From: Pseudovirgaria hyperparasitica
Lineage: Eukaryota
Assembly: GCA_010093815.1 (NCBI GenBank)
Contig: ML996594.1
Direction: 5' to 3' (one strand)
Length of the DNA: 55,468 nt
Positions 1 to 55,468 of the stretch are shown one piece after another. Made by a program: the position numbers and the translations under genes. The first letter of the stretch is position 1. Every line of letters begins with the position of its first letter. The notes beneath the pieces were generated by a model. That model ran no database searches. It had not been told where the DNA came from and saw only the letters and a program-made list of their open reading frames with translations.

Positions 1-626
1 AGGTAGATAGAGCTAATATATACTATATAGAAACCCTAGTAAATAGAGCCATAGAGCTACTCCTCTATCTTATTATTACTCTTAGAGTATAGTAAATAAA
101 CTAACTAAGTAATAGAGTAATAGAGGTTAGAGACCTTATCCTCTAGAGTAATCACGCGCTTAGTTAGAGTCTAGTAAGATAATAACTAAGCGCTAGAGTA
201 GAGTAACTAGACCTAAAGTTAGCTAACACGGTCTAGAATAATCTAGAATAGAATATATACCCTCTTATAAGGTAACTTAGAAGGAGAACTAGTAGATCTC
301 TTATAAGACCTATTAGTAGTATAAGATAGATAGAAAGAAATAGCACGAATCTCTTCCGCGGTCTTAGTAGCTAAAACTAACTTTCTAGAATAGATAGTCT
401 AAGTACTAGGAATCTTATAGTAACTAAAAATTATAAGCTAAGGTTAATAATAATTAATAGTTTCTAAACTTATACTTTAATAATCTCTAGAAAGAGCTTA
501 TAGCGCTCTCTAAACTCTCTATATATAGAAGCTAGATAACTACTAGAACCGCTAAGAGTCTTACGGACACGAAGATCGTTATATATATCTTATATATAAA
601 TAGAAATCTAAAAATATATTAGTATA

Positions 627-1561
627 ATAATATTAGTGTTTAACTAGGAAGAACTATATATATAGCCATATATATGCTCCACAGGCTCAGGCCTCCTCTA
701 GTATTGGCTGCTATGTATATAAGAAAACCTCCTATGATTGGCTCCCTAACTAGACCCTATTACTAACCTAACCTAGCCTAGTCTAAGTCCTCGAATCCCA
801 TTAGGTAATAAACTTACTTCTTATCCTTATATTAGGCTTTTTATTACTATATTAGTACCGGCTCTTAATAACGCCCTAACCAACTATAGTAGGTATTACC
901 TTTCTTGTGATTAGGTAGGTCGCTAGGCTAGGCCTAGTCTTTTATTCCTATGTTACCGTGTTTTTTTCCTATCTATGGGAATATAGCTTTACGCCGGGTA
1001 GTAGTTATTAATTAAGATAACTAATGCCGGAGGGGGTGTATATCTAATAGGTCCATGCCTTAGTACTAACCCTAGCTAGGCTGAATTCGGAAATTATTCT
1101 TCGGGGCTATGTAATCGTCTATAGGTAGGCGGGATACTTAATTAGGTATTACCGTCTATTTCGTGGTTACCGAGCCAGAGTAAGCGCGAGCTAAGCCGGA
1201 TTAGGGTAGATAAGGCCCTGGTATATAGTGAAAATTCTATGATTCGAGCTAAGCTAGTTATAGGTCTAGCCGCTCTAGGCATCGCTCTACTACTTAAGGT
1301 GGCTTGGTAGGTGGCTATATTAGGTAATTCTTATTATATAATAATAGTATAGTCATTTTTACATTACCTAATAGTCGCTTAGGACTAAGTAGTTATATAA
1401 TGGTAACCTTCACGTCACGTGCTCGCTTAGCCCTATATACTTTTTAACAGAGTGTGCGAAAACTAGTGTATGAAAAGGTGGCCGTTATAGGATTCGAACC
1501 CACGACGTTAGATAACAAACGCTTCTAGTAACGTAGTATACTACCACTACGCCACCTGGCC
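627..1561 (-). mobile_element. tRNA-derived SINE (~935 bp)
   Basis: 15-bp TSD AAATATATTAGTATA at 612-626 and 1562-1576; the homologous empty site is at ~31190-31205. The 5' head has Pol III A and B boxes, and the 3' end resembles the LINE 3' end. Confidence 0.82.
1477..1561 (-). promoter_or_regulatory. tRNA-like head of the SINE (internal Pol III promoter)
   Basis: Minus strand reads GGCCAGGTGGCGTAGTGGTAG...ACGTTA-loop-TAACGT...GTGGGTTCGAATCCTATAACGGCCACC. A box TGGCGTAGTGG at 1544-1554, B box GGTTCGAATCC at 1490-1500, partial GGCC/GGCC acceptor pairing. Confidence 0.8.
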
Positions 1562-3038
1562 AAATATATTAGTATAGATAACTTTAGATTACTCTAGACT
1601 AAAATAGTCTAATAGACTTATCTAAAGATAAACTTTACTAAGAATAGTATAGTAGTAGTAGTAGATAGGGAGCTTAAAGATTAGATATATAGGTCTATTA
1701 TAGTTAGTAGAGTAGTAGCTAATACTAGAGTTAGAGCGGAAGAGATATTTAGAGCTAGTTATATAAGTCTTAATATACTTAAAGTATATTAAGCTATAGT
1801 TTACTATTTTTCTATAGTATAAACTATAACTATATTTAGTACCTTTAGTAACCTAGGCCTTATTATTACTAGGGCTAGATTTAGAGTAAATATTAAGGTT
1901 CTAAAAGAACCTAGAGTAACTAAGTTAGTCTATATTAGACTAAAAAGAGAAATAGTATTTAGAGTAGGGTGGCGAAGGTATAAACTCTTAATTATTATCT
2001 ATAATAAGATCTTCTTTATTCTCTTAAGAAGATAGAGTAGATAGATAGCGCGAGTAGATAAAGGTAGACTTTATAGCTACCTCTTCCGTAATACTAGTAC
2101 TAGAATTATCTAGATTAGAGTAACTAGTAGCTATATTAGTAGTAATAGTAGTAGTAGTCTTAGCTATCTTCTTCTCTAACTTAGAGTATATCTTTATACT
2201 ACTATAATAAGTAGAATTTTTAGCTAGTATAGCTAGGGTAGAGATAATTCCTTTAGAGCGAGTCTTATAAGAGAAGAAGATAGACTTAGAAATAGAACTA
2301 GTATTAGATATCTATATATATATATTAGCTAGAGATCTAAGAGTAGAATACTTATTTAGTCTTAAGGGCGATTAAAGAAGCTAAATTAGTAACTATAATA
2401 ATATAAATAGATTATATAGGACTAGCTCTAATAAGAATAGACTACTCTAGATCTAAATAGATCTAAACTAAAGGAGATAATATATAAATTAATAACTTAT
2501 CTTAAGAGTAAGATAGATATACTAAAGAAGAAAATTTAGAATAAGAGAGTTAAATATAAGCTTAGTTAATATAGCGGTTATATAACCTATAGAGCTATCT
2601 CTAAGGTAGTAGATAGGAAGTAAGGGATAAGCATATATATAAATAAAAGTAAACTAGAGTTTAAGTTTACTAATATAAAGGCTATTAATAATATTATATA
2701 GATTTAATTAGATATATATATAAATATAACGCTTATAGAATTATAGATTTATATATAGCTAAGTACTTTAGAGCGAAGTATAAAAAGAAGAAGGATATTA
2801 TTAGAGCTAATACTAGAATAGACTTAACTAGACTACTATAGTCTAGTATAGTCTATAATAGATAGACCTAGATTAAGTTAGCTAGATTAAGTAAGACTAC
2901 TATATAAGTAGACTATATATACTTAATTTCTACTCTTTAGAAATTAACCTCGTTATAAGAGTAGACTATCCTTTTAAATATATTTCTAAATCCTTCTATA
3001 ATCTATTAGACTACTATCCTACGTCTATAATCCTTATA

Positions 3039-3320
3039 CTTAGTTCTAGTTAGACTATCTTAACTATAGTACTATATAGAGAGTAATTTAAATATAAGAA
3101 TAGAGTTATTAGATAGTAGTATAGTTAGATAGAATAATAGAGTATATTCTATTATAGAATAAATTACTACTAAACTCTTTTAGTAGGAATCTAAGAGTAT
3201 ATATATAAAGAGACGCTAATCTATCTAGTATATAACCGTTTACTACCCTTCACGCTATCTCCTAACTATGTTAGCTAAGGTATATATAGATTGGGTTATA
3301 CCTAAGACTAAGTCCTAATA
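3039..3320 (-). mobile_element. 5' LTR (3093-3320) plus leader of a second Gypsy B copy
   Basis: Matches ~40829-41109 (228-bp LTR-B and adjacent leader) with RIP-type transitions. Confidence 0.88.
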
Positions 3321-5726
3321 AATATATAGATAGAAGCTTCTATTCTTCTTCTTTATAAAGAGAATTAGAGCTCTAACTAGAGATATACTAGGTCTAATCT
3401 ATTCTTACGTAAGGTTCTTTTTAATATATTCTTAAAGAACTTATAGTTTAGGTTCTAAAAGAGAGTAGATAGATCTATATAGAGGTTATTAGCTATCTTT
3501 AAGATTAATAGTAAGGTTAGTAGATTAGTATTAGAGTAGTTTAGAAGAATTAATTACTAATATAGTAGGTTTTTATCTATTTTAATACTAAGCTTACTAT
3601 TTTATATAAGTAAGAGTATATAGATAGTAGAGATTATATTTTTATAATTCTTCTAGAACTATTTATTATTAATAAGCTATACTAGTTTCTATTAAGGTAG
3701 GTTTATATACTAGCTAGCTATCTTCTTAATAAAGTCTAATTTTAGATTATATTTTTTAAGCTATAGTATATCTAGAATTATATTAAAGGAACTATCTACT
3801 ATAATAAAGATAGAGTAGTAGAGTTTCTATTTCTCTCTACTATTCTAGATACTATATTTAATAGTATAGATACTATATAACTTAATAGAACTATTAATAC
3901 TATAGAATATAGTATCTNNNNNNNNNNNNNNNNNNNNNNNNNNNNNNNNNNNNNNNNNNNNNNNNNNNNNNNNNNNNNNNNNNNNNNNNNNNNNNNNNNN
4001 NNNNNNNNNNNNNNNNNNNNNNNNNNNNNNNNNNNNNNNNNNNNNNNNNNNNNNNNNNNNNNNNNNNNNNNNNNNNNNNNNNNNNNNNNNNNNNNNNNNN
4101 NNNNNNNNNNNNNNNNNNNNNNNNNNNNNNNNNNNNNNNNNNNNNNNNNNNNNNNNNNNNNNNNNNNNNNNNNNNNNNNNNNNNNNNNNNNNNNNNNNNN
4201 NNNNNNNNNNNNNNNNNNNNNNNNNNNNNNNNNNNNNNNNNNNNNNNNNNNNNNNNNNNNNNNNNNNNNNNNNNNNNNNNNNNNNNNNNNNNNNNNNNNN
4301 NNNNNNNNNNNNNNNNNNNNNNNNNNNNNNNNNNNNNNNNNNNNNNNNNNNNNNNNNNNNNNNNNNNNNNNNNNNNNNNNNNNNNNNNNNNNNNNNNATA
4401 GTTATATACTAGTATAATATTAGTTATTTATTATATACTAGTATTACTTTATAAGATTTATAAGAGCTTAGAGATCTATAGAGATTATTATTATAAGATT
4501 AAGATAGTTCTTTATATTTAGAGTAAGAGACTATTTAAAGTTATTATAGTATTAAATTATATAATCTTCTTTAGCTTCTCTCTAGAGAGACTAAAGATAT
4601 TTAAGAAGCTATAATAGTAACTAATTATCTTATTATTAAGTCTTAATGATATAGCTCTAGGTCTAGTTATATTATTTAGCTCTATTACTAAAATATTAAA
4701 GAAGAAATTTAGTAAATATATTCTAGTTATAGGTATTCTTAGAGTATTTAATTTAGTATACTATCTAATATTCTAAAGATATTAGATTAGAGTAGTTCTA
4801 GATAAATCTAATTTTATTACTATTATTTATAAATAGATAAAAGAATTAGCTATATTAGTAAATCTATATATAGAGACTCTTTTTACTTTTACTATTAAAG
4901 TAAGATAGTTTCTTAGATTAGAGTAATTAAGATAGTAGTAGACTAGAATAGACTATTTTAGTTAGTATAGATCTATATAGATATAAATTAATTATTACTA
5001 GAACTAAAGTATATAATATAGCTTTAAGTCTTATAGTATATTCTTAAGCTTTATTAAGTTTATATAGTTATTACTTAAGTTAAGTCTAATATAATATTAT
5101 CTCTCTTTATATAGTCTAGTATATATATTATTATAGGGTATAGTTAATATTAGATAGTGCTAATAAATTAACTTATTAATATTAATAGAGTCTAGTCTTA
5201 TATTAAGATTAGATCTAGTATAGTTTAAACTAGACTAAGATAGAGTATAATAGACTCTATTCTTATATTCTATTATATCTTCTATAATTATATAGAATAT
5301 TATATAAGTTATTAGTATAATAGTCTATAAGATATAGTTATTAGTAGAGGTAGTTATAGATAGACTATTCTTCTTATTTAAGTAAAAAGAAGATCTACTA
5401 TAAGAGACAGTACTATAAGTATTATAATAAGTAGTTAGAGCTATTTCTATAAACTACTATTATACTATATAAAGAGAAATTAAAATATAAGAATTATAGA
5501 TATAAGATAGTAGTCTAATAGATTATAGAAGAATTTAGAAATATATTTAAAAGAGTAGTCTACTCTTATAATAAGGTTAATTTCTAAAGAGTAGAAATTA
5601 AGTATATATAATCTACTTATATAGTAATCTTACTTATTCTAGCTAACTTAGTCTAGGTTCTTCTATTATAGAACTATACTAGACTATAGTAGTCTAGTTA
5701 AGTCTATTCTAGTACTTATTCTAATA
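3321..5726 (-). mobile_element. 5' part of a third Gypsy A copy (5' LTR 5486-5726, gag, protease, start of RT), heavily RIP-mutated
   Basis: Colinear with ~43188-45678, differing mostly by C>T/G>A; contains the assembly gap 3918-4397. Confidence 0.88.
3918..4397. other. assembly gap (N run)
   Basis: Run of n characters. Confidence 1.
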
Positions 5727-5930
5727 ATTAGTCCCTTATATATCTATTTACTTAGCTTCTTCTATAGTTCTTAAATCTACTCTAGATACTACTTTTATTA
5801 GAAGATCTATTAGACTTAGAGTATCTCTTTCTACTTATCTTAGATCTATAACTATATACTCTATATAAGTTTATAAGAGTTCTATTAGTCTAGAAGAGAT
5901 CTATCTATCTATAAGTAGTTATAGAAGTAC
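5727..5930 (-). mobile_element. LINE ORF2 3' fragment related to the LINE at 49864-55120
   Basis: Aligns by eye to ~50502-50700 (e.g. TATATATCTATTTACTTAG, AGAGTATCTCTTTCTACTTATCTTA). Confidence 0.7.
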
Positions 5931-6368
5931 TTTAGAGTAAAGTATTTTAGAAGAGATATTATATAATAAATTATATACTAGGTCTAAAGAACAATTGTTC
6001 CGTAATCTCTAGGAACATTTATCGTAAGCTATGAAGGCCGTAGAAGCAGCTAATATAGGCGCTAACAGAGGCTAATATGGTAATAAGATAGTACTTTAGC
6101 TACTTGAAGTAGGCTTTACCTTACTGTCGGTAGCCTACGATTCCGAATCTGTACAGTCATCGAGAAAAGCTTATGTGCGGTTGGCGCCAAGAGATCGAGG
6201 AATCACCGTCTCCCGCACTCCGGTTGTCCAAAGGGGTAGGTGAATGGAAAGCTTTGCCATGCCGGCGCTCCCCGGGCGAAGTGGTCGGTCAGACGTAGTC
6301 CTAGCCTGTGGCATATATTTAGCCACTACATCCATTCAGCAGGAAACATGACAGACCCACAGCACTAC

Positions 6369-6797
6369 TTACCTCGCACTGCCCAATATCCGTGATGTCG
6401 CAGCATACATAGAGTTTTTAGGAGAACTCTGTTGTGATTGCTGTTCTCTTGCTCTGCCCGACTCCACTATACACTGCATAGATATTCCTCCCCAAGGTAA
6501 TCCAGATAAGTTTGTACTCGATTGTAGCTCTTGTGATTCAGGGCTCGTGTAGGCGGATCCAGCCCACCGTTGATTTCGCAAACTCTTTTCACTTTCCTCT
6601 CGCTGCACCTTTTGTTTCTCTCCTACAATCTAATTTAGTTAAATATACGACTTCTTCGTTGTGGCAAACTCACTGAATCGCCTTTGTGCTAGTTTGTTCT
6701 GGATCTTGCGGCGTTCCTGTGGGTCTCTGACATCATTCCATCTCTCAGCTTCTACGATTGTTCTATTTTGACATGTAGTAGCTTTTCGATCCGACAT
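6369..6797 (-). CDS. small fungal bZIP-like protein (~125 aa); exons 6797-6674 and 6622-6369
   Basis: Spliced translation MSDRK...ERWNDVRDPQERRKIQNKLAQRRF-R-EKQK...LSGLPWGGISM has the bZIP basic motif ERRxxQNxxAQRxFR. The 51-nt GTGAGT...TAG intron (6673-6623) joins in frame to track ORF 6369..6608. Confidence 0.8.
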
Positions 6798-8941
6798 CGA
6801 ATTAGAATAGTCCTTATCCAGTATGTGATCTGTGAATGATGGTGTAATTAAATGATGACTTGGATGGCAATACTCGGATGAAGGGATTGTAACATGGACG
6901 TGGAGATCGAATAGTCGAAATGCTTTGAGTCTATTTCAACACAGAGATGTGAGACCGAGAATTGCTGCGTACTGAAAATACCGTGCGTCAGTGTTTTGAT
7001 TTGCACACAATCGAACGATCTATTGGTGATAATGTATGATTTGCTAAGTATGAATCAATCGGTAGATGCTGTTTGGAGGTGGCGACTATACACTGAAGCG
7101 TATGGAAGCATATACATAACCGAATGGAAAATAAAGACTAAGACCAATCAAGAGAAAGGTCTGGTAGTTGAATACTATTGGGTCAGGATCCAAGCCACTC
7201 GAATAGTTCTCATAAAGATAATAATATAATGTCAGTTTAGGCATCTACATCACTTAGTACCTCAAACGTGGGAACTCACAAGAATCCCCAGTATAAATAT
7301 ATATCGTGGTCGTTTCTGGTATGTGCCATGTCGGCCAGACCGTTTAACCAGCCGTCATATGGCCCTTACAGCGCCGCGTGTATGCTGAACCAAAGCACAG
7401 ACAGGTCCTCATGAACGCCTTGCAGCATAACCGATCGTTTGTGACAGTGAACAGGGTATAGCAGTCCTGGCCATTGGCTAGAGACTTGCGATGACAGAGG
7501 CCCAACCAGCTGAAGTCGAAAATGAACCGCAGCCTTGTGCATACTACAGCACTACCATGGTCTAATTGATGGTTCAACGTCATTCATGTCAATCAGCCGA
7601 AGGATTCGCGTAATACGTACCAGCCCCAGCCAACTATGCACCGTGGAGAAGATTTGGGTCAGATGAGAAACGGATGGCGTGCTCAGCGGAAGCATCCGCC
7701 TCAGGCTTTCTAGGCGAGGGCGTACTTAGTCGATCACGTCCGCTCGGCGAGAGAACATAACAGTGTAACCACTGCACGTCTGCTCTAGAACGACCGGGAG
7801 AATTTATCGACGAATCGCCTGAGACGGATCTCTGGGTGATATCTTAAAGGCAGCTTGGAGTCGAGCATGTAGATCAGGGGCTATGTCTGCTTCTACATTG
7901 GCAGTTGCAGCGAAGTTTGTATAGTGCTGAAGATCTCACCGCTAGATTAAAGGACGAAGGCGACATTAGGACTTAAAGACTCAAGAGAAATTGACGAACA
8001 TGTCGAGTTCGCGTAGGTGGACGATCGGTGAGCTCGAGTGGACATGATAGAAGAAGCCGCGAGCAGTTGCGGTCAAAGTTGAAGCAAAGTTCGGCATGTC
8101 CGCCAGCGAGATCGCGCTCTTCCTTGTTTGGGCAACAAGCCTTTGCGACTAATTATCTACTAATCTGCTAAGCCTCAACCCATCCATTGGCTACCTACCT
8201 TATATCTCTATCACCGTTCTCATTCTCATTCTTGGTCCTTTAATTCCTAGGTCCTGTCTTATATGACCTCGACCTCCACTGTCGATGCATCTACGCTTCA
8301 CTTTCCACTTGATGTCCTTTCGTCTTGTACGACTTGCAATATCTCTCTAGCCTTGTCTTGGTCCCGAACGACTGACATGGCCTCAACCACGTCAATGCTC
8401 TCCATCTGAAATCTAGCTGTGGATTGAATCGCGTTATTTTTTATACCCTTTAGACCATCTGAAGAAGCGAAGCTCATGCCGCAGAATAGACAGGTTGTCT
8501 TTTCCTCAAATCAATTAGCTACCTATTATGCTCTTTGTTGGAATGCATCTACGCAGGGCATCTCCGGCAGTTACTGAATTATCATTTCGAATAGGAACCG
8601 GGATTTTGATATCACAGCTAGGACTGAGATGTATTCAGATATTAGAATAACGAATAAAAAATGCAACTGTCGCTGTTAGGAGAGCACTGTTGGATTGCTG
8701 AAAACATGCGTGACGTTGCTGCCTAGGGAAGCGGCTCTAGTGGCTGGTGCCAACCCCCGCGAGCTGCTGAAATTATTTCTTCAGACATGACATACACACC
8801 ACTATCGAATTCTCAACGTTGTTTCGCATCAAGTTTGCTTCTTGTGTGGACGCAACCAGCAGAATCCTGTCCCAATCTCTGCTGTTACCCTCATTCCCAG
8901 TAAGATCTCTTCTCTGCGTCTACTGCTGATCGGTGCCCGTC

Positions 8942-9453
8942 ATGAAAATCCTCACCCTCAATTTCCTCATGTGCGCCCGCAAAGCATGCAAGTCCAGCAG
9001 CGATGCCTTTCCACTACACCCACGCGACGTAGAGCTCGAAATCGTCGAGACCGACATCAACCCGCTATTCATCCGCAATATCTTGCCGCGAGTGGAGTGG
9101 GCCGCTCTGAGAGCCATGTGCAACGAGGTACGCACTTTCTTCGAAAGCAACCCTTTCGCATCGTATCATCACACGTGACTGCAATACGCAGCAAGACTCA
9201 AACTAATTGCACCATGCAGCTTGGTCTTCCCCAACTCTCCGAAACTCAGCCATCGTGTACCGACCTATTCAGCACCGAAAATCTCGACCCTGATGCGACT
9301 GACAGCGAACCCACACAAACTCTCAGGGATCTGCATAATCTACTCGTACAAACGTGCATCATGGAGGGCAAACTCGTTTGTGGAAACTGCGGGCACGAAT
9401 ACGCTATCAAAGAGGGTATTGCAAATTTTCTGTTGCCAAGTCATATGGTGTGA
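8942..9453 (+). CDS. TRM112: Trm112 multifunctional methyltransferase activator subunit (139 aa); exons 8942-9127 and 9220-9453
   Basis: N-terminus MKILTLNFLMCARKAC and C-terminus LHNLLVQTCIMEGKLVCGNCGHEYAIKEGIANFLLPSHMV are typical of Trm112. Intron 9128-9219 reads GTACGC...CTAAT...CAG. Confidence 0.95.
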
Positions 9454-10741
9454 GGGTCAGTACGCATAACGCGTGGCGTCGATGCACAACGTTCTGGACC
9501 ATCGAGGCACAATATTCATGGAGTGCTGGGATACAGCGGGAGCCGAGTCTGCGTGCAGCGCCATAGGAAAGACGATGTGCTCGCTGATAAAACAGTTGGA
9601 CGGGACGTACCAAAGACGAGTAAGCAGTTGCAGTTGTTGCCTTGCGCCTTTCCCGACGTGCTTGATATGGATACCGGCTGCGGTTCAGCCAATCGTGCTA
9701 TCCAGAACTCTTCCTGCGAACAACAGATTGCGGTGGTAGAGCGGGTCCTGACACCGAGCCGCACTGCCCAGATTAGCGTGAGGCTGAGGTAACCCGGAGA
9801 ACGAGCATCTCAAAACGCCCTTTTAGACAGGGCCGCAACAAGCTCAACATGAAAAGGCACAACATGCATCGAGGAAGGGATTACATTGGGTCGCAGGACA
9901 TCCGCCATATCAGATACACAGACTCCACGCGACATAGAAATCCAATTATGGCATGACGCTCAAACAGAGATTACATACATGCCCTCAGGAATAAAAATTT
10001 AAAACAAAATAGGCCATGGATATATTGCTCTTGCATTAATTGCTGTGAAATCGTTGATAACCCGGCTGAGTGTATGTAGTATGCGTTACAGTGGGAAATA
10101 TTCGCGTTATCGTCTAAACCAAAACAGGGGTCTTGAAAAGTTAAGGGACATGCACGACTCGTGAAGACAGCAAAGGGGTCAACTGTTACTGAAGGACAGT
10201 CCGAGTCCGAGTGACTCGAGGTGCTGAAGATAGAATCGCCGATCAGCGAGCTGCGTGAAAATTCATACTTCAGGTCTTGCGTCGGGCCGCGAGTGAGTCA
10301 TACATGCCTGAGCAGTGCACATACTGCGAAGCTTCACGAAAGAGCATTGCAGCGTGCACTCGTATTTCCCATGTGGCCTCGTTTGTTGAAACCCGGTAGC
10401 AAGCACGTCGAACGCCTATAATGTGATGATAAGAATCTACGTGCTGTGTTTCAGTGTGACGGTGGCGTGGGCGCTGTGTTAAGTCGGTGAGAGTGACTGC
10501 AGATTGCAATCGTAAATTCGTAGGCGCTCAAAAATGCGAACGAGTTGTTACAACAGAGGCCGTTGTCGCGCCGACCGGGTGCAGGTGCTTTTTGTGTTGG
10601 TCGTTTTAAGTGATGCTGCCTTGTACGGCGTGTTAGCTCGGGAGGCGATGGCGGAGCTCACAATGAAGACCGCAACCATGCATGTGGATTGACCCACAGA
10701 TGAGTAAGACCTGGCCGTAGCTGCCATTCCTGTCTCCCTTT

Positions 10742-13700
10742 TCAACTGCCCATGTCACGTAGCCCTTTCGGGTTAGGGTATCCTTGCTCCTCACGTAATT
10801 CTGGCGTCATGCTTGTCCTGTTTGCTACCCGGCCAAAGGCCATGCTCTGCATCCCCTGCATCCCTCCCATACTAAGGAGCATATTGCTTTCTCTCCGTCG
10901 CGATTTTGCATCCTTGGCGTTGGCCGATGCCGACTGCACAGCCTCATTTAAACTGACAGAGTCACTATCGTGGCTCTGGTATATCGTAGTGTCGTATGAT
11001 TGTTGCAGCGGAATGAATCCTGTATCGTATCCGGTGCCCGGATCCTTGTTGATACCTTGGGGTGGGAGAGTCATGTCGTGGTTGAAGGTATGCTGGTTGT
11101 AAGCAGGTGTGGGTAAGTTTGAGAACATCTGGTGCCGTGGCGAACGAATGGCGTCGGAATCCTCTGGAGGCGCGGTAACGGTGATTTCTCGAGGTTGACG
11201 CGCCATCTCGTCGGGTTGTGGGACATGCCCAAAGATGTCAGAGTACTCAGTTAGCAACAGAGATATTAGGGGCGCAGGAATGTTCAGTGTTGGCGCGAAA
11301 ACAATACCGACTGTGTTTCTGTTAGTGGGCAAGTTTTGATTATGCATCGTCAGTGGAGGACCTACCGTTCCTGATTGTCATCTTGTTGACATCGGAATTG
11401 GTGACAATGTCTATAAGGAAAGAGGATAAAGCCTGTAGCAGCTCGCGATTGACGGAAGGTAGCTTATGTACCAGCTCATTCAGTACCCAGACCCTATCTT
11501 CCCGAGCTGTAGATGGTTCGAGAACCCTGAGGAAGGCTAGGTGAAGGTCGCGTGTCAGTATTGAGGCTGGTAATTCGCGCAAGTAGAGCTTGAGGAGAGA
11601 TGCGACGGCGTGCATGTCATGCAGTTGCCCATCGAGAAGTCTCACATCCCCCTCGTTGTTGAAACGTTCGCGCAATGCTTTGATCGTAATGTTAGACCCA
11701 CTCAACCTGAAGATACCTTCCTCGTGCTCTGCGCCCTTAGCTTGAAGGTATTCTAAGCATCGGTAGACCACAGCTGGCAACTGAGTGTCTATACCAATTG
11801 GTGCCGAATGCTTTACAGCTTCTGCCAACGGCAATCCAAATATGACTCTGTTCGGCGGCGGAGCCATAAGAGGTTCAGACGGAATATGGTCTCCCACAAT
11901 GTCCGGTGTGATCTTGCCACCGAATCCGAATATGCTTCGTTTCTTGATTTTGACTGAAGTCGGTTCGAGAGATTTATTGCCCCATATACCAGTGTCATGA
12001 ATAACAGTGCCGTTTGTCGGTCCCGATATAGCGGGATGATTTTGCCGTCCACTGTCAAAACTACGATGGGTCGGTGAAGGCATAACGTGATGCTGACGCA
12101 ACGTAGGGCCTTTTTGCGGAGCGTCTCTTTGAACTGCCTCTTCATACTTCATGGCCTGTAGATTATCATCTCTGTCGAACTTGTCGGTAGGAGAGTTCTC
12201 CTTTCGCTGAGAACGAAGCTCATTTTTGTTTGAGTGGATGGCTTTCTTGTCACTTGGGGATATCACTCCATCATCTGTGCATTCAACATACTGGAGCAAG
12301 GCATCGACCCACTGGTCACGCTCTCCATCACTTTCAGCGCAGAGAACATGTCGGACAAGGCTGGTTGAGTCTTTCCTTTTCGGCTCACGGATGAGGAAGG
12401 CGTGCCGAAACTGATTGTCACTATCGTCCTGAGAAGATGTTTGCTGCTGTTGTGACTGTTTGCCAATCTGAGCACTTTGTAATCTGATAGTCCCAAGGTG
12501 AGCACCGCCGTCAGACTCGTAATAGCGAAGTTCGGGTCCTTCTAGCACAAAATATCTGGCTTTCCAGCCTCCGAAGTTTTTTCCGCGCTTTGTCAAATAT
12601 CCATACATTCGGGATTTACCCTTGCTTGAAATGCCGCCGGCTGACGACGGTGCCTCGATCGGTGATAACGTTTCGTCTACCTCACATCCAATCACGTCCG
12701 AAGAAAAGAATTCGCACACGACCATAGCTGCAATTTCATCGATCGGGGTGTCTAGAAGCTCATCGAAGTATTTCGTCAAAGCAGTTCTGCGAGCATCAAT
12801 CTTCGCAGGTGCATGACCATTGAAGAGACTTCGATCGGGTAGCGAAGCAGTGTACTCAGGACAAAGCATTTGTAGCTGCTGGTGGAGGTTTGGAAGTGCT
12901 CCAATAGTCTTCTCATTACGCCAAAGTTGTCTGTTGTCTGACCTTGCATACAGGGCCAACGTAAAGACATCTTCATCCAGAGATTTCGTTGCCAGCATAC
13001 TATGCCTAGATGGACGTAGGCGTGAGGATGAAACCTTGACCTGAATAAGTGGAAGGCAGTTTGGGGGTAGTAAAATTCCTGGATACTGGTCACACATTAG
13101 CGATCGGTCGATGATCTGAGGACTCGAAGGCTCCGACAAGCCATGAGAACTCTTCTCTTCAGCCGTCAAGTCAGGTGGTTTTAAGTGTAGGTCAGTGTTG
13201 ATCGTCGGCTGAATTTGAGCTTTTCCATAATTCACTGCACGTGCAAGATGTGGCGACGCAAAGGATAGAGGAGTGTTTGGTGGAAGGGGAAGTGGCTGCC
13301 TCGGAGCTCGGGGGGACAATGGCAAGCCGTTGGCTCTCGGTGACATAGGAGGGGACACCATGGCTTGATGAGGTAGTCTAGGGGCGGGTGATCCTATAGG
13401 TCGGTCGCTCGGGCGAGGGCTTACGGGAAGTCCAGGACTCAATATAGGTGGAGAAATTACGTTTCCTCGTTTCGCGGACTTTTCCGAGCCGACTGGACTG
13501 AGTATGGCATTCAGGGAGGCTGGTGCGGATGGAAGCTGTCTAGGGGATTTTGGAAGATACAATATTGGAGAAGTATGAGTTACCCCTTGGCCACTTTTTG
13601 GTTCTGGGGCAGCGGATTGGGGTGTGTTTTTACTTTTGCTTTTACTCTTTCTCTTTGATCGACTGCGAGCTTCATCCTCTTGACTCGCTAGAGCTTCGCG

Positions 13701-15284
13701 CACTCGATCGTCATCTTCCCTCGTTTTCCGCCGTCCTCTGTCGGGTTGAGGAATCTCGGTTACTCCGAGAATGTCATCGTAGTCCGTGTCTGACTCCTCG
13801 CTTTGATTGGCTTGGTGTAGAGAAGCACTGACGCGCTTACTACTCGACAGGTCGAGCGGCGCTGGGGGAGCCTTCCGCAGAGGAGGCACAAAGTATTCGA
13901 AACCATTTGCACCGATGATTGGAGTTGCTTGCGTGATTGAGACAGCAGGTGCTCCTAGTTTTACTTGTGCATATGACGATACGTCTAGGTCAGAGCTTTG
14001 GGTGATGTTCGCTGGATGCGTCTGGTCATGGTCATGGGCTGGAGCCGACGACCGCGTGTTTGGGCTTGTGGCGTTTTGTAACGATGATGGCACATGTGTT
14101 GCAGCCCTTAGAGCGCGAAAGTCGAGAGCAGAGGTATCTGCACTCAGCGCGCGCTTCGTTGAGCCTGCTTCTGAAACAGAGCTGCTTGGTTGGATTGGCG
14201 ATTGTTCTAAGGGGGACCCTTGCTGCAACTGCGTGGGTACGGCTTCCGAACCTTTACGAAACTCCAAAGCACTACTAGCCCTTCCATCTTCCAAGGCACT
14301 GGTACTACTTGAGAAGCCGTCGTGGACCTCTATGCCATCTGCGGGGAATTGGCTTAGGTCCCTCTGCGAAGCTTGCTCAGTCTTTTGAACTGTTCCTGGA
14401 AGCGGCGGCATTTGACTTAATTGCTCTTTCAACTTCTTTCGATACCTCTCTTTATCCTTCAATGCCCTTTCAAGATCTTTATTCAGACCCAGGATCATGG
14501 CTCGTTGTTTTTCAACTAGCCGCCAGAGTTGAGCATTATGCACAGAGGCGCTTTGCTTCTCTTTCCAGAGATTCTTCACCGCTGCTTCTGCTGACCCAGT
14601 CGAGATCAACAAAGTCGCCATATCAGGAGGGTTTGGAGACACGCTCTCGTGAGAGAACTGGTAAGAGTGAGATGGAATGGGCCGATTGAACTGTTGAGAA
14701 GTATTAGAGGATATGGATGACACTGCTGAGTCGATCGAGTCATTGCGAGGAGGTGTCGGTCGTGTTTCGGTGTGTTGTGGTCTCGATTGAGACTGCATGG
14801 TAATGGGAGATGAAGGAGGTGTTATACCGACAGGAAACGCTACTGACGCTGAGACGTTGCGAAGCCGTACGTGTGTGCCAGGTTTGCTAGACTGGGGCAG
14901 CCCTTTCTCGATGAAGGCCTGTGTAGGGGTGCTCGATCCGTTCGTAGAGTGAGTAGCTTCCTCCGAGGCCAGGCGAGCTTCAAGCTTCTCTCGGGGCGAG
15001 CACGGTTCTTCGTGGTGCGTATGGTGCGGCCGACCGTTGACAGAGAAGGGCGAAGGGCCCGACCGCTGGAGGGGACTGGGGACGTGTCTCACTCGGCCAG
15101 CGAGATGATCACTTGTTCGCAGAGGAGAGGCGTGGGAGGTGGAGAGGGAAGAGGACTCGCGGAGAGCTCGGTAGTTGTCAGCGAGAGAAGAGGAAGAAGT
15201 GGGTTTAGCGATGGTGGAATGTGCTGTGGAAGTAATAGTAGCATCCTCATGATAGCCGGCAGCCCGACCCTGGCTCTGGTACAT
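10742..15284 (-). CDS. BEM3: PX-PH-RhoGAP Rho GTPase-activating protein, Bem3/Rga2-like (~1495 aa); exons 15284-11366 and 11310-10742
   Basis: PX-like LPDRSLFNGHAPAKIDARR, PH domain GYLTKRGKNFGGWKARYFVL, RhoGAP EEGIFRLSGS...VASLLKLYLRELP. A 55-nt GTAGGT...CTAAC...CAG intron restores NKMTIRNVGIVFAPTL. Start taken at the first in-frame ATG (MYQSQ); the symbol is a family-level call. Confidence 0.9.
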
Positions 15285-15468
15285 GCCGCCGACCCTGTCG
15301 CGACTTCGAGGATGTAGCGCCGGGGTAGCGGGTGTTGGAACTTGCGACAGTGCTGGTAGATGACAGTGACTGCAAGAATTAGCTAGCTGGATTGCGCAGA
15401 AATGTAAAGCCTGGATTGGCGTGTGCGTGTTGATTGGTAAATTTGCAGGTGGAAGAAGTATACAGACT

Positions 15469-15516
15469 GTGGTGGTGGTAATGGTGGTGGTAATGGTGGT
15501 GGTAATGGTGGTGGTA
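15469..15516. repeat. 12-bp tandem repeat (ATGGTGGTGGTA)x~4 upstream of the RhoGAP start
   Basis: Directly visible; it produces the spurious poly-Thr N-terminus of the track ORF. Confidence 0.9.
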
Positions 15517-16633
15517 GTACCTATGTTCAATGAATCAATCCATTAGCTGCTCGTACAGCGATGAAAGCAGCTAAAGCACCCGGTATGCTATTAAAGCCTA
15601 ATCGTTCAATAGATTAAAGGATTACTAGTACCTACCATAGTACCAACCATGAGGCTCATTGAATCCTCCGCATATCATACACATATACATACATACACCT
15701 ACCTATGTAGTCACTTGTTCTGCCATGCCCATAATTCGTGCATCGTGGGTGTGACCGCCCGCGGCTCTTGAGCCTGTACTAACTGGTATGGGACGAGGGA
15801 TAGGCTAGACGGGAGAGTGGGAAGGACAGGGTCATTTGCATTTCTCAAGGATAAGTGGTTAGTGAGCTAGAACACAAGCCCCTATTTGCCTTCTGGCTTG
15901 ACGCCGTGAAAATGCTTAATTACCACTACGTTCATTCATGGGCTCTTTTCTATAAGTGCGCATCTCTACTCGTCTAAGCCCCTATAGAACGGGGGTTTCT
16001 TGAGCGTCTAATTTATATTATGACTATTCCTACGGAATCTTATAAAAAGATACAAGTTCCCGCTAGCGCCCTTACCAAAACCACGACTAAAAAACCACCT
16101 TTTCCCTTATAATAAATTAACCACGACCTTAATTAAAAATCTATTCCGATAAATCATGCTCCTAGCTACCCTAAGTAATTCTATATACTTTTTATAACTT
16201 ATAGACGCGGTATTATAGATAAGTTCTAGTTATAAGCCTCTAGTATCGCGTTTAGTAGTAGGTAAAAAATCTATAGCCCTTAGCGGCGCGGACTATTAAT
16301 TTTCTAGTACACCTAAGGCTTCTTATTATTATCTTTTTCTCTTCTATTCCCTCTTCTATTCCCTCTCTATAATATATTATTATACTACTATAAATAAAGA
16401 AAAAGAGTCTAAAGATTTAAAATATATAATAGTAGTAGTAATATATATTATCTACTCTACTAGTCTCTCTTAGTAGCGCTAGCTCTATAATAGATTAGAA
16501 TACTCTATACTAATTTCTACTTATATCCTTCTAAGTAGTCTCTTTATAGCTAGATATATACTAACTTCTTCCCTGTAGTCCTCTATAATATTAAACTATT
16601 ATTCCCTTTATACTATATTCTCTATAATAGTTA

Positions 16634-17235
16634 TGTTAGGCACGTGCCTACTAGTTGATTATATATGTATATAGTAGTCGTATATAAGTAGTATACTCTA
16701 CCCTTAAAGTAGTAGCTTTAAGATTCGGTCCTTTTAGAGTAGTTAGTTAGTACGTGGAGCCCACCTTCTTATATAATCTTAAAGCTACTACGGGGTCATG
16801 GGTTTAACTCTTGGTCTAGTTAACCGTTATTAAATTTCGTATAATTCCGTTTAGCTTACTACGTTACATGTACTTTATATACATAATAGATAATATAGTA
16901 GTAACGTTACTATAGTAAGTTAGCGTGTCTAGTACTAGAGGCGGCATTATAAATATTAATTATGTGTATATAGTTTATACTAGGCCTAGTATGGCTAGCG
17001 CGTATACTAGGCCTATTATAGCTAGTTTAGTTTATCTTTTATAAGATAGATACCTATAATACGTAAGGGCACGCGCCTTTAAAAAGGGGAGATATTATTA
17101 GGCACGTGCCTACTAGTTAATTATACATATGTATAGTAGTCGTATATAAGTAGTATACTCCACCCTTGAAGTAGTAGCTTTAAGATTCGGTTCTTTTAGT
17201 ATAGTTAGTTAGTGTATAGAGCCCGCCTCCTTATA
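16634..17235 (+). mobile_element. TRIM (miniature non-autonomous LTR element, 602 bp)
   Basis: 140-bp direct repeats at 16634-16773 and 17096-17235 (TG...TA from TG...CA). TSD AGTTA at 16629-16633 and 17236-17240; PPT AAAAAGGGGAGATAT at 17081-17095; ~320-bp non-coding interior. Confidence 0.9.
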
Positions 17236-17608
17236 AGTTATATCTTAAGAGCTAGAGCTACTAATATTATTACTAACTCTATAATACCTTCTAATTATTA
17301 TTCTACTATATTATAAGTAATCTAAATACCCTCTAAATAACCCTATACTATACTAATAGCCTTCTATATATACTATAGTATACTCTCTTTAGTATATAGC
17401 TAGCTAGACCTTAATCTATTTAAAAGCTAATTTAATTTAATCTATAATAGTCTTAGATAATAGATAGTTCTATAGATAGTATAAGTTTTATATATATAAT
17501 AACCTTATAATCTATTATATATAATATATAAGTTATATAGAATAAGAGTCTAGCTCTACTCTATTCTATTCTATAGAAGTACATTCTCTAGTATTCTATA
17601 GAAGAGTT

Positions 17609-17768
17609 CTAGTTCTACTCTACTCTAGAGCTATTCTAGCTCTACTCTACTCTAGAGCTATTCTAGCTCTACTCTACTCTAGAGCTATTCTAGCTCTACT
17701 CTACTCTAGAGCTATTCTATCTCTACTCTACTCTAGAGGTAACTAGCTCTATTCTACTCTAGAGACTA
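17609..17768. repeat. 27-bp tandem repeat CTAGCTCTACTCTACTCTAGAGCTATT x~6
   Basis: Directly visible, with near-identical central copies. Confidence 0.9.
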
Positions 17769-18714
17769 GACTAGACTCTATAACTTTCTTAGAGACTATA
17801 GACTAGGAGACTTATATTAATATAAGCTAGTACTAGCTTATATTAGATTAAATAGAAATCGGAAGTACATAGATAGAGGTAATATATTAATTAATATATT
17901 AACTCTTAGCGTACTAAAATAGACTAAATCGGATAGTTATAGAATACTATTAGTATTTAGTATACCATTTAATATATATTATCGATTCTTAATAATAACG
18001 CACGTAAATTATATATATATAGACCTTTCTATAGCTATAGATAGTCGTCTCTTCAAGCCTTTCAATTAAATATACTTTATATACTATATATTATGTCCCT
18101 TGGTCTTATTTATTCAAGATACCTTCTATACTACCTATCCTCCTAAGGGTATTATATATATCTATTTTATATATATCCTTTTAAAACTTTTATAGGTTAT
18201 AAGCCCGGCTCTTACCTAATTCTTTTATGAATTAAGACCTCTTTTATCTATACTTCAAGCTTTAAAGACAACCCTAGGGCGTTCTATTTATATTAGACGT
18301 CCCTATATCTATAAGGATTATAGACGTAGGATAGTAGTATAGAAGGCCGCTCCTACAGCCCCATATGTATGTGTCCCTAGCTCGATTACATAGCTTCATT
18401 ATATATTTAAGGAGGGCGTTTTCCTCGGTCATTCTACTCGGCACGCTTCCCCCATCACTAATATTTAATAATTCGACCTTTCCTTACGTTTATAGGCCTC
18501 TATAGGTATTGATTATTAGGCTTAGCTATTGAAGAATTAATTAAGAGTATTATATAGACCCGTCCTATCGTAAAAGAGAACTAATAAGAAGTCGTGCGTT
18601 TAAAGAGAACTTATAATACCTAGGAGAGATACTTATAAGTTCATCGCGACTACTATACTAAGAACACAGCCATTTATAAAAAGGGACACACGTAGCGATA
18701 GCTTACCATAATTT

Positions 18715-18733
18715 TAGAGGTTATACCCGGACT
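18715..18733 (+). promoter_or_regulatory. primer-binding site of element C, tRNA-Gln-like
   Basis: TAGAGGTTATACCCGGACT, RIP-reverted TGGAGGTTGTACCCGG, resembles the complement of a fungal tRNA-Gln 3' end (...CCGGGTAxxACCTCCA). Confidence 0.6.
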
Positions 18734-19189
18734 ATAAACTTATAGGGGGAGATTAGGACTCCGAAACTAGCTTAGGGGAAGTATATAGCGTGCCTAATAA
18801 GGTAGTCTAGACTTACTAGATTGAAGCCACGAGTCCGGAAAACAGGGAGTCCGGAGTCGCTAGGGGCTAGCCTCTTAAAAGTAGCCGTAAAAAGCATACG
18901 TATACTAATATAGGTGATAGCGCGACTCGAAAATGTCTCAGGGGAATAGAATATAAAACAGGGCTAGATAAAGTAGTAAAGAAGAGTTTAAAAACGATAA
19001 ATACAACCTATTTAGTACTACTATAGCTATTATTTATAAACACGGCTACACGAGTATATCACTTTAGGAACGCCTTACACGAAGATAATAACATAAGTAG
19101 GATACCGTGAATCTTATATTAATAAAGACGATAGTAATAGTTCACCTTATAAAGGGATTAATTAATATAGAGAAGGGATAATAGATGTT

Positions 19190-22100
19190 GTAGGTAGACG
19201 CATTAGGCCAACCTTTAGTTAAGGTAATCCCTTAACTAATAACCTTACCCCTAGCGTCTCCACTAGCATATCTACTACTAGTAATAGTACGATAGAAGCT
19301 TAAAACAACGACCTAGTAACTCGTAGAGAGATACTTAACTTCTTCATAGCATTTACGCGACAAGGAAGAATAGTACCTCTATCTACCCTAGCCCCCGAGC
19401 GCTTTAAAGGAATAAATATTATAGCCTTCCTTTAGAAGTACGAGAACATATATATAAACTATGAAGTTCCGCCTAATAAGAAGATAACCTCCCTACTATC
19501 ATACTACAAGGACTATCTCCGTCCTACTATTAAAGGAATAAGTAGATTTTAGAAATAGTAGTAGACCACGCTACGTGAAGAATTATTAAAGGAATTCTCT
19601 CTATTTAACTCCGCCCTCAAGGAAGGCACCATCTACTTTATCCGAAAATACGTGGAAATAGTTAAAGTAGACCCATCCTACTCTCTCCCTATATACTACT
19701 CCCGGTATCGTATTATCACGGAGAAACTTACGGCTAAAGGAAGCCTAAGCTCGTATTCGCGAATAGAGCTCTTCCTAGAAGGGCTGCCTAATAGTCTTAA
19801 GGCTCGGGCTATAGAGAAATGTTAACTCACGATGGAAGTATATAGTTATAACTAGGTAATTATCTATAGCTTCGTATTACGAAAGGCTAGAGTACTTAAG
19901 GAACTAGCTCGTATTAATAAGTACTTAGCCGCATAAGAGCTAGCCATAGCTATATACTATAAATCAAAGATAGGGAGTAAGAAGACTAGCTTAGAAGAGT
20001 AGTTATATAAAGAAAGAAGAACTAATGAATTTAGCTACCCCTCTCTAGTTAAAGTATATATCGTGCTAGGATCGGATAAGTTTAACGAGATAGTAGAGAG
20101 ATTTAGTAAACTAGACCTCACGTTAATTAAGATAAAGTCCTACTTTACCTCTAATCCCTTATTCCCATCCCTTAAGAAGTACGAACCTAAGCTACTTTCG
20201 GCTATTATTAACTAGTAGGCGCGAAGGCTAAATCTTTTAACACACCCCTAAGCACGAGGCATGCCTATAGAACTAACGCAAGTTTATCTATAGAATTATA
20301 TATAGAATAGAGAATACGTCTCTACCCGAGACTCCTAAGGAGGCGTTATAGCCTAGGATAGGCCTTAAAGACTAATTATATACATTACGTACGGAGGAGA
20401 TTACCTAATATATAGATATCCGGAGATAGTAGGATATATTAGAGACGGATTACTAAATATTAACGGGGTGCGAGTATTCCGAGGGCGTTTCGGGGCGAAT
20501 AGAGAAGAAATCCTATTACTACCCTCCTTAGTAGGGCTATAAGCTACTCTATAAGCTATCCGGAACTATATAGTAACGGTTTAAAACGGTCTAAGCTAGT
20601 ACGGAGGGGGAGTAAAGATTTCCATGTCCGTAGTAAACATTAACGCTTTATAGAGAGTGCTAGTATATAGTATTAGTATAAAACCTATAAAGGGTCCCTA
20701 CTAGACCTTAGCGGATAGCGATTCGGAAGAAGAAGTTATATCGCCCGAGAGTAAGAAAGATAGATATATAGAATTCTACGAACACTTCGACGTAGCTAGT
20801 AATAGATATATCCGCGAGGAGATAGCCCTAGAAGAGCCTACTATACTTATAATATCTAGAAGGGGGATTACGAAGAGTATACCTAATTATACTAAGGAAA
20901 GAAAGATTATCTATCTCCGCGGAATGCGTAAAGAGTAGTATATAAGAATTATTAAGGAATAGGAGGACGGTAAGAAGAGTAGTAACTAGAGAACGTCTAA
21001 ACAAGAGCCAACGGCGCCTAAGGATAAGATAGATAAAGGGGATAGCCTAAATCCTAGTTAAAAGGCACGTATCCGAGGCGTTAAGCTTAATAACTATCTA
21101 CGTGAGGGATAGCGGCTAAGTATAGAAGCTAGCGAAGCATGGCTAGTGCGCGTTCTAGGGATAACCATGAATATTACTATTAGCGAACTATTAAGCCTTA
21201 ATAGCGACTTACGTTATACGGTGTTCAAGAAGGGCGCCCCTAACTTTATAGCTAGAGAGGTCCGTAAGACTCGAGAGGAGAGAGCTAAGAAGAAAGGAAG
21301 AAACGACCATGCTATGGCTCCCGAGATAAATAAACTTAACGTATTAGCACCCCTCCATGCCACGGGGACGGCTATTATATAATAAGATATTAATTAGCTT
21401 AAGGAAGGGATAGTAAGGCTGGTAGCCGAGTATCTAAGGTACCCTATAGAAGTTAGTCCTAAAAGGGCGACTAGTATAGTACTATTTAATAGTAGCGCGT
21501 AGGTAAATAGTATTCGACTAGATGCTACGAGGCGTCTCGGGCTAGCGATATCTTCGCTTCTACTATATATAAAGAACTCGAGTTTAGTTAGCGCTACTTA
21601 GTATAGTACTCTATTCGTAGAAATAGTATAGTAATACCCTATCCGTATAGGTTGGATCGTTACAGCCACTTCGATATTCGTGTATAGTGAACTTAATTAT
21701 AACCTTATTCTAGGGGAGCTATATACTAGGTAGGCCTTACTTATAGTATAGAGGTTAGCCTCTAGGTAAGTACTCTTAATAGTCTACTCCGTATATAGAT
21801 AAGAATGTATAACCTTCGAAACTAGTCCGGACGAGTATATTCTAGTCTTAGAGAAGGAGGGTAACTCCGTAGCTAGAGACTAACTATATAGTAGAGTATG
21901 TTGCTAGAAGCCGGAGTTAAGCCGGATTATTAGTTAAGGGCTACCCTTAACTAATAATCCATACTAAATAGAGTCTAGTAAACCTACTAATAAAGGGGAT
22001 AGGATATATTTTTATACGGATATAGAAATAAGTTATATAGAGTTACTTTCCGAGAAAATCCGGCCTAAAAATGTTACTTAGTTATCGAGAAAAGATAACT

Positions 22101-25100
22101 TAGCCGCCCTAGTTACGGCGGCGAGGTACGCTGCCTTCGTATATAAATAAGGCACGATAATAGAACGGCTTATAGTAGGCTCTACCGGCCTCTAAAGACG
22201 GTATTCTTCCGGGGTATTAAAGGGATTTAGTATAGCTACCATGTATAAAAGAAAGGGAGTTAAAGTACACCCTATGGATAACTCCGAAGCCCACCGAAAG
22301 GTCCCTAGGAATCTATTAGGGTATCTAGACTAGCGTGAACGAGTAATCGTATAGTAGGTACTTCTTCTAGCCGTCCACCTAGGCCTTAACGCGTTTAATA
22401 GGCTAATAGAGCCTTAAAGGGTAACTATCCCGCTAGGAACACGTCTAACGCCTCTACATATAAGTTAGCTAAAGATTAGAATAGAGCTACGTCCCGCGGA
22501 ACTTAAGTTACTATATATAATCTTATTATATCGCGAGGAAGTACTAGTATAGAAATTCTTATACCTTAGTAAATTTAATAAAGAGGTAGCACCTCCGTAG
22601 GAGATCCGAATAGTAGAACATAAGGTATAGTAGGCTAAGAACTTTAATATTCCTAGAGCCCTTTATAGGAAGGTACTCATGATTCTAAAAGAGCGTCTTA
22701 ATAGCGGAAGGCTTAAGCCCTATAGTAGTCCTTATTAAAACGCCTATTTTCTTATGGAAAAGAAGAAGGAAGCTAATAAGGAACGAGATCATAGGTTAAT
22801 TAATTCGGCGATAGAAATCAACCGAGTTACTATTCGTAATGCGGCCACGCCGCCCTCGTATAAAGAATTCTCGGAGTACTTTACGGGGATAGCCGTCTTA
22901 ACGTTTACTAACTTCTTCTTAGGATATGATTAGATTCCATTAGTAGAGCATTACCGAGACTTAACGGGGTTTATAACGCCTCTAGGGTTACTACGCGGGA
23001 TAATATTACCTTAAGGGGCCACTAATTTAGTAGCTTAGTTCGTTAGGATCATATTAACTATTATATAAGAACACATCCCGGAGAGAGCTCTACTATTCCT
23101 AGATAACTTAGGTATTAAAGGACCCACGACGAAATATAACTCTAAGGAGGCCCTACCTAGAATTCGTAGGTATATCCTAGAACATTTAATTAACGTGGAT
23201 AAGGTTCTCGCGGATATAGAGCGCGCCGGATACGCTCTAAGTAGTAAGAAGACTTAGTGGTATATTAAAGCCGCTAACGTTATAGAATACGTCTACGGCA
23301 TTAAAGGGAGGCGACCGAGTAATAAAAAGGTTACTACTATTAGGGACTAGAAACCCTATAAAAACACGACGAATATGCGAGCCTTCCTTGGCGTTTATAT
23401 ATATTTCTAGATATGGATCCCCGGGTACGCTATTATCGCATCGCCGCTATTTATACTATTAAAGAATAAATCGGTCTAGTAGTAGATAGCTAAGGAGTAG
23501 ACCTCGATAGACGCGCTAAAGATAGCTCTAACTACTACTCCTATACTAATAACGTTACGGTACGGGATAGGTGCGGGAGATATAATCCTAGTAGTAGACT
23601 CTAGTAACATTAGATAGGGGGCTACGTTAATATAGGAGAATGAGAATTATAAACGTTAGCTATCGCGGTATAATAGAGGAATATAGTTAAAAGCTAAGAG
23701 AAACTACGACACCGTGAAACTAGAGTACCGAGCCCTCCTCCACGCGTTATAGAAGTTCTAGTAATATCTCTATAGTACGTACTTTATTATAGAAATAGAC
23801 GCGAATACTCTAGTTACTTAAATTAACCATACTATAACTAACTTACTAGGGGCGCTCGTTACTAGGTGGCTCGCGTAGATTTAGCTATAGAACTTTATAG
23901 TTAGGCACGTACCTAGAAAGCGTAACGTAGTCGCTAACGGTATCTTACGGATATACGAAGGAGAAGAACCACCAGACGTCCCTACCTTTAACCTAGACGA
24001 GTTCGTGGATATAGCTCTATATATAGACGTGCTAGAGACGTCGTTAATTAAGCCTATTAGCGGGAGAGATTACACGATAGAGATACTCGACTATACTACC
24101 ATTAAGTCTCCCTTAATAGATGAATATAGCGATAAATAGTAGAGGATTACGAAGTACCTTACTATACTCGAGAGGCTAACCGACCTAACTAACCGAGCGT
24201 ATAAGACCTTTATAACCGACTACCTAAAGTTCCTCGTATATAACTAAATACTCTAGCGGAGAGGAGATAGATATCACTAATATACACGAGTAATTAAGAA
24301 TCCGAATACTAGGGCGTGTATAATTACTACCACTCACGACGAGATAGATTATAGAGATAGTAAAGGGACCCTCGGAAGGATTAAGGATAAGTATTAGTAG
24401 GTAGATATACGTAGAGACGTGCGATAGCACGTGAAAACCTATAATAAATATTAATAACAAAGTAAGCTCCTTGGAGGTCTTAATAAAGGGCTCTACCACG
24501 TTATAACGCCTATTCTTTAGTAAAGAATATACTTAGACGTAACGATACTACCACCTTCCATAGGGTATAGTAAAGTAGTATCTATACGAGAATAGCTAAG
24601 CGGATAGACTAAGGCGGAGGCATGTACGGCGGCCACGTCCATAGTCGTCGTAAAGTTCCTCTTTAAGAACGTAATCTATAGATATGGAATCATTTCTAAA
24701 ATCACCTATAACGGTAGTAGAGAAAATATAGGTGCTATAGAGGAGCTTCTCCGACTCTATAGAATTCATTAGAAGATTACGTCTATATATAATCCCTAAG
24801 TAAATAGAATTATTAAGAGAAGTTTTATACTACTCGCTAATGCTCTCATAAAGATAACTAATAGCGGATTTAAGAACTAGCCCGACCACCTCTATACGGT
24901 CGTCTAGGTAGATAGAATAACGACACGTGCTAGTATAGGGTATAGTACTATATACCTCGTGCTCGGCTATAAACTAATCATACCTATTAAAGTCGAATTC
25001 GAGTCGCTCTAAATGCTCCCTTAGGACGAGATGCGATTAACGTCCGACTTACTTGCTCTTCGAGCTAGATAACTTAAGAGAAGATCCGAGGATCTTAAGG

Positions 25101-25600
25101 AGGCCTATACCTACGCGATACGAACGCGTAAGGAATCGAGAGAGGCATAGAATAATAACTATTACCTTCGTTAAGAGTCGTTACTAGTCGATATAATTAT
25201 CCTTCTATACGACTCGTAGTAATAGAAGGATATAGGGCGGAAGCTAAGGTAGCATTAGAGGGGGCCATATAGAATCTAGTCCGTGTTTAATTATACTTAT
25301 AAGCTTACGGAGCTTAATAGAGCCATGCTTAGAGGGACGTTTCCTAGCCATAGGTTAAAGAAATATTTTATAAGAAATGTGAGTAACGAGAGTTACGACG
25401 AGCCCTCACGACTACTAATTAGAAGAATTACTAAGGAAAATAAGGAGAGTAGTAATAAGGAAAACTATTATAAATAACTTACGGAACACCTTAACGACGC
25501 TACACGAACCCGGATAGAAGTAGTAATTCCTACTCCGTAAGACTTTAATAGAGAGGAATATTTACGTTTCCCTAGAATCGATATCTCCTTCTAGGGGATA
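19190..25600 (+). pseudogene. gag-pol of element C (RIP-inactivated)
   Basis: Same frame throughout: gag FKGINIIAFL ~19403, protease VLF(D)S(G)A(Q)VN ~21480, RT FF(S)GYD(Q)IPL ~22913, LP(Q)GATN ~23005, FLD(D)LGIKGP ~23096, RNase H ~23590, integrase YNP(Q)..GII ~24790. Ends approximate. Confidence 0.88.
21924..21960. repeat. palindrome GGATTATTAGTTAAGGG-CTA-CCCTTAACTAATAATCC (copy 1 of 4)
   Basis: Perfect 17-bp arms with a 3-nt spacer. Confidence 0.95.
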
Positions 25601-26238
25601 GAAGTTTTTTTAAGAAGGGAAGGGATACTTATAAAAGTAGTCTTATAACGATGAACTCTATTATCGAAAGAGGATAATAAACCCTATCATTACTATAAAA
25701 TAATAAAACTTATTATTAAAGTAAGTAATACTCGAAAGAAGACATAATGGCGTTTACGCAAATTCCACCCACTATATATTAAAGCCGGTTATATAATCGA
25801 AGCCCACCTATCGAAGGCCCATTTCATTACTATAGAACGGGCCCTATTAGAAACTAATAAGGAAGAAAAGAAGGAGGAGATATAGGAGAAAAAGATACTT
25901 ATAGGAAGTCTTATAAGAATAAGAATATACCTAGTATCTATTCATTCATAGATTCCGCTATATACCCGGTAGATACATTCATTTATAGATTTCCTATATA
26001 CCTAGCATATATTTATTTACAGATTCGACACGTATACGGGCCTATAGCCGTTAGTAAGGATCATTTATAAAAATTACTATATACCCGGCATTCGAGGAGG
26101 CATAAAAAGAGAACTTAAGATAGTATATAACTCTTCCCTCTTATACCTCTCTATACCTCCTTAATTAATAAAACCTCCTCCTCCACTTCCGCCTCACTTA
26201 ACTACCTCTCCTTAGAACATAACTCGCCAATAGAACCG

Positions 26239-29175
26239 ATAATAATAATAGCCCCGCCGAAAAAGAAAACGCCTACCCGTAAAGAGTTATAAGATCGTTA
26301 AGTACTAATAAGATAGACGCGGTCCTAGTTAAGAGTCGTAAGTACTAAAGTAGGGCTATTAACGGCTATTATAGTATTAAGGCCATCTACTACTCCGTAC
26401 GGATAGGCTATAGAAGCTACGGAAGTAAATAAGTCTACTATTAACCGAATTATCGCCATCTAGGACCCGTAAGAGCGATAGGACTACATTCTAGATATAT
26501 TTAATAATCTCCTTTATATTACCAGCCTTATAGAATAGCTCTTAAGTAGTATAGTTAACCTCTTCTAGGAAGTAGGAGCCGCAATAGGGTATAGTAAGGC
26601 AAAGATTAACTCCTCCATTCCGAAAGAAGTCTATAAGATAATTCGTCGTGGAAGAGACACCAACTCCCGTATCCTAAAAGCCAAAAATATAATCCTATAA
26701 AACTAGCGAAAAGACCTCCCTAATAACGACGGCTAGTTACTCTAATCTACCCTTAGATAGCTCTAGTAAATATAGAACTTTATAGAAAAGCTAGTAGCGC
26801 TCTTACGAGTGCGGACATGGGCGAGAGCGAGGAACTAGTTAAACGCATCCCTATAGTCCCGAATCGGCTAGGGATAGAAGAGAAGGGGAATTAAGGCATA
26901 TCTTTAGAGCTCTAATATTAATACCGCCCTAGCTAGCGATAGTAACGAGGACGGTCTATCTCTCTAGTAACTCTTAAACTACCCTAGCCGATAAAATAAA
27001 CTAACGTTCCATAATAAGACGGGACTTATTATCCCTACTAGTTAATAGTTACGGATAAGTAGAATGGTTTATAGGCCCGTCGAACACTACCTATAAATCA
27101 AAGAGATAAGTATATCGCCTCCGTCTTAGACCTTACCATCGCTAAAACCAGCGTAGGTAACACCTACGGTAAAGTCCCCTCCATAAAGCACGCCTTCTAG
27201 TTTAGTAGTATATCGTCTCTTCGAAGCTAGTCGTCCGTTCGAAGTAAGTATTCCTTCTACTACTACTAGTAAACGTCCCTTACCGGGCTATACGAGAACC
27301 TCTTTAGTATCTATTATAGCTATACCGACAAAACCCACTCGTAGACGTACCTTATCTACCAGCCCTTAGTAATTACTAGGGGCGCCTATATAATAATCCC
27401 TAGTTATTCTTAGTTTATACTCTAAGATAATAGCATCGGTCGAGGAAGAGGACGAGCCTAAGAAGTATTAATACACGCCTTTAGTAACGAAGACTTTTAA
27501 GGTAGCTACATTATTAAAGAAGAATTTCACGAGCATTAAGGGAATGGCCCTACTAGTGCGCTAGAAAGCGTAGATAGGTAACATAGCTATTCCGTATAAA
27601 GTCTACTATAAGCATTACCAAGACGTGGCTAGAAAGAATAATATACTCGTTAGCGTGTCCTACTTAAACCTAGTAGCAAGACTTAAAATAGTATATAAGT
27701 TTAGAGATAACGTGGGGGCCCTTAAAGTTTATAAGGGCCGCTATACCTAGTTCGCGAAGTACGCGCGGCCACCTTATCCGATAGAGGCATTAGGTGTCTA
27801 TCATTACTAGGCCCTAGAGACCCTAAAGCAAGTTATTAATATTAAAACCATTCTTACTAGTATCGCATTTATAATTCAGAAGGAGGACGGTAGAATAGGT
27901 AGGTAACTCTTCGACGAGTAGAAATATACCGGAAGTATTAATATTAAAGGGCTCTTTAAGCTACTTAAAAAGACGACCTCTATACTTAATAAGAGTATTC
28001 TAGAACTCGCGAGGGATGAATTTAATATATATAAGTACTACTAGCGCATGTTTAATAAGAAATCGAACTATAGCTAGCTACGAACTATATACTACTCCTA
28101 TATCTAATAGTTTATTAGGTAATACCTACTTTACTAGCTCACCTATATCGCTCTTCGGCCCGATCTTAACTACTATCTAATCTCGTACCCGTACTATACG
28201 AAGTCCTAGGATAGAGACGATAAGACGGGTTTTAAGTATCTCGATAACGCTATCAATCGAATCCTCGATCCTAGCGATAGATATAGGTTTAATATAATCT
28301 AGGGGAGTATTAGTCTCGACGACGAACGAAGTAACGACTATACCATAATTATTCCCCGCTCCTATAAGTTCTTAAACGAATAGTAGTCGAAGGCCAAGCT
28401 CCGCGAGGGGGTTAATCAAAATAGTATAATCACGGCTATTAATAATAAGATCTATAATACGGACGATAGGAAACGATTTAGTCCCTTCGTTCCGGTCCTC
28501 TACCAGTCCCTTAAAGTACACATCTCTAGCCTACTAATAATACACGGCGCCTAGGGTCCCATAAAGGGTAGAAGACGTACGATACTTCCATGGTATATCG
28601 CGATTAGCCCTAATCATATAATAATAGAAGTGCCTAAAATAGGTACATAGGAATAACTCGCAGTAGCTTATAGAAATTTAACTCTAGGACCCACGTCTCC
28701 GTTAGGATTTTCTAATAAATATAGCGCGATTCCTTTTGCCTTCCTAGCCGTAGTTTAACTCCCGAGTTTTAACGCCGTTAGTAACGCATTAGTCGGCCGT
28801 AAAAGATAGGATAGCTAGAAGGTAAAAGAAGAGGCAGCTACGTGGCTTAACGCAAGTCCTTAATAACTTAAAGCTAAGGTAGACGCCTAGTTTAAGGAGG
28901 GCTCGAGGGTATTCATGGAGACCTTTAAGAAAATAGTAAGGTAGGAAAAGCTAGTCTATAGGGATAGGTCGTTCTAGAAGGAATTTAATAAGGCGCGCGC
29001 CGCCAAGCAGCTAATTAATTTTAAGAAATTCGAGCCTAACGCGGGCCTAGATAATATTAAAGAGAACTTCTACGGATAGAAGAGGCCTAACGAACTATCC
29101 GACGAGGAGGAATCTAACCTCTCTAAGATAAGCGACATGATTCTTTAGAAGCTGGCTCACGACCTTAAGTACTAA
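26239..29175 (+). pseudogene. cargo ORF of element C: putative 2OG-Fe(II) dioxygenase (PhyH-like fold) with a long N-terminal extension, RIP-inactivated
   Basis: About 980 codons in one frame, where the stops read were RIP-type TAA/TAG. Motifs ALRPD..LISYPYYTK, GFK(H)LD (28237-28245), I(Q)GSISLDDE, HGA (28543), RRRTILPWY (28570). Confidence 0.7.
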
Positions 29176-29200
29176 GATTAGGCGCCTAAAAGCCTACCTA

Positions 29201-29233
29201 ATTATTAGTTATGGGCTACCCTTAACTAATAAT
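29201..29233. repeat. palindrome copy 2 (one mismatch), just after the cargo ORF
   Basis: ATTATTAGTTATGGG-CTA-CCCTTAACTAATAAT. Confidence 0.92.
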
Positions 29234-30455
29234 CCGGGCTAAGGTTTACCCGCGCCGAGAGGTTTACTAGGGGCGCATTTTATTCATATTAAGGTCTTTC
29301 TTTTAGGCGTTCTTCACACGGTTTCTTATACGGTTACTATACTACTAAGGGTAGTAGTTCTATAGGCCGGGGAGGTATATGTGGAAGGCCGCTCCTATAG
29401 CCCTATATATATATGTCCCTGGCTCGATTATATGGCTTCATTATATATTTAAGGAGGGCGTTTTCCTCGGTTATTCTACTCGGCACGCTTCCCCCATTAC
29501 TAATATTTAATAATTCGACCTTTCCTTATGTTTATAGGCCTCTATGGGTATTAATTATTAGACTTAGCTATTAAAGAATTAATTAAGAGTATTATATAGA
29601 CCCGTCCTATCGTAAAAGAGAACTAATAAGAAGTCATGCGTTTAAAGAGAACTTATAATACCTAGGAGAGATACTTATGAGTTCGTCGTGACTACTATAC
29701 TAAGAACATAGCTATTTACAAAAAGGGACACACGTGGCGATAGCTTACTATAGTAGTCTAACAGGTCATAGGAGGATTCGGGAATATATTTAAAAGGGTA
29801 GTCTACTCTTCTAATAAGGTTAATTTCTAAAGAGTAGAAATTAAGTATATACGGCCTACTTATATAGTAGTCTCGCTTATTCTAGCTAGCTTAACCTAGG
29901 TCCACCTATTACGGACTATACTAGACTATAGTAGTCTAGTTAAGTCCATCCTAGTGTTAGCCCTAATAATATCCTTCTTCTTTTTATGCTTCGCCCTAAA
30001 GTACTTAGCTATATATAAATCTATAATTCTATAAGCGTTATGTTTATACGCGCATCTAATTAAATCTATATAATATTATTAATAGTCTTTATATTAGTAA
30101 ACTTAAGCTCTAGTTTACTTTTATTTATATACGCGCTTATCCCTTACTTTATAGCTACTACCTTAGAGGTAGATCCGCGGGTTATATAACCGCTATATTA
30201 ACTAAGCTTATATTTAGTTCTCTTATTCTAAATTTTCTTCTCTAGTATATCTACCTTACTCTTAAGGTAAGTCGTTACTTTATATACTATCTCCTTTAGT
30301 TTAGATCCGTTTAGGTCTAGAGTAGTCTATTTTTATTAGAGCTGGTTCTATATAATCTACTCGCGTTATTATAGTTACTAATTTAGCTTCTTTAATCGCC
30401 TTTAAGGCTAAACAAGTATTCTACTCTTAGATCTCTAGTTAACGTGTATATATAG

Positions 30456-32311
30456 ATATCTAATACTAGTTCTATTTCTAAGCCTACCTCCTCCTCTCGT
30501 AAGACTCGCTCTAAAGAGATTATCTCTACCCCGGCTATACCGGCTAAAAAATCCACTTATTATAGTAGTATAAAGGCGCGCTCTAAGTTAGAGAAGAAGG
30601 TAGCTAAGGCTACTACTACTATTACTACTAATATGGCTACTAGTCGCTCTAATCTAGGTAATCCTAGTACTAGTATTACGGAAGAGGTAGCTATAAAGCC
30701 TACCTACACCTACTCGAGCCGCCTATCTACTCTACCTCCTTTAGAGAATAAAGAAGATCTCGTTATAGATAATAATTAAGAGTTTACGCCTTCGCCGCCT
30801 CGCTCTAAATACTATTCCTCTTTTCGGTCTAATATAGACTAACTTAGTCGCTCTAGGTCCTTTTAGGACCTTAATATTCGCTCTAAACCTAGCCCTAGTA
30901 ATAATAAGGCCTAGGTCGCCGAAGATACTAAACGTAGTCACGGTTTACGCTATAGGAAAACGGCGAACTACGGTTCGATATACTTTAAGTATATAAAGGC
31001 TTACGCTACTAGCTCTAAATATCTCTTCCGCTCTAACTCTAGTATTAGCTACTACTCTATTAACCGCGATAGGCCTATATACCTAATCTTTAAGCTCCCT
31101 ATCTACTACCGCCGCTATACTATCCTTAGTAAAGTTTATCTTTAGGTAAGTCTATTAGGCTATTTTAGTCTAGGGTAATCTAAAGTTATCTATACTAATG
31201 CGTTTTTAGATTTCTATTCGTGTATAAGATATATATAACGATCTTCGCGTCTACGAGACTCTCGGTGGTTCTAGCGGTTATCTAGCTTCTATATATAGAG
31301 AGTTTAGGGAGCGCTATAAGCTCTTTCTAGAGGTTATTAATGTAAACTTAACCTCTACTATATCTAATAAGTTTATATAAGGTANNNNNNNNNNNNNNNN
31401 NNNNNNNNNNNNNNNNNNNNNNNNNNNNNNNNNNNNNNNNNNNNNNNNNNNNNNNNNNNNNNNNNNNNNNNNNNNNNNNNNNNNNNNNNNNNNNNNNNNN
31501 NNNNNNNNNNNNNNNNNNNNNNNNNNNNNNNNNNNNNNNNNNNNNNNNNNNNNNNNNNNNNNNNNNNNNNNNNNNNNNNNNNNNNNNNNNNNNNNNNNNN
31601 NNNNNNNNNNNNNNNNNNNNNNNNNNNNNNNNNNNNNNNNNNNNNNNNNNNNNNNNNNNNNNNNNNNNNNNNNNNNNNNNNNNNNNNNNNNNNNNNNNNN
31701 NNNNNNNNNNNNNNNNNNNNNNNNNNNNNNNNNNNNNNNNNNNNNNNNNNNNNNNNNNNNNNNNNNNNNNNNNNNNNNNNNNNNNNNNNAGTCTATTACG
31801 GCTAGATCCTATTATATAACTCTATTTAGATATATATTCCTTATATAAGGAATATTATATATCTATTTATACCTGCCCTTTTCATAATTAAAGTATAAGT
31901 TTAGAAACCGTTAATTATTATTAACCTTAGCTTATAATTTTTAGTCGCTGCGAGATTCCTAGCGCTTAGGCTATCTATTCTAGAGAGTTAGTTTTAGCTA
32001 CTAAGACCATAGAAGAGATTCGTGCTATTTCTTTCTACCCGCCTCGTGCTACTAATAGATCTTATAAGAGATCTACTAGTTCTCCTTCTAAGTTACCTTA
32101 TAAGAGGGTATATATTCTATTCTAGATTATTCTAGACCGTGTTAGCTAACTTTAGGTCTAGTCGCTCCGCTCTAGCACTTAGTTATCGTCTTACTAGGCT
32201 CTAACTAAGCGCGTGGTTACTCTAGAGGATAAGGTCTCTAACCTCCGTTACTCTATTACTCGGTTAGTTTATTTACTACGCTCTAAGAGTAATAATAAGA
32301 TAGAGGAGTAG
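30456..32311 (+). pseudogene. antisense intron-containing accessory gene of Gypsy A (Zn-cluster-like plus coiled coil)
   Basis: Frame from ~30456 ends (C)RR(C)TILSKV(C)L(Q) at intron 31146-31209 (GTAAGT...CTAAT...TAG). Further candidate introns ~31893-31930 and ~32108-32155; last exon ALTKRVVTLEDKVSNLRYSITRL. Confidence 0.65.
31341..31886. mobile_element. LTR-type insertion D (solo LTR or collapsed element; contains N gap 31385-31789)
   Basis: Begins TG and ends CATA; TSD ATTAA at 31336-31340 and 31887-31891; absent from the homologous copy near position 480. Confidence 0.75.
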
Positions 32312-33726
32312 CTCTATGGCTCTATTTACTAGGGTTTCTATATAGTATATATTAGCTCTATCTACCTAGTTTCTATCCGTTTTAGTCCTTTTTAGACTAT
32401 TTAGATATCTATCTACTAGTTTTCTAGTAATTTAATTCTTAACTTAATAATATTATATACGTTCTTATTTATTCTATAACTATTAAATTCTAGGTTCTAA
32501 TTTCCTTTAAGTTACTTAAGTATAGATATTATATATAAATTAGTTTATCTCTCTAAATTATATTAGAGTACCCGAACTAGTAGTCTAGTACTTATTAGTT
32601 TAGATACTCTAACCTTTTATATTATATATTACGAGTTTAATTCCGTAGTAGAGTACTTTTTTAGTTCCTTAGTTCTATATTCTTCTTATATATAATAGTC
32701 TATATTAGTCTATTCTAGACTTCTCTATATTATTCTATTATAATATATCGCGTCGCGTACCTATAACGGTTATTTATATTTTCTTTACGTTTAGTAACTA
32801 TATATTACTTAAATTATAGAGCTATCTTATAGAGTTTTACTACTATACGTTTAGAATTTATAATTTAATACTTTATTCTCTATAGTATTCTTCTTCTTTT
32901 TATAATAGCTCTAATAGTACTAGACTTATAGTAGTAACGTGTTATTCTATAACCTCTATTTATATATAGCTATCGCGGTACTTAAGATATATACCGTAGG
33001 TTCCTAGGTGTTCTTATCCTCGGTATAGTTCTTCCAACGGATTTAATACTTTTAGATACCGTTCTCGTCGAGCCTATATTCGATAATATAGTCTACTTTA
33101 TATACGTCTAGTCTATCTTAGAGTATAATAGAGTATAATTACACGTTTATACGTTTATATACGTTAGATCGAAACCTTTTAAGTAATAAGACGTGGAATA
33201 CGTTATAGACTTTTATATCGTTTCCTAGGTCGAGCTCGTAGACTCTTATACTAATACGACGTTTAATTCGGAAGGGACCAGCCATTTTATAATCGAGCTT
33301 TTTATTTACTCGCGATATTTATATATTATAGATATTAAGAAGGACTTCGTCTCTCTCCTCGTACGCTTAATCTTTAACTAATCTATTATAGTACTTTATA
33401 TACGACTTATTCGCTTACTAGATTATTACGCGATAGTTATATACGGTTTTAAAGATTTTAATCGCTAGTTCCTACGCGTGGACGTTAACATCTATTATTC
33501 AGTTAAACTAGACCGTATAAGGTTCGAAACCTATCCTTAGACTACGTTCTAGGTTCGCCTAGAAGGGCGTGACACCTATTATACTATAATAACTATTATT
33601 ATACGCGAATTCTACTATACTTAGTAGAGAGGCCTAGTCGTCTTATTTAAAATTATAGAATGCACGAAGGTAGGCCTCGAGCGTTTAGTTCTATCGCTCT
33701 ATCTAACTATCTATTTATAGATGGAA

Positions 33727-36700
33727 TGTAAGAATAGGGTTATTGGATAGTAGTATAGCTAGATAGAACAATGGGGTATATTCTATTACAGAATGAATTA
33801 CTACCGAACCCTTTTAGTAGGAATCCAAGAGTATATATATAAAGGGACGCCGATCTATCTAGCACGTGACTATTTACCGCCCTTCACGTCACCTCCTAAC
33901 CCTATTAGCTAAGGTATATATAGGTCGAGTCCTACCTAAGGCTAAGTCCTAATAATTATCCCTTCCCTCTAGGAAGCTACCCTTAGTAACCTAGATCGTT
34001 ACCTATCTCTATATCCCCATCCTAAGTCTCGCAAGACCTTAGTCGTTCTCTACGCTTCGTCTTAGATACTTACCGATATTCTCCGATCTAAGATTTACAC
34101 AAGCGTTTTCTAACAAACTAGATTTTATCCATCTTAACTTCTTACATAGGTGAGATTACCTAATTAGGCCTAGCGTATCACGTAATATGATTAGGTAAGC
34201 CCGGGTGCTACCTATATCAAAATCTTTTCTTAGAAATATTCCTTTCTTTAAAAAACCTCTTAACTCTTTATAGAGTTCTTTAGATTATTAGGTATATCAC
34301 CCGATCCTTATAGATATAGATTTATGTAGATTTACTATAATTTAGTACGATTTACGTAATTTACTAATTTTCGTGCCGTCCTTAGCTAGTAATAACATAA
34401 TTCGTAATAATCCATATAAATTAATAATAATCGTAACATGGTTTCCCGAAATCTCGACGCTCTAAAGTAATTAGCGCGGAAACAGGCGCCTTTAAATAAT
34501 CCCTATCTTATATGCGTTACCGACATGTCGAAAGCTATTAATCTACCCCGACCTAGGCCGGGCTCTAATAATCTAGCTATATATTATTATAGTTATCGCT
34601 TTCCGTCGTACGTTGCTTACGGTAGTACTAAATCTATAATATACGGTACTTACATGACTAAGAAGCGTCATTACTTATAGGTATTTAAGTAAGTTTAAAG
34701 AACTTTACGTAGATTTACTTATATCGGTATAGATTACTACTAGCCCTCTAGTAACCCCTACTAATAAGGAGCGTGGTACTACCGATCGTAACGCCTTAGA
34801 GAAGGCTTTCTACGAGCTATATATCTAAGATAAGGGTTACGCCTAGGAGTACGATTCTAATAAGATCCGTAAGGATTTATTAGAATCTACTATAGCTATT
34901 ATTACTACGATTACTAGGTAATATCGTTTTTCTTAAATCGTTATAGATTCTTACTAATATATATTAATCTCTATAATAGTACTAAAATCTCTACTACTTC
35001 GGACTTCTTTCTACATACCAGCAATATTAAAATTCCTAGAAAAGATTCTAGTAAAAAGACTAAGGTTCCTTCCCCACGCGTGCTAAAGAGCCGTAAATTT
35101 AGGGAAGATAGCTCTAATCTAGAAGTTTCTATACTAAAGGTATATAGTTCTATACTAATCGTTAAATCTTTTTATTAATTTATATAATTCTTAGCGTGCG
35201 CGCGCCGGTCCGTCCCTCTCCGTCCCGGGTTCTACCGCTCTATAGGTTTCTATAGAGGAGCTTATAGCTATAAGGCGCGCTATATAGAATTTGTAGCGTC
35301 GGAACGAAAGGCTAGAGACTTATATTATAAAGCTCTATACTATACTAAACAAGAACCAGCAGAAGGAATTAGATGTAACCATCGCGGTGATTAGTACTTC
35401 TACTCCTACTCCGACTTAATTAGTTTAGATCTACACCGATCGGTGCTAATATATCTCTTTTATCTAGCGTTTTTGGTTTTTCGGTTTTAATTTTAAAGCG
35501 ATCTTGCTTCTTCTAGATAGATTAGTGCGAGTTTACATAGATCTATATAGATCTTTATATTTTCTTTTAGCTTTCTTAATTTTATCTTTCTTTAATAATA
35601 ACTTTCTTAATCTCTTTAGTAATCTATACCGATCTATACCGATCGGCACCGATTTTCGATGTCCATTTCTCTTAGTAAATCATTTTTCTAAGTCTCTTTT
35701 TTAGTTAAATTTTTTAAAGTTCTAAGTTCGAACTTTCTAAGGAAGTTCCTTAATTCCTTAGAATGTTTTAAAGATCTATATCTCTTTTACCTTCTTCCTT
35801 TTAGGCGGCCGTCCTCGGCGCTAAACTATACTAAAAAACGTCGAATCGCCGTACTTTAGTATAATTCTCTACGATTCCGCGGCTTCCTTTACTAATCGCT
35901 ACTTATATACTAACATCGCTACTTTACTAATGTTTATTATAGGTTCCCAAGTATCTTTATTAGGATTATACCCTTTCTAATGAATTTTATATAGCTACGT
36001 ACCATCTTCGGCACGTTATTAGCCTAGTATCTACTTAACTTCGTAGATATCCGCACCTCCTTACGTAACTACTTTATATAACGTCTATTCGGAATGATCC
36101 GGTAACGATAAGGCATGGAATAACTCGAGAAGCGTAATATGGAATATATTATATATCTTTAACGTGGGAGGGAGTTTCAACTTATACGCCTAGTCATTAA
36201 TTACACGAGTAACCTTAAATAGACCTATTATCGTGTAGTTAAGCTTCTTCTTCGGCCTAATACTACGAATATTCTTACTATTTAGTAAAACTTTATCTCT
36301 AACATTAAAGATCATGGGCTTTCTACCCTTATTATAGTACGATTTACTATAATCTATAGCATCTTATAATAACTTTATAACGCTTCTTTGCGTTTAGAAT
36401 AGTTCTATCGTAATCTCCGTCGCCTTAACGTTAGGCTACTCTAATTTATACTAAGTTCCTATAAACTACGCTTTATAGTTTCGACCGAAGTTTACTTCGA
36501 ACGGACTTACGTGGGTTAACGTATATTAGCTATTATTATACGCGAATTCCGCGATATAGACTAACCTTACCTAGTTATCTTACTTATAGTTATAATATAC
36601 GCGTAAATACGCCTTAACTATCTGATTCTACCGCTCTATCTACCTATCTATTTATAGGTGGAACGCGGTACTAAGTTTCCGCTTAATTCCCAGCGTATAG

Positions 36701-39700
36701 TAGAAATCCTTCTAAAACTTAGACGTTATCTACGGACCTCTATCCGAAACTATACCGTTCGGTATACCGTAGAGCCGAACTACGTCACGAAGTAGTATAT
36801 CTATAAGATCTAGTGCTTAGATTATCTTCCTTATAGGGATATAGTATAACATCTTTATAAATCTATCTAGAACTACGAGTAAACTATTATAAACATGCCT
36901 AAGATACTTACTTAGGGGTAGATCTATGATAAAATCCATTAACAATTCTTTCCATGCCTTATTTAGCATAGGCAATAGCCTTAATTCGCTATATGGTAAG
37001 TGTCTATACACTTTCGTATGCTGGTAAACGTTATACGTTTTTACGTAGTCCTTTATATACTTATAAAGACCTAGCTAGTCGTATATCCTTCGGATTAAAT
37101 CGACTGTCCTTATAACGCCGAAGTATCCTACTAATACGTAATTATACTATTCCCTTAAAACATCGATTCGTAAGCCGCCCTCCAGCACGTAGAGTCGGCC
37201 TTAGAAGTAGATCGCGTCCGATCGTCGTTCCCACCTTAATAACTATGGCGGTTCTATAGCGATTCCCTTTATACTTATAACTTTCTTTACTAATATATTA
37301 GAATTCTAGGTAGATTTAATTAAGTCTTTAAGGATTTACTCTATTTCTTAGACGTTAGTTTGGATTACTTAATACCCGCTCTAATTCCCGCGGAGAGTCG
37401 CCGAAAGTGTCCTGGCTTCCGGCACTCTATTAGATAACTAGTCTTTTAGTATCTATAGTATAGCATAGTCTAAATTACACCAACTATCTACGTTATTCTA
37501 CGACGATTTCTCGTAATCTTTACGCCGTAATAGAGGATCTACTTTATTCTCTCTTCTAGCTTTATATAAGATTTTAAAGTTAAATATTAACATCTACTTA
37601 GCCTAACGTACTTATTAGCGATTAAGGACCTTGGTCGACATAAAGTAACGTAGATTTACGTAATCCGATAATAATTCAATCTAATATACGGAGCCTTCTA
37701 AATAATATCGCCATTACTTAAAACTCTTAATAATTATAAGTAGTTCCTAGTCGTGCGTGTTATAACGCGTCTCTATATCCGCCATTTTATAGGAAAAGAA
37801 GGCGACCGGGTGCTATTACACCTTGTCTTTCGTATCTTTATACGGTTAACTAATAATTCTAGTAATTACGAATCTAGATACGTCTATTTCGACCTAAATA
37901 TGCTTCTCGGGATTAAAATATCTAAGGATCGGTATAGTTATAAAGTAATTCTTTAACGATCGGAACGTATCTCGCGCTTCCGGCGTTAACTATATCTCGA
38001 CCGACTCCGCTTTACGCTATGCTCGCCTACCTATAGGGATTTTACCGCCATTTTCGGTAAGTTTATTAAGCGGCGCCGCAATTCGTAAGAAACCTATAAT
38101 GAATTTACGATAATAGTTCACGAAACCTATAAACGTCCTAATTTAACGTATAGTAGTAGGTTCTAGCTATTCTATAATAGTCTTAACACGCTCTAGCTCC
38201 ATTTTAAGGCCGCCGTATATTATAATAAAGCCGAGAAACCTAACTTCTTATTAGTAAAACTTACATTTAGATAACTTTACGTAGAGTTTATACTATCTTA
38301 AATAATTTAGCACCGATTTCACGTGTTCTTCGTGATCCTACATGCTATCGGAGTAAATTAGTATATTATCGAGGTAAACTACGTAGATCACATTAAGTAA
38401 TCCTATAAGTATAGTATTAATGTATCCTTAGAACGCTCCTAGCGTATTTATTAGCCTAAACGGCATAATAGTATACTTAAAATAACTATATCTAGTCCGA
38501 AATGCGGTTTTCTACTTATCTCCGCGACGGATTCGAAGCCGGTAATATATATCTCGTAAATCTAGCTTTATAAAGTACTTTGCCTTCGTTAATTAGTCTA
38601 AAGATTCACTAACCAACGGTAATAGGTAACGATTCTTCTTAGTCACCGCATTTAGTACTCGATAGTCGACGCATAGATGTAAACTTCCGTCTTTCTTCTT
38701 TATAAAGAGAATAGATACGCTAGCTAATAACGTACTACGACGTATCTAGCCTCTTCTAAGATATTCTTTAATATATTTATAAAGAACTTTAAGTTCTAGT
38801 CTCGAAAGTAGGTAAAGTAGACTATAAGGGACGTCTACTCCCTCTTTAAGCTTAATCTTTAGCTTATGCGGCCTATAGTCGGGGAGAAGTAACGCGTCTC
38901 CTACCGAAAATATATCTATATACTACGAATATACGTCGGGTAGCGTGTCTTTACCCCGATTATTACTATCCTCTTTGTCTTCGTCGATAATCGATAGGGA
39001 TATAAGGTAGATTAGCGACGATCGGGTCCGCACGGTAAGGTTCCATGCCTCCTTACTAATAGTTACGACTTACTAGTATAATTTACCGCGATGTTAACGG
39101 AACGTTAATGTCTCCTTCTAAAAATTAAGGATTGGGTTTAGGCGTTTAAGCTAAGGCATCCCTAGAATCATATTCTATTAGCTAATATTAGCCACGATGA
39201 ATTTATTAGACATCTACTATTTTATTATCTTTAAGTTATAAACTTCGTAATTCGTTATAGTTTTACCTAAAGTTCTAACTTTATATCTATTAACTACGAT
39301 AGTTCGGCTAACTTTACTAAGATCGTACGATAATCTATACTCCTTAACGAGAATCGACGAAATATAGTTATCTTCTATACTAGTGTCCACGAGGGCCTAT
39401 ATAGTTTTATTACTATTTACTATAGGTAACGATACTTTTAGTAATATTAGGTCTTTACTCGCCGGAAGGCGCTACGGCTCCTCCTAAGTATATATAATTT
39501 AGCTAAGAACGCGGTTAGGTCTCGCGTACTAGCCTATTCTTTTTTTGGATTCTTATAGTTAGGCGAAATATATCCCTTTTCTCTATACTTATAGTAATAA
39601 AGTACGCTATGATCCTACTATTTTACGATAGGCGTTATATTTAAGCCTATGCCTTATCCTTTTCCGTGTTGGGAACTACCGCCTCGATTATTTCGGTGTC

Positions 39701-41109
39701 CTCTTAACGCGTTTCTACCCCGATTTACGCTCTTCTAGCGTTAATCGCGGTGAGGTTACTCTTGATCGAACGTATTCGATCGACCTCGTTTCTAACCTAT
39801 ATAGGGTTCGTCGGTTTTACCTAGAGAGCCGCGTTCCTTAAGGATGCGGTAGTATTCGTTAGCTTTCTCCTCTAATTCGTATAGATAGTTAAAACTTAAT
39901 AATACTATTTCTAATCTTTCGCGGATTAACGGGAGTAGTACTTCGCGAAACTAGAATATACGAATATTTTTCTATAGTATAGGGATATTATCCTAGAGGT
40001 TTTATAGGTATTATAGTAGTTAAGTAGGTGTCTGGTTCGGTTATTATGCCACGCTTCTTAACTTAGATAGTACCTTTCTTTCGCGTTCTTCGTTAGTTCC
40101 GAGGGTATTTAGTATAAATATAGCTAAATATTCCTAGGTTGTCGCCGATAGTAGCTTAACTTCCTTCTATCTATCCCATTGATCGTGGGATTGTGAACCT
40201 AAGTAACGTTCTCCAAATGAAATGCATTATACTTTAGTAGAAAAGAGTATAGGGTTATTGAGGAAGTACTTCTCGTAGTCTCTCTTCTAATCTTTCTACT
40301 CCTTTTAGTTCTTCCCTATAAATATAGTCGGATCTTTAGGTTTCGGTATACCTAGGGACGGGATAGGGTAAGTCGGTAGTGAAGTGGCCGGAACTATAGT
40401 AGATTATCGCAATTCTAGTGGGGGATAAATTAATTCCGCCTAGATTAGTATAGACTATTATTTAGCTATTATCGCTCCGCGTAGTCTTTTAAGAGACTCG
40501 TTAAGTTCTCGTCGTTTTACGAGGAGTTTCGTACGTTCGGTCTATTCTTTAAGGATCTATATCTCTCGGGCTTAATTAGCGATATACTCCTATAGTTCGG
40601 CGATTAATGGTTGCGATTCCTCGTGTAGCTCTACTACGACTTATTATCTAGCTTTCTATCGTGGGAAGTCGCTTAGTATATCTACTATTTTCTTATTAGA
40701 AAGTTCCGTGATTCGGTCGGACATCTCCACTTCTCTATTAAGAACGGCTGGATTTAATGCCGATTATAGAGGATCCCTATTATTTAATGTAGTATTACTT
40801 GTCCCTATAGTAGATCGTGTCGACCTTCTTGGTTCTAGTTAGACCATCTTAGCTATAGTACTATATAGGGAGTAATTCGAATGTAAGAATAGGGTTATTA
40901 GATAGTAGTATAGCTAGATGGAATAATGGGGTGTATTCTATCATAGAACGAATTACTACCGAACCCTTTCGGTAGGAATCCGAGAGTATATATATAAAGG
41001 GACGCCGATCTATCTAGTACGTGACTATTCACCGCCCTTCACGTCATCTCCTAACCCTGTTAGCTAAGGTACGTGTAGGTCGAGTCCTACCTAAGGCTAA
41101 GTCCTAACA
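33727..41109 (-). mobile_element. Gypsy/Ty3 chromodomain LTR retrotransposon B (7.4 kb)
   Basis: 228-bp LTRs at 33727-33954 and 40882-41109; TSD TGGAA (33722-33726, 41110-41114). Gag knuckle ~39555-39600, A-run at the gag end ~39540, protease ALVDT ~39390, RT YLDNILIYS ~38350-38378, integrase ~36400-37150, chromodomain (W)KGYNPNKDTWEP ~35940-35980, PPT 33955-33970. Confidence 0.93.
34438..35419 (+). pseudogene. antisense four-exon accessory gene of Gypsy B (Zn-cluster-like plus coiled coil)
   Basis: ATG 34438 MVSRNLDALK...P(C)LIC...(C)...(C)GT(C)MTKKRH(C)L(Q). GT-AG introns 34681-34732, 34918-34979 and 35140-35194 keep frame; last exon EELIAIRRAI(Q)NL(Q)RRNERLETYIIKL; stop at 35417. Confidence 0.7.
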
Positions 41110-44100
41110 TGGAATACTATTAATATGTTTCTATTTATACCGGCTATTTCATAGAATAACATCTAGAATTTAGACGTGAATATACTCTCTCGGTCCGTAA
41201 TAATCCTTTTTAGTATACCATGGACCTTAATAATCTTATTCTAGAATACTTATACTAGTTCTTTTAATATAATCGTCTTCTATATAGGGACGTACCTAGA
41301 TATCTTTATAAGTCTATCTATAATAATAAGAATTGAATTATAACTTATCCTAAGCATCTCGCTTAGAGATAAGTTAACTATAAAATCTATAGTAATATCT
41401 TTCTATATAAAGAGGGGGACTAGTAGAGGCTATAAGTTCTAATATAGCTTATATCTAGATACCTTTATTCTTTAATAAATCGGATAAGTAGCTATCTATT
41501 CTTCGACGTACTTAGGTATATCTTCCTAAAAATAGTACTAACGAATCGAGCTTAGGGTGCGTATATACCCGAAATATCCTACTAGGTTAGCATTATAGTA
41601 TCGGCTAACTATAGTAAATCGTGCGTTACCCGTTAGTATATAGTACTTTCTATTATAGTAGAGTAAGCCGTCCACGAAGGTCTACTTATAGTCTACTTTA
41701 GTCCGTAATAATCTATCTTACTATATTTTATATAACTTTAAAACTATTAGGTCTATCTTTTATAGATCCACGATTAACTAGGCGAGGTCTACTTAATATA
41801 TACGCCGGGTACTATCGCCCTCCCTAATAGCGCCGATAAATGGCTCGCTAGGGACTTTAGTACCGCGTCTTTAGTTACCGGCTTCGGTCTTATAAATTTA
41901 ATTACCGGCATCGGCGTTAGTATCTCGCTAATCGTTAGATAACTTATTATCTAACCTTATTCTTAAGAGTTAGGCCTATAGCTACTCTAGGACCCTATAG
42001 CTACTATAATCCTAGGCGCCTTCTTTATAGTTAGGTCTTCTTAACATTCTATTAGCTAGGTTTATACTTCTAGGTTAATAGTAGATTATAAAGTAGAAAT
42101 TTATAAGCTACTTAGCCTATTAAACCTATTAACGATTTAAAACTATCGTACTTATAAACCCCTTTAAGTTATAGTAATTAGTTAGTAACTTAACGTTATA
42201 CATGGTACCTTTAAGATAATATTACTACTACTTAAACGACTCTACTATTACTAGTAGCTCTTAGTTATAAATAGTATATCTAGTCTTAACGTCGGCTATC
42301 TTACGCGAGAAGAATATAACTAGATACTATTAGACCTTTTTAGACTCTATTAGTCTAGGCTAGAAGAGTATACTCGAGATTATAAATTCTAATATATTAG
42401 TTTCGACGTAAATAGGTTTAGTTAGATCGAAGTACACTAGTAATAGGGCGGTTATAAATACTTCTTTAATCTTCTCGAAGAATATTCTTTCGACCTTAGT
42501 TAATTTAATAGGTTATAATTTAATATTACGCTATTTCTATCTACTACGGACCGTAATAGACGAGTTAGTAGTAGTAGTACGCGTATTAAGTAGTGCGGCT
42601 AAACGGAAGAAGTATTTAATAAATTTTTAGTAGTAGTTAGCGAAGCTAATAAAGACACGTATATCTCGAACGGATTTTAGTTTAGGCTAGTCTATAATAG
42701 TAGTAACTCTATCTCTCTCTATAGTTATACCTTAATTAGTAATAACGAAGCTAAGAAAGTTAATATAGTCCTAATAGAACTCGCATTTAGATAGCTTAAT
42801 ATATAGCTTATACTTTTCTAGCCTATCTAGGACTATACGTACGTGCTAGATATGCTTCTCCTTATTATCTAAGAAGATAAGAATATTATCTAGGTACACG
42901 ATATATATCGTGTCGAGTAGGCCTACTAGCGCGTTATTAATATACGCTTAGAAGGTGCCTAGCGCGTTAGTTAGTCTAAAAGAGACCATAGTATACTTAA
43001 AGTATCTATAACGGGTCCTAAAAGCCGTTTTCTATTCGTCGCCTTCCTTAATGCGAAGGCGATAGTAGGCGTTATATAGATTAAGCTTAGTAAAGATCTT
43101 TACGCGTTCTAGTCTATTAATAGACTTAGAGATAAGAGGTAGTAGGTAACGATTCTTTCGCGTAATGTTATTTAGGCTACGGTAGTTAATATATAGACGG
43201 AGGCTTCTATCCTTCTTCTTTATAAAGAGAATTAGAGCTCCGGCTAGGGATATACTAGATCTAATCTATTCTTATATAAGGTTCTTTTTAATATATTCTT
43301 AAAGGGCTTATAACTTAGGTTCTAAAAGTGGGTAGATAGGTCTATATAGAGGTTACTAGCCGTCTTTAAGATTAATAGTAAGGTTAGTAGATTAGTATTA
43401 AGGTAGTTCGGAGGAATCGATCGCTAACGTAATATATTAGTATATTTTATACTAATATAGTAGGTTTTCGTCTACTTTAATACTAAGCTTACTATTTTAT
43501 ATAAGTAAGAGTACGTAGATAGTAGAGATCGCCTTCTTATAATCTTTCTAGAATTATTTATCGTCGATAAGCTATACTAGTTTCTATTAAGGTAGGTTCA
43601 TACGCTAGCCAGCTATCTTCTTAAGGAAGTCTAGTTTTAGGTTATATTTCTTAAGCTATGGTATACCTAGAATTATATTAAAGGGACTATCTACCATAAT
43701 AAAGGTTAAGTAGTAGAGTTTCTATTTCCCTCCGCTATCCTAGATACTATATTTAATAGTATAGGTACCGTATAACTTAATAGGACCGTCGATACTATAG
43801 AACATGGCACCTATTAAAGCTTGGATATCGGCGTTAAGTTCTCGTGCTTATTAGGTCGACATAACGTTAGTAGCCGACCTACTATTAAGTATTATAGTCT
43901 AATATTATCTATAAGGGACCTCGATAGGTCTAGTCTATAGTTTAATATACTATTTAGCGGATTACCCCTCTATTATAGTTATATCTATAAGTCGTAAGGG
44001 TTTCTCGTAGGCTATTAGTTTTTTATATTCTATACTAGATAGTTAGGCGTGATGTGTCCTAGCTACTAGTACTTATAGTATATAACTAGTTAGTTAGTTA

Positions 44101-46079
44101 TATTAGTACTTAGTAGCTTCCCCAAACGGTACTTAGGTACTATATAGTCTATTCTACTATAGGTATAGTAAGTAACTTTAGGTTATTTATGCGAGTCGGT
44201 TCTCGTATCTTAATATATCGATTAGTAGGGAGATCCATAATATAATCCGCGTGGTTTTAAATTTAAGGCGTGGTAGTAGCCTCGTAACGTCCTGCGAGAT
44301 CTATTACTAAATCGGTTTTAGTTAGACGATTTTACGTTAGATTAGATTATTAGGGATAGTTATATACTAGCGCGGCGTTAATTATTTATTATACGCTAGT
44401 ATCGCTCCGTAAGGTTTATAAGAGCTTAGAGGTCTATAGAGATTATCGTTATAAGGTCGAGACGGTCCTTTATATTTAGGGTAAGGGACCGTTTAAAGTT
44501 ATCGCACTATTAAATTATATAATCTTCTTCGGCTTCTCTCTAGAGGGGCCGAAGATATTTAAGGAGTTATAACGGTAACTAATTATCTTATTATTAAGTC
44601 TCGAAGATATAGCTCTAGGCCTAGTTACGTTATTTAGCCCTATTACTAAAATATTAGAGGAGAAATTTGGTAAACGTATCCTAGTTATAGGTATCCTTAG
44701 AATATTCGATTTAGTATACTATCTAACGTTCTAAAGGTATTAGGTCGAGGTAGTTCTAGACGAATCTAATTTTATTACTATCGTTCGTGAATAGATAGAA
44801 GAATTAGCTATATTAGTAAGCCTATACGTAGAAACTCTTTCTACTTTTACCATTGAAGTAAGGTAGTTTCTTAGGTCGGGGTAATTAGGATAGTAGTAGA
44901 TTAGGATAGATCGTTTTAGTTAGTATAGGTCTATATAAATATAGATTAGTCGTTACTAGAACTAAAGTATATAATATAGCTTTAAGTCTTATAGTACGTC
45001 CTTAAGCTTCGTCGAGTTCGCGTAGTTATTACTCGAGTTAAACCTATTATTACCTCTCTTCGTGTAGTCTAGTATACACGTTATTATAAGGTATAGTTAA
45101 TATTAGGCGATTCTAACGGATTAACTTATTAACGTTAATAAGGTCTAGCCTTATATTAAGGTTAGGTCTAGTATAGTTCGAACTAGACCGAGATAGAGTA
45201 TAATAGACTCTATCCTTATATTCTATAACATCTTCTATAGTTACACGGAATATTATACGAGTTATTAGTGCGATAGTCTATAAGGTATAGTTATTAGTAG
45301 GGGTAGTTATAGATAGACTATTCTCCTCGTTTAGGTTAGGAGAAGGTCTACTATAAGAGGCGGTGTCACGAGTATTATAACGAGTAGTTAGAGCTATTTC
45401 TATAAACTACCGTCGTGCTATATAAAGAGGAATTAAAATATAAGGATTATAGACGTAGGATAGTAGTCTAATAGGTCATAGGAGGATTCAGGAATATATT
45501 TAAAAGGGTAGTCTACTCTTCTAACGAGGTTAATTCCTAAAGAGTAGGAATTAAGTATATACGGCCTACTTATATAGTAGTCTCGCTTATTCTAGCTAGC
45601 TTAACCTAGGTCCACCTGTCACGGACCGTACTAGACCATAGTAGTCTAGTCGAGTCCATCCTGGTGTCAGCCCTAACAATACCTCTCTCTCCCTTCCTAG
45701 AATACTTCTAGAGTTTAAAATAGATGCTCTTGGCCTACGATAAGTCCCTACTTACCTTACTCTAGTAATAGAGAATTATAAGGTTCTACTATAGATAATT
45801 GGATTCCCTAGAGGGCCCTATAGAAATTTAAAAGCATTACTTATAGGTATTGACTTATATAGCTACTAGGAAGGTAGAATTACTCTATTCGTTTACTCTA
45901 AGTCCTTCTGGAATTAGAATTGTTAAAATATAGAGGGTAATTCTACCTAGCTTAGAGTGGAGACTTCTAAGCACCTAGCGTCTAAGTTATACTTATACTC
46001 TTTATCTATTAGTAGAGGAAAGGATCCCTAGATTACCCTAGAATACGCCTAAAAAGTAATTATAATACTTTATATTTGG

Positions 46080-49000
46080 GTTACTATCTCTAGAACTTGA
46101 TTCTAAGGTATAGAGTGTCTAAGAAAAAATAGAGCAAATTTCAAAAATTGATTACTCTATAAGACACCACCTAAAATAAGTAATTTTTATATTACTAACT
46201 GCGTTACATTACTATATACTATATATATAAGTTTCAGCTTGGTATTGATTCCCAATCAAGAAATAAAATACAGTTTATGTCATTTTATTTAATGTCTACA
46301 CCTCTAGACACCACAAAATTAAATATTACTCTGTTATTTATAATTCAATACCAACTAAACTTTCTATACTATATTATAGTATTACTATAAGCTTATATTA
46401 TAAGTCTTATAATCATAGCTCTTAAATTAAGGTCTCTAGAATTTATCTAAATTCTCTCTAGAAAACAGTAGAGCTAGATTAGCTCTACTTATATTTATCA
46501 GAGTATAGAATCTAAAAAATAAGCGATTTATCTAAAATTCCTAGACTCTTAGAAGCTAGTAATTATGATATCTAGGCTATTAGAATAGAGTCTATTCTAA
46601 TAGAAAAAGGTTATGCTACTACTATAGAAGCACATCCTAAGAGCATGAATAGTCTTGAAATTGAGAACTATATGCTAATAGTAAGAAAGACTATGTCTAT
46701 TATTAGACTAGCACTTACTAATGGCCCTTTACTCCAAACAAGGAATATATTAAATCCCTTTAATTTATGGATAAGGTTAAAGAATCTATACTAGGCAAAG
46801 GGGTTTAGCTCTAAATTCTTATTATATAAAGAATTATTTAATACTACTCTTAGAGCCTCTAAGAATATAGAGGAGTATTTAAATAAGATTATAAGAATTA
46901 GAGATAATCTAAAGTCTAAATCACTTAAATTACCTAATAAATTCATAATAGCATGGGTATTAAATAACCTTACTAAGGAATATAAAAACCTAGTAACTAT
47001 TATTACCCAGTCTATTAGAAAGGATAAGGATTTAGATATAGATGAAATATTTAATTATCTACTAGATGAGTCTAGAAGGATAAAATCAAAGTCTTTACCA
47101 AAAAATGAGATAATTAATGTAGAAATGGCCAATAATACCAGTTCTAATAAATGCTCTTACTGTAAGAAACCAAATTATATAGAAGATAAGTGTTTTAAAA
47201 AATATCCTCATTTAAAACCCTCTAATAAGGGGAAAGGAAAGTAAAAGCAAAAGAAAGAGAAAGAGAAGAATAAAGAGATAAATGCTTCTTCTAAACAAGA
47301 AGAAGAGGTATTTACTACTTTAATTAATGACTCTACTATTTAAAAAATAGAGTCTATTAATAGCTCTTTCTATAAAACCTCTTGGATTATAGATTTAGGG
47401 GCTAGCATTAATATATACTCTAATAAGAGTCTCTTTATTAGTATTAAAGAATGTAATAATACTATTAAATGGGGAGATTCAAATAGAGTTATAAATGCTA
47501 GTGGTATAGGCGATTGTAGAGTTCTAATTACATCTACTAATATAGAGATATTAATTAAGAACTGCCTTTATATACCTAATTTTAGAGTAAATCTATTATC
47601 TATAGGAAAGATAATTAGAGATGGAAAGTCTATATTATTTAAAGATAACTATGCCTACATCTATTCAAAGAATAAGAGGCTATTAGCTAAGGCTAGTATA
47701 ATAAATAATATTAGTATTCTTAAGACAACTCCTATATATAAAGAACCTGATTCTTTATATACCTCTATAGAAAATAAGATTATAGACACTCAAAGTAGTT
47801 CTATTAATTCTACTATAGATTTATAGTATAATAGATTAGGCCATATAAATTAAAAGGCATTAAATCAACTTAAAAATGATAAGATTATAGAATTCCCAGA
47901 TAATAATCTATTATGTAAAGAGTGTGAAATATGTCTAAAGGCTAGTTATACTAAAATATATAAGTCTAATTATATTCCTAAACCTAAGGAATATCTAGAG
48001 GTTATATATAGTGACATTTATAGTCCTTTACCATCTACTATAAATGATTATATATACTTTATAACTCATTTAGATGGCTATTCTAAATATCTAGAGGTAG
48101 ATATTATGAAAAATAGAGATGAGAACTTCTTAATTACTAAGAATTATATTACTAGATAAGAAAACCAGTCTAATAATAATAATAAAGTAAAGAGATTCCA
48201 TTCTAATAATGCTAGAGAGTATAAATCATCATTATATAAGTCTTATTTTAATGAAAAAGGCATAGAATATACCTATACATGTCCTTATAGTCTAGAACAG
48301 AACTCTAAAGTAGAGAGAATTAATAGAACATTACTTAATAAAGTTAGATTATTACTTTATCAAGCTAATTTACCTTATTATTACTAGGCTGAAGCTCTAT
48401 TAGCTGCGTATTATCTATATAATAGAACACCACATTCTAGTATAGAATATAAAACTCCCTATGAACTTAAATATGGTAAAAAACCAATTATTACATATAT
48501 AAAAGTATAGGGTTCTAGGGTATATAAAAAGGAACATATACCTAAGAACAAATTAGAGCCAAGAAGTAGCTTATATTATCTTATAAACTATAATGATAAT
48601 AATCAGTATAAATTACTTAATATTAGTAATAATACTACTATATGGGCTAAAGATATTACTATACTAGAGAGTACTTTTTATAATAAAAGTTAAAAACTCT
48701 ACTTAGACTCTCTAGAGCAAGAGTCTATATATAGAGAACTAAGTGAAAATGAATCAGAAGAAGACGAAAATTATACAGATAATGAGTCTATATATGATTC
48801 AAATACTCCTAAAATTACAGCCGAATCGGGTGATAATTACAGTTAGAATCAATTTATGAATAATAGAGAAAATCAACCTAGACTCTCTAGAGGGTCTAGA
48901 GACTCTAGACAACCTAGACAGTCTATAGACTCTATTAATTCAGATTCAGAAGACGAATTAGCTTATACTAATAATAGTAATATTAATTCTAATGCTATGT

Positions 49001-49863
49001 GTTATTATACTTATAATAGTCTATTTAAATTTAGTGCTTATAATATATCCTTAGATATTATAGAGCCTAAATTATATAAATAAGCTATGAAAAGTACACA
49101 TGCTATAGAATGGAAAAATGCTACTATTAAGGAGTATAATGACTTATTAAGTTAAAATACATGGGATTTAGTAGATAAACCTAAAAATGGTTCTACTAAT
49201 ATAATCTCTAGTAGATGGGTATTTAAAATTAAATTAAACCTAGATAATACCATTAATAAGTATAAAGCCAGATGGGTAGCTAGAGGTTTTCTACAAAAAT
49301 ATGGAATAGATTACCTAGAAACCTTTGCTTATACTACAAGACCTATAGTAATTCGATTATTACTACTTATAGGCGGGTTATATAATCTTAAAATACATCA
49401 ATGGGACTTTAAATCAGCTTTTCCTAATGCTAGATTAAAAGAAACCATATATATATACCAGCTAGAGGGGTTTATAGACTCTAATTACCCTAATAGAGTC
49501 TATAAATTAAATAGAGCTTTATATGGACTTAAGCAATCAGTTAGAGAATGGCAAGACCTACTTAAGAATATATTAATATCCTTAAAATTCACTTAAATTA
49601 TAGCTGAAAATGTAGTCTATATTAGAGATAATATAATTATTTTAGCCTATGTAGATGATATATTAGTTTTTGCACCTAATACTAAAGATATAGATAACTT
49701 CTATTTAGAGATAACCAAGTACTCTAAATTAGATATATCTAATCTAGGGCAAGCTAAATATTACCTAGGAATGGAAATAAAGAGAGATAGAACTAAAGGT
49801 TCTATTATATTATCTTAATCTTCTTTTATTAAGAACTTATTAATTAAGTTTAATAAAGAGAAT
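46080..49863 (+). mobile_element. Copia/Ty1 LTR retrotransposon, truncated in RT by the LINE
   Basis: gag NYDI(W)AIR(M)ESILIEKG at 46561, knuckle CSYCKKPN(H)IEDKC ~47152, protease WIID(S)GAS ~47382, (W)(H)NRLGHIN ~47824, integrase before RT, YKARWVARGF ~49261, YVDDILV ~49648. Left LTR boundary is approximate. Confidence 0.9.
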
Positions 49864-50102
49864 ATAATAATAATAATAATAATATTATATAACTAGGTAG
49901 AGTAGTACTCTATAGTTCTATGCCTCCTCTAGTCTAAGCCACTATATAAGAAGAAACCCCATAGGGAAAAACTTCCTTATATCTATAACTACATCTCGTT
50001 AAACCTCTATTTCGTCTTAAGTATATAGCTATAGGGTACGCCTATTAGTCTATAGCCTATATTACCGTTATTTTACCCTTAGGTAGCACGTATAGATACG
50101 GA

Positions 50103-50137
50103 GGTTATTAGTTAAGGGCTGCCCTTAACTAATAATC
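50103..50137. repeat. palindrome copy 3, in the LINE 3' UTR
   Basis: TTATTAGTTAAGGG-CTG-CCCTTAACTAATAA. Confidence 0.95.
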
Positions 50138-53100
50138 GGGGTTCTCCTAGGGTTCTTCCGGTATATATTAGGTTACTACCGGTATATACCGGGTCTCTTC
50201 CGGTATATATTTCCGGGTCTACTAGTACTAGAGGAGTAGTAGATATATAAGCATCTATCGGGAGACGTCCTTAGGGTACTTATTAAGCTATTATACGATA
50301 TCTAAAGTCTTCGTAATGTAGATAAGCTATTACCATTATATATAGAGGTTAGGGTATATAGCTAGATAGTAGCGTATTATACCTCTCCGGCCGTATACCT
50401 TATACTATAGAGAGGTATTAGGAACGCCTCTCTTATAGATATAGTATAGGAGTTCTATAGCGCCCGTTCGGGCTTAGATAAGTATAGATACTTAGGCTTT
50501 TGTTAGCCCTTTATATATCTATTTACTTAGTTCCTTCTATAGCTCTTGAATCTACTCTAGGTACCTATTCTACTAGAAGGTCTAGTAGGTATAGAGTATC
50601 TCTTTCTACTTATCTTAAGTCTACGACCGTATATTTTTCATGAGTTCTTAAAGGCTCTACCGGTCTAGGAGAGCGTCTGGGTTATCTTGGACTTCTTATA
50701 CTACTTAGCTAGAGTCGGCTTCTATTAAGTACCTATACCGTATTTAATTCCGGCCTATATATAGAAGTACACGGTAATATATACTAATTCGTATACGTAG
50801 CGCGGCGAAAGTATATTCTACGTTTTCTATACGTTCCTATACTTATTATTTAGTAAAGTATACCACCCTCTATGTCTAGTAGAAGTTATATATACTTATA
50901 ATATCTATCTCGCGTCGTAGTAGCACCGTGTTAGTAGCTTTATATACGCCTAATATAAGACGGAGTATATGGTTCTATATGGATTTAAGCTTCATTCGCC
51001 TAGTCTATATAGATTCGAGCTTTATTCGCCTAGTCTATATAAGGGCTATATACTAGCACTCGTGTCTAAACGTAAAGGCGGGTCGTACTATAGATATATA
51101 TAGCTGGCGTACCTTATCCTAGGCGGTTCCCTACGTGGAGGCTATAATCCGTTATATAGCGGCTTCTACCTAGAGGGCCCTAGAGACGGCGTATACCACT
51201 TATAGTCCCCATTTAAGCTTACTATCTAGTATAACTCTAAGCGCGCGTATACTTTATACTAGTAGTTCGTTAAATGCGTCGATTCGGGGGCGTCGTTCGC
51301 CTTCCCTAGTTACCTATTTCCCTTAATAATTAATAAAGTATATAAGCTAGTATTTCTCCGGGGCGAACTTTACTCCGTGGCATTTTATCTACTAGAGGTA
51401 CCTCTCGTAGTCCTATTCTAGTCTTCTATACGTTCGGTTAGTATTATTATTAATAGCTAGGAGATATATATTATCGGCGTATCCGACTATCTCTATATAC
51501 TTTATTTCTTAAAGAAGGTCTACCGTAAAGAAGAGAAATAGAATCGGAGAGATAGTGCTCCCTTATAGGATGCCGTATACCGTCTCTTTATATTCGCTCT
51601 AGTATCTAGGGATATATATCTAAGTTATTCTTCCTATAAGGAATAACTATATAAAGCGTATAATCTATTCCGGTATTCGTCTTATCCGGAGGTTATAAAT
51701 AAGTCTTATATAGTTTACCTTATTAAACGCTCCGGCCATATCGAGGGAGAGGAGCGATACTACCCGTCTCTACTTCTATACGGCCTAGACGACTTTAATA
51801 ATATATTAGATAGCTATTATTAGGGAGCTATCTATCTTTACCTTCTAGTTCGGAGGGAGGAGATTATATTCCTATACCGCGGTACTTATCTTCTTTACTA
51901 TTATAGCCTCTAGTATCTTATCTAGGTAGGAGAGAAGGGCGATTAGTCTCTATCCCTTTAGAGAGTTAGGGCTCTTTTCTAGTTTCGGGAGTATAATGGT
52001 ATAGGCGACTTAGAAGTACTAGGGGTGGTACCCCTACGTGACGCATGCTTAGAATATATAAGTAATAAGTAGTAGGGTCGCCTTTATAGTTCTTTTTAGA
52101 TATCGATTTAGAATTCTATCTAGTCTAGGTACTTTATTATTTAGGAGTATCTTAATAATATTAAGTATATCCTCCTCCGTAACTTCTTTGGGGATGTCTA
52201 CTATATATAGGTATTCGGTGTTATAAACGTCTAATAGGTCTACTAGTTCCGGGAGAGGGAACATGGCCTCCCGTAGGGCCTTAGTTTTCTTAAGGCTCGT
52301 GAAGTATATTCTCCCCTAATATATTAGGGGAGATATAAGTAGCGGGGGTGTCGGAGTATCTACGCCCTTAGCCTATTTCGCTATACGCTATAGCTCTATT
52401 ACGTATCGTGTCTATTAACTAGTAATTATATACTACTATTTACGCCTTTCGTTACGGAGGACTTTATCACGTTATTATATCGCTTCCTTCTATTCTTTCT
52501 ATGACTCGGGTATTCTTATATAGTATATACGTCTATATAGCCTTTGGGCGTCTTATCTACTTTCCCGTACTTAAGGAATCCCCTTTACTTCTAGGGGCCG
52601 GTATATTTAGTATAGTACGTGTTTATTTCTCGTATTCTAGTATATTTATAGGAGTATCTATACGGCCTAGTCTATGGCTAGGTTATTAGATATATTAACT
52701 ATAGAGGGATCTAGGATCGCCGATTCTAGGTCCTTTAGGTACTTTTCCTAGTCGGTATCCTTCTATATCTATTATCCCCGTTATTTATTCGGGGTATATA
52801 CATTTATTACGGTTTCTATATATTTATAGTCGGAATCCGTCTATACCTAGCCTAGGCGGTAGTATTAGATCCGGTAACTAATGTACTCCGTGGCGAAGAT
52901 AAGGTTAAGCGTAGACCCGTCTTCGTTCTATTTATATTTTTTCTATATAACTTATTCTATAGGTGTAAGTAGGTATAGGAAGTCGTGGTAGCGGGTGCGT
53001 AGTTCCCTTACTCTAAGTTCTTCCCTAACTATAGCTAGGCCTCTCTACTATCGGTAGTAGAGGTTAAAGTCTTCTAGGAGGATGTGTTACTCTAGTTCCG

Positions 53101-54907
53101 TGGTACCCTTAAGCATCTCGTCTAGTATAAGTATACGTTATTAGTTATATATGTTATATATATATAGGGGGCCTATATCTATTTATAGGTGTAGTATTAT
53201 CCTAAGATTATCGCGCTCGGTATACAACCATAATAAGAGTAGTATTAACCTATAAATATAGAAGAGGACTCGTCTTTCTAGTCCTAGAGGGTATATAGTA
53301 TAGTATCCGGGGTGTGTGGTTGGTTTACTCATCTAGTAGTATTTATAGGGTTCCTAGATAGCGAGTATTATAGCCCCGGTCTCTTCGAGGAGCGTCGCCT
53401 AGTTCTCTCTTTTATATTATATATTTACCTATATAATTCGGAGTATATTCTAGTCCCTTATTAGATACTAGGGAGTATATATATCTATATACTTATTCCT
53501 TAGAGGCGCGACTATCCTCACGCGGTAGCGGCTTTAACTATACCTTTTAGTCGTCCTATCGTCTTCGGGATAATCTACTATCCCGCCTAACTACCTTCCG
53601 GAGGGGAGGTTAGGGGTGTTATAAAGAAAGGGCCCGAGATAGATATTATATTCTATAACTATCTCGCGCCTCTTACTTTTATCGTATAAATGTATTCTAT
53701 AATCTATTTACGTTTTATGCACGTTAACGACCATAATAGGTATTTCCCGTCGTAGTTTAAATACTATACTATGTCCCTATTTCTTAGCCCGTCTCCTCGC
53801 GGTTTATAAGGACACTCCTAGATAGTATAGTCCCTACGGTACTATCCGCACTTAGTCTTCTATAAGTACCTTTATATAGTATATCTATACCCTTAATAGT
53901 TAAAGCACTATATTATTATCTATACTCTATTCTATAGCTCGGCTATAAGAAGCTCTCCTTCTACTAGGAATCCCTTCTATATAATATATTATACGAGGGC
54001 GGGGTCTCGGAGCTCTATAATTATAGTAGAGTGTTTTTTCGCCGTCGTCTTAATCGTCTATAGGTTCTTCTACCACGCTTTCACGATCTTAATCCCTAGG
54101 TATTTTCGCGTGTTAGATTATTCTATACGCGTAATATCCTCCGCTCCGATAGCCTATCCCCGCACGGGTACTAAGTATATCTATATCAGGTATATAGCCG
54201 CCCTAATAGAGGCGTCTAGAAAGATACTACTAATCGCGTTCGGATCGCGCGAGATAGTCTACTACGCGATATTTATTATTATGGTAAGTACTACTCCTCC
54301 TAGCGTGAGTTTAGCGGCGACGATATTTAACTATATTCCCTTTTATTCGTTAATCTTACTTACTATATTCTTTAGAGATGCTCGCTAGACCTATGCTAGG
54401 GTATCCTTATCCTAGATTGCGATATATATACTATATACCGCGTCGCCGGTCCGGGGGGCCCGTGGTATAGCTTCTAGTATTACTACTATTTATGCCTATG
54501 TACTAGGGCGCTTACCTTAAGTAAGTTCCTCCTAGATTCTACGTAGGCTAGCCTCTATTCGGTCGAGCCTACCCTCTAGTCCTCCTAGTTATATCTTCTT
54601 CTCCTCCTCCGTAATTCCCTTTAGATTCTAGATAAGGTTCTAGAATATATATAGGAGGGTCTTCTAGCCCTCTCCGGCTTCCTTCTCTATACGTACTATC
54701 TAGTAGTTAATATAATCTAGGAGGGTTTCCCCTCTCGGGGTCCCCTTTATTCCGTCTATCTATAGCGGCGTGCGCCTTTAGGTGTGTTCTACGTTTTAGA
54801 TAGGTATATAGCTACTCTCGGTAATGTCGCTATATAGCCTTTTCTATTATACTAGTAGGGGTATATCCAGTATATACCGGGGTATATCGGTGCCTAAGGC
54901 CGCTATA

Positions 54908-54940
54908 TTTATTAGTTAAGGGCTACCCTTAACTAATAAA
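54908..54940. repeat. palindrome copy 4, in the LINE 5' UTR
   Basis: TTTATTAGTTAAGGG-CTA-CCCTTAACTAATAAA. Confidence 0.95.
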
Positions 54941-55120
54941 AGGGGGTCGGTATATCGGCGTTCTAGTAGCGTGGTCCGTGCCTCTATCTCCGTAAGGATT
55001 TTAAGAGGGTGTATATATATCTTTATACGGCAATAACGTCTTGGTTTCGACGCTGCACGTACGTGCGTATAGTAGTAGTTAGTATACTCGGTATACTCTA
55101 TCGATTAAGGTGTGTATCTC

Positions 55121-55468
55121 TATAGAATAATATAAATAGTCTTAAGAGACGTTTTTATTAATAATAGTATAGAAGACGAATCTTTATATAAAGAACAAGT
55201 CTTAAATACTAAAATTAATACTATTAAAAGTAATAATAGTATTAACTTTATTCTAGACTTAGGTGCTACTATCCATACATGCTATATTAAAGAACTATTT
55301 ATTAAAAATAGTATTAAACCTACTAATACTAGTATTAGATAGGGAAATACTAATAGTTCTATTATAGCTAAATTTAGAGGAGATATTAAAGTCTATTTTA
55401 ATAGTACTAAAGAACACGTAACTATTAAAGATGTATTATATACTCTAGAACTAGGTGTTAACCTTCTT
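55121..55468 (+). mobile_element. protease region of a second, different Copia element (runs off the window)
   Basis: FILD(S)GATIHTC...SIR(W)GN...IKDVLYT(P)ELGVNLL, homologous to but diverged from 47382-47600. Confidence 0.85.

Follow-up and report, generated by a model that had tools for sequence, protein, structure and literature searches.

The closest described counterpart of the palindromes reported here is the hairpin of GalEa-type Copia elements, designated CHS, which is found at a single position immediately following the 5' LTR, where it replaces the primer-binding site, and has 9-bp arms enclosing a loop of 12-41 bp. The same paper described an 'extended CHS' of 33-62 bp that was common to elements of different families within a species, in five species. 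The present locus resembles that system in having a hairpin or palindrome as a candidate cis element of filamentous-ascomycete retrotransposons, shared across families in a species-specific way. Unlike the CHS, several perfect palindromes with 14-17-bp arms were found at internal Gypsy ORF boundaries and in LINE UTRs, and none abutted an LTR. A GalEa-type CHS was considered and rejected, the nearest palindrome (19212) being ~504 bp beyond where the 5' LTR ends (18708) and not at its last base.

Palindromes also link viral RNAs as dimers, as in the lentiviral DIS/SL1, gammaretroviral leaders, the HCV 3'X DLS and umbravirus dimerization. The likeness would lie in the switch from a hairpin to an intermolecular duplex, in a sequence that drifts while its symmetry is kept, and in self-specificity. 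However, dimer-linkage palindromes are usually 6-16 nt long and present in one place in the leader or at the 3' end, whereas the palindrome described here is 31 nt long, dispersed in several identical copies, shared with a LINE and known from sequence alone. In other plus-strand RNA viruses, the frameshift or readthrough elements of luteoviruses and tombusviruses pair with the 3' UTR, and flavivirus genomes cyclize by 5'-3' pairing. Matching elements near the ORF1/ORF2 recoding region and the 3' end, or in both UTRs, are the common feature, but the viral partners are short loop or bulge complements, not identical full palindromes. We know of no long-distance RNA pairing control of retrotransposons in the literature searched.

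The small mobile palindromes of bacterial and organellar genomes include REP/BIME sequences with their RAYT transposases, the Rickettsia palindromic elements, which insert in-frame within coding genes, and, further, mitochondrial GC clusters together with double-hairpin elements. Like the palindromes considered here (compare the related locus L019, below), they are gene-less, tens of bases long, present in many copies, tolerated in-frame and lacking a clear target duplication. To our knowledge, none has been described in fungal nuclear retrotransposons. In contrast to these systems, no HUH or other mobilizing enzyme was seen here and no insertion polymorphism was found. In the Drosophila gypsy element, asymmetric 26-bp motifs arrayed in tandem in the 5' UTR are bound by the host zinc-finger protein Su(Hw). 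Both cases involve repeated motifs within a Gypsy element and outside the LTR, but the motifs described here are perfect, dispersed palindromes and their binder is hypothetical.

The palindrome and its copies

The window, the whole stretch of 55,468 nucleotides that was analyzed, contained eight matches to the 31-bp unit TTATTAGTTAAGGGCTRCCCTTAACTAATAA, representing four sites counted on both strands (Table 1). None of 100 dinucleotide shuffles had any match and the expected number was 0, confirming the four copies reported in the initial annotation. Inverted-repeat pairs numbered 144, and of the 25 longest the palindrome alone was 100% complementary. Copy 3 can be read as 15+1+15 because the outer letters of its spacer pair. 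A degenerate fifth copy was found in the Gypsy leader or at the start of gag. All copies were inside elements, either between the LTRs of the Gypsy or in the UTRs of the LINE; the palindrome hosts seen within the 55 kb comprised two families only. The remaining 38 kb of the window, which includes other RIPed transposons and a gene-rich part, was devoid of copies.

Alignment of the copies bore out the earlier statement that their flanks are unrelated, the only common feature being TC on the right of three of the four. The outer arms also differed in length from copy to copy, as had been described (Table 1). The borders were sharp at all five window copies, and a flanking direct repeat that could represent a target-site duplication was absent from all five. 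Direct reading revealed stop codons in all six frames of the unit. RIP may have altered the arms, as the initial annotation considered probable: no CpA/TpG was left within the unit, save in the spacer of copy 3, and saturating RIP leaves a palindrome symmetric. The predicted RNA folds of the four full copies ranged from -19.6 to -24.5 kcal/mol, the latter value being that of copy 1 (z -6.4), and the degenerate copy had a predicted fold of -12.5 kcal/mol.

Table 1. Positions of the palindromes and their host elements in the window and in related loci
Feature	Position	Strand	Remarks
Ty3/Gypsy, complete, RIP-degraded, three-ORF	18338-29748	+	LTRs 18338-18708 and 29380-29748; TAGTAG target duplication; RT_RNaseH
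Degenerate fifth copy	19212-19242	+	right arm (19229) exact over 14 nt; left arm 10 nt; center of 4-5 nt differs
Palindrome copy 1	21924-21960 (unit 21927-21957, exact)	+	17-nt arms, center CTA
Gypsy pol (RT, RNase H, integrase)	22223-25456	+	tblastn with L010 ORF2 residues 122-1179, 35.5% identity; homologues P0001-P0007
ORF3, PhyH-like dioxygenase core	27598-28815	+	L010 ORF3 residues 443-831 as tblastn query: 30% identity, E 1.6e-49
Palindrome copy 2	29201-29233 (unit 29202-29232)	+	1 mismatch, A>T, left arm
Non-LTR element (LINE), RIP-degraded	49890-55125, ends approximate	-	ends by eye: composition and Copia-like coding sequence on either side
Palindrome copy 3	50105-50135	-	LINE 3' UTR; center CTG on + strand
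LINE-specific palindrome	50158-50215		beside copy 3
Matching cluster of LINE-specific palindrome	54858-54960		around copy 4
Palindrome copy 4	54908-54940 (unit 54909-54939, exact)	-	LINE 5' UTR; 15-nt arms
Related loci, upstream of pol	L019 1506; L060 4560; L020 and L021 4439		L060 palindrome common to L032, L058
Related loci, upstream of pol, L064 type			10 loci, one offset
Related loci, pol/ORF3 spacer	L010, L011, L071; L060 and L032		3 copies each in L060 and L032
Related loci, after ORF3 or before 3' LTR	L060 13486; L032; L019 9452

The host elements

The LTR pair, the target duplication and the RT-RNase H-integrase order establish the first host as a Ty3/Gypsy LTR retrotransposon. Its LTRs are 93.8% identical, and 100% identical with transitions collapsed. 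The ORF order in this lineage is gag-protease, pol (RT-RNase H-integrase), ORF3. Pfam domains for RT, RNase H and integrase are present in the homologues P0001-P0007, whose pol ORFs have no protease and begin just 8-150 residues ahead of YKRKGVKVxP, the conserved motif at the start of pol. Because this pre-motif part is short and a protease is lacking, copy 1 was assigned to the ORF1/ORF2 (gag-protease/pol) boundary. The initial annotation had placed this copy between protease and RT, within the gag-pol frame; the copy is ~107 codons upstream of the conserved pol start and lies outside the conserved coding sequence. An atlas feature and structure matches to PhyH indicated the fold of ORF3, previously called the cargo ORF; the Pfam PhyH match in L011 ORF3 was weak (E 0.007, under the curated cut-off). 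Copy 2 is past ORF3, where homology ends at 28815, and 147 bp short of the 3' LTR.

The second host is a non-LTR retrotransposon, or LINE, with an RT, an endonuclease in its homologues and no LTRs. RVT_1 was located at ~51341-51961 in a minus frame, and the five best homologues (P0018-P0022) have both an endonuclease (PF03372/PF14529) and an RT (PF00078). The endonuclease domain was not detectable in the window's own RIPed copy, and no direct repeats bounding the LINE were found. It had been observed that all spacers point the same way, which is correct on the chromosome. However, since the LINE runs along the minus strand, the centers are opposite relative to the Gypsy and LINE transcripts. 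The common orientation therefore loses its force, and loop-specific RNA recognition is excluded.

Family contigs and a second sample

Short contigs aligned to the Gypsy at an identity of at least 80% numbered ~29,863 in run X1 and 10,172 in run X2, both runs probably being the source of the assembly itself. Two indels, each of 1 nt, were listed at a share of at least 5% in these Gypsy-family contigs, and no 31-bp deletion at the palindrome sites was among them. The motif is therefore not absent from these positions in the family, as had been allowed for, but is fixed there. None of the five joints listed, all LTR-LTR or small local skips, was at a palindrome, skipped one or linked two, and no contig among those listed joined 21927 to 29202, the long joints being LTR-to-LTR only. 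Among the matches listed, loose contig ends at the Gypsy palindrome site resembled LINE context only.

In run X3, which came from a different sample of the species, two of the three aligned contigs had the 31-bp unit with LINE 3'-UTR flanks. The flanks of this LINE copy were less mutated and the 31-bp unit was identical, which weighs against an alteration of the arms by RIP. The palindrome is neither an assembly artifact nor, as this 3'-UTR copy showed, confined to the locus. Its retention at these positions supports the general idea, put forward at the outset, of a shared cis site belonging to both families. The candidates named at that stage were a protein operator or an insulator, a recombination site of the lox kind, a hairpin in RNA and a minimal foldback element.

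Palindromes in related Gypsy elements

The relatives were 80 metagenome loci related to the Gypsy, few and mutually related. The 31-bp motif of the window was found in 0 of the 80. The main new fact is that these relatives hold different palindromes at the same landmarks. Together the loci had 18 perfect palindromes with arms of at least 11 nt; 30 Markov simulations gave 1.17 on average and never more than 3. Several sublineages had their own palindromes of 21-33 bp in 2-12 copies per element, and the common landmarks were 1) just before the conserved pol, 2) the pol/ORF3 spacer and 3) 100-150 bp upstream of the 3' LTR. Position was conserved, in keeping with vertical inheritance: every L060 palindrome site was orthologous in L032, and the spacers of L010, L011 and L071, which aligned at 82% identity, all retained the palindrome in position. 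Since these landmarks are occupied by different palindromes in its relatives, the palindrome of the window looks like a built-in signal and not a stray insertion.

Symmetry and a proposed explanation

The symmetry of the palindromes has been kept. L071 differs from L010 and L011 by a compensatory double transversion, G..C to C..G, within the palindrome, and symmetric changes were also seen in the L019 copy at 8363 and in the L032 14158 variant. Some of those in L019, located at CpG sites, may have arisen by mutational coincidence. The center was 1 nt in window copy 3, L010, L018 and L019; symmetry through the center is needed by a duplex or a dimer site, not by a simple hairpin. The L064-type hairpin had a G opposite a T in 8 of 10 copies, a pair that is tolerated only as sense-strand RNA. 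A self-pairing RNA palindrome is expected to be self-complementary in the genomic transcript, as was found, and to undergo compensatory changes, which were seen in a small number of cases, some of them involving CpG sites.

The reading that we favor, with a probability of about 0.45, is that the Gypsy lineage has inherited the palindrome as a dyad-symmetric cis module, likeliest a self-pairing RNA, and that the LINE captured this module. Each sublineage would have its own palindrome of ~21-37 bp, with the copies within one element kept alike, at fixed landmarks that would include the leader/gag region in addition to the three listed above. The palindrome would act by self-complementarity, in the transcript most likely by alternating between a hairpin and an extended duplex with another copy. 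A duplex within the same RNA would amount to long-range pairing of the ORF boundaries and ends, while a duplex with a second RNA would provide dimer linkage or co-packaging. Less likely, a single dimeric protein specific to the element would recognize the palindrome as a symmetric site. The LINE of the same genome may have taken the module into both UTRs by recombination or mimicry, and its ends would then be able to pair mutually or with Gypsy RNA. A function exerted only within the element would not predict the 31/31 identity across two unrelated families, for which the extra step of capture is needed.

Alternative explanations

An unlikely alternative, although the strongest of those considered, is a selfish, gene-less palindrome of ~30 bp that propagates itself and makes no target duplication. 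Template switching at hairpins, or else gene conversion, would carry it from one reverse-transcribed element of a genome to another; it would persist only where the site is permissive (non-coding or linker), and passive amplification with its hosts would follow. The unrelated flanks at all five window copies would be explained, and the sharp 31-bp borders look like those of a discrete inserted unit. Unrelated families share one unit in two genomes, the second case being that of the three-ORF Gypsy L032 and a chromovirus-type Gypsy, in which 24 of 27 positions were identical and the differences were all transitions. The 9.8-kb L019 had 12 copies, 8 of them inside ORF3, which looks like a spreading repeat; copies were accepted in variable linkers of its ORFs, only in two stop-free frames, and L029 had an in-frame copy in the RNase H-integrase linker. 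Copies also appeared to be homogenized within an element, in that the L060 palindrome at 13486 matched the other L060 copies while its L032 orthologue differed.

Against such a unit, presence/absence polymorphism was found neither among the indels listed for the window family nor among L010/L011/L071 or L060/L032/L058, where the orthologous sites were filled. The 38 kb without copies and the loose ends that, among the matches listed, resembled LINE context only also argue against it. Independent insertion of unrelated palindromes at the same landmarks would demand strong filtering, and the compensatory transversion in L071 arose in situ. Less probable again is the broader proposal that ~30-bp perfect palindromes represent an undescribed selfish or cis-parasitic nuclear module of fungal retroelements, copied between unrelated families of one genome with no target duplication while staying symmetric, and in its boldest form recruiting the dioxygenase-like ORF3 protein of the Gypsy. 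If the boldest form were true, other elements would mimic the palindromes to gain an anti-silencing benefit.

Further down the scale is an operator in double-stranded DNA, where a dimeric protein would bind to a dyad-symmetric site. This protein could be encoded by the element (ORF3, for example) or by the host, in which case it might act as an enhancer, an insulator or an anti-silencing recruiter, and other elements would copy the site for its benefit. The perfect symmetry with a 1-nt center that was seen in those ORF3-bearing sublineages that were examined (window copy 3, L010/L011, L018, L019) is consistent with an operator; orientation-independent function would suit a LINE on the opposite strand, and element-specific sequences would suit co-evolution with a protein that the element encodes. 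ORF3 itself is conserved, with C399, C401, C445 and H448 invariant in the alignment ahead of the dioxygenase-like core, and strong palindromes were present in 6 of 10 ORF3-bearing loci. However, neither Pfam nor PDB profile searches found a DNA-binding domain in ORF3, the recognizable part of which resembles small-molecule or protein hydroxylases, and palindromes were also present in L020, L029, L038 and the L064 group, where no ORF3 was detected. Moreover, the sites are in transcribed internal regions, outside the LTR promoter, and the G-T pairing of the L064 type points to RNA.

Five independent landings of a MITE (miniature TIR transposon), or a DNA-transposon excision footprint, would account for the sharp borders and for two inverted arms of 14-17 nt that resemble abutted terminal inverted repeats, but this origin is very improbable. 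A length of 31 bp is under the usual MITE size range, an identical junction at four sites is unlike the products of end joining, and the palindromes of related elements are at orthologous sites. With no target-site duplication at any of the five copies, no empty sites among the indels listed for the X1 and X2 contigs and the orthologous sites filled, the tiny, duplication-making MITE that the initial annotation had raised is largely refuted. The lox/FRT-like tyrosine-recombinase site that it had also suggested, which would excise or invert the bracketed segment, is scarcely credible even though the pairs have the same chromosomal orientation and bracket coding DNA in both elements: in lox/FRT sites the inverted arms enclose an asymmetric crossover spacer of 6-8 bp, whereas the center here has 3 nt, reduced in effect to 1 nt in copy 3, no site-to-site joint was among those listed, and Pfam found RT, RNase H and protease but no recombinase in three sense frames of the RIP-degraded Gypsy and LINE and in the L010 ORFs, a negative that is weak evidence because the window's copies are degraded.

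A role as a frameshift or readthrough stimulator was rejected on the evidence of intact relatives. Such stimulators are stable structures ~5-9 nt downstream of a slippery site or leaky stop, and in intact relatives the palindrome is too far downstream, at 92 nt in L019 (ORF1 end 1402, palindrome from 1494) and 247 nt in L020 (stop 4190-4192, palindrome 4439).

The LINE also carries a second palindrome of its own, of the CCGGTATATACCGG type, in three copies next to copy 3, with a matching cluster at the other end (Table 1).

The palindromic unit in the window

A palindrome of 31 bp was present at four sites, two in the Gypsy and two in the UTRs of the LINE. The four sites had been reported in the initial annotation, and both direct reading and a pattern search agreed with it; the search returned eight matches, the four sites on both strands, whereas none of 100 dinucleotide-preserving shuffles of the window contained a match. 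The window had 144 short-range inverted repeats; of the 25 longest, the unit alone had 100% complementary arms. A half-site scan added a degenerate fifth copy, about 504 bp beyond the 5' LTR. When the five copies were aligned with 70-bp flanks, the likeness was confined to the unit, plus a TC on the right in three of the four full copies, so that the flanks were indeed unrelated, as had been noted. Direct reading found stop codons in all six frames of the unit.

A purine/pyrimidine-coded search of the window for RIP-diverged copies found just the copy at 19212 and a near-match at 14884 inside a 1400-aa ORF, which was attributed to chance as about two such matches are expected by our own estimate. 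Half-arm matches at 26158 and 37843 were discarded because the second arm was absent. To the left of the unit, copies 2 and 4 were alike over a 12-nt stretch that matched solely after transition collapse and, by our own estimate, was not significant after multiple testing. Long-range pairing through the flanks of the copies was unconvincing, the complementarity being merely 5-8 nt with mismatches, and no Rfam family reached the gathering threshold in the window.

Palindromic units and their host elements in the window and in related metagenome loci (L numbers)
Feature	Position	Element or strand	Description
Gypsy LTRs	18338-18708 and 29380-29748	+	TAGTAG flanks; element complete
Degenerate fifth copy	19212-19242		Exact 14-nt right arm, 10-nt left arm, differing centre
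Palindrome copy 1	21927	Gypsy, +	Exact
Palindrome copy 2	29202	Gypsy, +	One A>T change in left arm
Palindrome copy 3	50105	LINE	Centre CTG, not CTA
LINE RVT_1	about 51341-51961	-	Domain match
Palindrome copy 4	54909	LINE	Exact
L019 palindrome	1506		Upstream of conserved pol
L060 palindrome	4560		Upstream of conserved pol; orthologues in L032 and L058
L020 and L021 palindrome	4439		Upstream of conserved pol; second copy 1.7 kb further upstream
L064-group palindrome, 10 loci			Fixed offset about 69-102 nt upstream of pol match (mostly 87-99)
pol/ORF3-spacer palindromes			L010, L011, L071; L060 and L032 with three copies each
Palindromes after ORF3 or 100-130 bp before 3' LTR	L060 13486, its L032 orthologue, L019 9452
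L010, intact relative	ORF1 471-3512 (aspartyl protease), ORF2 3497-7102, ORF3 7456-10419		LTRs 99.6% identical

Host elements and positions of the copies

The window was a RIP-type landscape. Beyond a gene-rich block located at about 6-16 kb, the GC content fell to 16-40%, and repeats that were 64-94% identical became 84.5-100% identical after collapsing transitions, with 13 of the 15 listed plus-strand repeat pairs at 96.2-100%. The gene island, with a GC content of about 50%, included a 1400-codon open frame on the minus strand (11340-15542). Two runs of N, at 3918-4397 (480 bases) and 31385-31789 (405 bases), lay within repeated RIPed elements, and the long "ORFs" over them were artefacts of the Ns.

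The Gypsy had an RT_RNaseH domain and its pol was homologous to seven proteins, P0001-P0007, in which RT, RNase H and integrase were present and protease was absent. Their ORFs started just 8-150 residues ahead of a conserved motif, YKRKGVKVxP. In the window this motif was located at about 22247, with copy 1 about 107 codons upstream, and a degenerate protease motif, identified by eye, was found at about 21488, upstream of copy 1. The pol start of the homologues and the upstream protease motif thus placed copy 1 at the boundary between ORF1 (gag-protease) and ORF2 (pol), outside conserved coding sequence; the initial annotation had put it within a gag-pol frame. Copy 2 was located 3' of ORF3, 147 bp ahead of the 3' LTR. 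The initial annotation had put it after a "cargo ORF"; ORF3 of the intact relative L010 matched window 27598-28815 (E 1.6e-49), making this ORF a conserved third gene.

Located on the minus strand, the second element, the LINE, is a genuine non-LTR retrotransposon, whose five best homologues (P0018-P0022) combined an apurinic-type endonuclease with an RT. Its palindromes were roughly 200 nt from either end, the ends being placed by eye. All spacers had been described as pointing in the same direction, which held on the chromosome but not relative to the transcripts, where the centres are opposite in Gypsy and LINE because the LINE is on the minus strand.

In the LINE UTRs (50158-50215 and 54858-54960), another palindrome, specific to the LINE and of the CCGGTATATACCGG type (CGG-N6-CCG form), was also clustered, with three adjoining copy 3, and three before and one after copy 4, so that the module order at the two ends was a mirror image. 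Copia-like coding sequence on the plus strand, recognized by eye, bounded the LINE, with a YVDDILVF RT motif on the left (49500-49885) and a protease-like DLGAT on the right (55130-55468); as this order is unlike that of one interrupted Copia, several elements are nested here. The same LINE family was also represented by a 172-bp fragment at 5727-5898, which was 96.5% identical to 50502-50673 after transition collapse, adjoined another repeat at 5728 and stopped short of the palindrome positions.

Effect of RIP on the unit

There was no CpA or TpG in the unit save at the centre of copy 3, and the unit is consequently nearly immune to further RIP. Saturating RIP is symmetric on a palindrome and brings independent copies to the same end state, so the near-identity of the four copies is no evidence for recency or selection. 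CTG, in copy 3, probably preceded CTA as the centre; a change from the one to the other is a transition of the RIP type. The arms may once have been GC-richer, as in the relatives, an idea against which the LINE copy in sequencing run X3, with less-mutated flanks and an identical unit, would speak mildly.

Fixation and presence in a second sample

Four public sequencing runs were used. X1 and X2, which both contained the Gypsy and are not independent of the assembly, came from a single sample that was probably its source; X3 and X4 came from a different sample with the same species label. The whole Gypsy was compared with the contigs at 80% or more likeness, with a reporting threshold for indels of 5% share. 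It was matched by 29,863 short contigs from X1 and 10,172 from X2, with differences that were nearly all transitions. Among the indels listed, two had a share of 5% or more, both of 1 nt (18678 and 29720), and none of the five listed contig joints touched or connected the palindromes. No direct repeat (TSD) was found beside any of the five copies, and a transition-collapsed self-comparison of the window revealed no second Gypsy-internal or LINE copy usable as an empty site. The empty sites, TSDs and deletions between paired sites that the initial annotation had suggested looking for were not found in the material listed.

The unit with LINE 3'-UTR flanks was present in two of the three aligned X3 contigs, with 0 and 1 differences over 33 nt, and 3 of 44 letters in the flanks were less mutated. 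The motif is thus not confined to the locus, and, from the fixation in the Gypsy contigs and these X3 contigs, the unit is part of both families and exists in another sample. The exact 25-nt core had no match in metagenome, prokaryote-genome and viral contigs, which argues against a widespread adapter or vector contaminant and, together with the X3 contigs, rules out an assembly or library artefact.

Palindromes in relatives of the Gypsy

A profile of P0001-P0007 gave 333 pattern matches on metagenomes, 229 of which were confirmed, and the best 80 of the 229 (624 kb) were taken. The motif of the window was absent from these 80 loci. However, 11 of them contained 18 perfect palindromes whose arms measured at least 11 nt, a 15-fold excess over the chance expectation (mean 1.17, maximum 3, in 30 first-order Markov simulations). 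Several sublineages each repeated their own element-specific palindrome at the landmarks used in the window. L019, in which the ORFs are open, had 12 copies in 9.8 kb. Eight of the 12 were inside ORF3, invariably in one of two stop-free frames and in weakly conserved stretches, and L029 had one palindrome, in frame, in the RNase H-integrase linker; alignments placed the coding-region copies of both loci in hypervariable linkers. The one LINE relative met, in L071, was RIPed and had no palindrome copy.

Several palindromes lay at orthologous sites in close relatives. The aligned spacers of L010, L011 and L071 were 82% identical with the palindrome retained, and all four L060 site groups were orthologous in L032, where pol is 88% identical. 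The RIPed L071 palindrome differed from that of L010 and L011 by a G..C to C..G double transversion that kept the symmetry; it also had unpaired transitions, as expected after inactivation. No pair of filled and empty sites was found in any comparison, within the window family or among the relatives.

The symmetry extended up to a single central base in window copy 3, L010/L011, L018 and L019. The loop of a plain hairpin takes at least 3 nt, so the innermost complementary letters do nothing for such a structure; symmetry through a 1-nt centre would instead fit a duplex that is extended, or a site bound by a dimer. In the L064 group, a G was opposite a T in 8 of 10 copies, which are related and partly decayed; as this is a pair in the sense-strand RNA alone, it may weakly favour action at the RNA level.

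One palindrome variant in L032 was outside the three-ORF element. It was identical at 24 of 27 positions to the L060 copy at 3037, all three differences being transitions, and it was located in a chromovirus-type Gypsy on the minus strand (RVT_1, E 5.9e-25), immediately following the protease of that element. The sharing between Gypsy and LINE in the window is therefore not unique.

The third ORF

ORF3 (about 990-1275 aa) was conserved across the sublineage, in the window, L010, L011 (8638-11595), L013, L015, L019, L032, L060 and L071. Its core (L010 residues about 525-830) resembled PhyH-type 2-oxoglutarate/Fe(II) dioxygenases, with an Atlas feature score of 0.95, structural TM values, by row, of 0.66-0.74 and, below the cut-off, a weak match to Pfam PhyH (E 0.007). 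Four invariant Cys/His residues preceded this core. The ORF3 profile had no match among solved structures at an E of 1 or less, and the literature searched did not yield any account of a fungal Gypsy lineage that carries a dioxygenase.

Possible functions of the palindromes

The palindrome observation is solid and has been generalised to relatives; its function is putative. Several observations favour an inherited cis module whose essential property would be dyad symmetry, 1) the unit is fixed, 2) the sites are orthologous, 3) unrelated sequences recur at the same landmarks, 4) the symmetry is kept and 5) palindromes are in 15-fold excess. The shared cis site of the initial annotation is in this general sense the favoured reading, although the lox-like recombination site that it included fails the defining tests, as do a TSD-making MITE and an excision footprint. 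A classical frameshift stimulator was discarded because of the distance, 92 nt in L019 and 247 nt in L020.

The main rival is a selfish micro-palindrome spreading among reverse-transcribed elements, which would account better for the presence of one unit in different families, for the sharpness of its borders and for the 12 L019 copies but worse for the orthology, the lack of polymorphism and the way landmarks recur. The unit may also be an operator in double-stranded DNA to which an element-specific dimer binds; one candidate binder is the ORF3 protein, with its invariant Cys/His residues.

For the cis module, action in the transcript is proposed with moderate confidence. The unit would be an RNA hairpin that can switch to a duplex by pairing with another copy. 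On one RNA, the duplex could join ORF boundaries and ends, or cyclise the LINE; with a second RNA, it could serve in dimer linkage or co-packaging. Retroviral dimer-linkage palindromes and viral long-range pairing have a similar mode of working. Pairing of this kind would require that copies within one element stay alike, would leave the sequence free to drift between lineages and would make orientation irrelevant. The 31/31 identity with the LINE is unexplained by RNA pairing alone, and we infer capture by the LINE, which would enable its RNA to pair with itself or with Gypsy RNA.

Among described fungal features, the Conserved Hairpin Site of GalEa Copia elements comes closest; it has a species-specific "extended" version that different families have in common (PMC5445492). 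The likeness is the cross-family sharing within a species, but the GalEa feature, as described there, is a single site at the LTR edge (PMC5445492). The motif string had no match in the literature. In the open literature searched, where the GalEa paper was the only related one, no such palindromes were described in fungal Gypsy or LINE elements, and there was no account of dispersed identical palindromes at fungal Gypsy ORF boundaries, of a LINE that shares them or of this ORF3-bearing lineage.

The signals that act in cis in fungal retrotransposons, as RNA or as DNA, have hardly been explored. Self-pairing or protein-binding modules at ORF boundaries, if real, would give insight into how expression or packaging is coordinated in the three-ORF Gypsy lineage, and the exact sharing with the LINE would be a rare, directly testable borrowing of a signal between retroelement families. 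Selfish micro-palindromes would correspond to bacterial REP-like or organellar palindromic elements and would be the first such case in eukaryotic nuclei. Under either reading, intact relatives of the L010, L011 and L019 types offer concrete, short, mutable targets.

Other features of the related loci

Access to pol differed among the relatives. In L020, ORF1 and ORF2 formed one frame with a single stop between them at 4190-4192 (readthrough type), whereas in L010 (3497-3512) and L019 (1390-1402) ORF2 was in the -1 frame and overlapped ORF1 by 13-16 nt. In L010 (7357-7403), and also in L011 and L071, inverted CCAAT / ATTGG pentamers flanked the spacer palindrome to form an imperfect palindrome of 47 bp that lay about 60-100 bp ahead of ORF3, an arrangement that may be promoter-like for ORF3. 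Finally, a minus-strand chromovirus-type Gypsy in L032 (14750-15210) contained five different palindromes with 13-15-nt arms between gag and protease, a hairpin cluster with the GACTAGAC core in common.

What the first reader, a model, noticed from the sequence alone, without database searches (positions are those of the whole stretch)
30456..32311. Gypsy A carries a matching antisense gene with the same intron position
Seen: A also has a ~3 kb post-pol region. Antisense it reads a Ser/Lys-rich N-terminus, (C)FK(C)...(C)...(C)RR(C)TILSKV(C)L(Q) followed by GTAAGT, two more candidate introns and a coiled-coil last exon. Both A and B end this exon with CxxC-x6-C-L-Q at a phase-0 intron despite unrelated-looking LTRs. 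The region recurs in the A copy at 1-2798, so it belongs to the element. Inference: an old, vertically inherited accessory gene family of fungal chromoviruses.
Basis: partly seen in the sequence, partly recalled or inferred. Interest (0 to 1): 0.8.

Follow-up and report, generated by a model that had tools for sequence, protein, structure and literature searches.

The report
Dead antisense spliced gene in fungal retrotransposon
A mutated fungal gypsy-type retrotransposon appears to carry, between its polymerase gene and its end repeat, the relic of a four-exon gene on the opposite strand; a neighbouring element has a similarly built one, but the two could not be shown to be related.

Summary
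The sequence features are real. Element A is a RIP-degraded Ty3/gypsy chromovirus on the minus strand (LTRs 29750-29978 and 45460-45688), split by a nested gypsy at 33673-41107. It has a 3.0-kb post-pol region.

On the plus strand a frame runs 30456-31145 with 4 internal stops in 229 codons. It ends TAG|GTAAGT, and a 64-nt consensus intron shifts into the next stop-poor frame.

A RIP-proof measure, purine/pyrimidine codon periodicity, supports a 4-exon model (30456-32311). None of 2791 control windows reaches exon 1's value.

Strand remains the weak point:
- For plus: splice signals, C over G at codon position 2, and a host-gene model with simulated RIP.
- For the mirror frame: a retrotransposon-trained codon model.

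Both start about 480 nt from the 3' LTR and both end in four leucine heptads.

The A-B "match" is not supported:
- BLASTP, hhalign and shuffle tests give nothing significant.
- Three protein-library searches (one exhaustive, two word-seeded) and Pfam found no relative.

Antisense accessory genes between pol and the 3' LTR are already known (Boty brtn in Botrytis; plant Grande, RIRE2, Retand).

Verdict: probable dead antisense accessory gene; a shared family is unproven.

The parts
29750..29978 (-). 3' LTR of element A (pairs with 45460-45688)
   Evidence: Direct repeat family D2, 92% identity; blastn 29750-29971 vs 45460-45681.
29979..30455 (+). 477-nt stretch between the LTR edge and the proposed start; presumed promoter/5' UTR of the antisense gene (inferred)
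   Evidence: No periodic coding signal and 2-6 stops per 40 codons in each frame across most of it; the signal in exon 1's frame begins near 30380-30410. The nested element has 485 nt in the same place.
30456..31145 (+). Exon 1: ATA (possibly ex-ATG) to TAG. Ser/Thr/Lys-rich with six in-frame RSK/RSN, then a Tyr-rich end
   Evidence: 4 internal stops in 229 codons. R1-R3 +0.27 (0 of 2791 control windows reach it). C2-G2 +0.16.
31146..31209 (+). Intron 1, 64 nt: GTAAGT ... TACTAAT ... TTTTTAG, phase 0
   Evidence: Only match to the strict intron pattern in 91 kb. Shifts frame f0 to f1, where the periodic signal continues. Sequence.
31210..31340 (+). Exon 2 (44 codons, completed by base 31892)
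   Evidence: 1 stop. R1-R3 +0.27.
31341..31886 (.). 546-bp insertion, solo-LTR-like, not part of the gene. Holds the masked N run 31385-31789
   Evidence: Starts TG, ends CATA. 5-bp duplication ATTAA at 31336-31340 and 31887-31891. Absent from the copy at 1-2797.
31893..31930 (+). Intron 2: GTATAA...TATTAAC...CTTAG, 38 nt, keeps frame. The alternative acceptor at 31944 (52 nt) breaks the frame by one base
   Evidence: Read. Weak: short, with a non-consensus donor.
31931..32107 (+). Exon 3 (59 codons), basic Ser-rich tail
   Evidence: 1 stop. R1-R3 +0.23 and C2-G2 +0.16 were measured on 31940-32107. Frame f2 is the best in windows starting 31850-32060.
32108..32155 (+). Intron 3: GTATAT...CTAAC (32146-32150)...TTTAG, 48 nt. 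Alternative acceptors at 32161 and 32182; all keep the frame
32156..32311 (+). Exon 4: four a/d heptads (L-x3-V-x2 repeated), a seventh in-frame RSK, stop TAG 32309-32311
   Evidence: The RSK 8-mer at 32279 sits in this exon's frame.
32900..33672 (-). End of A's pol: SH3_Tf2-1 and chromodomain
   Evidence: Pfam 6e-12 and 6.7e-06.
1..2797 (-). Second copy of the post-pol region. Exon 1 at 1625-2311. A 931-bp insertion with a tRNA-like head lies at 637-1567, inside intron 1
34438..35422 (+). Comparable antisense model in the nested gypsy. E1 34438(ATG)-34680, I1 to 34732 (52 nt), E2 34733-34917, I2 to 34979 (62), E3 34980-35139, I3 to 35194 (55), E4 35195-~35420 with four heptads
   Evidence: The frame of the periodic signal switches f1/f2/f1/f2 at these borders. 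6 stops in 268 codons.

Best explanation
Element A carries the RIP-killed relic of an accessory gene on the strand opposite to gag-pol. It lies between the chromodomain end of pol and the 3' LTR.

**Gene model (shown as sequence features)**
- It starts about 480 nt inside the 3' LTR edge and runs towards pol.
- It has four exons and three short introns of fungal type.

**Inferred product**
- About 385 residues.
- A basic Ser/Thr-rich N-terminal part with repeated RSK.
- A Tyr-rich stretch that may once have been Cys/His-rich.
- A C-terminal four-heptad coiled coil.

**Inferred mechanism**
- The gene was transcribed from its own promoter in or near the 3' LTR.
- Its introns survived retrotransposition because they are inverted in the element's genomic RNA and so cannot be spliced out of it.
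- The product was a nuclear, dimerising regulator of the element or of host factors. This would resemble antisense accessory proteins of other retroelements.

All copies seen here are dead. The nested gypsy carries a similarly organised relic. Whether the two share ancestry is open.
For: **Frame**
- 4 internal stops in 229 codons in exon 1. The four exons together have 1.9% stops, against 5.2% and 6.2% in the in-frame RIPed gag-pol of the two other gypsy elements in the window.
- Codon periodicity is unaffected by RIP, because RIP makes only transitions. It follows frames f0, f1 and f2 across the proposed exons. Exon 1's value is reached by 0 of 2791 control windows.

**Strand**
- The unique consensus intron 31146-31209 lies on the plus strand.
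- C exceeds G at codon position 2 in 3 of 4 A exons and 4 of 4 exons of the nested element. The same holds in the host ORF (+0.155). No known coding set here is clearly negative; the range is -0.001 to +0.155.
- A codon model trained on the host ORF after simulated RIP prefers the proposed strand in 9 of 9 tests: +36.3, +22.8, +1.2, +6.6, +6.2 for A and +12.1, +7.9, +7.4, +9.4 for the nested element.
- The three frame changes fall at plus-strand GT..AG sites. RIP makes no indels, and two of the three aligned copy segments show none.
- An ATG is kept at the start in the nested element.

**Belongs to the element**
- It is present next to an A LTR in both copies.
- No delimiting repeats mark a nested insertion.

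**Precedent**
- Antisense genes between pol and the 3' LTR are described for Boty and several plant gypsy elements (passages in PMC7264820, PMC8365987 and PMC11963269).
Against: **Codon models and composition**
- A codon model trained on RIPed gag-pol prefers the mirror (minus-strand) frame for every A exon: -14.4, -17.8, -6.6, -2.7, -2.6. It is neutral for the nested element: -0.0, +3.7, +0.8, -0.1. The same model classifies the controls correctly: copia 13/13, host ORF 16/17, A RT 5/5.
- The purine/pyrimidine model trained on retrotransposon genes also favours the mirror, by 13.3.
- The plus strand is pyrimidine-rich here.
- The host-based model rests on one gene that is itself Ser/Thr/Pro-rich.

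**Weak splice evidence**
- With relaxed splice patterns, 25 frame-phase combinations drawn from 101 plus-strand candidate introns, and 25 from 99 minus-strand candidates, have stop-poor flanks. Introns 2 and 3, and all three introns of the nested element, are therefore weak one by one.
- A poor minus-strand candidate (31195-31120) spans the same border as intron 1.
- With the GTAAGT donor but a looser branch and spacing, 3 of 8 candidates had stop-poor flanks.
- Intron 2 is either only 38 nt or breaks the frame.

**Other**
- No ATG is left in A.
- Period-3 repeats at 30610-30642 add to the periodicity.
- No Pfam family.
- No relative in 1.84 billion representative proteins for the exon 1 profile, nor in two word-seeded searches.
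Confidence: 0.62

Rival explanations
1. The coding strand is the element's own (minus) strand. The region would hold a sense-oriented third ORF after pol, and the reader read its codon-aligned mirror frame.
For: - The mirror frame of exon 1 has only 8 stops in about 230 codons (read from the translation printed).
- The retrotransposon-trained codon models prefer it.
- The minus strand keeps the purine richness of gag-pol.
- The third gypsy in the window does carry a sense post-pol ORF with real homologues.
Against: - The stop-poor segments lie in three different frames. On the minus strand the borders read CT..AC, apart from one poor GTATAG candidate.
- Several small sense-oriented introns would be spliced out of the genomic RNA and lost on transposition.
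- The mirror reading needs about 30% G at codon position 2, against 0.16-0.17 in every known coding set here.
- The host-after-RIP model rejects it in 9 of 9 tests.
Confidence: 0.13
2. There was never a gene. The open frames come from skewed composition, short period-3 repeats and a repeated 8-mer. The intron look-alikes are chance in TA-rich RIPed DNA.
For: - No homologue was found anywhere.
- TRF finds period-3 and period-12 repeats inside exon 1.
- Relaxed intron patterns are common.
- Post-pol regions of LTR elements often hold repeats (passage in PMC11963269).
Against: - The periodic signal extends over the whole 690 nt of exon 1, not only over the repeats. It reappears in the right frame in three further exons, and in four exons of a second element.
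- The flanks of the 8-mer copies are unrelated, so there is no DNA tandem array.
- The strict intron pattern is unique and exactly placed.
Confidence: 0.15
3. The gene relic is real but is cargo rather than an accessory gene of the element. It would be a host gene or gene fragment picked up at the DNA level by an ancestor of A and copied passively. The nested element's gene would then be an independent pick-up.
For: - Host-like composition: C2>G2, pyrimidine-rich third positions and a fit to the host-RIP model.
- Retained introns.
- No detectable A-B similarity.
Against: - The same place, orientation, distance from the LTR (478 vs 486 nt), exon number and coiled-coil end appear in two elements whose pols are only 35-47% identical.
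- No host homologue was found.
Confidence: 0.1

Closest known systems
brtn, the antisense gene of Boty-like Ty3/gypsy elements of Botrytis cinerea and Sclerotinia (Zhao et al. 2011, Virology 417:248). The paper is not held; I saw only how PMC8365987, PMC7264820, PMC4227169 and PMC5987419 cite and describe it.
   Same: - A fungal gypsy element with a chromodomain.
- An extra gene between pol and the 3' LTR, on the opposite strand.
   Different: - My searches, whose libraries include NCBI proteins, returned no relative.
- BRTN itself could not be fetched for a direct comparison.
- Here the gene has three introns. Whether brtn has any, I could not read.
Plant antisense additional ORFs between pol and the 3' LTR: maize Grande gene23, rice RIRE2, Silene Retand (TRP28 domain), PvRetro13 (passages of PMC7264820 and PMC11963269).
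   Same: - Position and orientation.
- Long post-pol region.
- Proposed nuclear or regulatory role.
- Own promoter, reported for Grande.
   Different: - Non-chromovirus plant lineages.
- No Pfam hit here, TRP28 included (E <= 0.1).
- Spliced structure here.
HBZ of HTLV-1: a retroviral antisense gene transcribed from the 3' LTR, with a spliced form and a basic leucine-zipper protein. This is recalled knowledge; PMC11963269 only mentions that HTLV genomes encode antisense genes.
   Same: - Antisense and starting near the 3' LTR.
- Spliced.
- Basic regions plus a heptad leucine repeat at the C-terminus.
   Different: - No bZIP Pfam match.
- A retrovirus of animals versus a fungal retrotransposon.
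- The likeness is architectural only.

Membership tests
Antisense additional ORF between pol and 3' LTR of Ty3/gypsy elements (aORF-3R: brtn, gene23, RIRE2, Retand) | Lies between the end of pol and the 3' LTR, inside the element | tested here: met
   The gene model spans 30456-32311. It sits between the Chromo end near 32982 and the LTR edge at 29978.
Antisense additional ORF between pol and 3' LTR of Ty3/gypsy elements (aORF-3R: brtn, gene23, RIRE2, Retand) | Coding strand opposite to gag-pol | tested here: inconclusive
   For: the unique plus-strand intron, C2>G2 and the host-RIP codon model, 9 of 9. Against: the retrotransposon-trained models.
Antisense additional ORF between pol and 3' LTR of Ty3/gypsy elements (aORF-3R: brtn, gene23, RIRE2, Retand) | Present in most copies of the element family | tested here: met
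   Present in 2 of 2 copies in the window. The rest of the genome is not held.
Antisense additional ORF between pol and 3' LTR of Ty3/gypsy elements (aORF-3R: brtn, gene23, RIRE2, Retand) | Transcribed in antisense from its own promoter | not testable with these tools
   No RNA holder was listed.
BRTN / TRP28 protein families | Sequence similarity to BRTN or to Pfam PF04195 | tested here: not met
   No Pfam family at E <= 0.1. No protein hits. RIP damage lowers sensitivity, and BRTN was not compared directly.
Chromovirus (Ty3/gypsy with chromodomain) | RT, RNase H and integrase followed by a C-terminal chromodomain, flanked by LTRs | tested here: met
   A: SH3_Tf2-1 and Chromo above cutoff; RT region 47% identical to the nested element's over 468 aa; LTR pair. 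Nested element: RVT_1, RNase H and integrase domains; Chromo at 24.8 bits, just under the 25.1 cutoff.
   Only the exon-end comparison is suggestive: a tie for top among 579 sites.

The most novel reading that the evidence does not exclude
Fungal chromoviruses as a group carry an intron-bearing antisense regulator gene next to the 3' LTR. Its product would be a basic protein ending in a leucine zipper, a retrotransposon counterpart of retroviral HBZ-type antisense genes. On this reading A's and the nested element's genes are diverged members of one old family, distinct from brtn, that annotation has missed because the copies sit in RIPed DNA.
Probability: 0.22. Interest if true: 0.65.

Novelty: new variant of a known kind. 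Interest (0 to 1): 0.45.

Why it matters
Antisense accessory genes of LTR retrotransposons are few, poorly understood, and in fungi described only for Boty. If this reading holds, it has three consequences.

1. A second and perhaps third fungal case, with several introns, would show that such genes recur in chromoviruses.
2. It would show that the antisense position protects their introns through reverse transcription.
3. It would give a concrete target to look for in less mutated relatives.

There is also a point of method. Purine/pyrimidine codon periodicity is untouched by RIP, so it can recover the frames of genes that RIP has filled with stops.

Tried and rejected
**Sources that gave nothing**
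- Whole genome: not held.
- RNA evidence: no RNA holder listed.
- Earlier notes of this scan: nothing by place, words or sequence.
- Metagenome scan with the nested element's integrase-chromodomain: 3 loci, 26-38% identity, on contigs of 1.0-4.3 kb. They are too distant and too short to show a post-pol region.

**Analyses that were uninformative**
I then used translate and protein ids.
- Purine/pyrimidine nucleotide Smith-Waterman of exon 1 against the nested element's post-pol region: 95.0 observed against a shuffle mean of 93.0.
- Intron-against-window blastn: A's introns do not pick out the nested element's introns. The nested element's introns resemble each other.
- My impression by eye that A exon 2 and the start of exon 3 resemble the nested element's exons 2 and 4 did not survive shuffling or BLASTP.

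**Ideas rejected**
- A exon 1 hit the copia integrase at 47926-48417 (E 6e-4, 22% identity, composition correction off). I rejected it as compositional.
- I first read the 540 bp missing from the copy at 1-2797 as a deletion there. The TG...CATA ends and the 5-bp duplication show instead an insertion in the main copy.

**Side searches**
- PDB sequence search with the third element's post-pol frame: none.
- Rfam and ARAGORN on the tRNA-like insertion: none.

**Literature**
- Zhao et al. 2011 is not held.
- A search on 'brtn' alone gave mostly unrelated papers.
Full report
**Setting.** The window is fungal DNA. Most of it is heavily RIP-mutated: TpA/ApT is 1.5-1.9 and (CA+TG)/(AC+GT) is 0.03-0.38. 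The exceptions are a GC-rich island at about 6-16 kb and a milder stretch at 46-50 kb.

Repeat mapping gives three gypsy elements:
- Element A lies on the minus strand, with about 230-bp LTRs at 29750-29978 and 45460-45688.
- Its integrase is split by a nested gypsy at 33673-41107, also on the minus strand, with 280-bp LTRs.
- A third gypsy lies at 18342-29752 on the plus strand, with 369-bp LTRs.

Pfam finds SH3_Tf2-1 and Chromo at the end of A's pol (32900-33672). The nested element has RVT_1, RNase H and integrase domains, SH3_Tf2-1 and a borderline Chromo. A's RT is 47% identical to the nested element's over 468 residues, and the integrase parts are 35-37% identical.

**The observation.**
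- On the plus strand the frame 30456-31145 has 4 internal stops in 229 codons, all TAA or TAG. It ends with TAG followed by GTAAGT.
RIP can make TAY from TGY (Cys) or from CAY (His), so the zinc-finger reading is possible but cannot be checked here.
- The second copy at 1-2797 is inverted and abuts an A LTR at 2797-3041.
- The two copies differ by 193 transitions and 13 transversions. Two of the three aligned segments have no indel; the third, 165 nt across exon 2, came out in two blocks. The region therefore travelled with the element.

**Two later insertions.**
- The main copy has a 546-bp insert at 31341-31886. It starts TG, ends CATA and is flanked by a 5-bp duplication ATTAA. It looks like a solo LTR and contains the masked N run.
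- The other copy has a 931-bp insert with a tRNA-like head inside intron 1.
- The masked stretch is therefore probably not part of the gene. I cannot see it, so this stays an inference.

**Is it a gene relic?** RIP makes only transitions, so the purine/pyrimidine sequence is unchanged by it. I used the purine excess at codon position 1 over position 3 (R1-R3).
- Along the plus strand the signal sits in frame f0 for windows starting 30410-31100.
- It moves to f1 for windows starting about 31160-31250, up to the insertion.
- It sits in f2 over 31850-32060 and again over 32210-32330. These are the frames of the proposed exons.
- Exon 1's value (+0.27) is reached by 0 of 2791 windows of equal length taken from all frames and both strands of the RIPed DNA.
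- The four exons together have 1.9% stops. The in-frame RIPed gag-pol of the two other gypsy elements in the window have 5.2% and 6.2%.
- Period-3 repeats at 30610-30642 add locally to the signal, but the signal covers the whole exon.
- An 8-mer that reads RSK or RSN occurs six times in exon 1. All spacings are multiples of three and the flanks are unrelated. A seventh copy lies in the last exon, in that exon's own frame.

**Introns.**
- Intron 1 (31146-31209, 64 nt) has GTAAGT, then TACTAAT (TACTAAC after one RIP-type change), then TTTTTAG.
- The strict pattern GTAAGT-N25-75-RCTRAY-N3-20-YAG occurs once in 91 kb of RIPed sequence, both strands counted, and that is here.
- Removing it joins f0 to f1 in phase.
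- Intron 2 is weak. With the acceptor at 31930 it is 38 nt and keeps the frame. With the better-looking acceptor at 31944 it is 52 nt and breaks the frame by one base.
- Intron 3 (32108-32155, or to 32161 or 32182) has GTATAT and a perfect CTAAC. All three versions keep the frame.
- A relaxed scan shows how little such weak sites prove alone. 25 frame-phase combinations drawn from 101 plus-strand candidate introns, and 25 from 99 minus-strand candidates, have stop-poor flanks. With the GTAAGT donor but a looser branch and spacing, 3 of 8 do.
- The last exon ends at TAG 32309-32311. It holds four clean a/d heptads: L/V, L/V, L/I, L/L.

**Which strand?** R1-R3 is the same for a frame and its codon-aligned mirror, so it fixes the register and not the strand. 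The mirror frame of exon 1 has only 8 stops.

Evidence for the plus strand:
- The unique intron lies on it.
- The frame changes fall at GT..AG sites, which read CT..AC on the other strand.
- C exceeds G at codon position 2 in 7 of 8 exons of the two elements. No known coding set here is clearly negative; the range is -0.001 to +0.155. The mirror reading would need about 30% G there.
- A codon table from the window's host ORF after simulated RIP prefers the plus strand in 9 of 9 tests.

Evidence for the minus strand:
- A codon table trained on RIPed gag-pol prefers the mirror frame for all A exons (-14.4, -17.8, -6.6, -2.7, -2.6) and is neutral for the nested element.
- That same table classifies copia, the host ORF and A's RT correctly.
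- The earlier purine/pyrimidine model agrees with it.

The verdict on strand depends on the model. I weight the splice evidence and position 2 more heavily and give the plus strand roughly three to one.

Reading on from it gives a four-exon model:
- E1: ATG 34438 to 34680.
- Intron 1: 52 nt, with donor GTATTT, which is non-consensus.
- E2: 34733-34917.
- Intron 2: 62 nt (GTAATA...TACTAAT...TAG).
- E3: 34980-35139, with no stop in 53 codons.
- Intron 3: 55 nt (GTATAT...TACTAAT...TTAG).
- E4: from 35195, with four heptads.

The periodic signal switches f1, f2, f1, f2 at these borders.

Parallels with A:
- The same place and orientation.
- A start 486 nt from the LTR edge, against 478 nt in A.
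- Four exons.
- A basic Ser/Lys-rich segment.
- A coiled-coil end.

**Are the two genes related?** I could not show it.
- tblastn finds nothing between them.
- BLOSUM local scores of cognate exons are reached by 811, 1016 and 1194 of 2000 shuffles.
- Transition-blind codon alignments are reached by 64, 26 and 21 of 200 shuffles for cognate pairs, and by 166, 129 and 157 of 200 for non-cognate pairs.
- hhalign gives 1.8% probability. BLASTP finds no alignment.
- Anchoring on the exon end, B's site shares 5 of 19 residues with A's. That ties it for first with 8 other sites among 579 other stop|GT sites, and it ranks tenth by BLOSUM.
- This is suggestive at about 0.02, but the test was chosen after seeing the data.
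- The pols are only 35-47% identical, so homology is neither shown nor excluded. I put it near one in three.

**Relatives elsewhere.** None was found.
- Exon 1 in the word-seeded library: none.
- A profile of both exon 1 copies against 1.84 billion representatives: 0 hits.
- The nested element's exons 2 and 4: none.
- Pfam on the exon 1, exon 2 and exon 3-4 frames: none at E <= 0.1.

RIP damage and, for two of the searches, the need for exact 5-residue words both lower sensitivity.

**What is known.** I read passages of the papers below, not whole texts.
- PMC8365987 and PMC7264820 state that Boty-like gypsy elements of Botrytis and Sclerotinia carry an additional antisense gene, brtn, citing Zhao et al. 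2011. That paper is not held.
- PMC4227169 describes a Boty-like element with a chromodomain and brtn.
- PMC5987419 reports a Monilinia transcript similar to BRTN.
- PMC7264820 and PMC11963269 review plant cases (Grande, RIRE2, Retand with TRP28) and suggest a regulatory, nuclear role by comparison with retroviral antisense genes.

The kind is therefore known. What would be new here is a sequence-unrelated, multi-intron form in other chromoviruses. They are no proof that none is in print.

**Mechanism.**
- Shown: position, exon frames, splice-like borders, presence in both copies, and inactivation by RIP.
- Inferred: an own promoter near the 3' LTR; survival of the introns because they are inverted in the genomic RNA; a nuclear, dimerising regulatory protein.

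Nothing here tests function.

Noticed in passing
window 25550-29383, best 27931-28824 (+): The third gypsy (18342-29752, plus strand) has a sense-strand post-pol ORF relic. It is homologous to hypothetical proteins of Sclerotinia borealis (535 aa, E 6e-22) and Monilinia laxa (466 aa, E 2e-19). The first of these has a just-sub-threshold Pfam PhyH dioxygenase match (21.3 bits against a cutoff of 22). A dioxygenase-like gene inside a gypsy element would be unusual..
   Followed up: partly
window 637-1567: A 931-bp insertion lies in intron 1 of the second A copy. It starts with a tRNA-like head and is flanked by a 12-nt duplication, so it looks like a SINE. ARAGORN and Rfam find nothing..
   Followed up: partly
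window 31341-31886: A solo-LTR-like insertion (TG...CATA, with a 5-bp ATTAA duplication) interrupts exon 2 of the main copy. 405 bp of it is the masked N run..
   Followed up: partly
window 46600-49800 (+): An AT-rich (26% GC) Ty1/copia element with little RIP damage: 13 stops in 1067 codons, and Pfam RVT_2 at 2e-49 plus gag, integrase and SH3 domains..
   Followed up: partly
window 11343-15530 (-): An intact 1396-aa host ORF with PX, PH and RhoGAP domains sits in the GC-rich island between the RIPed blocks..
   Followed up: partly
window 29750-29752: A's 3' LTR starts within 3 bases of the end of the third gypsy's 3' LTR (29384-29752), so one element is inserted at the very edge of the other..
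   Followed up: no
window 17559-17747: A tandem array of 27-bp units lies just upstream of the third gypsy. One search, family D8.
   Followed up: no
window 3039-5728: A fragment of another A copy (gag side and 5' LTR) is joined to a solo LTR of the nested element's family. It holds a second masked N run at 3918-4397..
   Followed up: no

Follow-up and report, generated by a model that had tools for sequence, protein, structure and literature searches.

A probable spliced accessory gene lies antisense behind pol in a mutated chromovirus of Pseudovirgaria hyperparasitica

We analysed a stretch of 55,468 nucleotides from contig ML996594.1 of Pseudovirgaria hyperparasitica (assembly GCA_010093815.1), hereafter the window, the features of which are collected in Table 1. 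Gypsy B is inserted into the integrase of a second element, Gypsy C, and is flanked by the 5-bp target duplication TTCCA at 33722-33726 and 41110-41114. Its two LTRs end in TG..CA and are 92.6% identical to each other. The repeat at 33725-33959 was considered as integrase coding sequence of Gypsy C and rejected, the junction sequences identifying it as the LTR of Gypsy B. By domain search, pol is one read-through frame on the minus strand with PR, RVT_1 (7.5e-26), RNase H, IN, SH3_Tf2-1 and Chromo domains. From the end of the chromodomain (~35920) to the edge of the 3' LTR (33954) we measured ~1.97 kb, which agrees with the ~1.9 kb given in a first-pass annotation of this DNA. The antisense gene (34438-35419) occupies this gap, between the end of pol (~35450) and the polypurine tract and 3' LTR; it runs against gag-pol, and its 3' end faces that of pol.

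Table 1. Positions of the Gypsy B and Gypsy C features in the window
Feature	Position	Strand	Characteristics and evidence
Gypsy C hallmark and downstream frame	31107..31380	+	antisense to Gypsy C
Gypsy B, complete chromovirus-type LTR retrotransposon	33727..41109	-	7,383 bp; LTR pair, target duplication, pol domains
Gypsy B 3' LTR	33727..33954	-	228 bp; LTR pair and junction sequences
Polypurine tract	33955..33970	-	adjoins the 3' LTR on its upstream side; AGAGGGAAGGGATAAT on the minus strand
Region 5' of the antisense ATG	33971..34437	+	presumed promoter/5' UTR, from its position only
Exon 1	34438..34680	+	81 codons, of which codons 11 and 81 are stops
Intron 1, homology-guided	34681..34732	+	52 nt; GTATTT..TATAG; phase 0
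Intron 1, alternative	34689-34743	+	55 nt; GTAAGT..CTAG; phase 2
Exon 2	34733..34917	+	frame 2; 2 stops; strongest coding signal
Intron 2	34918..34979	+	62 nt; GTAATA..TACTAAT..ATAG; phase 2
Exon 3	34980..35139	+	frame 1; without stop; Lys/Arg/Ser-rich
Intron 3	35140..35194	+	55 nt; GTATAT..ACTAAT..TTAG; phase 0
Exon 4	35195..35419	+	frame 2; 3 TAG stops; heptad-patterned helix; TAA end at 35417-35419
End of pol	35450..36045	-	chromodomain ~35920-36045, then Lys/Arg-rich tail in the same frame to ~35450
Gypsy B 5' LTR	40882-41109	-	228 bp; LTR pair and junction sequences

The first-pass annotation had described a plus-strand ATG and three GT-AG introns linking the frames, and we found both when reading 34438-35419, with the start codon at 34438-34440. 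Two versions of intron 1 can be drawn; the homology-guided one shares its phase 0 with Gypsy C and with L002 and L003, two metagenome loci described below, and either version joins frames 1, 2, 1 and 2 into 269/270 codons. The model is 813 nt long and its exon junctions follow codons 81.0, 142.67 and 196.0 (phases 0-2-0), and exon 1 terminates with Y-L-stop immediately before the GT. At +5, where a G is usual, the donor sites GTATTT and GTAATA have another base. Exon 4 indeed encodes the C-terminal heptad-like helix reported earlier; an alternative reading in frame 1 is stop-free and open to 35394, and the change G35200C, present in other copies of the family, is silent in exon 4 frame 2 only. 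The 270-codon model contains seven in-frame stops, on which the first-pass annotation was silent, all of them TAA or TAG (codons 11, 81, 113, 119, 213, 227 and 230).

The Tyr/Cys series of exon 1 reads Y23-x2-C26 ... Y53 ... Y69-x2-Y72-x6-Y79, so that the Cys/Tyr pattern proposed earlier is present, with Tyr, except that Y53 and Y69 are separated by x15 and not by the x14 claimed. A set made of Tyr only (Y50,53,61,69,72,79), with a first loop of x7, was demoted to an alternative because the relatives support a first knuckle at 23-26. The pol gene of Gypsy B has decayed in the same direction: at its conserved columns 2/3 Cys and 6/11 His are now Tyr, 7/10 Trp and 6/8 Gln are now stops, and the integrase zinc finger displays a Cys-to-Tyr decay like that of the antisense gene. 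At the decay rate measured on pol, finding all six key residues as Tyr is expected in about 1 case in 10, which counts against the reading. Only one of the inferred Cys is still Cys, the rest being Tyr, and stops stand at seven Gln/Trp-type codons, meaning that nothing functional can be made from this copy, which is dead.

The high-copy family to which Gypsy B belongs is represented by 9,110 contigs of run X1 and 2,884 of run X2, from one sample. These contigs cover 30/30 bins of 33720-36100, and the antisense stretch is not a private insertion. They differ almost exclusively by transitions, with rare indels at just 3 places. No same-family copy with an intact Cys was seen among the 40 variant places listed of 161. 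Four single-contig skips were present (218, 65, 116 and 179 nt), none of them equal to a model intron, and no intron-sized joint was found in the X1/X2 contigs across 33720-36100. Within the window there were no further copies of 33960-35900, and tblastn gave no paralog.

It could be argued that there is no gene here, and that the ATG, the GT-AG pairs, the Tyr spacing and the heptads are chance features of a long non-coding 3' part made of TA-rich mutated DNA. Heptad patterns are not rare by themselves (54 places in the window), the antisense frames of real genes are almost as open as their sense frames, and a stop-avoiding search favours other, higher-scoring spliced paths over the proposed model because GT..AG pairs are so common. 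Against this stands a codon model trained on the mutated pol genes of the window itself, which placed the true frame on top in 70 of 92 windows of held-out mutated pol genes. This model backs the predicted, switching frames: the proposed frame ranked first in exon 2 (+8.3, compare with <= -4.6 for the others) and in exon 3 (+5.0), and tied with other frames in exons 1 and 4; no plus-strand coding signal was detected in 33971..34437. When used in a path search, it gave the best plus-strand path a score of 13.2, compared with a maximum of 9.8 over 12 equal-sized antisense-of-pol controls, and it recovered intron 2 exactly and unaided. The best plus-strand spliced low-stop path also beat 149 of 150 dinucleotide shuffles, and the stop load was 7/270 codons, compared with 5.3-7.7% in mutated pol frames. 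The Tyr pattern argues in the same direction, a [CY]-tolerant Zn2Cys6 regular expression matching the window only once in six-frame translation, within exon 1 (0.015 under block shuffles, for the plus strand of the Gypsy B post-pol stretch).

A further point on the side of chance is that no homolog was found by sequence. The four exon pieces of the window gave no Pfam match at E <= 10 (0/4), word-index protein searches gave no homolog among 277 and 49 candidates, HMMER gave no match over 1.84 billion representatives, and the best tblastn hit against 74 loci had an E of 2. The search for intact chromovirus relatives that had been recommended was productive. In the pol tree, Gypsy B and Gypsy C cluster with L002, L003, L011 and L001 (SH-aLRT 99), although the grouping of Gypsy B with Gypsy C may be due in part to their shared mutated composition. 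L002 and L003, metagenome loci of normal GC, are the closest intact relatives found, and both are chromoviruses that bear behind pol a fully open antisense gene of 4 exons with phases 0-2-0, encoding 266 and 286 aa and separated by canonical introns (GTAGGT/GTATGT/GTACGT/GTAAGT). Their junctions fall after codons 98.0/152.67/200.0 in L002 and 89.0/154.67/225.0 in L003, and both proteins have a C-terminal coiled coil and a Cys module with a first loop of x15-16 and halves 19-22 residues apart. The relatives show Cys where Tyr or His would have spoken against the proposal, and they keep the splice pattern and the open frames, in line with the earlier claim of a spliced antisense gene of the element.

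These genes resemble that of Gypsy B in position, orientation, exon number, phases and size (266-286 aa, compared with 270 codons), an agreement that is difficult to reconcile with chance. They are intact and GC-normal, whereas the Gypsy B copy is mutated and the sequence similarity is marginal at best. In mutation-aware alignments with L002 we obtained a z of 1.95 for the whole protein (5/150 shuffles as high) and of 2.38 for exon 1 (9/400 shuffles as high), a similarity that is only suggestive; the comparison with L003 exon 1 was null (82/400 shuffles as high). Gypsy B and L002 have NNP-[C/Y]-x-x-C in common. L002 and L003 do not detectably match each other either (E 0.48 between the antisense proteins), and what ties the three genes together is therefore their structure, their position and a short motif.

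This hallmark, found at the end of exon 1 in both L002 and L003, is CxxC-x5/6-C-L-x followed at once by GT, and exon 1 of Gypsy B matches it with Tyr in place of Cys. A second match lies behind pol of Gypsy C, where 31107-31145 reads Y-x2-Y-x6-Y-L-stop, then GTAAGT; the 64-nt intron that begins there (31146-31209) has phase 0 and is followed by an open, shifted frame up to a run of N. With Tyr allowed, the hallmark peptide has 13 matches in the window, and the only 2 followed by GT are these two, both antisense and behind pol. Among the 74 loci there are 35 matches, and again 2 are followed by GT, namely L002 and L003. This restriction also argues against an origin by chance, and we regard the absence of a gene as very improbable. 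Taken together, these results confirm that the antisense spliced gene noticed in Gypsy B is real and more than chance.

Antisense genes without introns were found in other fungal chromovirus lineages. Of 39 metagenome loci with enough downstream DNA, 10 have behind pol an antisense ORF with CxxC...CxxC-x5-8-C, a 6-fold enrichment. These intronless genes encode CX2CX6CX8-11CX2CX6-7C and a coiled coil, recur across three chromovirus clades of the pol tree and, with dN/dS of 0.08-0.15 in four close pairs, are under purifying selection. The Cys-rich N-terminus and C-terminal coiled coil proposed for Gypsy B therefore have counterparts in L002, in L003 and in these lineages. One may still imagine a host gene fragment that the element lineage captured once and has since carried as a passenger of no use to it, as the introns, the host-like transcription-factor layout and a sequence evolution so fast that the sisters L002 and L003 have no detectable similarity could suggest. 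We find this improbable, since separately diverged elements keep complete open genes with start, stop and intron phases, and the counterparts without introns both recur in three chromovirus clades and show strong purifying selection.

The identity of the Cys module was more difficult to establish. Zn2Cys6 clusters have the spacing CX2CX6CX5-12CX2CX6-8C, and Gal4, Ppr1, Put3, Leu3, Hap1 and Pho7 are fungal proteins that combine such a DNA-binding domain with a coiled-coil dimerisation element. The intronless antisense genes share with these Gal4-type proteins the order of a six-Cys module at the N-terminus and a coiled coil after it; the Gal4-type proteins are host transcription factors, whereas the antisense genes belong to transposons. 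The Gypsy B clade departs from Gal4-type proteins by a far longer first loop and linker, and the Cys of the window are inferred from Tyr. The first loop of x26 in the earlier set of residues indeed breaks the very spacing rule that had been quoted beside it. The comparison with Zn_clus (PF00172) that had been advised, made here with Pfam, did not bear out the proposed identity, as exon 1 of L002 and of L003, like the window pieces, gave no match at E <= 10. Neither the spacing nor the profile gave support for placing the Gypsy B lineage in Pfam Zn_clus.

Scanning 10 intronless genes with Zn_clus gave 2/10 sub-threshold scores, 16.3 and 15.0 bits compared with a cut-off of 21. The sole model folded was that of L025, a distant intronless relative, with a pLDDT of 64 (58-72 in the Cys region). 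Foldseek gave no match to it at E <= 0.001; 18 of 22 weak rows were Zn2Cys6 DNA-binding domains by title, the best being Pho7 (E 0.25, rmsd 2.5 A over 39 columns). A PDB profile search with the intronless family gave nothing significant, 6 of 23 weak rows being Zn2Cys6 proteins. In the ESM Atlas L025 resembled unnamed Ascomycota clusters (0.93-0.94) and exon 1 of L002 gave nothing (0.77). Between Gypsy B and the ten intronless genes, mutation-aware alignment was not significant (z <= 2.3), and a profile of in-silico mutated relatives gave only negative scores on the window, with one row out of frame.

The element-borne gene might be real and its Cys module not a Zn2Cys6 cluster, but a zinc knuckle or ribbon of some other kind, with RNA or protein as its ligand. 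It could belong, for instance, to a Gag or integrase partner or to an antagonist of silencing, and the coiled coil would serve oligomerisation. The lack of any Pfam family for exon 1 of L002 and L003 or for the window pieces speaks for this, as do the x15-16 first loop and 19-22 residue separation of the relatives, which fall outside the CX2CX6C rule, and the failure of even canonically spaced genes to reach the Zn_clus cut-off. The second half of the module, CxxC-x6-C, is canonical, however, other chromovirus lineages have the full canonical spacing in the same place and orientation, and the weak structural matches of the L025 model are almost all to Gal4-type domains, so that we hold this alternative to be rather unlikely.

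We consider it highly probable that an accessory gene of the retrotransposon itself is preserved in the Gypsy B stretch, in a form inactivated by repeat-induced point mutation (RIP). A promoter in the ~470 bp just inside the 3' LTR would drive the antisense gene, and its spliced mRNA would once have given a protein of ~270 aa in three parts: an N-terminal Cys-rich, presumably metal-binding module with two CxxC knuckles, the second being CxxC-x6-C; a basic middle, probably nuclear-targeting; and a C-terminal coiled coil for pairing. Introns antisense to the genomic RNA of an element are not lost from that RNA and pass to every new copy; the three introns, being antisense to it, would therefore be kept in the RNA and inherited by each new copy. 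By analogy with the Gal4-type layout of the intronless genes, the product was most likely a dimeric nucleic-acid-binding factor that would have served the element, for example on its own LTR or in targeting.

Additional antisense genes are known from other retrotransposons. Zhao et al. 2011 (Virology 417:248) reportedly treat brtn as an antisense gene of Boty-like elements. It is an additional antisense gene of Boty-like Gypsy elements in Botrytis cinerea and Sclerotinia according to the retrieved sections of PMC7264820, PMC8365987, PMC4227169 and PMC5987419, and resembles the Gypsy B gene, as far as these sections go, in belonging to a fungal chromodomain-bearing Gypsy element and in being located, in reverse orientation to gag-pol, between pol and the 3' LTR. 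BRTN was absent from the results of the word-index and HMMER searches with the window pieces. The plant Gypsy elements Grande, RIRE2, Retand and PvRetro13 have antisense ORFs between pol and the 3' LTR, termed 'aORF-3R', kept in most copies of each family and of unknown function according to the same partial text (PMC7264820). In those sections their position and orientation are like those of the Gypsy B gene, whereas their hosts are plant non-chromovirus lineages and a Cys-rich or coiled-coil product is not mentioned. In the main-text passages retrieved by a full-text literature search (including PMC3248453 and PMC10799480), no fungal Gypsy element is said to have a zinc-cluster antisense gene, nor did we find a description of a class of transposon-encoded sequence-specific regulators, part of which the brtn paper, outside this search, may cover.

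LTR retrotransposons have few accessory genes, most of them of unknown role. Starting from a dead copy, we reached intact relatives and an antisense gene behind pol that is recurrent in fungal chromoviruses, is under purifying selection and is laid out like a dimeric zinc-cluster DNA binder. For annotation, Tyr clusters in RIP-mutated DNA can flag former zinc fingers, and conserved intron phases can connect genes that have diverged past recognition by sequence. A broader reading, which we put forward tentatively from 10 of 39 metagenome loci and both sister elements in the window, is that a considerable fraction of chromodomain Gypsy elements in fungi may have, on the strand opposite to pol and converging with it, a gene for a Gal4-like factor of their own with a six-Cys zinc module and a dimerising coiled coil, intronless or four-exon by lineage and kept by selection for binding element DNA (the LTR) or steering expression or integration. 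If this is true, chromoviruses would supply their own transcription-factor-like protein, offering a handle on their self-control or targeting, and would be a possible source, or product, of the great number of Zn2Cys6 proteins in fungi.

The window consists of nested AT-rich, transition-riddled retrotransposons surrounding a GC-normal island at 6-16 kb, a pattern from which we name repeat-induced point mutation (RIP) as the cause of its mutated state. The pol of Gypsy B, a minus-strand chromovirus-type element, is a single unbroken minus-strand frame from 39999 to ~35800 (stops read through as X) with the Pfam domains protease, RVT_1 (E 7.5e-26), RNase H, integrase H2C2, rve, SH3_Tf2-1 and Chromo; a Lys/Arg-rich tail prolongs this frame, fairly open, to about 35450. 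A 229-nt direct repeat was found (33724-33952 versus 40879-41107, 92.6% identity), and the LTRs start on the minus strand with TGTTAGG (TATTAGG in the 3' copy), end with CTTACA and are both bordered by the five bases TTCCA, beyond which the sequence carries on with the 'FH' codons in the integrase of a second Gypsy, the interrupted sister element C. Given the LTR pair, the shared TTCCA and the polypurine tract, Gypsy B is a complete element of 7,383 bp, and the 1.97 kb separating the end of its chromodomain (~35920) from the 3' LTR is therefore internal.

The 5' LTR of Gypsy B also carries CGG-N7-CCG (40970-40982, minus strand), with a TATA-like run just upstream; the motif is mutated in the 3' LTR, and the CG at 33815-33816 is kept in roughly a quarter to one third of the depth of other copies. 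We mention it as a lead only, being a candidate site of the kind bound by Zn2Cys6 dimers. Elsewhere in the window, Gypsy A (11.4 kb, plus strand, 18342-29752; LTRs 18342-18710 and 29384-29752, 93.8% alike) has its 5' LTR adjoined by a tandem array of 27-nt units (17559-17747; five overlapping 81-nt copies, 67-75% alike) and about 3.4 kb separating pol from its 3' LTR. The very strong sense-strand coding signal at 26226-29190 (+), with a path score of 61.7-71.4 versus 15.9 for the opposite strand, suggests that this stretch holds a large additional ORF without a Pfam family. The Copia-type gag-pol at 46510-49869 (+), 26% GC and rich in Asn, Lys and Ile, has only 16 stops over its 1,120 codons, well below the 5-8% of the Gypsy elements next to it.

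The first-pass annotation had placed a spliced gene antisense to pol in the internal stretch of Gypsy B, and its ATG, GT-AG introns and frame linkage are indeed present on the plus strand. The introns join frames 1, 2, 1 and 2 into 269 or 270 codons, in which seven in-frame stops are left, all TAA or TAG. All the Tyr and Cys positions it listed in exon 1 are there as well (Y23, C26, Y53, Y69, Y72 and Y79). Exon 4 has nine successive hydrophobic a/d positions, with one Asn; since a heptad pattern occurs at 54 places in the window, it is not evidence by itself. The putative introns resemble each other (34714-34742 and 34928-34956, 83% over 29 nt; 34921-34970 and 35142-35191, 70% over 50 nt), a likeness that may be chance in TA-rich DNA.

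Features of Gypsy B and Gypsy C and antisense genes of the relatives L002 and L003
Feature	Position or structure	Strand	Remark
Gypsy B LTRs	33727-33954 and 40882-41109, 228 bp each	-	junction sequences
Gypsy B polypurine tract	33955-33970	-	abuts 3' LTR
Start codon ATG	34438	+	read in sequence
First GT-AG intron, two versions	34689-34743 or 34681-34732	+	read in sequence
GT-AG intron	34918-34979	+	read in sequence
GT-AG intron	35140-35194	+	read in sequence
Stop codon TAA	35417-35419	+	read in sequence
Gypsy C hallmark	31107-31145	+	antisense behind C pol
L002 antisense gene	exons 294/164/142/201 nt, introns 44/47/51 nt	antisense to pol	266 aa
L003 antisense gene	exons 267/197/211/186 nt, introns 79/72/58 nt	antisense to pol	286 aa

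Stop density by itself is a poor guide in this window: the mutated pol frames have 5.3-7.7% stops, some non-coding frames go down to 5.4%, and the antisense candidate has 2.6%. The best low-stop spliced path on the plus strand reached 288, against a mean of 213 (sd 29) in dinucleotide shuffles, and was equalled by 1 shuffle in 150, whereas the path without introns was matched by 9 of 150. This search preferred GT..AG pairs other than the annotated ones, showing that GT..AG is permissive. We therefore built a codon log-odds model from the window's four mutated pol genes; when each gene in turn was left out, it put the correct frame at the top in 70 of 92 sixty-codon windows. Exon 2 scored +8.3 (the five other frames were all at or below -4.6) and exon 3 +5.0, the best frame; exon 1 scored +0.5, level with one minus frame (1.1), and exon 4 scored +1.1 to +2.1 in frame 2 versus -1.1 to +0.1 in frame 1. 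The codon-model path on the plus strand reached 13.2 and recovered intron 2 exactly, compared with a maximum of 9.8 in 12 equal-sized antisense-of-pol controls and at least 18.1 in sense pol chunks, which are coding throughout and over twice the length.

Searches with the pieces of the window gave no matches: none in Pfam at E ≤ 10 for the four exon pieces, none with a score among the 277 and 49 candidates from read-through searches of a 5.8-billion-protein index, none with phmmer over 1.84 billion representatives, and none with tblastn of the four pieces against 74 metagenome loci (best E 2). Relatives were found with the integrase-chromodomain part of Gypsy B, namely 51 Gypsy pol proteins with 23-40% identity to the mutated query, of which 14 were aligned; the 74 loci were fetched. 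The pol tree places B and C with the loci L002, L003, L011 and L001 (support 99), their exact place being unsure because their composition is deviant. Behind pol, L002 and L003 each contain a fully open antisense gene of four exons with three canonical introns and junction phases 0-2-0. Their proteins have a Cys-rich first exon (CX2C-X15-C-X22-CX2C-X5-C in L002, CX2C-X16-C-X12-C-X19-CX2C-X6-C in L003), a basic middle and a coiled coil at the end. No sequence similarity is detectable between the two proteins (E 0.48), even though their pols are sisters, so the lack of similarity to Gypsy B carries little weight. With the donor at 34681 and the acceptor at 34732, Gypsy B has the same arrangement (exons of 243/185/160/225 nt, 270 codons, phases 0-2-0), in the same place behind pol as in these intact relatives.

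In L002 and L003, exon 1 terminates with C-x2-C-x5/6-C-L-x followed at once by GT; in Gypsy B it terminates with Y-G-T-Y-x6-Y-L-stop, again followed at once by GT. Among the 74 intact loci this hallmark had 35 matches, two with GT directly after, those of L002 and L003. When Tyr was allowed, the window had 13 matches in six frames, two with GT directly after, one in B and one in C, where GTAAGT opens a 64-nt phase-0 intron with TACTAAT that leads into an open shifted frame. The first knuckle, N-N-P-[C/Y]-x-x-C, is also common to Gypsy B and L002. As to decay, measured at Gypsy B pol columns conserved in 14 relatives, Tyr now replaces 2 of the 3 Cys and 6 of the 11 His, the integrase zinc finger having lost both of its Cys and both of its His in this way, and a stop replaces 7 of the 10 Trp and 6 of the 8 Gln. 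Because the same change is seen in the element's own pol, we read the Tyr residues of exon 1 as former Cys. A mutation-aware alignment of Gypsy B with L002 gave z 1.95 overall (5 of 150 shuffles as high) and z 2.38 for exon 1 (9 of 400), and nothing for exon 1 with L003 (82 of 400).

Gypsy C extends about 3 kb beyond its chromodomain (29972-32980, plus strand, with a copy at 1-3017, minus strand). Its plus frame 30456-31145 contains only four stops over about 230 codons and closes with the Tyr hallmark and GTAAGT. In the inverted partial copy the peptide pattern is retained (1622-1660) with no GT after it, and part of the Gypsy C gene is hidden by an N run (31385-31789).

Every one of the 30 bins of 33720-36100 is covered, at ≥80% likeness, by contigs from two runs of one sample (9,110 and 2,884 contigs), so the whole stretch belongs to a high-copy family. 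Variation among copies is almost solely transitions (in the larger run, C>T 56, G>A 55, A>G 22, T>C 16, G>C 1 and T>G 1 places), with three rare indel places. The G of the antisense ATG reads A in ~62% of depth; the transversion G35200C, carried by the other copies, is silent in frame 2 and non-silent in frame 1; and none of the 40 variant places listed, of 161, restores a Cys in exon 1. From another sample under the same species label, two runs contain GC-rich, seemingly unmutated LTR-like sequence matching 33726-33952, including one contig of 2,840 nt at a depth of about 2,600, and almost lack the internal region.

Antisense genes also occur in two other chromovirus clades, separate in the pol tree, where an intronless ORF of 134-206 aa abuts the pol end in nine loci (three are stop-to-stop fragments without evident start). 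These ORFs have CX2CX6(8)CX8-11CX2CX6-7C near the N-terminus, then a long helix. A strict regular expression gave 11 matches in six frames of 611 kb, 8 of them antisense and 281-1184 nt beyond the pol end. Between close pairs, dN/dS in the antisense frame is 0.08-0.15, which indicates that they are real genes. Pfam Zn_clus was detected below threshold only, in 2 of 10. For L025, one of these ORFs, the AlphaFold model (9-sequence alignment, pLDDT 64, confident helix 67-132) had no Foldseek match at E ≤ 0.001; of the 22 weak matches listed, 18 are, judged by titles, Zn2Cys6 DNA-binding domains (Pho7, Put3, Leu3, Ppr1, Gal4, Hap1, Lac9 and AlcR among them), and the CBF3 match contains one too.

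Altogether, the Gypsy B stretch is best read as a copy, killed by RIP, of an antisense gene of the L002/L003 type encoded by the element itself, and that it was once a real element-borne gene seems to us quite likely. The first-pass interpretation is thus partly supported. Membership of the Zn2Cys6 family is not borne out: in the Gypsy B clade the Cys spacing departs from that family and its Pfam profile gives no match, for which reason we term the module 'Zn-cluster-like' rather than file it as a member, and we give a true Zn2Cys6-type DNA binder somewhat less than an even chance. Antisense introns are known to survive retrotransposition. Judging from the layout and from the Gal4-like traits seen in the intronless relatives, the gene would be transcribed from a promoter just inside the 3' LTR, the basic middle of its protein could serve nuclear targeting, the coiled coil may pair the protein and the Cys module may bind nucleic acid.

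In the available parts of the literature searched, an extra antisense gene lying between pol and 3' LTR is known from plant Gypsy elements and, as brtn, from Boty-like elements of Botrytis and Sclerotinia (Zhao et al. 2011, as related by citing papers); those parts, surveys of fungal elements included, make no mention of a zinc-cluster-type product. As the Gypsy B copy is dead, the wider interest lies in the family to which it points.
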